Shown here: positions 1-56,100 of the stretch, piece after piece | Numbering within the stretch: position 1 is the first letter of the stretch | Layout: the number at the start of each line of letters is the position of its first letter | Origin: Rozella allomycis CSF55 | Taxonomy: Eukaryota | DNA: 56,100 nt | Direction of reading: 5' to 3' | Assembly (NCBI GenBank): GCA_000442015.1 | Contig: KE560559.1 | Coordinates: 1-56,100, forward strand | Notes under the pieces: generated by a model | Seen by the model: the letters and a program-made list of their open reading frames with translations, nothing else | What the model was told of the DNA's origin: nothing | The model's database searches: none | Made by a program: the position numbers and the translations under genes

Positions 1-1
1 G

Positions 2-79
2 TCTTTTAAACTCACCATCCCGCCCATAATTTCCAAAGGCGTGGAAATTACAGCAACCCTGGCTGTAGCGCCTAAATGA
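2..79 (+). CDS. Probable 3' end of an unidentified gene truncated by the window edge
   Basis: Open frame SFKLTIPPIISKGVEITATLAVAPK* followed by a T-rich 3'UTR-like tract; no family recognised. Confidence 0.3.
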   Translation, partial: SFKLTIPPIISKGVEITATLAVAPK

Positions 80-197
80 ATGGCAAATATGTTCACATTT
101 TATTTATTGTTTTGTATTCATTAATGAAATATTAGCCCGATTGGAAGGGGTTAAAAAATAGATGATCGCTATTTTGTTTGTGAAATTTCAGTTTTTA

Positions 198-1126
198 ATG
201 TCCCGATTTCAAGGGCTATCCTTGCAAGAGCTGCAAGACACTATTGATCTGTCAGACATATCGATTATAAATCATTTAAAAGAAGCTAATTCCGTTGATT
301 GCAGGAAAAGACAGCCTAAATCCATTAAACGCCAAGAACTTCTCATGGATTAGTAACTTTTGCTTAATATAAATAACAATTAATAGTAAGAGCCTTTCTT
401 TCCAAGAATATCAAAAGTTTTTGGACAGTTTATATGTTGTTCCTACGATAAATGACGCGTTTAGTAATATCACATTATTTGTATAAAGTATAGCATGGTT
501 CGGTGTGTTATTTATTCACGAAGGGTTATATAAAGGTGCAATTGTTAGATTCAAGCTAATATTTGATGCCAATAACTATCCAGAAGCAGCGCCACGCTTG
601 TGCATATTATCCAATTTACCACATCCTCTAGTTTTTGAATCTGGGAATTTTAATATGCACGAGCTTCTTAAAGAATGGAATGGTGAAAAGCATAGTGCGT
701 TTCACTTTTTGTATCTTTTTAAAGAATCATTTTCTTTCAAAATTTTGGACAGTTTGAGTGATGCGGACTGTCCAAACAAAATTTACTTTAATGCGTACTA
801 AATTTATCGATTCACAAATAGATACAAAAATGACAAAGAAAATTTTGCAGAGACTATCAAGAAATGGATAATTGAGGAGTTTAAGAACGAGGATTTGTTT
901 GCTCCAACGCCCTCTAATAATCCCTTATACTTTACAAATTTATCAGCGGATAAAATTGAAACAATAAAGAATCAAATGTTAAACGTTGAAGTAAACTTCA
1001 TGTTTCTTTGAAATTTAGGCCATTTGTTTTGATCCTGCCCAATCCATTGATTCCAAGTCTTCACTTAGACAATCTTTATCAATGTCAGTTTTAAGTGACC
1101 TTGGGCGAGTGTTATTTTCTACATAA
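198..1126 (+). CDS. AKTIP/FTS (Crossbronx)-like catalytically inactive E2 variant; 4 introns
   Basis: Spliced frame gives LYVVPT...WFGVLFIHEGLYKGAIVRFKL...YPEAAP...HPLV. This is a UBC fold without the active-site Cys, typical of AKTIP. Confidence 0.8.
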
Positions 1127-1182
1127 ATATATTTGTGTTTTCATTTATTGTTTGTTTTCGTTTTCTTTGTTTTGTTTGAGCA

Positions 1183-3015
<1,833 letters not shown>

Positions 3016-3325
3016 GGAGAAAGGTTCTAAATCTATTGTGGAACAATTTTATGTATCCAAAGGAATAAAGATGAAACTTTTTAATTTTTAGTTTAATCCT
3101 TCCACTTAAACACAGGATTTCTTTTTAATAAGTTAAAGAATTTATTTATAATAATCTTTCAAATCAGCCAACGCGAAGGAATAAGCCTTGAGAATCTCAA
3201 TTTCTTCCCTACTAGGTTTCCTAAGGTTTAAACTGTCATAAAAAATTAATGATTAAATATACTGATAGACTATTTTCTGTTAAATGAATATTATAAAGGA
3301 TTAAGTTTACAAAATTTAAAGAAAT

Positions 3326-3529
3326 ATGTTTTTCTTCGTTGGTGGCATTTCTTCAAAGACAAGAATATTAAGAAAGAATGTTTCCTGTCCAGCATGTGAT
3401 AATCCGAACGCTGTAGTTAAGAGATTGGATAGCGTACTTTCTGCCTTTTTTCTTCCCTTATGGACTATAAGAAAGGGTGAAGAATTCATTGAATGTACAC
3501 ATTGTGGATGTCTTACGCGTAAAAAATAA
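3326..3529 (+). CDS. Small zinc-ribbon protein (zinc_ribbon_15-like), intronless
   Basis: MFFFVGG...CPAC...FFLPLW...CTHC: two CxxC knuckles with an FFxP motif between them. Confidence 0.75.
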   Translation: MFFFVGGISSKTRILRKNVSCPACDNPNAVVKRLDSVLSAFFLPLWTIRKGEEFIECTHCGCLTRKK

Positions 3530-3779
3530 CTCCTTGAATTGATGTGGTCATTAAACGATATTTATCATTGGCTTTAATGTATGAAATTGGTAATTCAAAG
3601 TTCTATAAGTATATTATTCCTTTTCTTAATTATAATTTATGACACCATAATGCCCTGATCTTTATTCAACAATTAGCTTTCGCGTAAACAATCATTTATG
3701 ATTTTATTTCGTTACAACTTATTATTTGTATTTATCTTTAATATTTGATATCATATTATCTCGTTGTACTTACACTTAG

Positions 3780-6518
3780 AGTTTAAAAATAGCAACTCCT
3801 ACCTCCCCTGTTTCGTATGCTCTACTTCATTCTCATTCTCTTATTCACTATCCATATACACGCAAAGTAACCAATTTCTCTATTGTTAATTTTAGTACAT
3901 TTAATCCAGGTACTGACCATAACGGGGCGTACTCTATTCCTGTTTCAGACGGATTTTGTGAATCATGGCAAATTCGAAAGAACGGAATGTGTTTCGAAAA
4001 AGGCTCCCGTCCTTTTGTAGTTGTCCAATCCAAATTCATGGAGGATTATGTTGGTCCAAGTTCGAGTACAGACTCCCTGTTCGTTTTCAAGACTCTTTTG
4101 ACCTTTTACAGCGGAAGCACATACTCGCAAACTTATCCTTTATCAAATCAAACAGTTTATCTTAAATGTATGGATTTTAATTTGAAAAACGTGTTGGTTA
4201 CTGACTTGAATGGAAACTTGGTGTCAAAGAATGTGCCATTATCAACGTCATTAACAGATGATAAGTATTTGTTATTAAAAACGGATTCTCTTGGTAGATT
4301 GAGCGTATCAATACCCGCAGTTCAGCTGGTGAACGGAAAACAAAAATTAGCGCATACACTTCTTTTCTTTCGCACAGACTTTATGAACATGAATGAAAAT
4401 ATAATGATAACTCCGGATCTGCCTTTATTACACTCTATGGCAAAGGTTAAGTCCGGAAAAGACCTTTTGAAATCCAAAGATGGGAGGACTTTGGTAAATT
4501 CAAGTGTGACAGAACAAGATGCCGAGTTTCTTGCCAGTATCTTGAAAAAGTTGGTAGGATCTATGATCAATTCTTCTCTTAAATTTCGGAAGCTTGATGG
4601 ACACTCTGTCATTTTGAGACCAGAGAGAACCAAATTTAGTGGGGGCACATTAAGCTCAAAGTATATTTTTTCTGAAGTTCAAGTGCCTAATTCACTGCCG
4701 GCAGTTACTCTGAGGGATGTTGTTAAGGTTGAAAGGCAACTTCCGGATGACATTGAAAATTCATTGGAAGGTATGTTCAAGAGTAAAGATAAGGACGAAT
4801 TGTGGAATGAATATAAAGCTATTCAATCGAGCATTGTTATCAAAAGAAAAGACGAAACAAATCCTCTAGTAATAATTGCCAAAGCAGCAGGTTCAATTGT
4901 TACTGAGACGGTCGATAATGTGGTACATGCAAGTGGAGTTATCATTAAGAAATTTTTGAGGACTATTGAGGATGCATACCAGCTAATTGTAAATATATTT
5001 GAAAAGTTTTCTATATTCGCGCGAGATCTAGCGAAATTCTTTGCAGCTTTATTCCGATGGGATGAAATAGTCAGAACAGCAGTTTTTCTTGAATCACATT
5101 TTCACAAAACGATAGGATATTTAAAATCTAACATTGCACGACGAAGTGAGGTTATAACCAGTACAATGATAAAGTTCATTGATTCTGTAGAAGACACCAT
5201 TAACAATGCAACTGAAATATTTCAGAACATGGGGGCTAATAAAATAGGAAGTTTCCATAATTCTTCAAACGCACCTAACGGGCCGAAAGGACCAGAAAGT
5301 ATAGTTGACATCCAAATTTCACGCATGATATCGTTTGTTGGAAATCATGCATCATATAAAGCTACCGATGAAGATGTGATTAAAGCATCTGATGAAATGG
5401 ATTCATTAAACAAAGTAGTTACAAGTTTTAGTTCCAAAGTGATGAATTTTACAGAAAGCGCGGGTTTGCAAAAGTTAATCAGCCTGGAGACTCAAAAAAT
5501 CAGTTATGAATTAGGGAAGGGATTGACAAATGCGAAGTGGTCAGAAATTTTTGTTCATATAGGAAACATTATGAAGCATTCAGGAAGGTATGTAGTTATC
5601 AAAGGGATCGAACTAATTTTAACCATTTTTGATACAATATTGCGAATATTTGGCAATATATTGCAAAAAAGGATTAATATTCCATTTGTAACGCAGATCT
5701 ATGAGTCCATAGTCATGAAAGGAGAGAGTAAGCTATCAGTTCTTTCTCTTGTTTGTCTTTTATCATCGATACCCCCATCGGTTTTATATCGACTGAATTT
5801 TGATGAACCCTTGTTTACCAAAAACGAATTGGATTTATTTGTAGCTACTGTTAATCCATCAAAATACCTTCTTGTCTGGGAAACTGCTGTAAACAAGAGT
5901 TTACCGGGTGTAAGAAAAACAACACCGCGAATGATGAGAAACAGACTATCTTATGCATTAGGTGGCGCATTCTTCTTTAACTCGTTAGTTGGAGGTATTA
6001 ATGGAATCGTGCTGTCAGCTTTCCCCTTTTTGTATTTCCTGCAAACGCCATTTCATTTCATTAAGCTCTTGTCTTCTTTTCCATATTCATGGTTTTATTC
6101 GGAGAATTCTAAAGCAGAAGTTGATTTGTTTAATTTCAAGTTTCTTGCGTGGTTATGGGAATGGATGCCATTTTTGATAGGATTCTCGAACGTTCATGGG
6201 TTCATAGGGTTCACAATGTTTAATTTTGTTACTGTTGTTGCCACTACACTTCCATCTATATGTTTTATTTTGGGTCTTTATATATTTCAAGATCGATTCT
6301 TGACGGAGACTCAAAACTCTGCTGACAGGACAGACATTGTTTTGAAAACCATTGCTAACTTGATGCTTCAAATACCGTCTATACTTAGTCTATTTCAAAG
6401 TGCTTGGGCTTTTCCGTGGATTAATGTGTTGATCAGTTCACTTCCACTTTTGTCATCAGGAATACATTTTACTCGCTTGGAATTAGCCATGAAACTAAAT
6501 GCAACCTTTTTTGTATAG
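3780..6518 (+). CDS. Large (about 900 aa) uncharacterised protein with hydrophobic C-terminal helices; start unresolved
   Basis: Frame is open from 3780 (first ATG 3987) to TAG 6518 without introns; a possible first exon starts at ATG 3698. Several TM-like segments in the last ~200 aa. Confidence 0.8.
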   Translation, partial: SLKIATPTSPVSYALLHSHSLIHYPYTRKVTNFSIVNFSTFNPGTDHNGAYSIPVSDGFCESWQIRKNGMCFEKGSRPFVVVQSKFMEDYVGPSSSTDSLFVFKTLLTFYSGSTYSQTYPLSNQTVYLKCMDFNLKNVLVTDLNGNLVSKNVPLSTSLTDDKYLLLKTDSLGRLSVSIPAVQLVNGKQKLAHTLLFFRTDFMNMNENIMITPDLPLLHSMAKVKSGKDLLKSKDGRTLVNSSVTEQDAEFLASILKKLVGSMINSSLKFRKLDGHSVILRPERTKFSGGTLSSKYIFSEVQVPNSLPAVTLRDVVKVERQLPDDIENSLEGMFKSKDKDELWNEYKAIQSSIVIKRKDETNPLVIIAKAAGSIVTETVDNVVHASGVIIKKFLRTIEDAYQLIVNIFEKFSIFARDLAKFFAALFRWDEIVRTAVFLESHFHKTIGYLKSNIARRSEVITSTMIKFIDSVEDTINNATEIFQNMGANKIGSFHNSSNAPNGPKGPESIVDIQISRMISFVGNHASYKATDEDVIKASDEMDSLNKVVTSFSSKVMNFTESAGLQKLISLETQKISYELGKGLTNAKWSEIFVHIGNIMKHSGRYVVIKGIELILTIFDTILRIFGNILQKRINIPFVTQIYESIVMKGESKLSVLSLVCLLSSIPPSVLYRLNFDEPLFTKNELDLFVATVNPSKYLLVWETAVNKSLPGVRKTTPRMMRNRLSYALGGAFFFNSLVGGINGIVLSAFPFLYFLQTPFHFIKLLSSFPYSWFYSENSKAEVDLFNFKFLAWLWEWMPFLIGFSNVHGFIGFTMFNFVTVVATTLPSICFILGLYIFQDRFLTETQNSADRTDIVLKTIANLMLQIPSILSLFQSAWAFPWINVLISSLPLLSSGIHFTRLELAMKLNATFFV

Positions 6519-6590
6519 GTAGAATATATAATAAACAAACAGATTTATTTTTTTCACGTTTTATACTTAATTGGAAACCTACCCTGGACA

Positions 6591-6943
6591 ATGAAGAATC
6601 CAATATTGATATTTTCACGATTCTATTCTTCAGTGGCAAGTGAGGCAACGCAATCTAATGCATTGAAGTATTTTGTTAACAGAACATCATATGGCAAATG
6701 TTTACCAGTATACAGCTTTTTTCGAAATGGCCGAACAAAGAAGAGGACTGTAGTGCGTAAAATAGATGGAGACTTGCGGGTAAAATATAGTAATTTAAAT
6801 GATAGGTACTTCGTGATGAATTGAAAGAAAAACTTGATCTTTCGGATGAAGAAATCGTAATACAAGACCGTCGAAGACATATAATAATCAAAGGGATTCG
6901 AGTTAATGAAGTGAAAGATTACTTGTATAATAAAGGATTTTAA
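6591..6943 (+). CDS. MRPL49: Mitochondrial ribosomal protein mL49 (Img2); 1 intron
   Basis: YFVNRTSYGKCLPVY...TVVRKIDGDL...IIIKG...EVKDYLYNKGF*, with an N-terminal presequence-like segment. Confidence 0.9.
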
Positions 6944-6966
6944 GGGTTAAATGATGATGAATTAAT

Positions 6967-9658
6967 TTATTTTTCATTTTCTTTTAAATCGCATCTAAGA
7001 CAATGATAAGGTTTTGACTGATGAGAAGATACACAATGCTGGTGATAAAAATGCTTGCAGATGAATAGAATGACATCTTCGTCAGAACATAGAATATTTT
7101 GGTGACAAATTTCACATTCATTACAACCTAAATAAATAATGTGCAACAATATACTTGAAACATGAATACCACGCCTTTGATCAAACGCAAGTCTGCGCAT
7201 TAGAGCTAGATAATCATTCAAGAAAATATTGTAGCAACCTTCTTGCAAGGAAAGCGAAATTTAGCGAGAAATGATTTCTTACTTGAAGACGATAATCGCT
7301 GAGAATTGAAAGCAAAGATTCTTTCAAATCTAAAATGTTCATCCCAGAAGGGATTTTTAAAACGACATTTTTTGCTTCTAATTTCCCGCCCAGATTGTGT
7401 AAAAGGGAGACGATAAATTCTGGTTTGTCTACCGAGTAGTTCACTAGATCTTCCCAAAGTTGATCATCTTCTTGTTCTTTGGCGAAATCTATTGCTGCCT
7501 GTGGATCTTTAATCTTTTCAATAATCAATTTCAATGCTTCCCTAAAATTCCCCATACGTCCAAGAAGGAAAATCATTTCTTCAGTTAAATCCAAAGACTT
7601 ACAAAGAGAAAAGGCCTTCTCTATTGAATAATAATTACTTGTGCGTAAAAACTGGATAATCTTTGGCCTATCTAGCTCACAATACAATTCCAATTGTAAA
7701 TCATGATATTTAAGTGCCACAGTAGAATCTTTCCAATAAATCTCATCTAAAAACTTTAAAAGACAATCTTTGTGTGTTTCTAAGCATTTAACAATTTTAT
7801 CAACCTGCATTACTGACCCTGGTCTAAAATTACTGAGAATTTTTCGTAATAATGAATAAGAAAATCTAAACCCATAGAGTTTTCAAACAAAAGTAATAAA
7901 TTTATATTATTTTCTATACAATCAAATAAATCGAATTGAAGAACAATTTTGAATACATCTGGATCCCTCAGCTTCAAATAACAAATTATTGCTTGTTCGT
8001 GCTGTCCATTAAGCGTTAACCTAAAATCAATTGAACTTATTTTTACAATTTGGCTAACGCAGTCAAAAGAATTTTATTATCTTGCTGGAATATCAAAGAT
8101 TCTTCCACTGCATTTATAAGCTCTGAAATGTTGTACAAAATGATTGGCCAAATCTTTATTGCTTCTAAAAACTCACTCTGGTTATTTTTTAAACAATCAT
8201 TCAAAATGGCTTGATAAACAGGAGGAGGCAATCTTGGATTATCCAATGGAATGTATGGCATTAACCAAAAACCATTTTGCCTATCGCAAAACTTTTTGAC
8301 CCAAATTTCCCAAAGTGCAGAATCGTCACTAAATATTACCGGGGTCATTCTAGCAGCTTCACTAAACTGACCTTACAACAGAGATGAAAGGAAAATACCT
8401 AAATCAAATGAATTTTCGAAATATTTTTCTCCTATTTGGATTAAAAGTAATCGATTGGTGTCTTTTTGTTGGTTTTGAGCTTTTATTTCAAGAATTGCTT
8501 TTTCATAAAGGTTATGTTGGCAAAGCCACTCGATGTGATCATCAAAACTTCGCGATGAACCAGAAATTATATCTCTTTCTCCAATAACATAAAATAATTC
8601 CCCTGATTGTAGAAATTCCATTTGATATCGAAAATTGGTTTGTTTGTAACTTGGTAGTAACAATACCTCATTTGAAATCTCATCTCCTTCAAAGTCCATT
8701 AGAATTATTTCTGGTCTTTGAATGTTTTCTTCAGGGGCAATCGACAAAATGCAAATCTTGCTCTGAAACAAACCCAAACCGTATGATTCAAAATCCCCGT
8801 GGAAACTTTTAGTAATTCGTACAATATTTTTCATTTTATTACTAAAATACTTGATTACTTTGATGAAACAAATTTGAATGTTATTCCCGTCGGCTATTAT
8901 CAAATTTCCATCCTTGTCCCATGCAATTTGACTGCATTCACTTGACTCGTCATTGATTACATTAATTCGTCCATTCGATAGATCAAACACTTTAATTTGC
9001 TTTACAAAATTTATATTTTTCTTACTTTGTCGATCCATGCGATAAAATTTTCCCTCCATTTGATCATTCTTACAGGCCCTTGACCATTGTGCAGAATCTT
9101 ATCTTTGTGGCCTAGCCAGCCTGTAATGAAAAACTTTTATCGTTACTCTTTTCATTTAAATACAAGTTTCCGTCAACCCCGCCAAACGCAAATGTCTTTG
9201 AACTAGAATAATTCGGTTCCAAAGAAATAGAAAGCAGAGGACTTCTTGAAAAATATTCATAAACATTGTTAGAATTTAAGGAATAAATGAACGCTTTTCC
9301 TGTTTTTTAAAACGTATAAATTTGTACCATCATCTCCACAAGAGGCTACGAATTCTTGTTTGCCATCAACATCGATACAATTCACTTTTGCAATATGTTT
9401 ATCAAACTTTTTTATTAGGTTCCCATCAAGGTCAAGAATTAAGATAGCTCCTCTGTCTGTCCCACACATTATGTATTTCTCAGACACTTTCAGTGACGTA
9501 AAGCTAGCAGATTTTTCATCCATCAATACTTTAAAACTTCCATCCAGTTTTTTATACTTTATTAATGGTTCATCAAAATCACCCATTTGAGATATGATGG
9601 TCTCTGGGTATTCATTTTCTATATCATGTTTGTTCGGTGAAATTGATTCTTTTTCCAT
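6967..9658 (-). CDS. VPS41: HOPS subunit Vps41 (WD40, CHCR repeat, RING-H2); at least 7 introns, one GT-CG
   Basis: EPLIKY; DDHIEWL; FLRTSNYYSIEKA; LLGRMGN; DDQLWEDL; C-terminal CxxC...CxHxYHxxC RING. Confidence 0.93.
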
Positions 9659-9702
9659 ACAATTGTTATTGTTGGCCGTTTTACGATTTCAGATTTTTCT
9701 AA

Positions 9703-11479
9703 ATGGTTTTAGAAATCATTGATAAACTTATTACAGATGATAAACATGAAAGATTATATCCTTGGTAAGCAACTTTATTCTGTTGAAAATGGCCTTGGTC
9801 CTTGTCTAAAGTTTTAGAAACTTGTAGAGATTTTCCAAGCGGAGTCACACCTGCTATTTTAGCTTCTGAACTTGATCTAAAAGTAATTAATGTTATAAAA
9901 GATGAATCAAGTGGAAAAAGAATCACAGCTCTTCCGTTGAAGATAAGCCAGTTGAATTTACTATAAGAAAGACGTCCTTTCTTCAAAATACCAAAATTTG
10001 TAAATATTTGGACTTCATAACATAAAGTAATATGGGATTTTGATGAGCAAGACCAGCAAATGCTTGTTCATCAAAGGTTTTGCGCCTTTTGGTTTGAAAA
10101 TAAGGGGTTCTTTCAAAACAAGCGTAAAATACTAATGTTTCCATCAAAATTGCTCAAAAAGAAGAATGTTAATTTGTTTTCACCATCAGAAAACTTAATA
10201 TTCCTCCTCGAGCAATTAGGCGAAATGGATACACAATGGGTACGTTTCGTCTTCAAGCCAATTGAGCTACCGTCATCCGGAAATGCAAACATTATAATCC
10301 AAATTTTGAGTAAATCTAAAGAAGAAAACGTTGACGCTCTGAGAAAGAAAAGAATCATATTTGGACTTTATAACGATAACATCATATTGACGATAAATTT
10401 CTGGAACGATGATATTAAATCCACACATCTTTTCAAGAGAAATGAAACACTTGCTATTTATTCTGCATATTGCACCCTGGATTCAAATGGATCACCGATG
10501 GTCGATGTTACACCAATGAGCACCCTTTTTAAAATCGTAGACAACATAAAAGTTGAAAAATTTGACTCTTTTAACAAAAATATGAAGTATAATCCTGAAA
10601 GAACATTTATTTCGAATATTGAAGATTCAATGTCACATCTCTACCTTTTAGGGCAAATTACCGCGATATCGCCAGACATGCCAGTCATAGAAAACAATGA
10701 AGTCATTCATCGTAGAGTCTTGAGAATAATGGACACCTCAGGTAATATTATCTCTATTGATATTTTTTAGGCCAATGTGATGTAACTGTCTGGAGAAATT
10801 TAGCAAACAAAGTTGTTAACACATGCAACGTTGGTCACCTTGTTTTCCTTAATTCTGTAGAAACCCAAAAGTCCGATAATGGGGTACTTTATATTAATGT
10901 AATAGATTCTCCCAATTCTGCCATATATAATTGTAAGGCAAGTAGATTATGACTCTATTTAGTGTCAAAACTAGACGCTTTCCTGACATCCCCAAGTTTA
11001 AATTCGATCTCAACAAAATTGTCACAAGAAATCTGTAAAGTCCAATTGGCACAGATTAAATTTAAAAGCGTTAATTTAGAGTTGTCTACTGTAATATTTC
11101 GACACGACAATTGTCCACAAATATTTCAGCGCATGGCAAATCAGGAATGTGGGTTTTGCAGAAAAAAATTCATTGTTGCAAATATGAAATCATACTTTAA
11201 CATAAATGTCACCTTCACTTTCATGGGTGATGTGCATTCTGGAATTCTGGAGGATGATCCAGCCAGGGTATACAGATTTTCATTACCAAAATAAGAAAAT
11301 TCTAGATTGTCATCCAGCAGACTTTCATTACGAAACGTTAAAGGAGAAACAAAATGTTGTAGAGGAAAAAGTACTATTTAGAGAATATTTGAGTACTTTA
11401 ATAGTAAAATTTTGAAAAAAGTTGATAAAGGTGAATCCATCGAATTTACAGTCTTTTATCATTTCAAATATAAACTAAT
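9703..11479 (+). CDS. Multi-OB-fold protein of the fission-yeast Cdc24/plant CDC24_OB family (not the Cdc42 GEF); first intron GT-TG
   Basis: PWPWSLSKVLETCRDFPSGVTPAILASEL; LVHQRF; PSENLIFLL; OB strands LYLLGQI...LRIMDTSG.CDVTVW; C-terminal HxxC...CGFC zinc motif. Confidence 0.7.
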
Positions 11480-11566
11480 AAATCATGCATAAAATACTAT
11501 AAGTTTTAAACTGTTTTTGATTGGCACGAGAATCAATTTAACTCAGCCACTACCCTTTCGATTCAC

Positions 11567-12592
11567 ATGACGAAAGACGCGACGCTGGACGTATTTTCTG
11601 CGTTTGGGGGTAGTAAGCGGATGCAATCAAGGTTCATGAATACCGCTTTGAATCAGGACGATTTTAGTAATCACTTTGACGATTTGAGCATTGGGGACCA
11701 GGCGCCTCAAATTTCATCACCGGACAAGCTTGAAACAATAACGAATACTATACGAACCTTGTCTGGAAAGAATGACATTATCGAGAAACGTCTCTTCGCC
11801 GTTGAGTTTAAGGGGTGTCAAATGGAACAATCTATGGCATCGATCGCAAATGACTCAATTTCAAATTACAAAGAACTTGCAAATACATTTAGCAACTCAA
11901 TTGAATCTATGAAGGCTGCGATATTAACAGAAATCAAGAATCAAAATGAGACAATTTCAAATGCTCTCAACGCTTGCGTACATGAATTACAATTAATTCG
12001 ACAGACTTTGGATAACAAAAAGATAATCGAGTCACGTGAAATCAAAGTTGTTGAAGAGGAATCATCAGTGGAAGGAGAAGACGAAAAGAAAAAGAGTAAT
12101 CGCAAGTTAAATAGCGAAACTGGAAGCTTTATTACAATTTACTTCGATGTCGGTGTTTACGTCCCTTATAGCGCGCTTAGAAAACAATTGAGACGCCACG
12201 GTGTTCAATCGTCCCTCATTCTCAATATGTATTACAGGAAGGGAGGAATCGTTGAAATCGTAACTTACAAGACATCTTCTGATGAATTGGAAAATGATCT
12301 TGATCGTATCTCAACTTGGAGCAGAGTAGATGATTATGACCCGGTTCTCGGATGCATGGATGCCAAAGACGTTAAAAAATCTGATCTTCAGTCAAGAGAA
12401 GTAAAATCTTTGATCTGTTCTTATTTTACTACTGTTCATGCGGCTATACTTACGTCAAACGGAAGCGAAACATTGAAGAGCTATTATAAATCTAAAGCAT
12501 TTGAGATTTGCGATGATTTCTTAAAGGGGACTTGCGTTTCTTCCTCTGGGTTGGATCTTGAAGCTCTTTGGCAATCTTCTAGCCAGAATTAA
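11567..12592 (+). CDS. Intronless coiled-coil protein with an RRM-like domain, resembling ORF1 of fungal non-LTR retrotransposons
   Basis: 341-aa ORF with an N-terminal heptad region, then FITIYF...SALRKQLRRHGV...ILNMYY...IVEIV...DDYDP; visibly CpG-richer than its neighbours. Confidence 0.6.
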   Translation: MTKDATLDVFSAFGGSKRMQSRFMNTALNQDDFSNHFDDLSIGDQAPQISSPDKLETITNTIRTLSGKNDIIEKRLFAVEFKGCQMEQSMASIANDSISNYKELANTFSNSIESMKAAILTEIKNQNETISNALNACVHELQLIRQTLDNKKIIESREIKVVEEESSVEGEDEKKKSNRKLNSETGSFITIYFDVGVYVPYSALRKQLRRHGVQSSLILNMYYRKGGIVEIVTYKTSSDELENDLDRISTWSRVDDYDPVLGCMDAKDVKKSDLQSREVKSLICSYFTTVHAAILTSNGSETLKSYYKSKAFEICDDFLKGTCVSSSGLDLEALWQSSSQN

Positions 12593-12621
12593 ATAAATGT
12601 CAATAATTACGAAATTTTCTA

Positions 12622-15341
12622 ATGAGAGAAATTAGGCAAAACGGCTTTATTCCAGCTAACAGTGATGCCTATATCCATTTTGTTTCGTTTTTATTATCAG
12701 ACGACGTGTCTAAACTGGAAAGTTTCCTCAAAATGAGGGACAGTGAGGTAGAGAAGGGTAACCTCCCATACCAACATTTCACTAAGAATTTTCCTTGTGT
12801 GGACGAGCATTTTCAGCCATTTACAGCAATATAAAAAACGTTGAATCCATCAACTCAATCTTGAATAGCTTAGAACCATTGATGTCAAATGAAGACGACA
12901 GAATCGCATGGGTATTATTTTGAAATTACGCTAAAAAGTTGTCAAAATGTATTTCTGCGCATTTACTTTTTCAAAAACAAGATCTTGTAAAATCAAAAGA
13001 AATCCTTCAGAGTGTCGACATCGTCACAACTCAATTTACTCGACATGGACTTCAATCAGCTGATATTCAGCTATATCTCTATATATTTCATTTAAGAACT
13101 AGGCTTCTTGGTACTCGTGATGATAAAACGATTAGACTAGGGGAACTTTTAAATAATGATATTGAGTTCTATTCTGAATGCTATGATTGGATGGTGTCAC
13201 ATTTTAAGATTTCAGCTGACATTCCCGAGCGGGTCCAAACAGAACATATTCTTTGGAGCATTTCTGCAAGCTCTAGTTTTCAAAAAATTAAAGACTATCA
13301 CAAGGCTTTACTAATTCTTCATCGGGCATTAATGAATGGAATCAACAAGAAAGAAGAAACTATAACTCTTTTGAATGAATATGTCAAGTTATTGGAAAGG
13401 CATATTAGAAAAAGAGAATACCGAGAATTAATTTCTTCACAATATGAAACAGCGTATACATAATAGATTTTAATCACTTAAGTGAGGACTATCAGTACGT
13501 GCCATCCAAACCAGAAGAAGATATAATTCTATGTTTATTTCATTTAGAAAAGCTTTTTGACGATCAATTTGCGAAAAATGATGAAACAAAAGGATATGTT
13601 AATAAGCGTTTTGCTGAATTGAGTTTTCACATTGCAAAGTGTGGATGCACCGCCACCCTGTGCTTTGTAAAAAGTTATAATCAGTTGAATTAGGTGAATA
13701 GATTTATATTTTTTCGTAGAATTGGTAACAATACAATTTAAAGTTTTAAAGGCACTGCATCAATATATAAAAAATTGTTCCTATCATTGATAGGATTTGA
13801 ATGTTATCGTGAAGCCAGTTTAGCACTTGACGAATATCTGACGTTGTCGCCAATGAACATGACAGACCCATTTGTTTGTCTCTTGGGCGTTCGATTACAT
13901 TTAATAATCAATAATGACGTAATGTACAATAATTTGAAAAATGAAAGGCTAAAAAGGCATTAGATTTGGCCTTATTGGCAAGAAAAGTATTAAGCGATCC
14001 TGATTTGGAAGGGCAATGTCATTATTTGTTAGGCTTGTGCTATGGAGAGTTGGCTAGACAAAGTAAGATTAATTAACTTCTTTAACAGCAATTGGCGTTG
14101 AAAAAGAAAGAAATCGCAATCAGAGTCTCCAAAACTTATCAAATGCAGTTGAGTTGGATCCTACCAATGATAAATTTTTATACGCTCTAGCTTTTGCAAC
14201 GGCTGAAAGTAGGGACATTGAAAAATCGTTATTATTTTTGAGAAAAAGCATAAAGTTGAATAATTCTTCACCGAATAAATGGCATTTGCTTATACTTTTA
14301 AAATCTTGTTCGAGAGATTTTCAAAGCTGTTTAAAATTGTGCGATCTTGTTTTGAAAGAAAGTGCTCAGGAAGAATTACTAAGGTACATTTAAAAATGTT
14401 ATAAAATAGTGTCTTGTTTAGTAAGGCAATAATTTTGTCAGACATGAATAAATTTGACGAGGCATTGAAATGTTGCCATCTGATTTTTGGTCTTTGGGCT
14501 TCTGTTACTAACAAAGTAAGCTTTAAGGATCATGTGGAGATTCTTGGCGCCAATTCTTTGTAAATTTCTATTTCGCATTTCATAGGGACAAACGAAAGTC
14601 TTCTGGCAGCATCTTTTTCGATTCTTTGGAAAAAGAAACATCCGTATCTATTTGCGAAGGCTCAATGCATGTAAAGGATTGGATTTCATGTTATCCTAAA
14701 AGCTTCAAGTCGTTCAAACGAGAATTAGAGAGGAATCTTAAAACTGAATATTACACTTCAAAATTACATCAAGATAGACAATTTTATAATTTATTTGGAT
14801 TCGGGACAACTAATTCATTTGGAGACTATAAGAGGCACCGCTCCGGACTTTCACCGGCTGACTTTCTTGCCATGGTGTGGCGCCAAGTTTCCACCCTCTT
14901 TATTAAACAAGGCCTATACACTGAAGCGCTATCAGCTGCCAAAGAAGCGAATAATTTAAATGAACTCTGCCCCGCCAACCTTGCAATACTAGGCACGTGT
15001 TATTCATTTCAAGGGGACATTGACAAAGCTCAATTGTATTTTGTCAGAGCTCTTGCAATATCGTCAAGTGATATTTCTGTTCTTTTAGCGTATGCTCATC
15101 ATCTCTCTCGTATGTCCAAAACACCAGAAATTGAAATTCAATTAAAGACTTACTTGGATCTTGTACTATCATTGGATCCCAATAACAATGAGGCAAAGTA
15201 AAGAAACATTTTTGATATATTAGATCATTAATTGTAAAGGCATTTCCGGATCAGTTTTCAGACTCGGAATTACTGGTTTTCATAAAGCAAGAAATTCAAA
15301 CTCCATTTTCTAATTGGAGCATTCTTCCTCCTGCAATTTAA
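12622..15341 (+). CDS. YPP1: TPR scaffold of the Ypp1/TTC7 family (PI4KIII-alpha complex); about 10 introns
   Basis: YVPSKPEEDIIL; LYALAFATAESRDIEKS...WHLLILL; C-terminal TPRs (RALAI, LDPNNNEA). Confidence 0.7.
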
Positions 15342-15488
15342 AATAAAAATACATTGAATATAGTGTGACTAAATTAATTTTAAGGTTCGTTGAATACAAC
15401 AGGGCGGATTGTGTGAATCCCCTTGATGCCATTGTCCCTTCAATTATAATTTATGGTTCTCAACAAATACATGTATGTTATTAAAACC

Positions 15489-16445
15489 TCAAGTATTTAA
15501 ATTCATGATACTTAAGAAAAACGGGCGGTTTATTTTTATGCGCTTTAACTGCTGATTTGCATTGGGGCCGGTTCCGGCAAGTTCATTTGCTTCGGGTAAT
15601 GGCATTTGCTGCGTATCATAAACACTATGCGCGTTAGTGTTTACGGACATGTATTCGGGCTCTGGTGCTTCTGCGTACTGATTCATGTTTTGCATCATTT
15701 GATTGCCAGGAATAGGGGGTTGTTGGAAATATTGTGATTCATATCCCTGCAAATTGGCAGAACCAGCTAATGCCTGATTTTGGGCTTCAGCGTCCAGTAA
15801 AGATTTAATACTTGGTACTTGGAAGTTCATGTTTGTTCCGATAGATTGGTCGTAAATTTGTCCTATTTGTTGTCTTTGAAAATGCGCTGAATTAGGATCT
15901 ATGGAATTGTCTCTAAGTGCAATTAACTGGTCTCTAAAAGCATAGTCATCTTTAGAAGCCGGAGTGAATAATAAACCTGCTGTTTTTGCTTGTTCAATAT
16001 TTGACATTTCTTCTCTTTGAGATGTAGATGCCATACGATTTTGCTTATCATACTGCTCCGCCCTTTCTTGTCCTTGTTTTGCCATATAGTTTACAAACAT
16101 TCCTGTACCTAACGTAGTAAGTACTGTTGCACCCACATTTGCAGCGATACCTGGCGGTTTTTTTGCGCCTGCCGCGGCTGCGGAAGTACTGCCACCTGAT
16201 GTAGCTGCATGCGTCCCACCACCTGCATTCGCTGCTGAAGCTGTGTGTATATTGCTACCTGTAGGCGCTACACCATTGACATTTGGAGCGCTTGAAGGTC
16301 CAGGGGGAGCAGCGGGTCCAAAACTCGGCGCGCCTGTTGGGGGATATTGTGGATATTGTGGACCTATCCCACCATCAGGAATAGGATGAGTATTCAAAGA
16401 AACAATATATGCTGATGTTGTTAAATATGTTAGAAGCCAGTTCAT
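15489..16445 (-). CDS. Putative secreted low-complexity protein (P/G/A-rich N-terminus, Q/N-rich C-terminus)
   Basis: 318-aa intronless ORF with a signal-peptide-like N-terminus and one central hydrophobic helix (AANVGATVLTTLGTGMFVNY). Confidence 0.75.
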   Translation of the reverse strand: MNWLLTYLTTSAYIVSLNTHPIPDGGIGPQYPQYPPTGAPSFGPAAPPGPSSAPNVNGVAPTGSNIHTASAANAGGGTHAATSGGSTSAAAAGAKKPPGIAANVGATVLTTLGTGMFVNYMAKQGQERAEQYDKQNRMASTSQREEMSNIEQAKTAGLLFTPASKDDYAFRDQLIALRDNSIDPNSAHFQRQQIGQIYDQSIGTNMNFQVPSIKSLLDAEAQNQALAGSANLQGYESQYFQQPPIPGNQMMQNMNQYAEAPEPEYMSVNTNAHSVYDTQQMPLPEANELAGTGPNANQQLKRIKINRPFFLSIMNLNT

Positions 16446-16560
16446 CTACCAATATTTTTAGGGGTCAAAATGATTCATAATATTTGGTAACATCTAATTA
16501 TAGAACAAAATGTTAAAAATATTTATTAGACTTTAATTGATAAACAAAGTATGGACAACA

Positions 16561-17417
16561 TTAATTTATAGTGCCAAATTGAGCCAGTGCCAAATTCATT
16601 TGATCTCTAACACGACTAATCAATTCATCGACATTTTCTTTGCCATAATTCACTGTTTGAACAGGCGGTAATACTTTTAAAAGGAATACTTCTATTTACC
16701 TTTCACATTTATATCTCCGGATAAAAATGTTCTGGCCTTTGAACTGTACAGATGGTTGTATGGCGACACTACTACGGGTATAATTGGCACACCTGCCTTT
16801 ATCGCTAAATGGAATGAGCCCTTTTTGAATGGCAATAGACTTGAGCTATGAGACCTTGTTCCTTCAGGAAAAACAAAGACGCCTAGCTATATTAAATCCA
16901 CGCAAATTCATATTACGTTATCTTCTTTTAACCTCTTTGCAGCTTTAGCAAGCGAATCGAGTGCGCTTTGATAATTTTTTCTATTTATAAAAATGTTCCT
17001 CGACAATGCCGCAAACAGACCAAAAAGTGGATAATACAAAATTGATCGTTTCATTAGCACTACCGTCCTTCTCGGAACGATAGCACCCAAAATTAGTGTA
17101 TCAATTGAACTTTGATGATTACACATGTAAATACAAGGCTGTTGTAGCATTACGTCGTGATTTTCAACAGTAATATTTAGTCCAAGTAATTTTTTGGTTA
17201 CAGCATTAGTGTAAATGAATCCTGTAAAGTAGTTCAGGTCATATAGAGATCCAAACACGTAAAAGAAAGGGCTTGCAAATATTGTTATCACTGATGTAAC
17301 AAGAATAGAAGAAACTTCTATTAAAACTTTAGAATAAAACTGTAGTGGCCTGTATCCTACTCTTGATAGTAAAATAACCGACGTAAATATTGTCAAACCG
17401 ATCCGGCAAGATTCCAT
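16561..17417 (-). CDS. SLC1: 1-acylglycerol-3-phosphate O-acyltransferase; 2 introns
   Basis: NHQSSID, FINR, FPEGTRS, LPFKKGSFHLA, VPIIPVV motifs. Confidence 0.93.
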
Positions 17418-17574
17418 CTATTTCAAGAATTAGGAAATAACAAACTCCGAATGAAAAGCGAAGATTTCAATAAACGATTAATTTAGTTTTAGGTAAATTA
17501 TATTAGCAAATTGCGTTGCTAATTAGAACAATAGAATTATGCAAATTTAGCTATTTATTTTAAAAGTTTGACAT

Positions 17575-18356
17575 CTATGATTTAACAAATTTATAATAAG
17601 AATTTTCCATTTTGTGAATAGAGTCTTTTGAAATTTTGGATGAAGCGTGTATTTTGAAACCAAAAATTGTCGGGTGGAAACACTTGCTTCTTGAAAATTC
17701 TTCTTTCAACAAATCTGGATAGGTTTTAAATAAAAGGTGCGGAAAGGTAGTCCCAAATGCAACTCCGTCAATTGCTATAACTATAAAATAAAAGTCTTAC
17801 GACTTGAACCAAATGGCGCGTTATATATATCCACACAGTTAGGACAAAACAATTTAGCGCTAAATTTTCCTGGTATGTCGCTTAGCCCAATAGGAATAAG
17901 GGGCATATCTCTACATAACATTCTGGGACACTCACCAAAGTCGCATTGTCTATATCTCGATGCCTAACGTCCTAATATATTCTATTAATTACCATTAAAT
18001 GCAGCCCTTGTTTTGACAATAAAAATCTTTGATGAATAAGAAGAAATAGTGATGACGCACTAGCTTCAATTTTCTCCATTTCGTCATCTTTAATTTCTGG
18101 ATCCATTTCAACATCTAGAATCATATCTAACGCTTGTCTATAAAAAGGAACGCTGCTTTGTAAACCTGTTAAATTAAAATCGTCTTCAATAAACTCTTCA
18201 GCGACTGGAATTAAATATTCGTGCCCTTCAAGAGATGTAAACCACTGAATCCAAGGAGCTGAACTGTCATAAGAATCTGAATTTGAAGAGGCTACGAAAA
18301 AATCAAAATAACCAAAAATTACCGTCTTGGTAAGTGTCGCTCATCGACCCTGGCAT
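17575..18356 (-). CDS. CKB1: Casein kinase II regulatory (beta) subunit; 3 introns
   Basis: WIQWF...GHEY...FIEDDFNLTGL; FGECPRMLC; LFCPNC; IDGVAFGTTFPHL; IFGFKIH. Confidence 0.95.
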
Positions 18357-18371
18357 TTGAAAATCTTACCA

Positions 18372-18575
18372 ATGAAAGAATCCACAAAAGACAAAATTTC
18401 ACGCTTCTTTGCTTTTTCCCGATTAATATTGCATTATGGTTTTCTCCCACTAGTTTTATACATTGGTTTCACCAGAAGCAATCCGCGTCCGTCAATTTGG
18501 AGGTAAATTATTTTACATGAATTGAAAAGGCTATTATTTCCACCAGAGCAGCAGCCAATTCCTGCAGCCATGTAA
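18372..18575 (+). CDS. TOM7: Mitochondrial import receptor subunit Tom7 (absent from the ORF track); intron 18503-18529
   Basis: MKESTKDKISRFFAFSRLILHYGFLPLVLYIGFTRSNPRPSIWRLLFPPEQQPIPAAM*; HYGFxPLVLYxG...PxPS is the Tom7 signature. Confidence 0.9.
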
Positions 18576-18857
18576 ATAAATTGAATTTTGAATGGCATTT
18601 TTAAAAGTGGCACAAAGTCTAAACTCTCAATAAGCAAGCCAAGTCATCCTCTTTAGTGATTAATATACTCCATAATCCATTTTAGACTCTATTTTTAGAT
18701 CAAAAGTACTTTATTAAGATATGCATGTCACATTAAATTTGACTAGAAGTAATGAACCTGAAACCTATCATGTAAAGAAATGTGCATGAATTTGTTTTTT
18801 ATCTTAAGGTAACCGAATAGGAAAATCCCGGTAACGGAAGGCTTAGTCGATCTGGCA

Positions 18858-19293
18858 ATGTTACTCGGAATAGGAACTGATTTACTTTGCCTGCGAAGGT
18901 TTTTTGACATTTGCCAAAGAAGAGGTGCGGATAGAGTAGCGAGAAAAATTCTTTCGGAGCGTGAATTCGCAGAGTATTTGAAAAAGGGAAAAGATGGGTG
19001 GAGATATTTAGCATCTCGGTACTATTACAATGTCCGTTGATGAAAGAGATTTTCTGTGAAAGAAGCTGCGTACAAAGCAATGTATCCTGACAAGATTCTA
19101 GAGCTAAAGATGGTATCGGTACTTAATAACGGTATTCGGGTGATCATAGTATGTTATAGGCTCAGCAAAACCACAAATATTTGTCAAAGGTATTAATAAT
19201 ATATACAGGTTTCATGCATCTGTTTCGCATGATGCCGATATGTTGTCCTCATTTGTCGTTGTAGAAAAAGACACGACCAACGATGTGCAATAA
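18858..19293 (+). CDS. PPT2: AcpS-type 4'-phosphopantetheinyl transferase (Ppt2-like); 2 introns
   Basis: LGIGTD...YLASRFSVKEAAYKA...KP...HASVSHDAD. Confidence 0.88.
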
Positions 19294-19359
19294 ATAAACA
19301 ATTAATGAATATACATTTGACAAATTAACATTTCTATGATACAATTTTACTCTACAATA

Positions 19360-19749
19360 CTAGTTCTTTTGATCCCAAAGATTCCATTTCCTCTTACTGG
19401 TCTCTCTAGTTTGAGAATCATGCTGCTTTCTTTCTTTAATACTTTTAGAATGACTAGAAGGCCTCTCTTCGTAACTTTTAATTCTTTGAATAGTTTTATC
19501 AACTTCCTTTTTCACTTCGATTCTTCTGGATGCTTCATTTTGCCTAATAACATTTTTCAAAAATGATTTATTCATTTTAGGCTTGTTTTTGTCTGAGAGA
19601 TATGCGAGTAAACCATGGTCATCGTATTTCTTTTTCTTTTTTCTAAATTCCTCTGCAAGTTCTTTTGAGAGAACATTTTCTATAGCTTCTTCTGAAAGAT
19701 CTGAACCGTAGCAAAGCTGGTATAATCGTTTAAAGGTTGCTTCATCCAT
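19360..19749 (-). CDS. Small basic uncharacterised protein
   Basis: 129-aa ORF filling the gap between two genes; K/R-rich with an NKSFLKNVIR segment. Confidence 0.6.
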   Translation of the reverse strand: MDEATFKRLYQLCYGSDLSEEAIENVLSKELAEEFRKKKKKYDDHGLLAYLSDKNKPKMNKSFLKNVIRQNEASRRIEVKKEVDKTIQRIKSYEERPSSHSKSIKERKQHDSQTRETSKRKWNLWDQKN

Positions 19750-19799
19750 TTTGTGAAAAGCAGGTTTTCATAGCGGAAATTTCATTGTGTATAAATAGA

Positions 19800-20297
19800 A
19801 TGATTGTCCCCGTAACAACATTTACTGCGAGTTTTTTATCATTGTATTATGTGTTATTGAGTTATAGAGTTATTAAAAAGAGAGTGCAGTTAAGGATTGC
19901 ACTTGGCGATGGGACTGCGGAATTCCTATGTGAGCAACTTAATAGCGGAGATTATAAACAAGGAAAAGGTAAATTTTGGTGAGAGATGTGAATAGTTGAA
20001 CCATTGAAGAATGAAAAGTATATGAGCATGCTAAAGGCAATCAGATCTCATGGGAATTTCAATGACTATGTGCCATTGATACTAGTTTTGATGTATTTGG
20101 TTGAGAGTCAAGACCATTCAAGCAAACTTTTTATGAGATTTATTAGTGCATTAATAATATTTGGAAGAGTTGTGCATGTGGAATTGGGTGTTCGTGGAAA
20201 GATGGCTCTTGGGAGAGGAAGGGTTGTTGGAATGATATCTACATTGACATCAATTATTCTCTTGTCAGTTACTGCAATGTGGCATTGTTTAGCATGA
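19800..20297 (+). CDS. MAPEG-family membrane protein (YecN-like); 1 intron
   Basis: LSYRVIKKR...IALGDG; AIRSHGNFNDYVPL; GRVVH; RVVGM. Confidence 0.88.
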
Positions 20298-20333
20298 AGG
20301 AAAATAAAAAATAAAAAGGATTTATTAAATTTC

Positions 20334-23300
20334 TTATTCAATTGCTACTTTTGCTAGAATTTTATCAGAAATCATGGAAAGTTTGGAATCGATCTCAACA
20401 ACACATTCATCGTCGACGATATTTTTGATTACACCGATTTTTCCAGTTTGTTCACCAGAAAGAATTAAAGCGGATTCACCTTTGATTGGTTTTACAGGTT
20501 GAAGGGACATTGAAGAAAGATGAAAAGTTGTTTGTTCATTTACGAGTTTAAGAGAACAAGATCCAGTTAAATCAAAAGAAATAATTTGAGCTTCTTTGCC
20601 TTGGTAAAGTCCATCATTTACACGAACAATAACATTCTTCTTTACCCAATCAATTTCTATTTTTAACTTTTGTTTTGTTGATTACTTTCAGGTTCTGATT
20701 TTGAAAGTTGATTTTCTACTGGACGTCTTCTCGGGTCGTTGGCTATCGCTTCTGTTATTTGTCTACGCTAACATCACAAAGATGAATGAACCGTACTCTT
20801 GGGTCTAGATGTGAATTATCTCCAAAGATCGCAGGGGTTCTAGGTGCATCGAATGGAGTTTTTGGTGTTTTTCTTCCTGAATCCCAAGCTGGTGTTGCAG
20901 TTTCCATTGGAGTTTTTCTACCAAGATCCCAACCAGGGGTTCTACCAGGGGTTGTAGATGAAGGTGCATCCCAAAGGGTACTTCCTTTTTCAGCTGGCGT
21001 TTTTCCATCTCCCCAAGCAGATCCATCGAATGGTGTTTTGCCACCATCAAAGGGAGTTTTGCCACCCCATCCAGCTGCAGGAGTCCTTCCACCATCCCAA
21101 CCACTTCCATCAAACGGAGTCTTTCCACCATCATACGCTGGCGTCTTTCCACCCCATCCAGCAGCTGGCGTTCTACTTGAATTCCAAGCTGGCGTTTTCC
21201 CACCATCATGAATCCCAGGTGTTTGGAACCCACGTTCTCTATCATTCAATGGCCTTGCATTTCCAGATTGACTTGAACAAAATAAACAATATAATTTACT
21301 CTAATTGCATAATATCCATTCTGGGAATAGAAATTACTTTATGTTTGGAATGTAATTCAATCCTCACTTTATTATCATCCCCATCTTTAACAATCCCAAC
21401 GTAGCCTTTCCATGGTCCTTTAGTCACTTTAACTGTATTGCCTGTCAAAATATCTCGCTTTTTCACATTAACAATTGGTGGCTGAACTGGCGCAGCAAAT
21501 GTGGCTGGGTTACTTACTTGAGCCACCGTTGATAAAACATTGTTTGAACGAACAACGTGAATTCCATTGTTTTCCATAATGTCTCTTGACTGAACAAAAA
21601 TCATTTGTCGAAAAATATACAAAATTTTAACTTCTCTATTTCTGTAATCACCATCCAAAATTCTAACAGTGTCATTGACTTTAATGTGATTGTTTCTTGC
21701 ATCAAATCCATTTCCACTCTTTGCGTCTCTCAATTGAGAAATATCTTGAGCTTTAATAACCCTTGTATTGTTAGTCTGATCCACTATCGTCAAATTATCA
21801 CCCTCTGTCCTAATAATCACTCCAACATTATGGGGATCTATTTGAACAAAATCATTTATATTATATAATTGGTTATAACTAGAATTGGATGTAGAAGATG
21901 TATGAATGGCATTTCTCACATCCTTGGCCAAACATTTAATTTCCTTTTTCGAAATTTCAGAAAAGAATGTAATTGTGTTTTCTTCCACTTTAACAACCAT
22001 CCCCTTTTCAGACGCATGTTTTCCTGAAACAACTTTAATAAAATCTCCAACTTTAAAATATTTAGCCAGTTGTGACATTTTAAAGGTAATCGTCTCATTT
22101 AGATTTTGTACTGATGGCTTCACTTTAACATTCTCACCCTCAACGGACACAACAGATCCAACAAGATGCATTAAATCCCCTTCAATGACTTCAACTTGAT
22201 CGCCTTTTTCTAGTTTTGCTTGTGATACTTGGCCAAGTTCTGGAAGAACATTCAAATCCACATCTTTTTCTGACCCTGTAAATTTGGATATCTCTTCCAA
22301 TGTTGGCATAACTTTGTCACACTCAATAGCTGAAATCTTAAACTCTCTTTCTAAATAGCCATCCTTGAAGGCTTGAGACTTGAAGATAAAATATCCCCTC
22401 GATTTGGCAATCTCTGCTTTTTTATCCATCTTTAGAATTTGATCAACATCGAAGAAGCGCGCAGGTGGCCTCTTCTTCAATTTCCTCTTTCCTTCTTCAA
22501 CAACCCCGGTCGTTGGATTGTTGTAAACTTCCAATCGTGGAACTAACTTTAATCGCACAGTTTCATTTGAATCTGAAATATCAACCACCTATTTAAATCA
22601 TACATCATATATTACCTGACCCAAATCGCCAGAATATACTCCCCTCTTTACCCTGACCCATGCATTCAGTTTAACATCAACAGGTTTTCTCTTTACTGTA
22701 ACAACATCAACCATTTCTTTAATTGGGACTAATGTAATATTCTGCAAATATACATGATTAGTTTTATCAAGTGCTTTTTGAACTTGTGCTTGTCTAAACG
22801 CTTCAACATAAATATATCCTTTCAACGAATCCCTACAAAGTGCAGAATTGATTTGCAAAGCCTCCTGGGTTCCCTCCTTGTCAAAAAATTTTCTCATCAA
22901 GTTCATCACAATTTCTTTTTCTTTTCCAATCTTTTTCAAACCTTTTTATCAACTTTACTTTGCATCGAACCATCCACAATTTTGGATCGTTTACTGATGG
23001 GAGCAGAAATTGTTTAGGGACCTTGTCTTTGTCAATTGGAAATTCTCTAAAAGCACTTTGTCTACCATACAGCTGCTTCAATCTCTGTTCCTCTGCTTCA
23101 ACATCGAGCTCTTCTTGCCTCAGAAATCGTCTTTCCAAAGTCGCCCTTGAATATCTTTCCTGGGTTTCCTTCAATTCACTCTCGTCAGCAATAAAATCAT
23201 CTATCTCTTTTCCTTGATATTTTACTACCTTTCAAGAGTTCATCATCGTCATCATAATATTCGTCCTCTCCCTCACTCTCATCAACCTCGGCTTCTACAT

Positions 23301-23403
23301 CCACAAACATGTTCCTTTGTTTTTTCTTTGGTCTTTCATTTTCTTCCTCGTCGGTATACTCTTCTTCTTCTTCGCTATATTTATTTTCCTCTTCTAAAGG
23401 CAT
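20334..23403 (-). CDS. SPT5: Transcription elongation factor Spt5; 6 introns
   Basis: Acidic N-terminus, LLPSVNDPKLWMVRCK, NGN domain (KGYIYVEA), several KOW motifs, CTR repeats. Confidence 0.97.
20830..21215 (-). repeat. Spt5 C-terminal repeat region (GGKTP/GGRTP-type coding repeats)
   Basis: Over a dozen K/R-T-P units, e.g. GGKTPAW, GGKTPFDG, GRTPGW. Confidence 0.9.
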
Positions 23404-23454
23404 TTACGAAATTTTATTTTTTGCTAAATTTATTCGCAACAATTCGGCGACTTT

Positions 23455-24459
23455 ATGAAAAACCTTCCCGATTCATTCTATAAACATTTCCCAATATCAA
23501 ACGAACAATGGAAAAACGCATGGTCATATTCGTTGCAGAAACTTGCAGAAAATTCAACGGTTGTTGAAAGATCAATAACAGAGTTGGCATTGCCATTTGC
23601 TGAAACTCGAGCCTTCAAGAAATGGAAATCTTCGGGTCAACAAATCTCAGATCTTTGCACATGTATTTGGAATCAAACAGAAATGATAAATATTTACCAT
23701 TCCATTCCCCAACCCCCGGTTTACGATGGTTCAGATAGATACATTAATTTAGCACAAGATTATATAAAATCTATTAAGTAATATATAATAACAAGATTTA
23801 AAGATAGATACAATTTTACTGGAATCCAAATCTATACAATTAACAAGAAAAGACCATTTTCTTATTTAATGAAAACTGCAAAGGAAATGATAAAATATGG
23901 AATGCCAATTAAATGTCTCGAGGCTTGTGTTCTAGCAATGTACTAAATCTATTCATCTGATAACAGGTATTTAACTTGCGCGATGAAAAATACAGTTCGG
24001 TTTCCTTTAAGTTTTAAAACTAGAGTGGGAAACAATACGTAGTTGTAAGAGGAATCGGACAGAGTTATGAAGGCACATTGTCTTGGTTATATTTTCGAAT
24101 GGAAAATATGGCGCCATGGGATTAAGTCGAAAGGGAGATTTGATGGATAAACCACTTAAATACACAGTAACAAATTAACCGTTTGGTATGAAAGAGCCTC
24201 ACCAATTTAATAAAAGAATTCGTGAGATGCTATGAATCAAGTACATGATGCCATTTTTGCAACATTTAGATGGGCATGAAGTTCAGAGGTTGAAATTGGG
24301 AGCGCCGGTTCCTCACGACATTTTTGCAAACGAGATATTAAAATGGAATGTAATATTTATAGCATTTCTTTAAAGCAATGCCTAATTTATTTGGACAAGA
24401 CTGGAACATCGTTGCAAGAACAAATTAGAATTTATGAAGAACAATTTATTTTATGCTGA
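23455..24459 (+). CDS. VASH1: Vasohibin (tubulin tyrosine carboxypeptidase); 6 introns, one junction ambiguous
   Basis: YNFTG...KKRP...AKEM...PIKCLEA...YLT...RFPLSFK...HIVL...YGAMGLSR..DLMDKPL; catalytic Cys and His present. Confidence 0.9.
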
Positions 24460-24467
24460 GCTTTTAA

Positions 24468-24915
24468 TTATGCGGAATATTCACCAATGGCTTTCTGAAA
24501 TAAATTAGACACGTGATTCGTGTAGTCTATTATATCTTGTAAACCATTGGTCATGATATCATTTATTGGGGCTTCTAATTTTCAAATTATATGTTATGTT
24601 ACTTTTTGTTTGAATTCTAAAATGGATTTTACTTTCTGATGGATGAGGCAAAGAATACCCACAGAAATCTACTTCTGGTCTAATTTTTAATCATAAAATT
24701 ATTTACTTTTGGGCTATCATATGACGCAATAAATTTCCCAAAGTATGATCCTCATTTCTAATAACAATTGTTGCACCAGTTTGTTCTTTGTCCAAAAGGA
24801 TGTCCACTTTGTTGGCTTTAACTCCTTCTTCACCGCCTTTAGCAAAATAATCGATAGCAACTCTATCTTGATCAACGGCGGCTTTTGCAGCTTCTAAACC
24901 GTCCCAAGCAGTCAT
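24468..24915 (-). CDS. RPC19: RNA polymerase I/III subunit AC19; 2 introns
   Basis: [14 protein letters not shown]...[23 protein letters not shown]. Confidence 0.92.
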
Positions 24916-25000
24916 TCAAAAAATAGTGGCTAAGTTGTTCTCAAGGTGAGCATTCTGCTGCGGACTTATTAATGAATAAAAATAATGTTTTATTGAACAA

Positions 25001-26013
25001 TTAAGATCTATTGTATGTGTTACCCCAACCTCTAGGATTCGCTAAATTTGCGTCAATTAAATTCACGTACCGTCTTTGAAATCATCCATTTGTCTGATTT
25101 TATAAATCTGAGAGTCTTCTACGTCAATATCATCGATGATATTTTCTGCTTTTTGAGGGGTTTGGCCGCCACCTGTTATTATATTTCCCCTACTTCGTTC
25201 TATTTCGAGATACTCATCAATTGTCATTGTCGGTAGATTGTAGCCTGGCTGAAATACTTGATTACGCATTTTTTCTCTTTTGGACAACAGAACAAAAGGT
25301 TTGGAAAACTGGGAAGAAGTTAAACAACTAACTTACTTGTGAAGGTTCACTGCGTACTTTTGGCTCCATTTCGTGTTGATTTTCTTGAAAGGATTTTATT
25401 AATTGCAGTTCTTGTTCTATTATTTTAATCAACTCAAATATTTTCATTGTATACAGTTTAATAAGCATAATGAAATACTCTCTTTGGATTTCTTCATCTT
25501 CCATATCAAGCCTTTCTTTTAGTCCTTCTAAAAGTGATGCGAGATGTTTCTCTTGCTTATATTTCGCTATTTTCGACTCTCTTTGCTTTTCTGGGCTTGT
25601 CAATTTTGAATCGTTTGAAAGATCATCATATTCTTCATCTTTTAATAACTTTATGCACACACAGACTTCTAAAAATCTCTTTGAATGCGCTAAAGCGTCT
25701 TCCAGCAAGTGTTTTCGGTCCTTGTCTGTCAAATTGACAACATGTTCTGCATAGAATGCATCAATTAACAAATACCTATCTTAAATCAAAAATGCGCTTA
25801 CTTTAAAGTTTCTGTGTTTATATCTTCGATTTCTTCATTCTTGCTAATTAAGTGCTCTCTTTGTACTCTTTGTTGAATCAAAACTAATATATTTAGAAGT
25901 TTTTGGAGCTGTATTTGATATTCCTGCGTTGTAGTTGAAAAGGGAGATTTCGACAAGCTTTGGATTAAATTATGGCTATTATGAAATAACGTATTTAGTG
26001 ATTCTTGAAGCAT
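25001..26013 (-). CDS. TAP42: Tap42/alpha4 (IGBP1) PP2A regulator; 3 introns
   Basis: SKNEEIEDINTETLKYL; RESKIAKYK; VFQPGYNLPTMTIDEYL; DDFKDANPRGWGNTYN. Confidence 0.93.
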
Positions 26014-26319
26014 CCTAAAACTTAGCCACAGGCCCACATTTATTCCAATATTAAACACGATTATATAACTAGTTGATTTTCAATCTCATGCCACAGCTAC
26101 TCAATGACCATCTATTTTTTGGCTTTATGATTGTGTCAAGAGCCCCGGAACCAACTTAGAAATATTCCTCTGGCTTTACATTCGTCTACTAAATAAAATC
26201 ATTTACTCCTAAAAAAATTATAAGTCGAATAATAATCATTTAGTTCAATTGTTTTGTACATAACGCTCAGAGATTTACAATCTTTTTATGATGTTTTACT
26301 TTTGAAAATTTCCAATTTC

Positions 26320-28160
26320 ATGACATTTACATCGGATAGAGTTCAAACTCTTTGTAACTCATTAGATATTGTATGTGATACTGAAGAATATAGAAATCTT
26401 TTATACAGAATTAATACGGGCTCTAATCCTGACTTGGTAGCCGATGAAATGACAATGTCCTTTCAAATTCATGAATTTCAGTCAAGAGAATACAAGCTTA
26501 CTAAGTCTTTTGACGCCTTGAAAAAAATATCTCGATTTTCTTTATCCCCCCAAGAAATTATTAACATCATCTCGATTCAGTATCCGGAAAACTATTCAGA
26601 TGGTTATACCTTATTGGATTGGATTTTACTTGGAAAAATTGCTATTTATTGTTATAAAATTTCACTTGATAACATATTTAATGAATCATTTCAGTTAACT
26701 GATGCTATCATATATTGGGAAGAAGTTCTTTTAAAAGACTTGTCTATTTATTATCATCATCTTTACAGTAATGCTAATTTATTTGTAAGAAAGCTTTCCC
26801 TCAAAGATGGAAAATGAACTTTGCAGAATTTAGAAATCAAATGGCATTTCATGAGTTTGCATCAAGGAGAAATATAGGCAGACTTTGTCGGTGGATAATC
26901 GCTCGTTCCAATCCTAATCTGATTTTAATGAGATCCCGAAATTCAATAAAGTCAAAACTTTCTGTTTTGGAATCTGAAAAGAATAAATTAACAAAAACAC
27001 TTGGGACACTAGCGGCCCTCGTGATTGCCATTGATGAAAATAATAAATATGAATCTTTGAAAGAAGAAATAAGCGTTTTTATTAATAAATTAAGGGAAAA
27101 TCTTATTGATAATTTTCAAAAAAAATCTGTGGAAAAAGAAGATCAATTCAATTACAACCTAAAGGTTTTAAAGGAGATATTAAAAGATCAATCTAATTAT
27201 TCGTCAAGGTTTAATGAAATTTTATTTCAAAATGGTGTTTACCCTTATTGGAAACGCCACTGGCCAACTTTGATACCATTTTCTTATTGGATTGTAAAGA
27301 ACGTACATTGGAAGTATTTTAACCTGAGTAATATTTTGGTTGTTACTAAATCGATTTTCAACGTTTCTAAAGCATTCATTATGTCTTATTTGGCGAATCC
27401 AATCATCTCAATGTGGAAGTCATTGTGGTTTGAGGAAAATCAACTTGCCCTTTTAAGTGCTAAATCTCTTGATTCTGATCTAGAGTCTCTACAGCGCATG
27501 GTAATGGATTTCGCGCAGCAAAGTCGGTATATAGACCATGATTCTCAAACAATTGGTAAAATATTAACTGATGCAAAGTTGGGGGATCTTACCTTTATTT
27601 ATAAGCAATACGAAAAAGATATCAAAAACCCGATAAAGAGTATTTTATTAGGAGACATGCTGCGTCTTATTCTTATTCAAATTCAAAAGTCTAAAGTTGA
27701 TCTGGAGATTGCCATGACGGCGTTGGACAAATTAATAAAATCGAATGAGTTTAATTTAACTCTCATGACTGTTATTCCTTCGTTTCTGTTCATTTTTTGG
27801 AGCATCAAAAAAGCAATATCCTTTTTCAAAAATCGCAATAATCTCTCCAAAAAACGAATCTTGTCTGAACTAACAGAAATACTCGGGTAAATAATAACTA
27901 TGAATTCAGAATTTAGCAATGTCGAGAGAATTTTGACTAAAAGCGATGGGGATTCCGAGATGCCTTTACAAATGTATGGTCAGCTACTACTTGACTTGGA
28001 TGTCCTTCGTCGATTTTCAAAAAGATTGAAACTCACTGAAAAAGAAATTATTAACTTTAACCTGGATATCAAAGATCTTGAAATGCTAAAGGTATCCCCG
28101 AATCAAAAATTATGGATAATACAAAGGCTTCATCGATTAATTTCCATAAAAAACAAATAA
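26320..28160 (+). CDS. NCA2: Nuclear control of ATPase protein 2; 2 introns
   Basis: SLDSDLESLQRMVMDF; YEKDIKNPIK...ILIQIQKSKVDLEIAMTALDKLIKSNE; YGQLL. Confidence 0.9.
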
Positions 28161-28270
28161 ATAAACTATAAAGCCTTATTTTAATACTTAATCTAATTTT
28201 GCATCAAGATTGAAGTCTATTTTCATAGATATATATTGAGCTTGATCTCCACACTGACATCAACATCAAC

Positions 28271-30471
28271 ATGCAATCTCACGAAGTTATTACTCGTGTA
28301 CAAAGAATGCAAAGCACTTCTCAATTTGAGTATGAAAAACAGGCAAAAGAAGCTTGTAACCTCGAACGAGTACTAATTTCTTAAATATGAGAATAGACAC
28401 TGGCAGCTGCAAGAAAAGAAGCAGAGGAAGCAGCTAAAATTGAAATTCAAAATACAAGAAAGCTGCAGCAAGAACTGATCAAGAAAATCCAGAGGCCAGT
28501 GGTCAAATTGAAGCAAGATCTTTTGACTTTGCAAAGGCAGCGGGAAGCAAAATATAATACTTTTATTTCCAATCAAAAATCATTTAATGATAGAATCGAA
28601 GCTTTGAAAAGGAGAATTCAAAATGAAGAGAACAACATTAATGGTCTACAACAAGGGCTGTTTGATCTGGAGGGTCAAATTACTTCCTGTGTAAATGAAA
28701 TGGGTTCAATAAAGCCTTTGGTAGATGGTATCCATCAAGAATGGCAAGTGTCAATTGAAAGATTTCACAAAATAAATGATCAAATTCAGTCTTGTGAAGA
28801 TAAAATAAAAGATTTGGAGGGAAAGTTGAGAGTTGGAAGTCCACTTGCGATTGAAGAAAAAATTAAAGCCTGCAACGGCAAAAGAGAAGAGCTTATGAAC
28901 TTACTTGAAGTATGAGTTAATTACTTTCTTGATTTTAGAAAGAAGACTTATCTTTTTATAATTACACCAATGATGTGGATCTTTTAGAGAAGGAAATCCG
29001 TGATGCAGAGTTCGAGTGCGAGTCAATGAAAAATGAACTAAATGGTTTTGACCAAGAAATTTTATCCATTAATGAGTCAAGAAGACTCCAAGAGGAATTT
29101 CTTCGTGATTGTCAAAGAAAATATGACGAGTCTGTTCAGCAACTTGACGAGGCAAAAAATTTATTGAACGAGGTAATTGTTAGTGATTGATGATAAAAGG
29201 CGATCAGACAAAAGGACAGAATTTCTTTGACATTTAAAAGTGAATTCTCTCGCCGTGAAGAACTTGAGACTGAAAGATCTCGATTGAAAGACGAGATTAT
29301 GCGCCTTCAATCACGACTAGAGGATGTTGAATCCCAGTAAGATATTTTATATAATGAAACATATCAGGATAGTTAAATTTGATGAAGATGTAAAATGGCA
29401 CGAAGCGTTGAATTCTGCCGAGAGAGATATTGAAATGGCCAAAAATAGCTATGAAGAAGCACAAGAAATTCAAAAATATGCTCACAGTGCTTTAATGTCA
29501 GCGAAAGACATGGTGAGTAGGCTATCCGATAGCATAGGTGCCAAACAACAGGAAAAGATGACGTTCACGGGGACTGTAAACGCAGCTTCAGACAATTTAA
29601 ACAAAAAAAGATCCGCTTTAGACATATTAAAAGCCAATTTAAATCAAAAGAGAAGCAGTAGTGATGCGCTTAAAGCTGAAATTGAGCGCGTTGATGAAAT
29701 GATTCATGGATTAAACAAAGACTTGAATTTTCATCATGATAATGCAAAAATATGGAATTCAGAATTGGAAGATTTAAAAAACCAGCGCGATGGACTTAAG
29801 CGGGAAGCAGAAGATCAGTGCATCAAAAATCGTGACTTGACTCAACGGGAAGGATCTCTTCGTACTCAATTAGGAAACTGTGAAAGGAATATTAATATGC
29901 TGAAATCTAAAATACAAAGCCAGAAATTGAAGATCGATGCATCACAAAGACTTATTTCTTCTATGAAAAATGATGAACAAAGAATGTTGTCTGAGCAATC
30001 GGCTTCATTTGATGATTCATTCTTTACAAGTCAAGAGGATCAAATTCAAAAAGTAAATTATATCAAGATTTTGGAATAGGAAATTGATAAATACAGCAAC
30101 CCGACAGTTGAAATGTGGAGCAATAACCCTGACTGGGAACTGCAGCTAAGAAGGGAAGCAGAAGCTGTAATGAGAGTAACGAAATTGGCAATGTTCAATC
30201 AAGGCTGAAGCCGCTGTGGCCCTTGAAAACCAACAAAAGGAAATCGTTTCTAAAACTCAACAGTTGGCGAAAATTAAAATAAAACAAAATCCCAGAATTT
30301 TCATCGATCAAGAAGGAATGAAGGTAAAAAGAGATTATTTCATATATTTAGGACCTACTTTATGAGCATACATCCCCAAAGTCTGATCAAATGATTGCTG
30401 ATAAAGTTCTTGAAATGGTAATTGTGTCTATTTGATTCAATAAGGTGATGAATGCGCATATCAAAGGTTGA
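28271..30471 (+). CDS. Long coiled-coil protein of unknown function; about 8 introns
   Basis: Exons join in frame through 27-31 nt GT-AG introns; heptad-rich E/K/Q/L composition; no recognisable globular domain. Confidence 0.7.
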
Positions 30472-30741
30472 ATGAGAGATTCTAAATAAAGTATTTTTAT
30501 TTGATCATTAAATGGATTTATTAGCTTATTGTGCTTGTAAATGGAGTCCTTTTAATCATAAACTGTTGATACTAAATTTATCCTACTACCCACGTTTTAT
30601 CCTGCTGCACATTTGCTACTCGTTATTATTGTCCTGGTTTGCAATCTATGAAGCACATATTTGTCTTTCCTTTTTGACTTCGATTTAAAGTTCTACAGTA
30701 AGTAATGCATAATTGATTTTGGAACATGGTGATAAGCTTTG

Positions 30742-32567
30742 ATGGATCGAGACAACCTTAAACCATTAATTATTCACTCTAGCAAGCTCATCCAGCAATA
30801 TAAAACCATAAAGAATGAATTGGCTAACAAGATAGAGTTACTCGAGCATTTCCAGAATCTAAACGTAATTGCCGAGGAAACGATTCGCGACCTGAAAACC
30901 ACAATTGCGCAAGAGCAACAAAGCAGATTAAGAATAGAGGAAAATTACGCCAAACTAGAAAATTTCATTAAACAAAGAATAGATTTAACGCAATTAGTAA
31001 GCTTGAAATAGATGTGTTTTGGATAGACACAAAACCTTAAATTCTCTAAAGAAAAGGGCACAAACGGTTCATTGAAGCTTCCATGTAATAATGATGGCAT
31101 AAATATACATTTCAAAAAGAACGGCAAAAATCACCAAAATGGTTGTTTGGATGATCGGAGTGAAATATTTGGCCCTTTTAAAAACAACTCAAATGAATGC
31201 AAAAACGCTCCAAATACAAAAACAGGTTATCCACAATGCGAAACTACCCCAGTAATTATTAATGCAGGTAACGAATCGACAGAAAAAATAGCCATGACGA
31301 ACACACTTGTAGCAGATACAACTGACACATCATTAAATAAAACTTTCATTGAAATGCCAAGGATTGTAGAAGAATCTTCAATTTACGAAACTAATCAAGC
31401 ACAAAGATCTCATAAAAATGTATCCAGGGCAAATTCTCCCAACCTTCTCGATGATTCTTGCAATGAAAGTGATTTAGAGACATCTGAAAATTTTGTTTTG
31501 TCTGAAATAGAGATTTTCAAATTGAAAGGTAAATAACTTTTCCATTATAGAACAGAAACTTTGACAAATTTAAAAGAGGACAAGAAATCACATGATATTA
31601 AAGTACCTTGGAAAGACTGGGTGACGATGTTACAGTTAATTTTGGCGAATAAAGAATTTCTATTATTCAAAACTGACGAAAGCGTACAAAGTAGACTAAT
31701 AAAAGCCATTTTATCAACCAATGCACCCATTGAAAGAATACTCAATAAACTTTGGATGGAAGAAAAAGACTTAAAATCTATAGCAAATATTTGTTTTCTA
31801 ATAAAAATATCTATTATTATGCATCAAGAAGCATCACAATTGGAATCTCTCGGATATTTTGTTAACAATATAGTTCGAACATTTGGAAGAAAAAAGATAT
31901 TTGTTGTTTTTCTTGATTTGATTATATTGATTTCTGATAACGATTTGTCTAGATGCTTCAAAAAGGAAACAGTTGAAGCATTAGTCAATCATACATTGTA
32001 CAATACAAATTTGCATATCAAGCAAAATTTAGAAAAGTTAAACTCGAAGAAAGAAAGGCTGATGTCTTTATCCTTCCATTCCTTATCAAAATACCTGAAT
32101 GTTTCAAATGTGGATAAACCACCTGATTTACGCTCAATAATAACCAGAAACGTTCATAAGATTATATCTTCTATGAAAAAGCATCCAAAACTGAAAAGGA
32201 AAAAACTTAGATTGGTTCGAGACACGGTCACCCTGGCATCATTACTAGGAAGTGGAGACTTTTGTTTAGCATCTGAATTAGAAATTGAATTGAAGGGATT
32301 TTTGGAATCAATTAATTCTCGTAATGATAAGAAAGTTATTTCCTTGATTTTGATAGGTAAATTATGAGTAACAATATACACATAGGTCAACTCGGGAACG
32401 AAGGTTTCATATCACAACATTTGCCGCAATATTTAGGTAATTCAAGTTGGATAATAAGCCTTGCGACTGCGATTTCTCTACGTAGAATAAAAAATGAAAC
32501 TGATGTAAGCATTCGTCTGTGGCTTCAAAACCTGTCAAAGGAACACATGAAAAAATTGCAAGTTTAG
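30742..32567 (+). CDS. Uncharacterised protein (coiled coil, disordered linker, helical C-terminal domain); 3 introns
   Basis: Four ORF-track segments join in frame via short GT-AG introns. Confidence 0.6.
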
Positions 32568-32631
32568 AAAAAAATAATAAAGCTAGCATGAACAGAAACT
32601 TTAATTTATTATTTAACATATTCTTAGTATA

Positions 32632-34096
32632 TCAAGTCTCATTAAAATTAAAAACAAAATGATTTTGATCCTCTCCTTCTTCAAGCTTAATGAGGCCATC
32701 TAAGAATGACACAGTTGTCATGTTTTTATACAATTTGTTTTTTGAATTCAAATTTATATTTTGCAGACACTCTTCCAAGTCAGAGAGCATGCGATCGTAA
32801 TCCGATGTATGCTTTGCTTTGTTGCCAGAGTCATCTTTTATCAACCTTTCTTCCTTAATTATTTTTGATTTTCGCTTTTGTGATTCCCTCTCATTTTTTA
32901 GTCTTGTTATAGTTTTGGGTTGTGATTTTCTGTTCGGATTGCTACTTCCTCGAATGTCAAAGATTTCAACCGGAAATGAGAACAAATACAGTTTTGAATA
33001 TTTAAAGATACATTCAATTTGAACTTCATAAGTTACGCTCATGTGTTTGCACAAATCGATAGTTTTTAAACCTTCCTTTTTAATAAGACATTTAAGACTT
33101 ACCTTTATGAAAAATGATAAGCTGATTTCATTCTCATCTTTAGGCCCAATCATGTATTCTAATGAATTAAAGCATTTCTTTTCAACACATTTATTTTTTA
33201 ATACAATATCGTTGAATCTTGCATTACTCATCTTTATTATTTGATATAAACGAACATTAAAACCATAAATCTTTATAAATACGCTTATCAATTTCTTACC
33301 GTTTTTTTCGTGCCATTTTTTACATCCAAAATAAAGTTCATAGATGAATCAGATCGTACTGTAGGTTGTAAAAGTTGACATTTTAATTCAAGTCGGTGAG
33401 AACTAAAAAGAAAGTGCTTATGAAATGCTTTTTGAATTGGCTCAACTTCTTCAAATCTTGATCGAGCATCTTGATGAACATTAACGGGTGATATAAATTG
33501 AATAGCATGTGTTGATTTTTCGTTGCTCCGTCGAATCTCAGCTGTTCTTAGTATTATCTACACCATTTAATTACGAAACAATAAGGTATTTAACGCTTGC
33601 TTCTTTAGAAATGAATGAGGCCGATAATGCTTTAGAAGTTTTAATCTTAAAAGCGATCGAATAAGATCCTCTAACTTGAATAGGATTTGTTAAATGAACT
33701 AAAGGATAGAATGCAGAGATATTTAATCTTTCTGTCTCAATAACAAATGGCAACCTAACTATGCTAAACCCTATGCCTTCAGGTGTTCGTATCTCTGAGG
33801 TAAAACAGTTCCACTTTATTACCTTCAAAACCAATTAATCTTACAGAGACATTGATTCGAGCTAGCAAGTCAGGTTTCTTAAATGTTATTCTAACTTCAC
33901 CTTCAAGGAAATCGCCAGAAACAACTGATTGATATTTTAAATCGTGTCTTATTTGAGAATTTGATGATTTGTCCTTCAAATTTGGAATAATCTCATGGTA
34001 TGAACCTTTTAGGCTAATTTGGCTGTATCGTTTCCTTTTATTTTTAGATATCTGTCTGCCAGAAAGAGAATTTCTTTTTTTCATTGTAAGTTTCAT
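32632..34096 (-). CDS. Arrestin-fold-like protein; 3-4 introns
   Basis: GDFLEGEVRI...VRLIGFE; YSIAFKIK...LSASF...ASVKYLI; SVTYEVQI, matching the arrestin_N/C beta-sandwich pattern. Confidence 0.6.
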
Positions 34097-34192
34097 TGTT
34101 ATTATTGTTTATGTTTATGTTTTATTCCGATATTACATCTCTTTCATGTGCATTAGCCACAACGCCTTTGTTGACTGATAGTCCTTGGCAAT

Positions 34193-35469
34193 ATGGCAAC
34201 CTTCACTGAACTCAATTTACCAGGAAATAATATTTCTATAACCAGCCATTCATGGAATAAAGAACGCAATAGTAATAGAAATGGGTAAACCTATATGTAG
34301 AAATAGCATTGTGTCCGAACAACAATGAAGTTCATATATTTGAAAAAGTAGATTCTGAGTGGACTCTAGCTACAATTTTAAAGGAGGTATTAAATCTTTT
34401 TTAAGGGGAAATAGCATGACAAATTGGTTACTGGAATCGATTGGGCACCTAACACCAATAGAATTGTGACATGCTCTCAAGACAGGAATGCATACGTATG
34501 GAATTTTGATGGAAATCAATGGAAACCTACCCTTGTACTCTTACGCATAAATAGGGCCGCGACGTGTGTCAAATGGTGCCCAAGTGAAGAAAAATTCGCT
34601 GTTGGATGTGGCGCTAGACTGATATCTGTTTGCTACTTTGAAAAGGACAATGATTGGTGGATTAGTAAACACATCAAGAAGCCAATAAGATCGACAGTTT
34701 TGTCTGTTGATTGGCATCCAGACAGTGTTTTACTAGCTGCAGGGGCATCAGATATGAAAGCGAGAGTATTTTCAGCATTAGTTAAAGATTATGACCCAAG
34801 GTATGAAATTTGTAAAATTGAAACAGCCCGTCTGCTACACCCTGGACCGAGACCTTTGCATTTGGCAGTCTTAACATTGAACTTGGTAACGAACATGGTG
34901 GATGGATTCATTCGATATCGTTTTCACCATCTGGAAATTCTTTGGCGTTTGTAGGTAAGCATTGATTGTGTGAGCAATATTATAGGTCATGATTCCACTT
35001 TAACCATTTATAATTCTAATACTAAAAAGTCTAGTATTCTTAAGACTCCATTTTTACCATATTTATGTGTATTTTGGTTATCCGAATCTAGCATAATTTG
35101 CGCGGGATTTGATTGTAGCCCTATGTTGTACGCCACAACAAATGCAGAAGATTGGTCATTCATCAGCAAAATTGATCAAAAGCAAAAGAAAGCAATGTCT
35201 TCAAACTCAGCCATGAACATGTTTAAGCAAATGGATTCCCGGGCGCAGCAGTCTGAAAGTAGCGATGCTGATTTGAACAGCGTACATCAAAACGCAATAA
35301 CGTAAATAATTAATGCATTTTATTTATTAGTTGCACTAGAGTCATTGAAAGAACACCGAGCATCGTTAAATTTTCCACGTCCGGACTAGATGGAAAAATT
35401 GTTGTTTGGGATTTCCCGATTTCTAGCTCTGAAGAATTAATTAAAAACTTATCAATCAATTCTAAATAA
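34193..35469 (+). CDS. ARC40: Arp2/3 complex subunit ARPC1; 5 introns
   Basis: [73 protein letters not shown]. Confidence 0.97.
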
Positions 35470-35534
35470 AGAATATATTAAGACCTTAAAAACCTATTAA
35501 ATATCTTTCACTCGTCATTGTGCTAAGCCTCGTC

Positions 35535-36013
35535 ATGGTCCGCTTGTGTAGTTCTGATAACAAAGAGTTTGTCGTTGATAACGACATTGCTGAGCGTTCA
35601 ATACTTATTAAAAATATGCTTGGAGATCTAGGGGATTCAGAAGCCACTATTCCTTTGCCAAAAGTTAGTGGTGCGATCTTGTCAAAGATTATTGAGTATA
35701 TGACTTACCACAGAAACGATCCCCCAGCATCTGATGATGATACAGTTACTGATATTACTGCCTGGGATTCAGAATTTATCAAACTTGATCAAGGAACTCT
35801 TTTTGAAATCATCTTGGTAAGTAATTGTTGTCTTTGACAAAGGCTGCAAATTATATGGATATAAAATCTCTACTTGATCTAGGCTGCAAGCACGTCGCTG
35901 ATATGATCAAAGGAAAGAGTGTTGAAGAGTTAAGAACGTTATTTAGCATTGAAAACGACTTTACTCCTGAAGAAGAAGAGAGGATTAGAAAAGAAAATAG
36001 TTGGTTAGAATAA
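35535..36013 (+). CDS. SKP1: SCF subunit Skp1; 1 intron
   Basis: SSDNKEF...IPLPKV...[24 protein letters not shown]...[17 protein letters not shown]. Confidence 0.97.
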
Positions 36014-36027
36014 ATCTTATTCGTTTA

Positions 36028-36971
36028 TTAACGGGTGTCCATTTCATCACCTTCAAACACTTCAGCGATTAGTTTAAAATCTCTAATTTGCTCTTTTAAG
36101 ACAGCAGTAGATCCTTTGGGATATTTATAAGAGAGCTCCTTTGGAGGTCTAACATTAGGAATGATGTAATTTCTTAGATATTCAGCACCATCTTTAGTCA
36201 AAACACAAACATCAACGTTGGATCCGGACCCGAGATCGTTAAAAATACCTGATTGAATAGCCATTGCAACTAAATCAATCGCTTCTTGTTTCTAACCTCT
36301 ACCAATAATTAGTATAGTACCTCCATGTCTTTTCTATAATGAGCTTCAAAAACGGCCATGGCATTCAGTGATCCAGAGCCCATCGTAACGAATGGAAGTT
36401 TATCAGTCGATCCATGAGGATGAATAGTAAACAGATGGGGCCCGTGAACATCAACGCCCCCAAGAATAAGAGCAGCGCCGACATGACCTTGGTATCTTTT
36501 GTGTAATTTGCAAATTTGTTACTGGAATAAGTATTGTTTAAGCATCGTCAAAGCAGTGGCAACACGAGGTTGTCTTCCAGAATTTAAACGATGAAGTTCC
36601 AATTTGGACTTGATCATATATGTTGTGAATTCTGTATCGGCCGCTATTACAAGTAGAGTGTAAGTATCTACCTGTCCCTGCACCACAGCAGTACATGTTG
36701 TCTGCAAGGTAATGTATCTTCTCACAATTCTTGTCAGCGACAATAGGCCCTTCAGTAGCTCTAGTATCGGCTCCCAAAACAATTCCGTCCTACTCAAGAG
36801 TCATTTTTCAGTTTACTTTGTACATCAATCCAACAATAGTGGTCCCTGTTTTGGTCATAGTTGGCTGCTTCATGCCTTTCAAGGCAAAGCTCTCGTTACT
36901 TTTATTAAAATGTTTTGAAAAAGATACCGAAAGTAATTCTCAAAGCTAAACCCTCTTTGAACAGACACCAT
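36028..36971 (-). CDS. PUP1: 20S proteasome subunit beta-2; 5 introns
   Basis: [52 protein letters not shown]. Confidence 0.97.
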
Positions 36972-37157
36972 TACAGTTTATGAAATTTAGTAATTGAAGT
37001 GGTATCAAAATAAAATCCGCCAAAAACTCATTATGTTTTAAATTAAAATTAATTTAAAGACGTGCTACAAGCTAATCATATTTCACCTTCAACTCGAGAC
37101 ATATAATCACATAAAATAATCTCCAGAAATGAGAAAATGTAAAAATAACAATTTTAT

Positions 37158-38273
37158 TTACCAAAATGAATCGTTTTCTGAATTCAAAAGGTCGCAAACT
37201 TGTAATGGGACAGGGGAATTGCGACTGGCACTACTTGGACTTGAACGATTGTCATCAGATATCTGATCACATGTGGTATTCTTCGCTGATTTGACAGACA
37301 AGCTTTTATCAATTAAGTTTGCATTCTCACTTTCATAATTTATGTACTGAATGGGTGCGTTATCATCAAGATCAAAATTTTGGAATTCATGAAACCCTTG
37401 GAGCAAGTTTGTTGTATTGTTTTCTTTGAGAGCAAAATTTTCAACTTGCTGATAATTTAGGGCTTGAAAATTATCTGCCTGGCTTTCTGCTGTTCCGTAA
37501 AAGCTGTCCATCTCGATATCATCAAATTTTCCTGTTGGGAAATCTTTAAACTTGAACATGCCATTTTCATTTAAGGACTTGTTATGATTGCTTAGTGTAG
37601 GGCTGCATTTCACTAAGAGATCCAACTGATTATCAGGTATTTTTGGGATTTTGTTTAAATGATTTAATCTTGATTTTCTTGAAAGCTGAATTGGCCTATG
37701 TCGACCGTGTTGTTTGTAATATAATCCGCATCGGTTACAAAGAATCTCGTTGTTTTTACCACGTCTCCAAAGGGGCGTTTGAGTTGTGCTGCAATTGCAA
37801 CAAAGATGAGGCTCCGTTTGAGAGTTTCTTTGAACTTTGACAGAACCATCTTCGGTTATTCTAAATGGTCTCATGCGCTTGTGCAGCTTGTAATATAGAC
37901 CGCAAGCGTTACACAAGCATTGGCTGTGATTTAACGGATTTCTTCTCCAAGAAGGAGTGGAATGACAGTTGCAATTTGCACAAATTTTAGATTTCTTGTC
38001 TGTTGATGAAGTGGAGATGACTTGTGATGAGACGTGATTGATAGGTGCCGAAAGTAGATTTAGAATAGACGGAAGCGTGGCCTCGTTTGGTTGAGAAAAT
38101 AAATTTTGATTCGGGGTATGTCTTGGAGGATCCAGAGAAGAATGTTGAAGGGCAGCCATAGAGAGAGCGGAAAGCCAATTGAATTCGGTGGTGTTTTCTT
38201 GAGCGTCGTTTTGAGAGTAAAATAGAGACGATAAATTCTGATTATTGTTGTCAAAATGATAGAAAGGGTCCAT
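37158..38273 (-). CDS. GATA transcription factor with two zinc fingers, intronless
   Basis: CANC-x19-CNAC and CCNC-x17-CNRC fingers, each with TPxWRR and GLYYK. Confidence 0.93.
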   Translation of the reverse strand: MDPFYHFDNNNQNLSSLFYSQNDAQENTTEFNWLSALSMAALQHSSLDPPRHTPNQNLFSQPNEATLPSILNLLSAPINHVSSQVISTSSTDKKSKICANCNCHSTPSWRRNPLNHSQCLCNACGLYYKLHKRMRPFRITEDGSVKVQRNSQTEPHLCCNCSTTQTPLWRRGKNNEILCNRCGLYYKQHGRHRPIQLSRKSRLNHLNKIPKIPDNQLDLLVKCSPTLSNHNKSLNENGMFKFKDFPTGKFDDIEMDSFYGTAESQADNFQALNYQQVENFALKENNTTNLLQGFHEFQNFDLDDNAPIQYINYESENANLIDKSLSVKSAKNTTCDQISDDNRSSPSSASRNSPVPLQVCDLLNSENDSFW

Positions 38274-38843
38274 TTTTTTGAAAGCAAGAAAACTGTTGAT
38301 CAGATTTTGAATTTGACAGGTGACAAAGTGATGTGAGTTTTATAATGAGATTTTTAAAGTATAAATGATTAGCCAAAGGCAAAAATAGATAAAATATAGA
38401 TGAAATAAAAGAAAATTAAAAAGATTGCGGATGGATTTATTGATTGGATAAAAGTATGATTGAAAGAAACCAAAGGGGCGGGAGTTAAGAGATCCTTTGA
38501 GAAATCACTCAAAATTACAGGCAAAATGAATTCACACATGTAATTTAAGTGTCTTTTACCTATAAAATATGGGAAATAGCGCGATAGTGAGGCACTGGTG
38601 ATCAAATAGCACTGGCCACTCAACTATTTTATCTGTGTTTACAAACCTTCATAAGTAAGGAATCTATTATCTAAGACTGACCAATAATTAATATATTGCC
38701 AAAAGTAATTCTCAAAAAATGATCACCTGTATGTATTTTTCTGAATTGGCGCTAATTATCGTTAAATAAAATACTTTACGGATAATATTCTTTTATGTCT
38801 ATTTAACGATTTATTTATTTTGAATTTAATATTTTCGCTATAA

Positions 38844-41800
38844 ATGGCAGATCATTTTAGCAATATCGGGGCCCATCAATTACGGGACAAATTACTTTCA
38901 CAGCTTAGAGATTCAGGGAAGCTTGATAGCATTAGAGTAATCATAATTAGAAAAATTGATAGGCCACTCTGAAAAGCCGATTGCATATAGAGTTAATGTC
39001 ATTGAATGAAACAAAAAGAGAGGAAATAGACTCTCTTGATAAATTCTGTTTGTATGTTATTGCAGACTATTTGAAAAAGATGAATTTTGTATTAACTTTG
39101 AGTGTGTTGATGCCGGAAGTGCCAATGGTTGATGTAATTAGCAGTAGTAAATAAAAGTAGGTATTGGAAGGCGAAGATTTGATAAGAATGGGCAATAAAT
39201 TCTATGGCATAGAGTTGAAAGAGAAGAATCTATTGAGATCTATTATTGTGAACCTGGATGCAAGAAGTAATGGAAGCAGTGTGATGGAGATGGAAAAGTG
39301 GAAGATAGAAAAAGAGTTGGAGATTCAAGAGTATTACCGCAAGTTGAATGAAAAACAAGTGCAAATTTACAAGGAGGGTGAATTGATGATGATAAAGAGG
39401 GACTATGAAAATGAAAGGATGAAATTTAGATTTGAGATGGAAGCGAATATGAAGCATAGAGAAGAAGAATTGGCATTTAAAATGAATAATCTAATTAAAA
39501 GGGAAGAAGAGTTGAAGAAAAAGGAAGAGACACTGAGTGAAATATCGTTAAAATGTGAAGGGCTTGAAAGATCAATCAAGGAAAAGGAAGAAAATATGAA
39601 AAAGGAAAAAGAAGAGCAAGTTATGGAATACAAATTGCTATTGGAAAAGGAGCTTGAGCAGCGATCGGGGCATTTGATGAAGCAAGTTGAAGAGATTTCC
39701 AATATAAGAAACAATTTAAACATAATAATTCAAAAGCAAGTTGAAAAAGAGGTAGAAAAGGAGAAACTAAAACTTGAAGAAGAAATGTTAGAGAAGTTGA
39801 ATTTGGCGCGTAAAGATTTGAGAAGAGAATTTGAAAATCAGCCAAGAGTAGCAAGAGAAAATGAAGATGATTTGCGTCAAAATGAAAATGCTTTGCGACA
39901 AGAGCTTGAAGGGAGAATAAGAAGGGAATTTGAAGAAAAGTTTCAATTGGAGTTGCAAGAAGTCAAAAGGAGCTTTCTAGAGAGTAAAAAACCTCCAAAA
40001 GGGGAGAACGGAAAGTGGAAGAGGGAATGCCAACAGATGATAATAAAATTGGAAGTGCAATTGAATAGAAACAAAGATTTGACAATAAAGAACCAAGATT
40101 TGATAGTAGAGAATAAAGAATTGAGGAGAGAGTTAGCTGATGTGAGGTTGATTTTGCATAACAGAGTAATGAGAGAAGAAGGAAAGGAAAACCGAGCGAG
40201 AGAAGAAGTGAAAATCGTGAATGAGTATTCAGAGAGGGAAAGGGAATTGGAAAGGGAAATCAGAATGAAGGAAAAGGAGAATTATTTGATCAAGTTGAAG
40301 GGAGATGCTAGGAAGCAGGCAAGAACAAAGGAAGGAAGGAGACAAGAAAGAAACTTGCAAAATAATAAAGAGTTAACATTGCATAAAGAGCCCCACTTTA
40401 GCTGCAAAGAGCCATCATTGGAATCGAATGAAAATATAGATTTGATTATTAAAGAAATAGAAAAGAAAAAGAGAATAAAGAAAACAGAGAGTGAAGCGAC
40501 AAGTTTTGATATTCATTCGAGTGTGTTTGATCAAGAAGAAATAAAAGTTAGGGAAATGCAAAATATGAGAAAAAGAGGAGAATTTTTTGCAAAGGAAGAA
40601 GAAGCAAAGATTAAAGAATCACTGGAATCTGTTAGAGAAAGAGAAAAGGGTGAGAATGAAACAAAAAGGTTTAATTATTCTCCAAAGCAACTTAAAAGAG
40701 AAGCAGACTTTAAAGATGGCAATGAAGCAAAAAGTGCAAACATCAAAGTAGAAAATGTTGTTGAAAGCAAAGTGTTTAGGGTTGAAGATAGTGTGAATGA
40801 AGGTTTGGTTGATGGAAATCAATTGAAAGAGTTATCTGATAAAAGAGAAGAAATAAATTACAGAAATGATGAACCATTAGAAAAACCAAAAGAAGAGGAA
40901 GAAGTGCGAGTAGAATTTGATAGAAAAGTAGAAGTAGAATTTGATAGAAAAGTAGAAGAGATTGAAGCAAAAGAAGAAAAGGTTGACTGTCATCATGATG
41001 AAACAAAAGAATTCAAAATAGAGAAAGATGAACCATTTGAATTTAAAGGGAATCTAAACGAACAAAAATTTGAATGTGAGAGTGAGAAGGATTTCAAAGT
41101 AGAGATGGACTTGAATCAAATTGAATTGAAAGAAGAAATACAAAAGGATGAAATGGATGATAGGAAATACTTTGAACATGAACAATCTGAAGACTTGGAA
41201 TATAGAAAGGATGATGGGATTCAAAAGGATGACATTGAATCAAACGTGCAGATGGAGAGTGAATTGAGTGAAATTAGAGAAATAAACAGTGATTCAGAGA
41301 GTGTGAAAGTAGAATTAAAGAATGAAGAGAATGAAAAGAGTGAGATGCAAGAGGTGAAATATGAATCGGAAAGCAAATGGGAGAGTGAATTTGAAGATGA
41401 GAGTGAAATAAAAGAAGAAATAGAAAGTGAGCAAGAGAGTAGAAGTCAAGAGAATGAAAGGAGTGTATCAGTTATAATGGAAGTGAGCGAGAAGAGTATA
41501 CATGAAAGTGGCAACAGTATACAACAAGGCAATAAGAGTGACATACAACATGGCAATAAGAGTGATATACAAGGCAATAAGAGTGAAACTCAAAATATTG
41601 TACCAGTTCCATCAATAGCAAGGGATGAATCGTATCCAACAATAAGTGAAGCAATTTCATATTTGGAATCCAAAGAAGAATCAATTGTAGCCACACTAGA
41701 ATCAGTTACATTAAAATCAGCAGTAGAAGCACCGATTGAAAAGGATCTGGAATTCCAAAAGATACTCGAAGCGAATAGAAAAGAATACGTTGATGACTTT

Positions 41801-41896
41801 GAATCTGAATCATCAGTCAACACTCAATACAGGTAAAGAATAAACAGTTAAATGTTTAGTATTCCAGAAGAATCAATTCAAACTCAATCATGGTAA
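38844..41896 (+). CDS. OFD1: OFD1-like centriole/basal-body protein (TOF-LisH, coiled coils, acidic tail); 3 introns
   Basis: LRDKLLSQLRDSGKLDSIRATLKSRLHIEL...VIADYLKKMNFVLTLSVLMPE followed by extensive coiled coil. Confidence 0.65.
40909..40958 (+). repeat. 24-nt coding tandem duplication (VEFDRKVE x2)
   Basis: agtagaatttgatagaaaagtaga occurs twice in tandem. Confidence 0.85.
41508..41588 (+). repeat. Coding minisatellite (GNKSD/E units, about 21-24 nt, 3-4 copies)
   Basis: ggcaataagagtga occurs three times plus one degenerate copy. Confidence 0.8.
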
Positions 41897-41906
41897 ATAA
41901 AATTTA

Positions 41907-44267
41907 TTAAAGTTCTTCATGTTCATCACTATGAATGTCTTTATCGTTTAGATTTTCTTCTGTAAGTTCTTGTTCACTTTCTTCTTGTTCAACTTCAACT
42001 ATATTTTCACCCCCTTCACCTTCACCCCCTTCACCTTCACTCCCCTCACCTTCTTCCTTTTCAACCCCTTGCTTGAGTTCAACAACTGGCTCAGCATTTA
42101 GATCCATTTGAAGTGAAATTCTCATCATCTTTTCAATTCTCTTTGCAAACCCTGGTTCATCATTAATCTTATAGCCAGATCTAAGACTGGTAGTTTCGTA
42201 CAATAGATGTAACATTTGATCTACAATAGATTCATCAGAACTCAATTTATCCAACAAAGTTACAATTAATGGATGTGATGGGTTAATTTCAAATATTTTC
42301 TTTTGTTTCGCATAAAATTCATTCAATGGATTATTCTTGTACAACGCTTCTTGAATCTTTTGCATTTGTGGTGAAATTCCAAACTTTTGACTAACAAGCG
42401 CAGATGGAGATTTAACAAGCCTTGAAGAAATTACAACTTTTTCAATCTCATCTTTAAATTTCTCTTGAATCTTTTCAATCAGTGGCTTAAATTTCTCACT
42501 CAAACTTTCAATCTCTTTTTTCTCTTCTTCATCTTCATCTCCAAACTCTAATCCTTCTTTAGCTACTGAAACAAACTCAAACCCTTGAAAGCTTCTAGTA
42601 TTCTGAACTAGAAATTCATCCAAATAATCAATAAAATACAAAACTTCATATCCCCTACCAACAACCTTTTCAATCAATGGACTCTTCTTCGCTTCTTTAA
42701 TTGAATCAGCTGCTAAATAGAAAATACTTTTTTGTCCTTTTTTCATTCTTTTCACATAATCTTCAAGGGTCACCATCTTAGATTTAGATCCAGAAATTTC
42801 CTTTTCAGATTCAGAATTTTGATCTTTTTTTTCTTTTTTAAAACTTGAAGAAAATTTTATCAATTTCAACAATTTTTCTTGATAATTTTTACTCTCCATA
42901 ACACCAACTTTAATCAATGATGAATACTCCTTGTAAAATGATTCATATTTCTCTTCATCTTCATCTTTCAATCTATTCAAATAATCTAAAACTTTTTGTA
43001 TTATTTTATTCTTCATCATCTTCAATATTTTATTTTGTTGAAGTGTTTCTCTCGACACATTCAATGGCATCTCATCACAATCTACAACCCCGGTAATAAA
43101 TGTTAACCATTTTGGTAAAAATTCACCCAAATCTTCTGTAATAAAAACCCTCTTCACAAACAATTTTATATTTCTCATTTCTTCCGGCGTTGGTTGGTGA
43201 TTCTGAAATGGATTGCTCTTGGGAATAAACAACAACACTCGGAAATCAACATCCCCTTCTGCCTTGAAATGCAAATGGCCAAGCGACTCTCCTCCTTTAA
43301 ACGCCTTGTAGAAATTCTTGTATTCTTCTTCTTCAACACTCTTAGGGTCTCTCATCCAAATTGGCTTTTGATCGTTAATTCTTTCATACTCTTGAATCTT
43401 CTTTTCAATCTTTTTCTTTTCCTTTTTTTCTTCCTTTCCTTCTTCCTCTTCTGCATCTTCAATCTCGTCATCTTTTTCTTCTTCTTCCTTACCCTGGTCA
43501 TCCCCCTTTACTTCTTCTTCACTCTCTTCAGCATCAACTTGGATTGTTTTGGTGGAATAAAGATAAATTGGAAAATTAATAAACTCGGAATGCTTCTTGA
43601 TCAATTCTCTCAATTTACTATCCTCTAGAAACTCCTTGGCATCTTCCTTCATATGAAGCAGAATCATCGTTCCTCTCTCCAATGTATTTCCCCTAACATC
43701 CTTTGAAATAGAAAAGCCTTCTTCTTCTCTAGACTGCCACACATATTGCTCATCTTCATTATTCTTACTAACAACTGTAATCTCATCTGCAACTAGAAAC
43801 GCCGAATAAAATCCAACTCCAAATTGTCCAATAAAGTTCTGAGTGCTATTCAATCCATGCTTTTCTATAGTCTGGAAAAATTCAGCTGTTCCAGACTTGG
43901 CTATCGTTCCCAAATTCTCTCTCAATTGCTCTTTCGTCATTCCTATACCAGTATCTCTAATCATCAACACCCCCTTCTCTTGATCAACGGCTATCGTGAT
44001 ATTCAAATCTCTCACTCCTCCCAACGCTCCTTCATCCCTCAAACTAGCAGTTCTTATCTTTTCCAAAGCATCACTCGCATTAGATATCAACTCGCGCAAA
44101 AATATCTCCTTGCTCTTGTACAATGAATTCACTATCAATTTCATCATACGCGAAACCTCAGTTTGATACGCATGCTTTGTCGTCTCGGCTACAGGAGGCA
44201 CACTATAATCGGGAACACTCGTTCCTAAAACTAGTCCAACAAATAAAAGTATCGCTAAACACTTCAT
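41907..44267 (-). CDS. HSP90B1: Endoplasmin/Grp94 (ER Hsp90), intronless
   Basis: Signal peptide MKCLAILLFVGLVLG; NSLYKSKEIFLRELISNASDAL; IGQFGVGFYSAFLVA; PLNVSRETLQQ; C-terminal HEEL retention signal. Confidence 0.95.
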   Translation of the reverse strand: MKCLAILLFVGLVLGTSVPDYSVPPVAETTKHAYQTEVSRMMKLIVNSLYKSKEIFLRELISNASDALEKIRTASLRDEGALGGVRDLNITIAVDQEKGVLMIRDTGIGMTKEQLRENLGTIAKSGTAEFFQTIEKHGLNSTQNFIGQFGVGFYSAFLVADEITVVSKNNEDEQYVWQSREEEGFSISKDVRGNTLERGTMILLHMKEDAKEFLEDSKLRELIKKHSEFINFPIYLYSTKTIQVDAEESEEEVKGDDQGKEEEEKDDEIEDAEEEEGKEEKKEKKKIEKKIQEYERINDQKPIWMRDPKSVEEEEYKNFYKAFKGGESLGHLHFKAEGDVDFRVLLFIPKSNPFQNHQPTPEEMRNIKLFVKRVFITEDLGEFLPKWLTFITGVVDCDEMPLNVSRETLQQNKILKMMKNKIIQKVLDYLNRLKDEDEEKYESFYKEYSSLIKVGVMESKNYQEKLLKLIKFSSSFKKEKKDQNSESEKEISGSKSKMVTLEDYVKRMKKGQKSIFYLAADSIKEAKKSPLIEKVVGRGYEVLYFIDYLDEFLVQNTRSFQGFEFVSVAKEGLEFGDEDEEEKKEIESLSEKFKPLIEKIQEKFKDEIEKVVISSRLVKSPSALVSQKFGISPQMQKIQEALYKNNPLNEFYAKQKKIFEINPSHPLIVTLLDKLSSDESIVDQMLHLLYETTSLRSGYKINDEPGFAKRIEKMMRISLQMDLNAEPVVELKQGVEKEEGEGSEGEGGEGEGGENIVEVEQEESEQELTEENLNDKDIHSDEHEEL

Positions 44268-44442
44268 CTTCAAACGTGGAACCAGGGTGGTAGAAATTTC
44301 CAGTAATTTGTACTCAAAAATTACCGAAAATTCAAAAAGAACGGAATAGACATTAAATATAATTGATAAAATATGAATGTATAATGTTGAATTATTTGTA
44401 TTCAAAATTTCAATGAAATAATTTCAATTTAGGCAACGTTAT

Positions 44443-45660
44443 TTATGTTATTAGTCCATTGGCTTGCAAATTTATATTTCTTATAGCTGTAATCGTAGAC
44501 TGAATCACATTCTTCGTCTGCTTTACATCTGTAGCATGTGTTATATGCGGAAAAACATCGAGCTCTGCATCAATTTTAGATACAAGGTCAAGAAACAACT
44601 TTTTCACAAATTTTATCCCGTCACTATAATCCAACGTCTTTCCTTTCCATCCATTTACACACAATTACCTTGATACTCTGGAAAATGTTTCTCCAATGGA
44701 ACAACTTGAATCTTCAACTTGAATATATCACTCTTGTTCAAAAACAAAATTAACGGCTTCCTTTTTAAGAATGGATTGTCTAAAACTTCCTTCAAAATCT
44801 CTAAATCTCTTTTTATCGCATTCTTTGTGACTTAAAACTGGAACGTACTCGCGGCAGTTCATCTTCCTCGGAAACCTCCTGGTCATACGTGCTGATCGCT
44901 GAAATAAATGTGATAATAAAAACCTTGTCAAAATGATGAATCCATTTCTTTCTCTCAGATTTTTGTCCTCCGACATCAATCACCTTTAATTTCATATCTG
45001 CTGTATTCAATGTAAATTCTTGAACACCAGATGTTGGCTTGCGAACATTGACCCAGTCATTAATCGTCGGAACAAATGATTTCTGGAATATCAGCATTGG
45101 CATCCTACTAACCATACTATAATATTCACAAAGTCAACTTACTAGACTGCATAGTCAGGTAATACTAGACTGGTGGTTGAATAAAATTCTTTAATGAATT
45201 TATCATTTAAAAATAATTGTACAATTTCTCCAAACCTTGACAACTTGTCTTGATCTAGTTGACTTAGATTTTCCATCGTTTGGATGCTAATAGCTTCTAT
45301 GGTCAAAGCCTAAATAGTCGGAAATAATAAGCAAGAATACCATATTAGATCCAATTTTATCTACCAATTGCTTATTTTTTAACACTGCGTCGGCAATTGG
45401 TTGAACTGATGACAGTACGTTTTCATACATTGTCCATTTTAGTTCTTTTATTTCTTCATCAGTCAATTGATGATCAGAAAAAAGTTTAATTTGTTTCATA
45501 AATGTGGATTTTCCTGCATTTTGAGCACCTAGAATATCTAGTATGAATTATTACCAAGAAGTATTGTCGATATTGTTTGTTCAAAATTCTTTTTGTCCTT
45601 TTTGATAATACTATCAATTTCTCTTGAATGCCTGATCTCCTCTGATGCAATGTTTCCCAT
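44443..45660 (-). CDS. Divergent heterotrimeric G-protein alpha subunit; 5 introns
   Basis: MGNIAS myristoylation motif; GAQNAGKST; RKPTSGV; DVGGQKSERKKWIHHF; LFLNKSD; THATD. Confidence 0.92.
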
Positions 45661-45778
45661 GTAAGGCTTTTGTGATTTTACAGGAAAACTTTGTAGCTAT
45701 GGTGACATTTGTCATGTTTTTGACTAGTTTGAAACGGTCATGAATTAAAGCGAATTAAAAAATGAATAATTTATTAAA

Positions 45779-47515
<1,737 letters not shown>

Positions 47516-47598
47516 TTATAGAAATTTAGCAGTTCCCTAAAACAGAAATAGAATAAGATGAAATTGATTAAACATGCGCAATGTGCGCAAAAATTACT

Positions 47599-48187
47599 TT
47601 ATTCAACTAGATCAATTAATCTCTTTAATAATGCATTTGTTTGCTGAGCCTTTCAATATTTGAATTATACAATTACATCAATAGAGGAGCATTCGAAATA
47701 TTCCACTTGAAACATTTGACGCAATTGATCCAATTTTTCACGGGTTATTTTCTTTTTATTCGCTTTATCACATTTCGTTCCTACCATGATAACCTTTGCA
47801 TCTTTTGATGCTTTCAATTTTGAAATGAGACTCTTAATTGATTCAAATGTATCTTCACTTGTCAAATCAATGCACACTAAAACAACCCGAGAATCAGTAA
47901 TCTTCGTAATTCAAGTTGCAATGATTTTACGTATCGAATAGAATCATCAGAAAATACTTCGTGCCCGGGAACATCCACAAAGAATAATTCCTTTTTCAAA
48001 TCGACCAAGCTAATTTTTGTAATGCTACACCTAATGTCCTCGATATTAATGGATGAAAGCGTAATACCATGGTGTACTTATTGGATTTGGCCGCAAGTGG
48101 ATTAGCCATAGATCCTATCAAGGATGATTTTCCGCTCGCCTTCGTTCCCAAAACACATAATTTGTATCTGTCAAACGTCAGAGACAT
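47599..48187 (-). CDS. IFT27: Rab-like small GTPase, probably IFT27/RABL4; 3 introns
   Basis: GTKASGKSSL...KYTM; ELFFVDVPGHEVF; VGTKCD; YFECSS; no C-terminal prenylation Cys. Confidence 0.65.
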
Positions 48188-48217
48188 TAATAAAAGGTAA
48201 ACAAAAATTTTATTTTA

Positions 48218-48493
48218 TTAGCGCCCAACTTCACTCTTCCCTTCAACCTTTAAGTTGTTCAAGCGTTCTTTATTGCGTCTTCCTAATACTCTCATTGTAT
48301 TGGTTTTCTCAGATTCAGTCATGTTATCCCAATTTGTAATTCTACTCATAGATCCATCCTCGTTGATAACAAGCGGTCCTAACGCATCTAGTCGAATATT
48401 CGATCCCACCTCGTGGTTATTATCAACATCTGAAGGCGCTGGTAGTCCTAATAAAGTGCCAGTTTCTGAAATATTCGATTGTGTTCCTGACAT
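48218..48493 (-). CDS. Conserved small hypothetical protein
   Basis: LDALGPLVINEDGSMSRITNWDNMTESEK...RVLGRRNKER, a motif I recall from an uncharacterised fungal/protist family. Confidence 0.75.
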   Translation of the reverse strand: MSGTQSNISETGTLLGLPAPSDVDNNHEVGSNIRLDALGPLVINEDGSMSRITNWDNMTESEKTNTMRVLGRRNKERLNNLKVEGKSEVGR

Positions 48494-48547
48494 GTGGCTT
48501 TGAACTTTGTAAAGGTTAAGAAAGAAACACTATAATTGTGATGAAAT

Positions 48548-49444
48548 TTATTTTTTCTGTGGGCTTAAAATACCTTCTAGTTGAGTCTATATTAACTTTG
48601 AAAAGGAAATACCTTCAATTGCAAGTTTGTCTTTTTCAAAAAGGCGATTTCTTCAGCATGCTTTCGTTCATCCATTGCGCGGCGTTCATTTTCTCTCTTT
48701 TCAATAGCTTCGCATTTAGCCTTCAATTCTGAGACTGAATGTTCAAGATTTTTCTTTTCTTCTTCTAATTGTTTGAGCTATTTATTTTTTTATTGTGCTG
48801 ATTACTTGGCTTTCCATTTCAGATTTTCCTTGTTCTGCTTGCAGCGCTTTTCTCATTCCAAAAGCAACACTTGACTCGTAAAGGGTTTGATAAGCGGCCA
48901 GAGTCATTCTGATTTCATCGCGAACTCTTAATAAAAGTAAACCACGTTCCTGGCATGTTATAGTTACTTGACGAATTAGTTCATCTTATTTAATTGTTTT
49001 AATCTTTGTACCAAAGCATTGGGAATACAATTCTCTTCTAATCGGACAAATTCCAGTCTCTCTTGCTTGCCTCTTTTGAAGCATATGATCTAATTGTTCC
49101 CATTATGTATTAACAGTGTAATTACTTGTAAATTGATTACATCTAATCTTGTGGCTGGAGTAGAGCTAACTTGTTGAACCCAGAACTGACCATTTTCATC
49201 CCATTCCCTATTTAATTTGAAGTGTAATGTTTTACTTTGGGGGTAGAATAGAATTTAGGATATCTTCTGTGGTAGCTGTTGGTTGTTGTAAATTTTTTAG
49301 TTTTTCATCCTTTGTTGGCGACGAGGGAGGCAATTGAGACTTTTTTGGTTCTGTTTGTTTTTGTGGTAATTTAGAGTTATCTGTGGCTTTTGAAACGAGT
49401 ACGGGATTATCATATTTGATCAATGATTGACCGATATGTAACAT
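48548..49444 (-). CDS. DNALI1: Axonemal inner-arm dynein light chain p28; 5 introns, one GT-GG
   Basis: SLIKYDNPVLVS; EDILNSILPP; VSSTPATRLDV; RQARETGICPIRRELYSQCFDELIRQVT; YESSVAFGMRKAL. Confidence 0.96.
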
Positions 49445-49617
49445 TGGAAATCGATTTGTTTACAATGAAATTTCGTTACCAGATGAAATGAAAAAACTAG
49501 CGAGGGAATTTTCAAGTGAATTAATATGTATTTTTAAATGAATCAATATCTATTTTCAATTGCAATATTTATTTCAAATGAATCAATATATATATTTTCA
49601 ATTGAATCGCAAGTGAA

Positions 49618-52600
49618 TTAATATTTATTTTCAGTGCTACTTTTATATTTTATTTTCATTCTTGCTATTGATTGAGGATCAATGCTTCCACGAATGCCTA
49701 ACAAGGCTTTCCCAACAGCTTGAGTGATACCAATTGCCGGTTTAAGGACGACCACTGGAAGAGATTTTAAAACAAGTTTCAATGAAACCTTAAATGCGTA
49801 TTTTTTTAATACTTTACTGAATCAGTCTGAGGCACAGCCAAGACAATGCTGGATGCCTCTTTCATTCCTTTGGAAAGAGACTTGTAAGCTTGAATGAAGC
49901 CTTTTGAAAATAAGATAATAATTTACCTTGAAGAGCGTTTTGTGGTGGTGAAGCGAATTTACTTTGCCGCTGCAAGTCGTGGCCCGTTAGAATTCTTTCA
50001 ATTTGATCCAAAAACGTTTCAGTAGAGACAACCATTGAAGTTCCAAGTTTTAAAACTTCATTTGAAGCTGATTTTGTAAACGAAGATAACCCCTTTTTAA
50101 TAGCTTTTAATAGATCGCCGTGTTCTTTGAAGGATTCAACTGGCAAAATGATTAAATCAACGAGACCCTTGCCTATATTTATAGCTGATTTAAAAGGATA
50201 AATAGCCTGAAGAATTCCAGTGATTTCACATTTGTTAATTTCATCCATCCAAGCGTCCATTAAAGTTTCTACTAAATTTTGAATCCCATGAATGCCACTA
50301 ATTCTTAATTTGCCAAGATTAATTCCAGCATTTTCCAATCTTAACAAATTAAATAATTCTGAAAGATTTCCTTCCTTTAAGGATGCAATGTCTATTCCTT
50401 TGGGTTTATAATCAACAGTTAAAGAAATTGGACTAATTTCAACAAGATCTACAATTTATAATAAAATAAATTTAATACTAAAATAAATTCCATTTCCAGA
50501 TGATTCAGAGCTACTTGATGAATAACTGAAAAAGTTTATTAAGAATTTTAGAGTATCCTGGTCCAAATGAACAATCAAAGGGTTTATTTCACACTTTTAA
50601 TAATTAATTTGTATTTTACTTTCAAATTCTTGTCAAAATTACCAAATTCCTGAATGGTAATGTTTAACAGGGGTTGATCATGCATTTCAGAAAACAATAA
50701 AGTTTTCCATAGAGAAGAAGGGATGTTGTCTAAAATTTCCATATTTTTAATTTTGATCGATAGAATAGAATTTGGAGAATTTGTAGATTGTAGAGCCCCC
50801 AAAGAGAATGATGTTTGGTTGATGGATAATCCAAAAATATCAAAAATGACTGAGCCTAAAGAAGGATTGAATGTTTCCTTGACAGAAGAATGTTTTAGTG
50901 GAATTGCTTCAGCGGGAGAAATGAAGCAAATGTCGTCTGATTCATTTTCCATTGTTGGATTGAGGGTTGCAGTAGATTGTAATTCTTCCAACAAGACAAA
51001 ACTATTCTGCCAATCAAACCCCTGTCTTAATTCAATTTTAACATTTAAATCTTCAGCCAACAAAATCTTTAAAGGAATTTCACAAAATAGATTATCCGAA
51101 AAGTGGGATTCATTCAAATCCAAATTTAGATTTTCACTACCATTAGTGACAGAGTTTTTAATATTAGAGTTTTCAACATTATAGTCTTCTTTGCAGACTT
51201 TATTAAATGAATTTTTTAATTCCCAATCAAATTCATTAATGGAATTAACAAACCTTGTTTCGTCCAACTCTAAATTACTTAATGTTAAATCCTTTGGCTC
51301 TTCAACTTTGAAAGGTTCCAAATTATCCAACACGCCCATCAAAGGATAAGATTTACTCATTTCAATTTGTAATTTTTCATTTATTTCACCTTTATATTCA
51401 TAATTATTTATTTCTTCTTTATTTCCATCGCTATTTTTATCTTTTTTCAAAATAACTTCAGTGGCTATGGAAATCAAAGAATGTAGACTGTCGGCACAAA
51501 CCGAAATTTCCAGATTGTGATTTGAAATTTTAATCATCGATTTTTCAACAAGAAAAGACATATAATCATCTCTTGCAACTTTAATGTAACCCATTTCCTA
51601 TAAATATTACAAAATTTGTCTATTTACTTGTAGCCCATCAATGGTTGACAAACCTGAATCAGATTCAAGCAAGAATTGTTTATCATCAATGAGAAATAAA
51701 TTAAAATTTTGAAATACAATACTTTTATTACTTTTATTAATTGAAATCTTAAAGTTTTAATTGAAATAATTTACATTTGATAAATCAAAATAGAAAAGTA
51801 AATTTCCAAAACAAGAATCATATTCGATTGTAAAATCATTCAATTGTAAACGCAATGGGAATTCAAATCCAAACGATCCATTTTCAGTCAATTTATATAC
51901 AAAGTGACTGTTTGTCAATGAAATATAAAATTCATTATTTATAAATGTAAAAATTAGTCGATCTTTAGAATATCTTTGTCTCTTTGATTGAAATTGGCTT
52001 TCTCTCAACACAACTTGATTTTGCTTTTCTATAACTATCTTGGAACTCACAAATTTTAATGAATTTTCTTTCAAAGAATATCCAATAATTGAATCTTTTA
52101 AATAAACATCAAACTCATTTGTTGCAAAATGAACTATAATTTGAATTTCTGAAATTTACTATTTTGACATAGAAAGGAAAACACAACTGCAATCGAATCA
52201 ACATCAGATCCAACATCAGAAGCAACTTCAATATCAAAAGAAATATTATTTTGCATTCCTTCTATGTCGAATACTTTAAAATCAAAAAATATGTTGGGAA
52301 TGTCAATTTGTATGAAATATTTCTGTATCAATGTTAAATATTCAATACCGAATTGTTAGACAAACTTTTCAATTCTCTAATCAAATCTTCTCTAGAATTA
52401 ATTTCTCTTTTGAAATTTATTTTATTAGAATTATTTAAACTGAAACTGATAAAGGATTTGGCGCCATTTGTTGAAAATGAATTACAGAAAATTCTCTCAT
52501 CAATTGAAGCCCTCAAACTATCAAATGAAAAAACAAGCGGCAAATTCAACGAAATGCTCACATTGCCAAAAAATAATTGATATCTTTGAAATAAAATTAT

Positions 52601-53988
52601 TGAATTTACTTGTGAATGTCAAAGTCAACCAACAACTCAAAACTTGGCAAAATCAATTTAATTTCAGTGCCATTTTGATTCTCATTTGACATTTGTTTAA
52701 AACTCTTGGAAAGGTTTCCAATTCTCTCTAAAACATTTTCTGTCAAATGAAAAAATACAGAATCCAATTCAACTTTAATCAAATTATGGTCCATTACATC
52801 TCCTCGTTAAATTTATTAATCTCAATTACGAGTCGCAACAAATTGTGGAAATTTCGCATTTCTAAATTCAAGCAAGGGTGAATCATCCAAAAATACTGAA
52901 ATTTTATTTGATATAAATTCATTTAATTCTCCACACATCAAAATACAATCTTCAAATTCAAAATAAAATTCAGAAATTTTAATCTTTAACAGTTTAGATT
53001 TAACCGTCAAGTTGAGAAATGATTCAGTTCTCAAATTGTACGTTGAATTCACAAGCGAAAGATAATTTGGATCTTCTTCATACTCAATCGATTCATTGTA
53101 CAACGCTGTATGAAATGAAGCCAACGATGCTAAACTCTCTCTCATCCAAATTTCTGCTCCTCCAATTCCTTTTCTTCTTTGAAATGAATTTGTCAAATTA
53201 ATCAATTTAATGATATCATCGATTGAAGCATTAATTTGTGGATCATTAACCGTAGCGTTAACATCTACATGACCATTCAAGTGCATTCTCAAGGTGCTCC
53301 CCAAAGACTTTGCCGATAAAATAGTCTTTTCATTCAGCTTTACATTGATTTCTTTCATTTCAACATTAAATGAATTGCTAGATTTAATCCTAGTAATATT
53401 AATATGATCAATTTCCACAGAAATGGTTTGACTCTCCAACCTTATATTAATTCTCAAATTATGCAATTTTAGAAAGAGCTTATCTATTATTTGATCTATC
53501 CACTCGCTCACTGATTTAATGACATGTTCAGTTTCCATCATTTCTTCATTCTCCGATTCTTCATATTGAAATGTATAGTCAAAGAATGGATCTCTCAATA
53601 TCACATCATCTTTCTCTATAACTCTTTCTTCATCCGTCTTTGCGGTGAACAAAATATCAATATTCTTCAAACACAACGATATTGATTCCCCAGTATCGCT
53701 CCACAAACTTGTCCAAGGAATAGAAAACTCGGCTGTTTCTACACTTCCTTTTTCATACTTTAAAAACTCACTATCAGTAAACAACTAGGAAAAAGATCCA
53801 AAAAGATGTACTTTGGGGTTGATTTTCAAGCCATTCAAGTGTAATTTACCACTCGTAAGCTGCAAAGACAATTCATGTGTATCTGGAATTCCAATCAACA
53901 ATTTGCCAATAATGCGTTCAAGTAAGAATTTTATAAATTGGTTCTGCTTGAAATAAATGTAACAACATACCTGAGATGCCTTGATCAT
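49618..53988 (-). CDS. ATG2: Autophagy lipid-transfer protein Atg2; about 13 introns
   Basis: Chorein-N region (FLLERIIGKLL...SIPWTSLW); VCADSLHSL; HLDQDTLKFL; VDYKPKGID; NIGKGLVDLIILP; SKFASPP; VVVLKPAIG...LLGIRGSIDP. Confidence 0.9.
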
Positions 53989-54145
53989 GTTATATGTCAA
54001 TCAGATCCTTTGACTTGGCTAAATGAATTAAGATTTGAGACATTTACTGAACCTTAAATTCAGGAAAAATAATGGAAGTTTACCACACGACTAATTAAAA
54101 AAAAAGAAAAATGATTGAAGTTTACGACCCGGGCACAGAAAACGA

Positions 54146-54499
54146 TTAATTTTGGGTTGGTACTTTGAGAGCAATGTAATTCTTTATTGAATCGTTTAAT
54201 TCCTTTGATTCCTCAAATCCAGGCGTGTCAACAATATTCAATGCTTTTCTTTCATATGAACAAGGGTATATTGTTAAATCTGCCTCTCTCAAATTTTCAC
54301 TCAATCTCTCATATTTTTTATCTTTGGAATTTAAATCGAATAGACTATGAAGAACTTTTACGATGGTTGACTTTCCTGCACAATTGTGCCCGAACATAAG
54401 AACATTAAAAGGGCGATTACAGGCCTCATTTTTAACAGGTATAGCAACAAAAAAGTGAACCAAGCAACAAAAAATCCCTGCAAGAAGAATTTTTTTCAT
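54146..54499 (-). CDS. Signal-peptide-bearing TRAFAC GTPase fragment (G1 and G3 only); possibly truncated or a pseudogene
   Basis: MKKILLAGIFCCLVHFFVA; NVLMFGHNCAGKST; LNIVDTPGF; no G4 motif found before the ATG2 start. Confidence 0.6.
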   Translation of the reverse strand: MKKILLAGIFCCLVHFFVAIPVKNEACNRPFNVLMFGHNCAGKSTIVKVLHSLFDLNSKDKKYERLSENLREADLTIYPCSYERKALNIVDTPGFEESKELNDSIKNYIALKVPTQN

Positions 54500-54637
54500 C
54501 TTTTTGCCAGGGTATGGAATTATTGATATTAGATATTCATGAAATCATCAACTATTTTCCCATTAAGATTTTAGCATTTCTCACTTAATGAAATATCGAA
54601 TAATAAAGTATGTGCCAAAATCTTATATCGAAATTTC

Positions 54638-55306
54638 ATGCTGAAATTCGCCAATATCAACTCTGTTGCATTTTTACTTTGCGATATCCAAGAGAAATTT
54701 AGACCAGCTATATATGATTTTAATAGCGTCGTGCGTGTTGCTGATAGAATGGTATTTGTAAACGCGAAATATTTCTAGGTCAAAGCTGCTTCAATTTTAA
54801 AGCGTCCATTAATTGTTACTGAACAAGTAATTTCACATCTTTCTTTAGAACAGTATCCAAAAGGTTTAGGCTCAACAGTAAAAGAAATTGACATCAAGTC
54901 CGCAAAACTATTTTCCAAAACCAAATTCTCGATGCTCACAGATGACGTGAAGAAGGAAATAGCTAATATTAACGATATTTGCCTATTTGGCATCGAGGTA
55001 ATTATTTGCTTTATGATTAAATGTCACATGTTTGTGTTTACCAAACGGCATTTGATTTATTGAATGAGGGAAAAAATGTCTTTTTATTAGCAGATGGCAT
55101 AAGTTCCAGATATAAAGAGGAAAAATATTTGGCCTTGTCAGTAACAGAGAGACTTAAAGCAACACTAGCAATTACAACATGCAGGGGCCCAAGTAATTTC
55201 AAGCGAATGCCTTTTATTCCAATTGTTAAAGGGTTCGGACCATCCAAACTTTAAGGATATATCAAATTTAGTTAAGAGCACTGACCCCATTAAAATAAAC
55301 TCTTGA
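54638..55306 (+). CDS. Isochorismatase-domain protein (ISOC1/2-like); 4 introns, one GT-TG
   Basis: LCDIQEKFRPAI; VTEQYPKGLGST; KTKFSM; FGIESHVCVYQT; DGISSR; SECLLFQL..HPNFK. Confidence 0.93.
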
Positions 55307-55368
55307 TGTTTTGATTAATCAAAGTTTGGTGAATTTATATACCCGCTTAGCAACGTTCCCCACAAACA

Positions 55369-56100
<732 letters not shown>

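Follow-up and report, generated by a model that had tools for sequence, protein, structure and literature searches.

Short introns with apparent non-AG acceptors in conserved genes of Rozella allomycis

The window analyzed here is one whole contig of Rozella allomycis CSF55 (KE560559.1; 56,100 bp), and its gene models comprise about 37 genes and ~40 kb of coding sequence. Four of the genes, encoding Vps41, a Cdc24-OB/RADX-like protein, an axonemal dynein light chain, and an isochorismatase-like protein, each contain a short intron that starts with GTAA and appears to end in CG, TG, or GG. Such introns are referred to as BG introns, with B denoting C, G, or T (U in RNA), and are numbered 1 to 4 along the contig. 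These introns and the exons next to them are as follows.

6970-7254, minus strand: last exon of the Vps41 gene, linker plus RING-H2 (Pfam zf-RING_Vps41, E 2.5e-6)
7255-7282, minus strand: putative intron 1, 28 nt, GTAAG...TTTCG, acceptor CG, separating the TPR/CHCR region from the C-terminal RING exon
7283-7804, minus strand: Vps41 exon upstream of intron 1 (Pfam TPR_Vps41, E 8.5e-46)
9703-9764, plus strand: proposed first exon of the Cdc24-OB/RADX-like gene, 21 codons from ATG with the last codon split; a gene-model choice
9765-9791, plus strand: putative intron 2, 27 nt, GTAAG...AAATG, acceptor TG, picked at a penalty of 10 bits
9792-9882, plus strand: exon after intron 2, start of the OB1 domain (Pfam CDC24_OB1, 32.6 bits, profile positions 35-63)
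49012-49099, minus strand: dynein light-chain exon after intron 3 (Pfam Ax_dynein_light positions 39-67)
49100-49125, minus strand: putative intron 3, 26 nt, GTAAT...AATGG, acceptor GG
49126-49207, minus strand: axonemal dynein light-intermediate-chain (p28/DNALI1-type) exon upstream of intron 3 (Pfam Ax_dynein_light, ending at profile position 38)
54854-54997, plus strand: Isochorismatase-domain (ISOC/MAR1-like) exon upstream of intron 4 (PDB 2b34_A residues 60-110, 1x9g_A residues 68-116)
54998-55023, plus strand: putative intron 4, 26 nt, GTAAT...AAATG, acceptor TG, picked at a penalty of 10 bits
55024-55140, plus strand: Isochorismatase-domain exon after intron 4 (Pfam Isochorismatase positions 124-164; PDB 2b34_A residues 111-147)

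Introns were called with a dynamic-programming gene finder, and homology was used to check the junctions. The contig yielded 126 GT-AG introns of 26 to 34 nt, in good agreement with the approximately 130 introns counted independently in a preliminary description of this sequence. The shortest intron in the gene models is 26 nt long, a length shared by 32 of the 126; a further 32 measure 27 nt and 24 measure 28 nt. Some circularity attaches to this length rule, since the gene finder took its length prior from its own first pass. Every donor reads GTA (126/126), with A at +4 in 87. The acceptors had been described as frequently AAG or GAG, which is true of AAG (40/126) but not of GAG (3/126). 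The reported lack of a polypyrimidine tract was borne out: from position -20 to position -4, C occurs in 6 to 19 of the 126 introns, and the frequencies of A and T are similar. A branch-point motif search found TTGAT in 16 and TTGAA in 15 introns versus ~5 expected, a weak enrichment without a fixed position. No spliceosome genes were found in the 56,100-bp window. One longer AG intron (69 nt), present in a gene model and also in the public protein P0011, is false by homology.

The Vps41 exon upstream of intron 1 matches TPR_Vps41 out to profile position 332 of 333 and is identical to the public protein P0001 up to ...SDYRLQ. The exon that follows, which is missing from P0001, is read in frame +1 with the upstream exon as reference and aligns with the C-termini of homologues P0005, P0007, P0008, and P0009; its zf-RING_Vps41 score is 27.4 bits, below the cut-off of 30.3. 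In a MAFFT alignment, the joined sequence DYRLQ/LSLQEGC (the slash marks the junction) fits D[FY]xLQ/xSLxEGC free of gaps in 7 of 8 homologues, and the RING then follows. Retention of intron 1 would shift the frame and bring in TGA after 22 codons, with loss of the RING domain, and the downstream AGs, which end at 41, 44, 77, 90, and 108 nt, are all out of phase. The gene finder did not pick this intron and at 6 bits chose a 27-nt in-frame variant ending in TC. The proposed intron 1 with its CG acceptor is established by homology, not by the gene finder.

For the Cdc24-OB/RADX-like gene, the proposed first exon has no Pfam match of its own. Its last residues, P-W, align with P-W of homologue P0133, and a BLASTP match to the same protein (E 9e-4) covers the residues directly after the junction. 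If retained, intron 2 reads TGG TAA. Neither of the two nearest AGs (47 and 53 nt) is in phase, and the in-phase AG at 63 nt creates TGA across the junction. A 75-nt GT-AG intron (9765-9839) would be in phase and would remove residues that match the OB1 domain. With weaker support than the other three, intron 2 is the least certain of the four candidate BG introns.

Positions 10-38, 39-67, and 68-128 of Ax_dynein_light sit in three successive exons of the dynein light-chain gene, with intron 3 at 38/39. Its removal restores EQLDHMLQK, nine residues that are unchanged in chytrid homologues and found in each of the eight homologues aligned. Exactly these residues are absent from P0011, in which the first 27 nt of exon 49012-49099 are annotated as intron. 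Retention leads to a frameshift and a stop after 11 codons; among the downstream AGs, that at 36 nt is out of phase, and use of the in-phase AG at 53 nt would cost the nine conserved residues. The same NLQ/EQL codon boundary is also interrupted by a GT...CAG intron in three metagenome loci, L025, L042, and L053.

The isochorismatase-like exon upstream of intron 4 ends in GIE in the PDB alignment, and the PDB numbering runs on continuously over the junction (2b34_A 110/111; 1x9g_A 116/117). Retention causes a frameshift and a stop after 21 codons. The first downstream AG, 71 nt from the donor, is in phase and would remove 15 conserved residues.

When reread from the sequence, the four acceptors are CG, TG, GG, and TG, as originally described, and none of the four introns has the AG at the 3' end that characterizes major (U2-type) introns. 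At 28, 27, 26, and 26 nt, introns 1 to 4 are inside the 26-to-34-nt range of the AG introns, at its mode. Their donors are all GTAA (GTAAGA, GTAAGC, GTAATT, and GTAATT). The 3'-site trinucleotides are UCG, AUG, UGG, and AUG, each one substitution from a normal TAG or AAG. The earlier claims about these sites stood up to reexamination: the terminal G is kept in four of four, with variation confined to -2; retention produces a stop or a frameshift at each site; and nearby AGs are out of phase or remove conserved or domain-matching residues, apart from the one at intron 2 that creates a stop. The surrounding genes are otherwise intact, and their neighboring introns are canonical. A conserved, uninterrupted protein is restored at the exact junction for introns 1, 3, and 4, and the match is suggestive for intron 2; the proposed junctions are defined by homology, firmly for the former three and weakly for the latter. 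Public annotations impose GT-AG at the BG sites, and conserved sequence is therefore lost from them.

In an unbiased test, all 16 acceptor dinucleotides were offered at equal cost (8 to 10 bits) across the whole contig, and the only non-AG introns picked were introns 2, 3, and 4. Once donors were also freed, the sole addition was an AA-AG intron, which is false and fuses two genes. Introns of the U12 (minor) type are recognized by an extended RTATCCTT donor and a TCCTTAAC-type branch site, and their termini can be non-AG. The four BG introns are not of this type, since their donors are GTAAG or GTAAT and the TCCTTAAC-type branch motif is absent.

Acceptor choice in the AG introns is constrained by distance. 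In 123 of 126 introns, the AG used is the earliest one 26 nt or more from the donor, and all 89 AGs closer than 26 nt are unused. In the four BG introns, no AG ends 26 to 35 nt from the donor. Ten BG dinucleotides that end at least 26 nt from the donor are skipped upstream of a frame-required AG in the 126 AG introns, so AG still outcompetes BG. BG dinucleotides past the 26-nt limit show no depletion ahead of the AGs in use (P = 0.83, with G at 11 of 67 positions), and BG must therefore be a much weaker site than AG. The proposal that the 3' splice site is chosen by distance plus a terminal G thus holds for the distance constraint, but the 10 skipped BGs show that a terminal G does not suffice. 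BG use looks like a fallback for introns in which the window of 26 to 35 nt contains no AG.

Four BG introns among 130 amount to 3.1%, a rate that had been put at about 3% and far above the norm and that does compare with 0.086% GT-BG in a transcript-curated fungal annotation (79 of ~92,107; P = 6e-6), with the Rozella frequency resting on one 56-kb contig. A level of ~3% non-AG acceptors suggests a spliceosome that would be tolerant of the wrong base at -2. Taken together, the sequence evidence makes it probable that the four are genuine introns of the major spliceosome with a BG 3' splice site, removed exactly at the boundaries listed above; excision at BG is what we infer from protein conservation.

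An unlikely alternative is that the BG bases are not functional sequence: they would be consensus errors, or the assembly would show one allele of sites that are heterozygous or differ within a mixed population and have AG in the other allele. It draws on the single substitution that separates each site from TAG or AAG and on the representation of the contig's open reading frames in the protein collection by one contig only. However, an error rate as high as 1e-3 per base would give an expected 0.13 substitutions at 131 sites and a probability of ~1e-5 for at least four, in line with the earlier judgment that random errors would hardly give this pattern. Random errors or null alleles should also strike G+1, T+2, and G-1 and should place in-frame stops in the coding sequence, whereas all four strikes are at -2 (chance 0.0016 for four independent lesions among five invariant positions) and the gene models are intact; no credible gene model in the contig has a lesion at G+1, T+2, A+3, or G-1. 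We consider it similarly improbable that the DNA is right and the BG introns are spliced poorly or not at all, with genes that are hypomorphic, regulated by retention, or in early decay in a reduced parasite genome. In well-studied systems, a mutation at -2 prevents or delays the second step; BG loses out to any AG that follows within the window and is therefore intrinsically weak; and Rozella, an obligate parasite, is reduced. Four lesions of the same kind in ~37 genes that are otherwise sound would nevertheless be an odd form of decay, and in the dynein light chain 9 of 9 residues are identical to those of chytrids right after GG and later exons are conserved, which argues for continued translation through the junction of intron 3.

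Least likely is that transcripts use ordinary downstream AGs, as in the public annotation, and give shortened or altered proteins. P0011 does take an in-phase AG 27 nt farther on (a 53-nt intron), P0001 skips several hundred bases to a distant AG, and the in-phase 75-nt intron is possible at intron 2. Such choices would forfeit sequence conserved in the proteins (EQLDHMLQK, 15 residues from the isochorismatase fold, and all of the linker and RING of Vps41), and they need introns of 53 to ~580 nt, compared with 26 to 34 nt in all 126 credible AG introns. Moreover, the far exon of P0001 is antisense to a neighboring gene, the 69-nt intron shared by the gene model and P0011 is false, and intron 1 has no in-phase AG within 108 nt.

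On this reading, the intron of R. allomycis is a rigid unit of 26 to 31 nt with a GTA donor, no polypyrimidine tract, and a weak internal motif. In postcatalytic spliceosome structures, G(-1) pairs with G(+1) and A(-2) with the branch A. The second catalytic step may take the first acceptable site at least 26 nt from the donor, with AG preferred; where the narrow reachable window lacks AG, a dinucleotide that keeps the terminal G would be used. BG use would be a fallback in a second step that is distance limited and of low fidelity, like that of yeast prp18 mutants, and weak proofreading of the Prp18/Slu7/Prp22 type may lie behind it. That the four sites look one base from TAG or AAG suggests that changes of A to B at -2 are tolerated and go to fixation.

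According to Roy et al., loss of Prp18 in Saccharomyces cerevisiae activates 3' splice sites of the BG type, with AUG, ACG, UGG, and UUG the most efficient and AAG acceptors also favored (bioRxiv 10.1101/2023.01.12.523824; journal version PMC10711555), so the chemistry of the spliceosome permits such sites to be used. The yeast mutant and Rozella share GU donors, the major spliceosome, a retained terminal G, and C, G, or U at -2. Three of the four Rozella sites (AUG, UGG, and AUG) are among the best reported for the mutant, and the AAG favored there is also the acceptor of 40 of 126 Rozella introns. The yeast sites are described as low-level alternatives, seen after deletion of a fidelity factor and a block of mRNA decay, whereas the conserved genes of Rozella, whose genome is wild type, would have no other productive site at these introns. 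Intron architecture also differs from that of yeast, with 26 to 31 nt and no U tract in Rozella. A literature search returned no publication linking Rozella with Prp18, Slu7, or Prp8.

The human genome has ~200,000 introns. TG alternative 3' splice sites of human U2-type introns are reported as experimentally verified in 36 genes (Szafranski et al. 2007, PMC2374985). These also depend on the major spliceosome but are alternative, whereas the ~3% in Rozella would be constitutive. In the figures given for the transcript-curated annotation of Ganoderma lingzhi, another member of the fungal lineage and the source of the baseline above, GT-GG, GT-TG, and GT-CG make up 0.041%, 0.024%, and 0.021% (sum, 0.086%), and GC-AG, at 1.85%, is the main noncanonical class (PMC11590231). 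The three BG types are thus shared with Rozella at a total ~35 times below 4/130, whereas GC-AG introns number zero among the ~130 introns of this contig.

Uniformly tiny introns occur in Paramecium, Stentor, and chlorarachniophyte nucleomorphs, which are not known to depart from AG acceptors. They have in common with Rozella a very narrow length distribution with a hard minimum, and intron length is therefore probably read by the spliceosome. Published descriptions include Rozella ribosomal protein S23 introns of ~30 nt and the lowest fungal median intron length, 29 bp; the short-intron passages on Rozella in these two papers make no mention of non-AG acceptors (PMC6349667, PMC8042348).

On a broader scale, the chances seem evenly balanced that in R. 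allomycis, and perhaps in the wider Rozellomycota, a molecular ruler of ~26 to 31 nt from the donor is what mainly sets the 3' splice site of the major spliceosome, that proofreading of the -2 adenine has been largely abandoned, and that ~3% of constitutive introns genome-wide are BG. If this is true and the density holds, the genome would contain several hundred BG introns. Rozella would then be the first natural lineage known with percent-level non-AG acceptors and a natural counterpart of the loss of fidelity in yeast prp18 mutants, perhaps linked with the loss or alteration of Prp18, Slu7, or U2AF35 en route to the reduction of the microsporidian spliceosome.

Four introns in the window carry a GT donor but lack an AG acceptor. 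Their occurrence is confirmed firmly at three sites and provisionally at one, intron #2. All four stretches match the preliminary description exactly in sequence and ends:

7255-7282, minus strand: intron #1, Vps41 gene, 28 nt, GTAAG...TTTCG
9765-9791, plus strand: intron #2, Cdc24-OB/RADX-like gene, 27 nt, GTAAG...AAATG
49100-49125, minus strand: intron #3, axonemal dynein light-intermediate chain gene, 26 nt, GTAAT...AATGG
54998-55023, plus strand: intron #4, isochorismatase-domain gene, 26 nt, GTAAT...AAATG

The claim that retention would produce a stop or a frameshift is also true for each of them. The acceptors are CG, TG or GG (BG acceptors, in which the terminal G is kept and position -2 is not A). 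The first AG ends at 41, 47, 36, and 71 nt from the donor in introns #1, #2, #3, and #4, respectively; thus, no BG intron has an AG in the 26- to 35-nt window. A U12-type reading was rejected, since the donors of the four introns do not fit.

A purpose-written dynamic-programming gene finder, meant to escape the bias of hand tracing, scored codon log-odds from the long open reading frames (ORFs) of the window, donor and acceptor weight matrices, and an iteratively learned length term, with split codons handled. The window, whose encoded proteins appear in public databases as those of Rozella allomycis CSF55, has a G+C content of 34%, and scans of its whole length found no tRNA genes or Rfam matches. 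The standard genetic code leaves long ORFs open, and a ciliate or other alternative code was rejected on that ground. Restricted to AG acceptors, the finder called 124 introns, with lengths of 26 (32 introns), 27 (31), 28 (23), 29 (20), 30 (11), 31 (4), 34 (2), and 69 (1) nt. When all 16 acceptor dinucleotides were allowed at equal cost (8 or 10 bits), it called 131 introns, of which the only non-AG ones were introns #2, #3, and #4. Freeing the 16 donor dinucleotides as well gave a single extra candidate, an AA-AG intron at 6492-6518, and no GC-AG intron among the roughly 130 introns of the window. The AA-AG candidate was rejected because it merely joins two adjacent, separate genes in the same frame. 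The region 3780-6821 (plus strand) holds an 827-codon membrane-protein gene (4038-6518) and a small gene (6591-6943), presumably for an Img2/L49-type mitochondrial ribosomal protein, and the single TAG between them accounts for the false intron. Noncanonical candidates that appeared only at 4 to 6 bits (50657-50683, 55193-55220, 55204-55231, 2974-3000, 13454-13479, 13424-13452, 48042-48067, 48530-48556, and 10635-10661) were likewise rejected, each lying in an antisense false model or being ousted by a canonical intron.

Three genes called by the finder, at 20786-21211 (plus strand), 50723-51184 (plus strand), and 35008-35163 (minus strand), are long ORFs antisense to the Spt5, Atg2-like, and Arp2/3 p41 genes and are most likely artefacts of the codon-biased sense strands. 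Elsewhere in the window, an intronless gene for an ER-type Hsp90 (GRP94-like; 41907-44267, minus strand) encodes the C-terminus HEEL, not the usual KDEL or HDEL retention signal.

In the dynein gene, positions 10-38, 39-67, and 68-128 of the Pfam profile Ax_dynein_light fall in three consecutive exons, and the profile is thus contiguous over the GG intron. Splicing at GG restores the residues EQLDHMLQK, which a MAFFT alignment with eight homologues shows to be present in 8/8 and identical in three chytrid proteins (P0051, P0063, and P0074). In the public Rozella protein (P0011; 48574-49444, minus strand), precisely these nine residues are missing, its model having taken an in-phase AG 27 nt downstream. 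Since the nine codons match distant relatives perfectly, an intronic origin is excluded for them. Of the 62 metagenome loci with both flanks of intron #3, 55 show no gap, and three (L025, L042, and L053) carry a GT...CAG intron at the identical NLQ/EQL boundary, which indicates that the position of the intron is old and that it is canonical elsewhere. Farther downstream, at 48505-48612 and 48218-48504 (both minus strand), P0011 (331 aa) and the finder's model both put a 13-nt micro-exon, via the 69-nt AG intron, onto the following ORF. That intron was rejected: beyond the intron before it, the reading frame gives TQLEGILSPQKK, identical to the C-terminus of the chytrid homologues, followed by a stop. 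With the dynein gene ending there, the ORF that follows, about 91 codons starting with MSGTQ, is an unnamed gene of its own or part of one.

The Vps41 exon upstream of intron #1 runs to position 332/333 of the Pfam profile TPR_Vps41, and the ORF directly downstream, shifted by +1, bears the Vps41 RING. With the 28 nt removed, DYRLQ/LSLQEGC matches the pattern D[FY]xLQ/xSLxEGC without a gap in 7/8 homologues, the eighth being truncated. The public protein (P0001; 6967-9658, minus strand) goes to a distant AG instead, and its C-terminal sequence is unrelated and contains no RING. On its own, the gene finder did not join the two exons across intron #1. A 27-nt in-frame variant ending in TC was rejected because it misses the RING. 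A PDB search added nothing at this junction, as the sole Vps41 structure does not span the linker, and a metagenome scan with the Vps41 exon gave 128 pattern matches, none of which was confirmed. For the isochorismatase-domain gene, the exon upstream of intron #4 aligns to residues 60-110 of PDB 2b34_A, the last residues being GIE, and with the exon downstream of it the alignment resumes over residues 111-147; in the numbering of PDB 1x9g_A, the junction is 116/117.

Support for the junction at intron #2, which comes from profile and homologue alignments, is weaker than that for the other three. The exon that follows it starts at position 35 of the CDC24_OB1 profile and aligns to a homologue (P0133) from residue 2 (E = 9e-4), and the P-W that ends the proposed first exon corresponds to a P-W in the same homologue. 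The 21 codons of that first exon have no family match of their own in Pfam, and an in-phase 75-nt GT-AG intron at 9765-9839 is a possible alternative. The public protein (P0130, 126 residues) seems to be a fragment of this gene of about 526 codons (9703-11478, plus strand). A homologue search among longer proteins gave no match, and a profile-free search gave only four. The gene is fast-evolving, and its second intron (9883-9911, plus strand) is uncertain: the OB1 match covers positions 35-76 at 34.1 bits if the intron is kept and 35-63 at 32.6 bits if it is removed.

With one intron of an antisense false model excluded, the set comprised 126 AG introns of 26 to 34 nt, three BG introns, and the 69-nt AG intron. 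With intron #1 added and the 69-nt intron counted as false, BG introns make up 4/130 (3.1%; exact 95% interval, 0.8 to 7.6%, computed for 4/131). GTA opens all 126 AG introns, and their acceptors are TAG (67), AAG (40), CAG (16), and GAG (3). A polypyrimidine tract is absent, since C is scarce and, over the 3' half, A occurs about as often as T; the internal motifs TTGAT and TTGAA are weakly enriched, with no fixed position. The length floor is hard at 26 nt, and 124/126 introns measure 26 to 31 nt. In 123/126 introns, the acceptor is the earliest AG whose end lies 26 nt or more from the donor, and 89 AGs at positions 7 to 25 stay unused. This pattern points to a hard minimum distance, in a test that is partly circular owing to the length prior of the finder. 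Where AG introns exceed 26 nt, 10 BG dinucleotides whose end lies at 26 nt or beyond stand before the AG that the frame requires, and G is not depleted at such positions ahead of the used AG (11/67; P = 0.83). The preference for AG is therefore clear, with BG acting as a fallback.

The possibility that the BG sites reflect sequencing error or gene decay is unlikely. If errors arose at 1e-3 per base, 131 sites would carry four or more of them with a probability of about 1e-5, and the probability that four independent lesions would all fall on -2, of five invariant intron positions, is 0.0016. The gene models show no further lesions. A transcript-curated annotation of the fungus Ganoderma lingzhi gives 79 GT-BG introns in about 92,107 (0.086%; PMC11590231), a rate at which four or more in 131 would have P = 6e-6. 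As an independent check of the DNA, nine ORFs, including the read-throughs of introns #1 and #4, were looked up by exact match in a protein collection, where only one control ORF was present, on a single contig.

We think it likely, from protein conservation, that the major spliceosome removes all four introns at their BG sites. The length of introns would be held within tight limits, and the second step would reach only a narrow window no closer than 26 nt to the donor, taking an AG when one is present and accepting a site that keeps the terminal G when none is in reach. Each BG site is a single substitution away from TAG or AAG, which fits tolerated A-to-B mutations. Of the earlier proposal that the acceptor is chosen by distance plus a terminal G, the distance constraint and the kept G stand, but AG is still preferred. 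The closest known behavior is that of yeast without Prp18, in which activation extends to BG, RAG, and some non-G sites, with AUG, ACG, UGG, and UUG the best BG sites (bioRxiv 10.1101/2023.01.12.523824); in Rozella, the four sites are UCG, AUG, UGG, and AUG, and many acceptors are AAG. In humans, 36 genes are known to have alternative TG acceptors (PMC2374985). Rozella introns of about 30 nt without microsporidian motifs have been described in the gene for ribosomal protein S23 (PMC6349667), and a single-cell genomics study gives 29 bp as the lowest fungal median intron length (PMC8042348). Within the library of papers searched, none joins Rozella to noncanonical splicing or to Prp18, Slu7, or U2AF, although supplementary tables may hold Rozella intron statistics.

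Gene predictors that force GT-AG mis-annotate such genes. Three public Rozella proteins from this contig (P0001, P0011, and P0130) are mis-modelled exactly at BG introns, and truncated or altered proteins thus pass into comparative studies on the Rozella proteome. Few signals of eukaryotic gene expression are as invariant as the terminal AG, and, to our knowledge, natural constitutive exceptions at the 3' site amount to hundredths of a percent. A lineage in which 3% of introns tolerate any base at -2 would offer a natural experiment on how the 3' splice site is recognized and proofread in the second catalytic step, on how recognition shifts from sequence to distance under extreme intron shortening, and on how the spliceosome was simplified near the base of Microsporidia.

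What the first reader, a model, noticed from the sequence alone, without database searches (positions are those of the whole stretch)
7255..7282. Vps41 intron with a CG acceptor
Minus strand reads ...DYRLQ|gtaagaaatcatttctcgctaaatttcg|LSLQEGCYNIF. The 28-nt intron has a strong GTAAGA donor and a branch-like CTAA. Splicing restores the Vps41 D-Y-x-L-Q-x-x-L-x-E-G-C motif and keeps the RING domain in frame. With this phase-0 donor no nearby AG is in phase. The only GT-AG alternatives use a weak GTCTTC donor, are 49-52 nt long and delete the LQxxLxE residues.
Basis: partly seen in the sequence, partly recalled or inferred. Interest (0 to 1): 0.75.

Follow-up and report, generated by a model that had tools for sequence, protein, structure and literature searches.

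The report
Rozella Vps41 intron ending in CG
A 28-base intron in the Vps41 gene of the fungal parasite Rozella allomycis ends in CG instead of the near-universal AG; this is a rare but already known kind of oddity, and whether the cell really splices it there is still untested.

Summary
The window is a whole 56,100-nt contig of Rozella allomycis CSF55. On the minus strand, 7282..7255 is a 28-nt stretch, GTAAGA...TTTCG, inside Vps41.

Removing exactly these 28 nt joins DYRLQ to LSLQEGC. That restores the ungapped D[YF]x[LI]QxxLxEGC block seen in 8 of 8 orthologues and puts the RING finger in frame. The product scores 287 bits, against 261 and 255 for the GT-AG alternatives and 225 for the GenBank model.

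Donor and length are typical of the contig: 37 of 37 inferred introns start GTA and are 24-31 nt long. GT-AG introns sit at the same codon boundary in 6 of 53 environmental Vps41 loci.

The CG is in the DNA. Contigs of two read sets match the window there exactly.

No RNA covering the gene was found, so use of the CG is inferred. The main rival is a recent A-to-C acceptor lesion that diverts splicing to the out-of-frame AG 41 nt from the donor.

GT-CG introns are known at about 0.01-0.02% of introns in Drosophila and Ganoderma.

By-product: the GenBank model skips the RING through a 567-nt intron into an exon antisense to Img2.

Interest is modest.

The parts
6967..9658 (-). Vps41 gene of Rozella allomycis, revised extent: ATG at 9658, stop TAA at 6969..6967
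   Evidence: Pfam Beta-prop_Vps41, TPR_Vps41, Clathrin and zf-RING_Vps41 on the exon ORFs. 99% identity to GenBank O9G_003315. Exon map.
7255..7282 (-). The finding: a 28-nt intron-like stretch, GTAAGA...TTTCG, phase 0, with a non-AG (CG) 3' end
   Evidence: DNA confirmed in X2 and X7 contigs.
7277..7282 (-). Donor GTAAGA. The GenBank model uses the same donor.
   Evidence: GTA starts 37 of 37 inferred introns.
7255..7256 (-). Terminal dinucleotide CG where AG is expected. One A-to-C change at position -2 would turn a typical TTTAG end into it.
   Evidence: Acceptor profile. Reads.
7283..7804 (-). Upstream exon, ending ...SDYRLQ
   Evidence: TPR_Vps41 E 3.4e-45. PDB 7zu0_F Vps41 E 1.9e-26.
7155..7254 (-). 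Exon starting LSLQEGC, absent from the GenBank model
   Evidence: completes the D[YF]x[LI]QxxLxEGC block of 8 of 8 orthologues.
7128..7154 (-). Probable 27-nt GT-AG intron (GTATAT...TTTAG), phase 1. It is in frame and stop-free if retained.
   Evidence: Removing it raises the HMM score from 274.5 to 287.1 bits.
6970..7127 (-). Last exon: RING-H2 finger with all eight Cys/His ligands, followed by the stop at 6969..6967
   Evidence: zf-RING_Vps41 E 2.5e-6, 27.4 bits, below the cut-off of 30.3. Weak RING hits in PDB. Adds about 62 bits over the truncated products.
7239..7243 (-). The next AGs downstream (intron lengths 41 and 44 nt), both out of frame
7239..7290 (-). GT-AG alternatives of 49 and 52 nt, with donor GTCTTC at 7290
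   Evidence: Scores of 261.4 and 254.9 bits. No inferred intron lacks A at donor position 3.
9300..9327 (-). Intron 1, 28 nt, GT-AG
9121..9146 (-). Intron 2, 26 nt, GT-AG
9000..9025 (-). Intron 3, 26 nt, GT-AG
8372..8398 (-). Intron 4, 27 nt, GT-AG
8021..8046 (-). Intron 5, 26 nt, GT-AG
7805..7833 (-). Intron 6, 29 nt, GT-AG
6626..6715 (-). Terminal exon of the GenBank model, reached by a 567-nt intron 7282..6716. Probably spurious.
   Evidence: No Pfam hit, and it lies antisense to Img2.
6519..6943 (+). Img2 (mitochondrial large-subunit ribosomal protein) gene, convergent with Vps41, with a 26-nt GT-AG intron at 6780..6805
   Evidence: Img2 profile positions 1-39 and 40-84 fall on the two ORFs. 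Intron.

Best explanation
7282..7255 (minus strand) is a U2-type spliceosomal intron of the Rozella allomycis Vps41 gene. It is of the tiny 26-31 nt kind that fills this genome, and it sits at a codon boundary (LQ|xSLxEGC) that also carries an intron in other eukaryotes.

Its 3' end reads CG in the DNA. The simplest origin is one A-to-C change at position -2 of an ordinary TTTAG acceptor.

I infer that exon ligation still takes place at this CG, possibly inefficiently, because it keeps the G at -1 and lies at the usual distance from a consensus donor. That would give mRNA for a full-length Vps41 with its C-terminal RING finger.

Shown: the sequence, its presence in independent read sets, the fit of the 28-nt product to orthologues, the fit of donor and length to the contig's introns, and the shared intron position. 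Inferred: that the CG is used.
For: - Gene and organism: Vps41; Rozella allomycis CSF55 contig.
- Product fit: an HMM of 8 orthologues scores the 28-nt product at 287.1 bits. Other non-AG lengths (22, 25, 31 nt) score 282.6, 281.3 and 279.7. The GT-AG 49/52-nt products score 261.4 and 254.9. The truncated, read-through and GenBank products score 224.6-226.8.
- Motif: 8 of 8 orthologues have the block ungapped.
- Intron grammar: among 57 coding-ORF junctions, 37 have a shortest in-frame GT-AG of 24-32 nt. All 37 start GTA. Their lengths are 24 (2), 26 (11), 27 (8), 28 (4), 29 (7), 30 (4) and 31 (1).
- Shared position: 6 of 53 metagenomic Vps41 loci (5 distinct sequences) have a GT-AG intron at exactly this boundary.
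- The RING exon is a 97-codon open frame with all zinc ligands and a zf-RING_Vps41 hit.
- The CG is present in X2 and X7 contigs.
- GT-CG introns with RNA support exist elsewhere: 8 of 8 annotated ones in D. melanogaster have junction reads, and 19 are listed in Ganoderma lingzhi.
Against: - No RNA evidence at all.
- In this contig the AG that is used is the first AG at 24 nt or more from the donor in 36 of 37 introns. That rule predicts the out-of-frame AG at 41 nt here.
- No second credible non-AG intron was found in the 56 kb. A dedicated scan gave 2 hits, this one and a likely gene end. So there is no sign that this genome tolerates non-AG ends in general.
- All 8 fly GT-CG introns have a similar alternative splice nearby. 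Here the AG alternatives are out of frame.
- From recalled knowledge of spliceosome structures and yeast 3' splice-site mutants, the A at -2 contributes to 3' splice-site docking, and changing it usually impairs the second step strongly.
- An intact RING frame is equally expected if the change is recent.
- The contigs laid drop rare variants, so a minor AG allele is not excluded.
Confidence: 0.5

Rival explanations
1. Acceptor lesion. The intron is real, but its AG was recently lost (A to C). The spliceosome now uses the next AG (41 or 44 nt) or retains the intron. Both shift the frame, so this strain makes a Vps41 truncated after DYRLQ, without the last ~86 residues and the RING, or an unstable mRNA. 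The RING exon is then a still-intact relic.
For: The first-AG-at-24-nt-or-more rule holds in 36 of 37 introns and points to 41 nt. This is the only credible non-AG case in the contig. One substitution separates the end from a typical TTTAG. Recalled: baker's yeast Vps41 has no RING, so loss of it can be tolerated in some lineages.
Against: 41 and 44 nt lie outside the 24-31 nt range of the 37 inferred introns. The lost segment is well conserved: it adds about 62 bits, has all eight zinc ligands, and its 97 codons are open in AT-rich DNA. The change would therefore have to be very recent. Truncating a conserved tethering-complex subunit is likely costly.
Confidence: 0.33
2. A canonical GT-AG intron of 49 or 52 nt (7290..7242 or 7290..7239) is used, giving a Vps41 that lacks the 7 or 8 residues of the LQxxLxE block.
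For: These are the only in-frame GT-AG options that keep the RING.
Against: The donor is GTCTTC, whereas 37 of 37 inferred introns have A at position 3, and none exceeds 31 nt. The products score 26-32 bits below the 28-nt product. They delete a block that is ungapped in 8 of 8 orthologues. They also ignore a perfect GTAAGA 8 nt downstream.
Confidence: 0.04
3. The GenBank model is right: donor 7282 is spliced to the AG at 6717..6716 (a 567-nt intron), and the protein ends in 30 residues encoded at 6715..6626.
For: It is the deposited model (P0001), and it is GT-AG.
Against: 567 nt is about 20 times the contig's intron length. The exon has no family hit and lies antisense to the Img2 coding exon. 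It skips a conserved RING exon. The product scores 224.8 against 287.1 bits. I did not see whether the deposited annotation used transcript data.
Confidence: 0.04
4. The C at -2 is a sequencing or assembly error, or a minor or culture-specific allele. The real or common sequence has AG.
For: The assembly differs from the X2 and X7 contigs at 9 other places in 13 kb, so it is not error-free. Contigs hide rare variants. The places of most of X6's 86 differences in its contig 4935-11890 were not shown.
Against: Two read sets of different studies give contigs identical to the window across the site: X2 at word depth 491, with all 8 differences and its gap elsewhere, and X7 with 0 differences.
Confidence: 0.04
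5. No splicing takes place. The ribosome shifts +1 within the 28 nt and reads on into the RING frame.
For: The two frames differ by +1, and both are open over 7260..7217.
Against: It would insert about 9 unrelated residues into a block that is ungapped in 8 of 8 orthologues. The stretch has the donor, length and position of an intron.
Confidence: 0.01

Closest known systems
RNA-supported GT-CG (GT-NG) non-canonical U2-type introns, as catalogued in Drosophila melanogaster (FlyBase, PMC4528330) and Ganoderma lingzhi (PMC11590231)
   Same: A normal GT donor, with only the A at position -2 of the acceptor replaced and the terminal G kept. They are very rare: 8 of 60,223 introns in the fly and 19 (0.0206%) in Ganoderma (passages read).
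   Different: All 8 fly cases have a similar alternative splice nearby. Here no in-frame AG alternative exists, the intron is only 28 nt, and no RNA support is available.
The ordinary tiny GT-AG introns of Rozella allomycis itself
   Same: GTA donor, 28-nt length, AT-rich body, no strong branch consensus, and removal restores frame and homology. A paper on single-cell fungal genomes, which includes R. allomycis, reports fungal intron medians from 29 bp upward (PMC8042348, passage). Its Table S7 was not seen, so the species with 29 bp is not confirmed.
   Different: The last two bases are CG. All 37 inferred introns end AG, by construction of the scan, and the dedicated non-AG scan found no other credible case.
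Vps41, a HOPS tethering-complex subunit with a C-terminal RING-H2 finger
   Same: Beta-propeller, TPR/clathrin-repeat region, the D[YF]x[LI]QxxLxEGC block and the RING finger all lie in order on the minus strand.
   Different: The deposited Rozella protein lacks the block and the RING, because the annotation could not place a canonical acceptor.
U12-type (minor spliceosome) introns, which tolerate varied terminal dinucleotides (recalled)
   Same: A non-AG 3' end.
   Different: The donor is GTAAGA, not the recalled RTATCCTT-type U12 donor. No TCCTTAAC-like branch box is present. Not a member.

Membership tests
U2-type spliceosomal intron (GT-AG class) | 5' splice site GT with the species' consensus | tested here: met
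   GTAAGA at 7282..7277. GTA in 37 of 37 inferred introns; position 4 is A in 25 and position 5 is G in 9.
U2-type spliceosomal intron (GT-AG class) | 3' splice site AG | tested here: not met
   It ends CG (7256..7255) in the window and in X2 and X7 contigs.
U2-type spliceosomal intron (GT-AG class) | Length within the species' distribution | tested here: met
   28 nt, against 24-31 nt in 37 inferred introns and 26-29 nt for the six GenBank introns of this gene.
U2-type spliceosomal intron (GT-AG class) | Recognisable branch site | tested here: inconclusive
   CTAA ends 6 nt before the 3' end, but the contig's introns show no clear branch consensus: CTAA in 2 of 37, [CT]TAA in 13 of 37.
U2-type spliceosomal intron (GT-AG class) | Removal restores reading frame and homology | tested here: met
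   The 28-nt product scores best, 287.1 bits. The block is ungapped in 8 of 8 orthologues.
U2-type spliceosomal intron (GT-AG class) | Spliced junction seen in RNA | not testable with these tools
   No RNA holder was listed. The one RNA run laid (X9) has nothing on the gene.
GT-CG non-canonical intron | GT donor, CG at the 3' end, junction supported by transcripts | tested here: inconclusive
   The termini are met in DNA. Transcript support is untested.
U12-type intron | Extended donor (RTATCCTT, recalled) and a branch box near the 3' end | tested here: not met
   The donor is GTAAGAAA and no such box is in the 28 nt.
Vps41 (HOPS subunit) | Vps41 beta-propeller plus Vps41 TPR-like/clathrin-repeat region | tested here: met
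   PF23411 at 34.6 bits (cut-off 33). PF23556 at 155.1 and 86.9 bits (cut-off 27). PF00637 at 46.3 bits. PDB 7zu0_F Vps41 at E 1.9e-26.
Vps41 (HOPS subunit) | C-terminal Vps41-type RING finger | tested here: inconclusive
   PF23555 at 27.4 bits, E 2.5e-6, below the cut-off of 30.3, on the unspliced exon ORF. All eight Cys/His ligands are present.

The most novel reading that the evidence does not exclude
In Rozella, whose introns are squeezed to 26-31 nt and lack a clear branch consensus, the spliceosome sets the 3' cut mainly by distance from the donor and branch. It would need only the terminal G, so a CG end is spliced efficiently and constitutively. That would be a relaxation of AG recognition in the lineage next to Microsporidia, and more such introns would lie hidden behind truncated gene models like this one.
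Probability: 0.15. Interest if true: 0.6.

Novelty: new member of a known kind. Interest (0 to 1): 0.3.

Why it matters
If the CG is used, this is a constitutive GT-CG intron with no in-frame AG alternative, in a genome of minimal introns. That would be a handy natural test of how far 3' splice-site choice can rely on distance rather than on the AG.

If it is not used, this strain carries a truncated HOPS subunit.

Either way there is a practical result. The public Rozella Vps41 model is wrong at its 3' end: it has lost the RING finger and borrowed an antisense piece of the Img2 gene. The cause is that gene predictors insist on AG. Similar truncated models may exist elsewhere in this genome, which is widely used as the sister group of Microsporidia in comparative work.

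Tried and rejected
- Whole genome: none is held for this window, so no genome-wide census of intron ends and no search for splicing factors was possible.
- RNA: no RNA holder was listed. The one RNA run with the species label (X9) gave only 18-22-letter scraps outside the gene.
- Literature. A search for 'Rozella' + 'non-canonical' + 'splice site' found 0 papers. 'Rozella allomycis' + 'RNA-seq' found 35 papers, of which I saw the listing of 15; none was a Rozella transcriptome study by title. Searches on short introns and intron length gave only general statements. The genome paper (James et al. 2013, recalled) was not read.
- PDB sequence searches did not reach the junction.
- Close relatives in metagenomes: none with the single protein as query.
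- ORFs of other assemblies that would reveal the base at -2 through an F/L change in the read-through frame: none in the protein collection, only 2 distant hits.
- Earlier notes of this scan: none on this genome, and nothing relevant by words.
- A U12-type intron, a +1 frameshift, and splicing from donor 7282 to the acceptor at 7128 (155 nt, wrong frame) were considered and rejected from the sequence.
- First intron scans were too noisy or too ambiguous, and were replaced.
- tRNA and Rfam scans of the high-depth spot and of the whole window found nothing.

Full report
**What the window is.** A search with the exon at 7283..7810 (minus strand) found a 99% identical protein on a contig of exactly 56,100 nt. 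It is hypothetical protein O9G_003315 of Rozella allomycis CSF55, 768 aa (P0001). The window is therefore a whole contig of that genome. No whole genome is held for it. GC content is 28-37%.

**The gene.** The minus-strand ORF pieces between about 9690 and 6967 match Pfam Beta-prop_Vps41, TPR_Vps41 (155.1 and 86.9 bits), Clathrin repeat and, on the last ORF, zf-RING_Vps41 (27.4 bits, E 2.5e-6, just under the cut-off of 30.3). The best solved relative is yeast Vps41 in the HOPS structure 7zu0 (E 1.9e-26).

**The observation.** Read on the minus strand, 7282..7255 is 28 nt. It starts GTAAGA, contains CTAA and ends CG.
- The upstream frame ends ...SDYRLQ. If read through, it stops after 22 codons at 7216..7214.
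- The downstream frame is closed by TAA at 7263..7261. From 7254 it reads LSLQEGCYNIF... and runs on to a RING finger and a stop at 6969..6967.
- From this donor, AG dinucleotides end only 5, 41 and 44 nt downstream. Lengths 41 and 44 are out of frame and give a protein that ends 6-7 residues after DYRLQ.
- The only in-frame GT-AG introns are 49 and 52 nt, with donor GTCTTC at 7290.

**Is the CG in the DNA?** I laid contigs of four public runs on window 1-20000.
- X2 may be the source sample. Its 13,085-nt contig (3327-16412, word depth 491) has 8 differing letters and one gap. All nine are listed and all lie elsewhere (3872, 8418, six at 16241-16338, and a gap at 15562).
- X7 is from another study and year. 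Its contig over 6223-7312 has no difference.
- X6 covers the site with a contig that has 86 differences. Only those up to 5273 were shown, so it is uninformative here.
- Contigs hide rare variants.

An assembly error at the acceptor is therefore unlikely. A minor allele is not excluded.

**Which product fits Vps41?** I built an HMM from the eight non-Rozella orthologues (P0002-P0009). With it I scored C-terminal products made from window coordinates.

| Product | Bits |
|---|---|
| 28 nt removed | 287.1 |
| 22 nt removed (non-AG) | 282.6 |
| 25 nt removed (non-AG) | 281.3 |
| 31 nt removed (non-AG) | 279.7 |
| 28 nt removed, but the 27-nt intron 7154..7128 kept | 274.5 |
| GT-AG, 49 nt | 261.4 |
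| GT-AG, 52 nt | 254.9 |
| GTAAGA to AG, 44 nt | 226.8 |
| Read-through | 226.3 |
| GenBank C-terminus | 224.8 |
| GTAAGA to AG, 41 nt | 224.6 |

All eight orthologues carry D[YF]x[LI]QxxLxEGC without a gap. DYRLQ|LSLQEGC matches it residue for residue.

**The intron grammar of this contig.** I trained a codon-usage score on the long ORFs and paired neighbouring coding ORFs on the same strand.
- Of 57 pairs, 55 had an in-frame GT-AG. In 37 of them the shortest one was 24-32 nt.
- I had not restricted the third base, yet all 37 start GTA.
- Their lengths are 24 (2), 26 (11), 27 (8), 28 (4), 29 (7), 30 (4) and 31 (1).
- The remaining 18 shortest candidates were 15-23 nt (13) or 37-101 nt (5). 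I did not resolve these.
- The six introns of the GenBank model of this gene are 28, 26, 26, 27, 26 and 29 nt.
- An independent check comes from the + strand Img2 gene. Its Pfam profile positions 1-39 and 40-84 fall on two ORFs joined by a 26-nt GT-AG intron.

The 28-nt GTAAGA stretch is thus typical in everything but its last two bases. The GTCTTC 49/52-nt options are atypical in both donor and length. CTAA is not a reliable branch signal here, since it occurs in 2 of 37 introns.

**Shared intron position.** An alignment-based scan of metagenome contigs gave 79 Vps41 loci at 27-57% identity. None is a close relative of Rozella. I examined the 53 loci whose match reaches the last residue of the exon and dropped the other 26.
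- 42 continue directly into xSLxEGC.
- 5 continue in frame with a divergent motif.
- 6 (5 distinct sequences) have a GT...AG intron of 34-139 nt exactly after LQ, with the next exon starting two residues before the L.

That is the same phase-0 boundary as the Rozella 28-mer. It favours 28 nt over 25 or 31 nt, and it shows that introns at this position end in AG elsewhere.

**The GenBank model.** P0001 uses the same donor (7282) but jumps 567 nt to an AG at 6717..6716. It ends in 30 residues encoded at 6715..6626. That exon has no family hit and lies antisense to the Img2 coding exon. It looks like the result of a predictor forced to find an AG. I did not see whether transcript data guided the deposited annotation.

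**How it most likely works.**
- Shown: an intron-like 28-mer at a conserved intron position, with a consensus donor, normal length and a CG 3' end that is really in the DNA. Its precise removal gives the conserved protein.
- Inferred: it descends from a TTTAG acceptor by one A-to-C change, and ligation still occurs at the CG.

In favour of use:
- The terminal G is kept.
- No AG lies in the normal length window.
- The segment that depends on it is well conserved, adding about 62 bits, with all zinc ligands and 97 open codons.
- GT-CG introns with junction reads exist in Drosophila (8 of 60,223 introns, all 8 supported) and Ganoderma (19, or 0.0206%) (passages read).

Against use:
- In 36 of 37 local introns the AG used is the first one at 24 nt or more from the donor. 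Here that rule points to the out-of-frame 41-nt site.
- A dedicated scan found no other credible non-AG intron in the contig. It gave 2 hits, the other a probable gene end at 20348.
- All eight fly GT-CG introns have a similar alternative splice nearby.
- By recalled knowledge of spliceosome structure and yeast mutants, the A at -2 matters for the second step.

My estimates are about 0.5 for productive use of the CG, 0.33 for a recent lesion that truncates the protein, and small shares for the other rivals.

**Comparison and novelty.** It works like a U2-type intron but fails the AG criterion of the canonical class. It fits the known, rare GT-CG class in its termini, though transcript support is untested. 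It is not U12-type.

I found nothing in print on non-canonical splice sites in Rozella. The three-term search returned 0 papers. Other searches returned only general intron densities, such as 2.5 introns per kb, and fungal intron medians from 29 bp.

I rate it a new member of a known kind with modest interest. Its main concrete value is a corrected Vps41 gene model, and a warning that AG-only predictors may truncate genes in this genome.

Noticed in passing
window 6626..7282 (-) and 6519..6943 (+): The public protein O9G_003315 (P0001) lacks the LSLQEGC block and the RING finger. Its last exon (6715..6626, after a 567-nt intron) is antisense to the Img2 mitochondrial ribosomal protein gene. 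With the revised Vps41 end, the stop codons of the two convergent genes (6941..6943 and 6969..6967) lie about 24 nt apart.
   Followed up: yes
window 7128..7154 (-): A further probable 27-nt GT-AG intron inside the RING exon. It is a multiple of three and has no stop, so retention would only insert 9 residues. Removing it improves the fit to orthologues by 12.6 bits.
   Followed up: partly
window 3872, 8418, 15562, 16241-16338, 19165: The assembly differs from the X2 contigs at these places. X7 agrees with X2 wherever it covers (8 of the 9 substitutions and the gap), and X6 agrees at 4 of them (16241, 16260, 16270, 19165). 8418 changes a Vps41 codon from TTC (Phe) to TTG (Leu). At 15562 the reads lack one base inside the 318-codon ORF 16445..15492, so that gene model may carry a frame error.
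   Followed up: partly
window 3983..5273 (+): X6 contigs differ from the window at about 5% of positions inside the 912-codon ORF 3780..6515, which has no Pfam hit. X2 and X7 do not differ there. This may be a diverged allele, a paralogue or a variable gene.
   Followed up: no
window ~3118..3300: Word depth jumps about 15-fold in X2 and over 100-fold in X6, with many contig breaks and loose ends. This looks like a short dispersed repeat. It is not a tRNA and matches no Rfam family.
   Followed up: partly
window 13660..13750 (+): Between ORFs 13448-13690 and 13742-13960 no single tiny GT-AG intron fits. By eye the sequence looks like two or three abutting tiny introns, with a micro-exon of about 5 nt.
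   Followed up: no
window 39161..41833 (+) and 44423..41910 (-): Two long intron-free ORFs with extreme GC skew of about +/-0.4. The minus-strand one is an Hsp90-family protein (546.9 bits). The 891-codon plus-strand one has no Pfam hit and holds short tandem repeats.
   Followed up: partly
loci L007, L008, L017, L054, L061/L062: Environmental Vps41 genes carry a GT-AG intron (34-139 nt) at exactly the same phase-0 position after LQ. The other 47 of the 53 loci examined have none. The intron position is either old or recurrent.
   Followed up: partly
whole window: Introns are very uniform: GTA donor, 26-31 nt, A or T favoured at -3 and -4, and no clear branch consensus. Internal AGs up to 24 nt from the donor are skipped, which suggests a minimum-length rule.
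   Followed up: partly

What the first reader, a model, noticed from the sequence alone, without database searches (positions are those of the whole stretch)
49100..49125. DNALI1 (p28) intron with a GG acceptor
Minus strand reads ...RLDVINLQ|gtaattacactgttaatacataatgg|EQLDHMLQKRQARETGICP. The 26-nt intron restores the highly conserved LQEQLD segment exactly. Retention frameshifts. The next AG needs a phase-1 donor, and none exists nearby.
Basis: partly seen in the sequence, partly recalled or inferred. Interest (0 to 1): 0.75.

Follow-up and report, generated by a model that had tools for sequence, protein, structure and literature searches.

The report
Tiny Rozella intron ending in GG
A 26-base intron in the only flagellar p28 (DNALI1) gene of the fungal parasite Rozella allomycis ends in GG instead of the near-universal AG; it looks like one of a few percent of this organism's tiny introns that are cut by distance and need only the final G, but no RNA data were available to prove it.

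Summary
Confirmed in DNA: intron 2 of the single DNALI1/p28 gene of Rozella allomycis (49125-49100, minus strand) is a 26-nt GT..GG; three contig sets agree. It is not a one-off. A self-trained gene finder with no acceptor preference (752 kb, 1,369 introns) gave 15 strong non-AG calls, all with an in-frame TG/GG/CG end (chance 27%); three were matched exactly to homologues. Introns are 26-33 nt, carry an A at +23 from the donor and end at the first AG from +26; this intron fits, with no AG until +36. Likely mechanism: U2-type splicing placed by distance, keeping G(-1), relaxing A(-2). New leads: Rozella's Prp18 conserved loop is remodelled, and Prp8 has A1578S and N1618S beside known yeast 3'-site suppressor positions. 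No RNA run was found; the organism is triploid, so a hidden AG allele is not excluded. The scan noted this intron class before on other Rozella DNA. New variant of a known kind; interest 0.6.

The parts
49236..49444 (-). DNALI1/p28 exon 1 (ATG at 49444)
   Evidence: N-terminus matches P0002/P0003
49208..49235 (-). intron 1, 28 nt, GT-AG, A at +23
49126..49207 (-). exon 2, ends ...RLDVINLQ (PF10211 positions 12-38)
49100..49125 (-). intron 2, 26 nt, GT-GG, phase 0: the finding
   Evidence: called blind by the gene finder with margin 6.0 and 6.3 nats
49122..49125 (-). donor GTAA, the commonest Rozella donor (676 of 954 AG introns)
49103..49103 (-). A at +23, candidate branch adenosine (inferred), 3 nt before the intron end
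   Evidence: A at +23 in 714 of 964 AG introns; 0.79 in held-out DNA
49100..49101 (-). GG acceptor (A-2 replaced by G; G-1 kept; T at -3)
49089..49091 (-). first downstream AG (ends 49090, intron length 36): out of frame
49073..49099 (-). 27 nt coding EQLDHMLQK, dropped by both public models through the in-frame AG ending at 49073 (53-nt intron)
49012..49099 (-). exon 3 (PF10211 positions 39-67)
48985..49011 (-). intron 3, 27 nt, GT-AG, A at +23
48806..48984 (-). exon 4 (PF10211 positions 68-127)
48778..48805 (-). intron 4, 28 nt, GT-AG, A at +23
48613..48777 (-). exon 5 (PF10211 positions 129-182)
48587..48612 (-). intron 5, 26 nt, GT-AG, A at +23
48548..48586 (-). exon 6 with stop; C-terminus as in chytrid orthologues

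Best explanation
The 26-nt GT-GG stretch is a working U2-type mini-intron, and the gene makes full-length 253-aa p28. Rozella's major spliceosome works largely by distance. Shown in sequence: the donor is GTA(A); an A sits at +23 whatever the intron length; the end is the first AG at +26 or later, almost always by +33. Inferred: A23 is the branch point; where no AG lies within reach, a TG, GG or CG at +26 to about +31 is used, because the last G (which pairs with the first G of the intron in spliceosome structures) is needed while the -2 A (which pairs with the branch A) is not. Here the first AG is at +36, so the GG at +26 is the productive site; GG+27, AG+36 and retention would be frameshifted by-products, AG+53 a possible minor isoform. 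Speculative: a remodelled Prp18 conserved loop and two Prp8 changes flanking the alpha-finger are what allow the relaxed -2 position.
For: (1) GG in three contig sets. (2) 69 of 69 non-Rozella homologues with both anchors keep the 16-residue spacer; 11 carry the nine residues identically; 100,000 shuffles of the 27 nt never reached 6 of 9. (3) Single p28 gene (one weak second match on another contig, E 1e-5) and at least 12 dynein heavy-chain loci. (4) The intron has A23 and scores at the 69th percentile of AG introns outside its last two bases. (5) 1,307 of 1,339 AG introns are 33 nt or shorter; of 14 calls of 34-60 nt, 6 have A23 plus an in-frame TG and 3 are tandem mini-introns. (6) Blind finder, uniform prior over 15 non-AG ends: 24 of 42 calls end in G (simulated chance 12-14%); 15 of 15 calls with margin 5 or more have an in-frame TG/GG/CG at 26-31 (null 507 of 1,863, p 3e-9), none has only an A-H end, so loss is at -2, not -1. 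(7) Exact homology at three other junctions: HMG-CoA lyase GT-TG 27 nt, M18 aminopeptidase GT-TG 28 nt, DUF846 protein GT-CG 26 nt. (8) Yeast precedent: UGG and other BG sites are used without Prp18 or with its loop deleted (PMC10711555); G-1 pairs with G+1 and A-2 with the branch A (PMC12707134).
Against: No RNA evidence either way. Contigs hide single-base alleles (X7 shows three letters nearby that X1-X3 do not) and the species is triploid (PMC6784888). G is not depleted 3-5 nt upstream of a used AG (41 of 328, 15 of 124, 5 of 49; background 12%), so BG sites are weak competitors and may splice inefficiently. Held-out DNA alone was weak: 5 of 10 non-AG calls ended in G, first-G-in-frame p 0.21; the second model gave 4 of 8. 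One Pfam check (FHA gene) fitted a 26-nt AC end better than the 29-nt TG. A branch A only 3 nt from the end is shorter than the 7-8 nt cited as shortest in budding yeasts (PMC10711555). All core second-step factors searched are present and Prp8 Q1594 is kept.
Confidence: 0.8

Rival explanations
1. The GG is a recent acceptor mutation on two (or all) of three chromosome copies; the gene copy is damaged, and a hidden AG allele, or nothing, supplies p28.
For: R. allomycis is triploid (PMC6784888, passages); a second allele at depth 88 vs 191 lies 650 nt away and X7 carries three other letters nearby; A-to-G is a single transition; contigs drop such alleles.
Against: Random damage should hit G-1 as often as A-2, yet no strong call has only an A-H end; the BG class is at least 29 of 1,369 introns, far above what scattered alleles would give (inference); the second public model also avoids an AG here; the rest of the gene is intact.
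Confidence: 0.1
2. The intron is 53 nt and ends at the AG at 49073, as in both public models, giving a p28 that lacks nine residues.
For: Canonical GT-AG, in frame; used by P0002 and P0121.
Against: No other homologue has the deletion (0 of 69); it opens a 9-residue gap against solved DNALI1 chains; the 27 nt are conserved as protein; it passes over the AG at +36, whereas 330 of 331 and 965 of 976 AG introns end at the first AG from +26; simple 34-60-nt introns are at most 5 of 1,339.
Confidence: 0.06
3. Another non-AG end or RNA editing: GT-AA at +29 (losing E) or +23 (adding W), a U12-type reaction, or G-to-A repair of the transcript.
For: AA lies in frame at +23 and +29; GT-AA and U12-type GT-GG introns exist elsewhere (PMC4528330, PMC1557818); Rozella has a U12 snRNA candidate below the cut-off and an AT-AC intron.
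Against: E is present in all 69 spacers; introns under 26 nt are 2 of 881; U12 donor and branch motifs are absent from this intron; editing is not needed to explain a class with TG, GG and CG ends.
Confidence: 0.03
4. Assembly or sequencing error for AG.
For: This assembly has local errors elsewhere (duplicated pieces with N in Prp8).
Against: Three deep contig sets read GG; the window has no N.
Confidence: 0.01

Closest known systems
BG 3' splice sites in S. cerevisiae lacking Prp18 or its conserved loop (PMC10711555; abstract and sections 15, 18, 22 read)
   Same: U2-type introns ending UG, GG, CG; UGG among the best used; last G kept; branch-proximal choice
   Different: There: mutant cells, alternative sites beside a normal AG. 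Here: wild-type genome, sole productive acceptor, Prp18 present but with an altered loop
Human TG-AG tandem acceptors (PMC2374985; abstract read)
   Same: Non-AG end with G-1 in U2-dependent introns
   Different: [quoted passage not shown]
Rare annotated GT-GG/GT-TG/GT-CG introns of Drosophila (PMC4528330) and Ganoderma (PMC11590231; passages read)
   Same: Same terminal dinucleotides, RNA-supported in Drosophila (GT-GG 6, 5 with junction reads)
   Different: Drosophila: 5 of 6 GT-GG have a similar alternative splice; Ganoderma GT-GG 0.04%, GT-TG 0.02%. Rozella: at least 2.1% BG by my calls, about 5% after correcting for 42% recovery
Ultra-short introns of myxozoans and Dicyema (PMC13644364; passages read) and of Paramecium (PMC12862383; passages read)
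   Same: Introns under 30 nt; in myxozoans A residues lie further from the AG the longer the intron, i.e. fixed from the donor
   Different: Those passages report GT-AG ends; no relaxed -2 position was found in them
U12-type GT-GG introns (ARAF, SLC12A7; PMC1557818, passages read)
   Same: GT-GG ends
   Different: They carry U12 donor and branch signals, absent here

Membership tests
DNALI1/p28 (PF10211) | Ax_dynein_light domain over its length | tested here: met
   four exons match positions 12-182 in order; PDB DNALI1 chains E 1e-85
Canonical U2-type GT-AG intron | GT donor | tested here: met
   GTAA
Canonical U2-type GT-AG intron | terminal AG | tested here: not met
   GG in the window and three contig sets
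Canonical U2-type GT-AG intron | branch adenosine | tested here: inconclusive
   A at +23 matches the genome-wide peak; no lariat data
Canonical U2-type GT-AG intron | removed from mRNA by the spliceosome | not testable with these tools
   no RNA holder listed
U12-type intron | U12 donor (RTATCCTT) and branch (TCCTTAAC) motifs; consensus recalled, seen in a cullin intron | tested here: not met
   neither motif is in the 26 nt
TG/BG-AG tandem alternative acceptor (human, fly) | a nearby AG serving as the main acceptor of the same intron | tested here: not met
   first AG 10 nt further and out of frame; in-frame AG 27 nt further deletes conserved residues
Rozella BG mini-intron class | 26-31 nt, GTA donor, A at +23, G-1 kept, no AG within the normal range | tested here: met
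prp18-null type relaxed spliceosome | Prp18 absent | tested here: not met
   PF02840 matches positions 3-142 in three pieces
prp18-null type relaxed spliceosome | Prp18 conserved loop impaired | tested here: inconclusive
   loop sequence departs from 133 of 144 homologues; function untested

The most novel reading that the evidence does not exclude
Rozella allomycis has a wild-type major spliceosome that sets the branch point 22 nt from the donor, ligates as little as 3 nt beyond it, and has given up recognition of the -2 A, so that about one intron in twenty has TG, GG or CG as its only acceptor; the remodelled Prp18 loop and Prp8 A1578S/N1618S are the natural counterparts of the yeast fidelity mutants, and transferring them to yeast would relax -2 selection.
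Probability: 0.35. Interest if true: 0.82.

Novelty: new variant of a known kind. Interest (0 to 1): 0.6.

Why it matters
AG at the intron end is among the firmest rules in eukaryotic genes; known exceptions are rare or are alternatives beside a true AG. A genome where 2-5% of introns rely on a BG end, here inside a nearly invariant flagellar protein, would be a natural test of what the -2 A/branch A pair and the Prp18 loop and Prp8 alpha-finger contribute to 3' splice-site fidelity. It also means that public Rozella gene models, widely used as the deepest fungal branch, are cut wrongly at hundreds of places (extrapolation), as both models of this gene are.

Tried and rejected
Run X7 does not cover the site. 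Loss of a second-step factor: Prp18, Slu7, Prp8, Fyv6/FAM192A and U2 snRNA all found, and a two-zinc-finger protein that I recognise from memory as U2AF1. Strict 'first G from +26' rule: rejected, G upstream of a used AG is at background. A paralogue that would make this copy dispensable: only one weak distant match. My recollection of a yeast Prp8 suppressor at position 1618 was not confirmed (no occurrences) and is not used. Of 25 non-AG junctions scanned with Pfam 5 hit one family on both sides: 1 exact for CG, 1 off by one residue for GG but exact for the in-frame TG, 1 imprecise, 1 favouring AC, 1 explained by a normal AG intron plus a frame problem; of 20 scanned with NCBIfam 2 were informative, both exact. 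Other non-G calls were mis-calls: a U12-type AT-AC intron, a fusion of two genes, an assembly duplication. A second model with A23 built in did not sharpen acceptor calls. Papers: searches for Rozella with intron/splice site, short introns, or Prp18/spliceosome showed none on this subject in the listings; subscription papers are not covered, and supplements were not read.

Full report
Observation. Window 49125-49100 on the minus strand is a 26-nt stretch that begins GTAA and ends TGG, between codons for ...RLDVINLQ and EQLDHMLQK.... It is the second of five introns (28, 26, 27, 28, 26 nt) of a DNALI1/p28 gene; the other four are GT-AG. Exon 2 matches PF10211 positions 12-38 and exon 3 positions 39-67. 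The six exons give 253 residues and one stop. Retention, TG at +25, GG at +27 and the first AG at +36 all frameshift. A named record on a 56,100-base contig identifies the organism as Rozella allomycis CSF55.

An in-frame AG ends at 49073 (53 nt). Both public models use it and lack EQLDHMLQK. Among 121 proteins, 71 have both flanking anchors: 69 keep a 16-residue spacer and the 2 with 7 residues are the Rozella models. Eleven of the 69 have the nine residues identically; 100,000 shuffles of the 27 nt reached at most 5 of 9. Against solved DNALI1 chains the public model shows a 9-residue gap. The 27 nt are therefore coding, or were until very recently.

Is the GG real? Contigs of runs X1, X2 and X3 cover the site at word depths 871, 226 and 284 with no other letter; X7 stops short. 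All three may be sources of this assembly, so they exclude an assembly slip rather than give independent isolates. Contigs hide single-base alleles: X7 shows three letters within 1.5 kb that the others do not, and X3 shows a second haplotype at 49752-49863 at depth 88 against 191. The species is reported triploid (PMC6784888, PMC9457484; passages). An AG allele on one copy is not excluded. No RNA holder was listed. PF10211 finds this gene and one weak distant match; at least 12 dynein heavy-chain loci are present.

Genome context. Earlier scan notes reported TG/GG/CG-ending mini-introns on other Rozella contigs; I treated them as a lead and tested the idea. I trained a gene finder on genome stretches with AG-only introns, then allowed all 15 other ends with equal prior. 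First set: 559 kb including the window, 1,018 introns in genes of 150 codons or more, 32 non-AG calls, 19 ending in G; the intron in question was called blind (margin 6.0 nats). Held-out set: 193 kb, 351 introns, 10 non-AG calls, the top five ending in G and the lower five not. Together 24 of 42 end in G; in a simulation with random ends 12-14% did, and 125 of 300 were recovered. All 15 calls with margin 5 or more have an in-frame TG, GG or CG at 26-31 nt (12 called there, 3 one codon away) against 507 of 1,863 for wrong frames of true introns (p 3e-9); in-frame A-H ends are not enriched (5 of 15, null 46%) and none stands alone. Random damage would hit both bases; only -2 varies. Calls with an in-frame BG number 29 of 1,369 (20 TG, 7 GG, 2 CG; 2.1%), about 5% after correcting for recovery. 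The held-out set alone is weak (first G in frame 5 of 10, p 0.21), and a second model gave 4 of 8.

Homology checks on other junctions. HMG-CoA lyase, GT-TG 27 nt: residues 138 and 140 of the solved chain flank the split codon, with no in-frame AG below 60 nt. M18 aminopeptidase, GT-TG 28 nt: exact. DUF846 protein, GT-CG 26 nt: profile 79 then 80. A PGAP2IP-like gene fits TG at 29 rather than GG at 26. An FHA gene fits AC at 26 better than TG at 29, which is against the rule. Most junctions had no family on both sides.

The ruler. Aligned from the donor, AG introns show A at +23 in 714 of 964 against 30-41% at neighbouring places, for every length from 26 to 30, and 0.79 in held-out DNA. AGs ending at +24 or +25 are passed over (56 of 964, 27 of 738), and the end is the first AG from +26 in 330 of 331 and 965 of 976. 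1,307 of 1,339 are 33 nt or shorter; of 14 calls of 34-60 nt, 6 have A23 and an in-frame TG and 3 are two mini-introns in tandem. I found the A23 peak before seeing a scan note that reports it. A like pattern is described for myxozoan and Dicyema introns (PMC13644364; passages). G is not depleted 3-5 nt before a used AG, so AG wins when in reach and BG is the fallback. All five introns of this gene have A23 (read); in intron 2 it is followed by T, G, G, and the first AG is at +36.

Mechanism. In spliceosome structures G-1 pairs with G+1 and A-2 with the branch A (PMC12707134; abstract, introduction, section 6 and passages). A GG end keeps the first pair and loses the second. If A23 is the branch (inferred), a 26-nt intron leaves one base between it and -2, which may make that pair hard to form and so cheap to lose (inference). 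Yeast without Prp18, or with its loop S187-I211 deleted, uses BG sites including UGG (PMC10711555; abstract, sections 15, 18, 22). Rozella has Prp18, Slu7, Prp8, Fyv6 and U2 snRNA. Its Prp18 loop reads GVMGPINLNERHARDLI where the consensus is GVTMVGIHERSAREKI: one residue longer, without T, V-G and H, at yeast T198-H203. Of 150 hits, 145 had the anchor; 133 of the 144 non-Rozella ones have H-x-R at the consensus spacing, and the other 11 look like mis-spliced models (inference). Both Rozella records share the loop. Prp8 keeps Q1594 but has S at yeast 1578 and 1618, where 119 of 119 other sequences have A and N; yeast alleles that permit non-consensus 3' sites lie at 1575, 1576 and 1609 (PMC12707134; passage). 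Caveats: those homologues are the closest hits and lean to conservation; Rozella departs at 4 of 292 near-invariant columns and 4 of 40 comparable sequences depart more often; no control from other tiny-intron lineages was run; and in yeast Q1594A needs Prp18 to use non-YAG sites. These are leads, not a demonstrated cause.

Comparison with what is known. It works like the BG sites of yeast prp18 mutants and the TG sites of human introns, but the human ones are never the sole acceptor (PMC2374985; abstract), 5 of 6 fly GT-GG introns have a similar alternative splice (PMC4528330; passage), and Ganoderma has 0.04% GT-GG (PMC11590231; passages). It is not U12-type, unlike the vertebrate GT-GG introns of PMC1557818 (passages). 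Searches listed no paper on non-AG acceptors in Rozella; two papers checked for Rozella passages (PMC8476143; bioRxiv 10.1101/2022.09.24.509304) say nothing on it; subscription journals and supplements were not covered.

Verdict. A working GT-GG mini-intron, 0.80; damaged copy or hidden allele, 0.10; 53-nt form, 0.06; other ends or editing, 0.03; error, 0.01. New variant of a known kind. The class was noted before by this scan on other DNA; this locus adds an unusually clean case and two protein-level leads. RNA proof is missing. Interest 0.6.

Noticed in passing
window 48218-48586 (minus): Both public DNALI1 models miss the true last exon and run on into the next ORF (331 and 335 aa instead of 253).
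   Followed up: partly
window 9765-9791 (plus): 27-nt GT-TG intron with A23 in a gene with a CDC24_OB1 match; margin 4.5, first AG at +47.
   Followed up: partly
   Followed up: partly
window 49752-49863: Second haplotype in run X3 at depth 88 against 191 with eight differences, fitting a triploid.
   Followed up: partly
L008 about 1750-1770 (Prp18 gene): The two public Prp18 records differ by ASFAY against ANDAY; the DNA there is a short inverted repeat whose centre, if flipped, gives the other form: a micro-inversion allele or assembly artefact.
   Followed up: partly
L053 about 3680-3745 (minus; cullin gene): U12-type AT-AC intron with donor and branch motifs; a U12 snRNA candidate below the cut-off (L110) and a ZRSR2-like protein (L087, name recalled) point to a minor spliceosome.
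   Followed up: partly
L031 8786-8841 (minus; Prp8 gene): A 56-nt intron made of two 28-nt GT-AG units end to end; six such tandems among 32 long calls, suggesting stepwise removal.
   Followed up: partly
L031 about 7100-8340 (Prp8 gene): Duplicated pieces joined by single N letters: local assembly errors that break the Prp8 model.
   Followed up: no
L026 1221-1450 (FAD-oxidase gene): A normal 27-nt GT-AG intron is followed within about 12 codons by a frame change that no intron explains.
   Followed up: no
window 45779-47515 (minus) and 49618-53988 (minus): Neighbours look like UDP-glucose pyrophosphorylase and an ATG2-like gene (names from recall of the translations); all their modelled introns are GT-AG.
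   Followed up: no

What the first reader, a model, noticed from the sequence alone, without database searches (positions are those of the whole stretch)
54998..55023. Isochorismatase intron with a TG acceptor next to the catalytic motif
...LFGIE|gtaattatttgctttatgattaaatg|SHVCVYQT. The 26-nt intron restores GIESHVCV. No AG occurs for about 70 nt after the donor, and using that one would remove the catalytic Cys motif. The acceptor context (aaatg) is the same as in the Cdc24-OB case.
Basis: partly seen in the sequence, partly recalled or inferred. Interest (0 to 1): 0.78.

Follow-up and report, generated by a model that had tools for sequence, protein, structure and literature searches.

The report
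Tiny Rozella intron ending in TG
A 26-base intron in an isochorismatase-family gene of the fungal parasite Rozella allomycis ends in TG instead of the near-universal AG, and two more such introns nearby suggest that this organism can splice without the AG signal.

Summary
Window 54998-55023 is a 26-nt GT...TG segment. Removing it joins exon 3 (ends GIE) to exon 4 (starts SHVCV), and these are adjacent residues in solved homologues. The next AG makes a 71-nt intron. The T at 55022 is not an assembly error: contigs of three DNA runs match the window there.

The window is a Rozella allomycis CSF55 contig. Its introns are very uniform: 153 of 153 confident introns are 26-34 nt. The public protein model uses the 71-nt GT-AG option and loses 15 conserved residues, including the nucleophile Cys.

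The case is not isolated:
- The axonemal dynein light chain gene has a 26-nt GT...GG intron (49100-49125, minus strand), supported by exact residue contiguity in solved homologues.
- The Cdc24 gene needs a 27-nt GT...TG intron (9765-9791).

Best reading (about 0.75): the 3' splice site is set mainly by distance from the 5' site, and UG or GG can replace AG. No RNA data could be laid, so splicing itself is inferred. I found no report of this for Rozella in three text searches.

The parts
54638..54751 (+). Exon 1 of the ISOC2/MAR1-type isochorismatase-family gene (ATG; carries the LLCDIQ Asp motif)
   Evidence: Frames and coordinates. Identical to the N-terminus of annotated protein P0001.
54752..54778 (+). 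Intron 1, 27 nt, GT..AG
   Evidence: Also removed in P0001.
54779..54826 (+). Exon 2
54827..54853 (+). Intron 2, 27 nt, GT..AG
   Evidence: Removing it joins TEQ to YPKGLG, as in P0001 and P0002.
54854..54997 (+). Exon 3 (YPKGLG...KTKFSM...LFGIE)
   Evidence: phmmer against PDB: aligned end to end and ends at 2b34_A residue 110, 1x9g_A 116 and 1xn4_A 108.
54998..55023 (+). Intron 3, the finding: 26 nt, GT..TG (non-AG acceptor)
   Evidence: Sequence. Exact contiguity of the flanking exons in homologues. DNA confirmed. Donor score at the 84th percentile of 153 introns. Chosen by my gene finder even with a penalty of -7 on non-AG ends.
55024..55140 (+). Exon 4 (starts SHVCV, the nucleophile Cys motif)
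   Evidence: Pfam PF00857, E 2.1e-07, 31.6 bits against a cut-off of 27. Starts at 2b34_A residue 111, 8rl0_A 128 and 8rkz_G 120.
55024..55068 (+). The 45 nt (15 codons, SHVCVYQTAFDLLNE) that the public model treats as intron by using the first AG (71-nt intron 54998-55068)
   Evidence: P0001 lacks these residues. First AG at 71 nt. The residues align with solved homologues.
55141..55168 (+). Intron 4, 28 nt, GT..AG (read through in the public model)
   Evidence: With it removed, the 186-aa model aligns with P0002 over 176 positions, 88 identical. P0001 instead ends in an unrelated tail.
55169..55306 (+). Exon 5 and TGA stop
49100..49125 (-). Second non-AG intron: 26 nt, GT..GG, in the axonemal dynein light chain (p28/DNALI1) gene
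   Evidence: The upstream exon ends at 7ju4_v residue 87 and 8j07_e0 residue 103. The downstream exon starts at residues 88 and 104. DNA identical in runs X1, X5 and X7. Public model P0004 skips 9 residues that orthologue P0005 retains.
9765..9791 (+). Third (probable) non-AG intron: 27 nt, GT..TG, first intron of the Cdc24 gene
   Evidence: Exon 2 (9793-9882) hits CDC24_OB1 at profile positions 35-63 of 125, E 9.2e-08. Its frame opens only 2 codons before it, has no ATG, and no AG lies in that stretch. The upstream ATG exon is 9703-9764.

Best explanation
Window 54998-55023 is a genuine spliceosomal intron of the Rozella allomycis isochorismatase-family (ISOC2/MAR1-type) gene. It is removed at its TG end, giving a 186-residue protein with the Asp, Lys and Cys motifs intact.

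Proposed mechanism:
- In this genome the 3' splice site is fixed mainly by distance, 26-31 nt from a strong GTA donor, rather than by a branch-site or polypyrimidine signal followed by a scan for AG.
- The exon-ligation step tolerates a pyrimidine or G at position -2 as long as the last intron base is G (UG, GG).
- About 1-2% of introns have therefore drifted from AG to such ends without losing function.

Shown: the sequence, its confirmation in DNA, the exact homology across the junction, the narrow length distribution, and two further non-AG introns.

Inferred: that the mRNA is actually joined there, how efficiently, and the relaxed second-step proofreading.
For: 1. Exon 3 and exon 4 are adjacent residue for residue in solved homologues. 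The 26-nt model aligns with insect ISOC2 P0002 at score 429, 88 identical of 176 aligned. The public model gives score 263, 62 of 121.
2. The 15 codons that the only AG alternative would delete are conserved and contain the Cys. This Cys falls on residue 133 of pyrazinamidase 1ilw_A (weak hit, E 0.45). That this residue is the nucleophile is recalled knowledge of the family.
3. Intron lengths: 153 of 153 confident introns are 26-34 nt, and 152 of them are 26-31 nt.
4. In the canonical-only run, 172 of 183 predicted introns are 26-34 nt. Of the 11 longer ones, 2 are replaced by the short non-AG introns and 2 are gene fusions. The other 7 sit at gene ends or in a low-scoring model and were not verified.
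5. There is no positional branch-site motif, and 69 of 153 introns contain internal AGs that are passed over.
6. The donor is strong (84th percentile).
7. DNA is confirmed. Run X1 has a contig over 54157-55838 with 0 differences. X5 has contigs over 54157-55004 and 54975-55838 with 0 differences. X6 has a contig over 54722-55052 with 0 differences. No variant is listed at the site, although allelic variants at about one third of depth are reported elsewhere in the same table.
8. Independent cases in the same 56 kb: the dynein light chain GT..GG intron, 26 nt, with exact contiguity, and the Cdc24 GT..TG intron, 27 nt. For these two, the first AG at 26 nt or more (36 and 47 nt) would shift the frame.
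9. Precedent: yeast lacking Prp18p uses UG/GG/CG ('BG') 3' sites close to the branch point. Prp18p and Slu7p are dispensable when that distance is short (PMC10711555, passages read).
Against: - There is no RNA evidence of any kind. No RNA holder was listed, and the runs laid were DNA contigs.
- Among the 153 confident introns, the AG used is always the first AG at 26 nt or more from the donor. A strict scanning rule would therefore predict the 71-nt intron here, which is also in frame. That count is partly circular, because my length model favours 26-31 nt.
- In humans, TG 3' sites work only as alternatives within 28 nt of an AG, and AG>TG mutants activate other AGs (PMC2374985, abstract and section 12). 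Here the next AG is 45 nt away.
- Contigs drop rare variants, so a minor allele with AG cannot be fully excluded.
- No closely related species could be compared. The best metagenome hit was 55% identical.
Confidence: 0.75

Rival explanations
1. The spliceosome insists on AG and uses the first one. A 71-nt GT-AG intron (54998-55068) is removed, as in the public annotation. The product is an in-frame protein that lacks SHVCVYQTAFDLLNE and is therefore catalytically dead or misfolded.
For: - The 71-nt option keeps the frame, since 71-26 = 45.
- In 153 of 153 confident introns, the site used is the first AG at 26 nt or more.
- Human AG>TG mutants switch to other AGs (PMC2374985, section 12).
Against: - None of the 153 confident introns exceeds 34 nt.
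- The acceptor would be GAG, and G at -3 occurs in only 7 of 153 introns.
- The deleted 15 codons are conserved against solved homologues.
- The same rule would shift the frame in the dynein and Cdc24 genes (first AG at 36 and 47 nt).
- The public models are demonstrably unreliable here. P0001 reads through a canonical intron. P0004 fuses a neighbouring gene past a stop that matches the orthologue's C-terminus.
Confidence: 0.1
2. The acceptor is dead. An AG was recently mutated to TG, the intron is retained or mis-spliced, and the gene is a young pseudogene or a null allele in this strain.
For: - TG is one step from typical acceptors of this genome (..TAG by loss of A, ..AAG by A>T).
- Rozella is a reduced parasite, and ISOC-family genes are not known to be essential.
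- No RNA evidence excludes it.
Against: - All five exons are intact, the three other introns are canonical, and the three motif residues are preserved.
- The same kind of lesion, and no other, occurs in two further genes within 56 kb. One of them is a replication gene (Cdc24). The other is a dynein light chain that is 76% identical to a chytrid orthologue (184 of 241).
- Three independent null mutations all at position -2 of an acceptor, all keeping the final G, with no frameshift or stop elsewhere in these genes, is unlikely by chance.
- The sequence is identical in runs from different samples and years.
Confidence: 0.1
3. Sequence artefact: the true genome has AG at 55022-55023, and the T is an assembly or sequencing error.
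For: Two of the three runs that cover the site (X1, X5) may be the source of the assembly, so they are not independent.
Against: - X1 (word depth about 479) and X5 (about 317) agree with the window.
- X6, from another sample and year, also agrees, at low depth (3.6).
- No difference is listed at the site.
- An adapter fragment in an X5 loose end looks like Illumina. I recognised the adapter from recall.
- The A/T difference is not a homopolymer-length error.
Confidence: 0.03

Closest known systems
Human TG 3' splice sites in U2-type introns (Szafranski et al. 2007, PMC2374985; abstract and section 12 read)
   Same: A GT...TG intron handled by the major spliceosome. The flanking context resembles normal acceptors. 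The final G is retained.
   Different: In humans, TG sites are only alternative sites, never the sole 3' site. They lie within 28 nt of an AG, in 36 genes, and about 0.01% of candidate TGs are used. Here the TG would be the productive and probably the main site. The next AG is 45 nt downstream. The frequency appears to be about 1-2% of introns (3 of about 175 in this window).
'BG' (UG/GG/CG) 3' splice sites activated in prp18-delta budding yeast (PMC10711555; abstract and passages read)
   Same: The same class of dinucleotide (UG, GG). The sites are branch-point-proximal. The 3' base is thought to dock against the first intron base. The second-step factors are not needed when the distance is short.
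   Different: In yeast this is a mutant phenotype producing minor aberrant isoforms. Here it would be the natural, productive use in a wild organism. Whether Rozella lacks or has altered Prp18, Slu7 or U2AF35 could not be tested.
Ordinary GT-AG introns of the same genome
   Same: Same GTA donor consensus, same length class (26-31 nt), same A/T-rich content (19% GC against a mean of 27%). Retention gives a premature stop.
   Different: The acceptor dinucleotide is TG, not AG.
Ultra-short-intron genomes (Paramecium, Stentor, chlorarachniophyte nucleomorphs, dicyemids): recalled, not checked here
   Same: A very narrow intron length distribution near the physical minimum.
   Different: As far as I recall, those introns are described as keeping AG acceptors. 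I did not search for exceptions.

Membership tests
U2-type GT-AG spliceosomal intron | GT donor with the organism's consensus | tested here: met
   GAG|GTAATTAT scores at the 84th percentile of 153 donors. The consensus is G T A(88%) A(61%).
U2-type GT-AG spliceosomal intron | AG at the 3' end | tested here: not met
   The intron ends in TG. T at 55022 is confirmed in DNA contigs of X1, X5 and X6.
U2-type GT-AG spliceosomal intron | Length within the organism's range | tested here: met
   26 nt. 29 of 153 confident introns are 26 nt, and the range is 26-34 nt.
U2-type GT-AG spliceosomal intron | Removal restores the frame and the homology | tested here: met
   Exon 3 ends at 2b34_A residue 110 and exon 4 starts at residue 111. 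Full-length alignment.
U2-type GT-AG spliceosomal intron | Junction present in mRNA | not testable with these tools
   No RNA holder was listed. The only read-laying run returned DNA contigs and no joints.
TG-AG tandem alternative acceptor (human type) | An AG acceptor within about 28 nt of the TG | tested here: not met
   The next AG is 45 nt downstream of the TG. The 28-nt limit is from PMC2374985, section 12.
TG-AG tandem alternative acceptor (human type) | TG used only as a minor alternative to the AG | not testable with these tools
   Needs RNA data.
U12-type (minor spliceosome) intron | Extended donor consensus (RTATCCTT) and a matching branch-site box (both recalled) | tested here: not met
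   The donor is GTAATTAT, and there is no TCCTTAAC-like box in the 26 nt.
Isochorismatase-like hydrolase (Pfam PF00857), ISOC2/MAR1 subgroup: the host gene | Profile match above the curated cut-off | tested here: met
   Exon 4 alone gives PF00857 at 31.6 bits against a cut-off of 27. Exons 1, 3 and 5 scanned alone gave no family, but exon 3 matches MAR1/ISOC structures. The public protein is named isochorismatase hydrolase.
Isochorismatase-like hydrolase (Pfam PF00857), ISOC2/MAR1 subgroup: the host gene | Asp-Lys-Cys motif residues (the triad is recalled knowledge of the family) | tested here: met
   LLCDIQ, KTKFSM and SHVCV are all present in the 26-nt model. SHVCV is absent from P0001.
Relaxed second-step 3' site choice (prp18-delta-like) | Non-AG sites of the B-G class | tested here: met
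   TG, GG and TG in the three cases.
Relaxed second-step 3' site choice (prp18-delta-like) | Short distance from branch point to 3' site | tested here: inconclusive
   No branch-site motif shows positional enrichment. A 26-nt intron leaves little room, but the branch point is unknown.
Relaxed second-step 3' site choice (prp18-delta-like) | Loss or divergence of Prp18, Slu7 or U2AF35 | not testable with these tools
   No genome is held for the window, and no seed sequence was available from a tool.

The most novel reading that the evidence does not exclude
Rozella allomycis places its 3' splice sites with a 26-31-nt ruler from the 5' site, and its spliceosome ligates constitutively at UG or GG as well as AG. 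On this reading, roughly 1-2% of all its introns are non-AG and have no nearby AG partner. This would reflect lost or altered 3'-site proofreading (Prp18, Slu7 or U2AF35). Many public Rozella gene models would then carry false deletions or truncations of conserved residues.
Probability: 0.5. Interest if true: 0.8.

Novelty: new variant of a known kind. Interest (0 to 1): 0.72.

Why it matters
The terminal AG is one of the most constant signals in eukaryotic gene expression. In humans, TG ends work only next to an AG. In yeast, UG and GG ends appear when a proofreading factor is removed. A wild organism that uses such ends productively, in introns near the minimum possible size, would be a natural experiment on how the second catalytic step finds its site: by ruler or by sequence. 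It could be tested directly with RNA-seq data that already exist.

There is also a practical consequence. Both public protein models checked here are wrong at these introns:
- The isochorismatase-family model (P0001) lacks its nucleophile Cys.
- The dynein light chain model (P0004) lacks 9 conserved residues and is fused to a neighbouring gene.

Comparative studies that read 'losses' from the Rozella proteome may therefore be misled.

Tried and rejected
- RNA evidence: the look-up of sequencing runs listed no RNA holder. Reads were laid on X1, X5, X6 and X7, all DNA contigs, and gave no joints.
- Whole genome: none is held for this window. A genome-wide count and a search for splicing factors were therefore impossible.
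- Relatives: the metagenome scan with the exon 2-3 reading frame returned 80 loci, the best 55% identical, none close to Rozella. They were not analysed further.
- Earlier notes of this scan: none.
- Gene finder with a mild non-AG penalty (-4): 44 non-AG introns of 214 predicted, mostly spurious extensions and gene fusions. I did not use it.
- Gene finder with penalty -7: 6 non-AG introns of 179 predicted. Two are the homology-supported ones. Three lie in antisense or start-codon extensions and were set aside without further tests.
- The sixth, 24045-24073 (GT..GG), was rejected. A canonical 34-nt intron (24040-24073) joins the two conserved parts of the vasohibin-like gene.
- Branch-site search: the TNAY motif shows no preferred distance from the 3' end.
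- Alternative cut positions for the focal intron: only a one-base left shift (GG..AT) gives the same mRNA. A U12-type reading was rejected on the donor sequence.
- Exon 1 of Cdc24 (20 aa) and its exon 3 (29 aa) gave no Pfam hit on their own.
- Literature: no paper held 'Rozella' with 'splice site' and 'non-canonical', or 'Rozella' with 'Prp18'. 'Rozella allomycis' with 'short introns' gave 2 papers, neither on this point judging by their titles and listed abstract openings. The original genome paper is not in the searchable library. Supplementary tables of PMC13393502, which records curated Rozella gene models, were not open and might bear on this.

Full report
**What is there.** Window 54998-55023 reads gtaattatttgctttatgattaaatg: 26 nt, from GT to TG. 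It lies in a five-exon gene on the + strand:

| Part | Coordinates | Note |
|---|---|---|
| Exon 1 | 54638-54751 | |
| Intron 1 | 54752-54778 | 27 nt, GT..AG |
| Exon 2 | 54779-54826 | |
| Intron 2 | 54827-54853 | 27 nt, GT..AG |
| Exon 3 | 54854-54997 | |
| Intron 3 | 54998-55023 | 26 nt, GT..TG |
| Exon 4 | 55024-55140 | |
| Intron 4 | 55141-55168 | 28 nt, GT..AG |
| Exon 5 | 55169-55306 | TGA stop |

Exon 4 alone passes the Pfam isochorismatase threshold: PF00857, 31.6 bits against a cut-off of 27. Exon 3 matches the MAR1/ISOC structures.

**The junction.** Against solved structures, exon 3 aligns to its very last residue with 2b34_A residue 110, 1x9g_A 116 and 1xn4_A 108. Exon 4 aligns from its first residue with 2b34_A 111, 8rl0_A 128 and 8rkz_G 120. 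Exactly these 26 nt must therefore be missing from a functional mRNA.
- Reading through gives a stop after 21 codons.
- The first AG after the donor would make a 71-nt intron.
- Because 71-26 = 45, that alternative is also in frame. It removes 15 codons (SHVCVYQTAFDLLNE), including the Cys.
- That Cys falls on residue 133 of pyrazinamidase 1ilw_A (weak hit). That this residue is the family's nucleophile is recalled knowledge.

**Organism and public annotation.** A database protein 100% identical to exon 3, on a contig of 56100 bases, is named isochorismatase hydrolase of Rozella allomycis CSF55 (P0001). Its 163 residues show that the annotators used the 71-nt GT-AG option and also read through the canonical intron 4 into an unrelated tail. 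Against an insect ISOC2 (P0002), the 26-nt model (186 aa) scores 429 with 88 identical of 176 aligned. P0001 scores 263 with 62 of 121.

**Is the T real?** Contigs from three DNA runs cover the site with no difference:
- X1: 54157-55838, word depth about 479.
- X5: 54157-55004 and 54975-55838, word depth about 317.
- X6: 54722-55052, depth 3.6, from another sample and year.

X1 and X5 may be the source of the assembly. Allelic variants at about one third of depth are listed elsewhere in the same table, but none at this site. Contigs can drop rare variants, so a minor allele is not excluded.

**How this genome's introns look.** A first pass looked for GTA..AG segments that join two open frames of at least 40 codons.
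- It gave 75 candidates, 56 of them 26-31 nt long.
- The other 19 were shorter or longer and were not checked one by one. Several are visibly sub-donors of a real intron or lie antisense.

I trained a small dynamic-programming gene finder on the 56.
- In GT-AG-only mode it predicts 183 introns, 172 of them 26-34 nt.
- In gene models scoring 35 or more, the 153 predicted introns of 24-36 nt are distributed as: 26 nt 29; 27 nt 49; 28 nt 23; 29 nt 29; 30 nt 17; 31 nt 5; 34 nt 1.

Of the 11 longer predictions:
- 122 nt is the focal gene forced to find an AG.
- 70 nt is the dynein case below.
- 69 nt and 130 nt are fusions of neighbouring genes.
- The other 7 (41, 65, 74, 88, 108, 127 and 137 nt) lie at gene ends or in a weak model and were not verified.

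The introns have a strong GTA donor, are A/T-rich (mean GC 27%), and show no polypyrimidine tract or positional branch-site motif.
- 69 of 153 contain internal AGs that are passed over.
- Those internal AGs end 4 to 25 nt from the 5' end, never at 26 nt or more.

The 3' site therefore behaves as 'the AG at 26-31 nt from the donor'. This last count is partly circular, because my length model prefers that range.

**The case is not isolated.** With a penalty of -7 on non-AG ends, the finder still chose the focal TG intron. It also chose a 26-nt GT..GG intron at 49100-49125 (minus strand) in the axonemal dynein light chain gene.
- The upstream exon ends at 7ju4_v residue 87 and 8j07_e0 residue 103. 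The downstream exon starts at residues 88 and 104.
- The public model (P0004) instead uses an AG 27 nt further on. It loses 9 residues that the chytrid orthologue P0005 retains almost unchanged.
- P0004 also fuses the next gene through a 69-nt 'intron'. The read-through there ends in a stop that reproduces the orthologue's C-terminus.
- My 253-residue model is identical to P0005 at 184 of 241 aligned positions.
- The DNA at this intron matches X1, X5 and X7 contigs.

- Exon 2 (9793-9882) hits CDC24_OB1 at profile positions 35-63 of 125, E 9.2e-08.
- Its frame opens only two codons upstream, holds no ATG, and no AG precedes it there.
- An ATG exon at 9703-9764 ends in a good donor. A 27-nt GT..TG segment (9765-9791) joins the two in frame.

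For the dynein and Cdc24 introns, the first AG at 26 nt or more (36 and 47 nt) would shift the frame. A fourth candidate (24045-24073) was rejected in favour of a canonical 34-nt intron.

**Most likely mechanism.** Three non-AG ends occur among about 175 introns. All lie at 26-27 nt from strong donors (71st-84th percentile), and all keep the final G. All are one mutational step from the usual ..TAG or ..AAG. All sit in genes whose other exons and introns are intact. This fits tolerance better than three coincidental null mutations.

I infer that position is set by distance from the 5' site, and that exon ligation accepts U or G at -2.
- From established structural work (recalled), the last intron G pairs with the first intron G in the ligation-stage spliceosome, while the -2 base makes less essential contacts.
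- Yeast lacking Prp18p activates just this class of site (UG, GG, CG), close to the branch point. Prp18p and Slu7p are dispensable when that distance is short (PMC10711555, abstract and passages).
- Whether Rozella has lost or changed these factors could not be tested.

**Rivals.**
- The 71-nt GT-AG intron is in frame and fits a strict first-AG rule. It is twice the longest confident intron, has the rare G at -3 (7 of 153), and deletes conserved residues.
- A young pseudogene cannot be excluded without RNA or a sister species, for the reasons given above.
- A sequence error is unlikely.

**Comparison with what is known.** In humans, TG acceptors exist in 36 genes, but only as alternatives within 28 nt of an AG and never as the sole site. 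AG>TG mutants switch to other AGs (PMC2374985, abstract and section 12). The Rozella TG has no AG within 45 nt and would be the productive site, so it fails that family's defining feature while resembling it in chemistry.

I found no report of non-AG splicing in Rozella. The searches were 'Rozella' + 'splice site' + 'non-canonical' (0 papers), 'Rozella' + 'Prp18' (0 papers) and 'Rozella allomycis' + 'short introns' (2 papers, unrelated judging by titles and listed abstract openings). The genome paper itself and the supplementary tables of a 2026 study that curated Rozella gene models with unpublished RNA-seq (PMC13393502, passages read) were not available to me.

**Verdict.** Splicing at TG itself is still unproven. 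I rate it a new variant of a known kind, with interest 0.72.

Noticed in passing
window 49100-49125 (- strand): A 26-nt GT..GG intron in the axonemal dynein light chain (p28/DNALI1) gene. The flanking exons are adjacent residues in solved structures. The public model P0004 skips 9 conserved residues instead.
   Followed up: yes
window 9765-9791 (+ strand): A 27-nt GT..TG first intron of the Cdc24 gene. It is required to join the ATG exon to the OB1-domain exon. No AG is available in the two codons where that exon's frame opens.
   Followed up: partly
window 48505-48586 (- strand): The dynein light chain gene ends at a stop (read-through GILSPQKK*) that matches the chytrid orthologue's C-terminus. 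The public 331-aa model splices over it with a 69-nt 'intron' and fuses the downstream gene (48218-48504).
   Followed up: partly
window 55141-55168: The public isochorismatase model P0001 reads through this canonical 28-nt GT-AG intron and ends in an unrelated 34-residue tail.
   Followed up: yes
window 45119-45131: All contigs that cover this place in X1, X5 and X7 differ from the window at four positions (A>C, A>T, T>C, A>T). The positions lie inside a 26-nt intron (45117-45142, - strand). The assembly and the reads seem to carry different alleles. The AG is unaffected, but -3 changes.
   Followed up: no
window 44829-44855, 49782-49833, 52209-52269, 55788-55808: Clusters of variants and small indels at about one third of the depth in both X1 and X5. 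They look like a second haplotype or strain in the sequenced material.
   Followed up: no
whole window: In 153 confident introns, internal AGs occur at every distance from 4 to 25 nt from the donor but never at 26 nt or more. No branch-site motif or pyrimidine tract is visible. 3' site choice looks distance-based.
   Followed up: partly
window 23455-24459 (+ strand): A gene that looked vasohibin-like to me by eye only (recalled resemblance, no search run). It has the longest verified intron in the window (34 nt, 24040-24073, donor GTAGTT).
   Followed up: partly
window 9699-10067 (- strand): A 122-codon open frame antisense to the 5' exons of Cdc24 has no Pfam hit. It misled my gene finder into extending the Vps41 gene. 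It is probably not coding.
   Followed up: no
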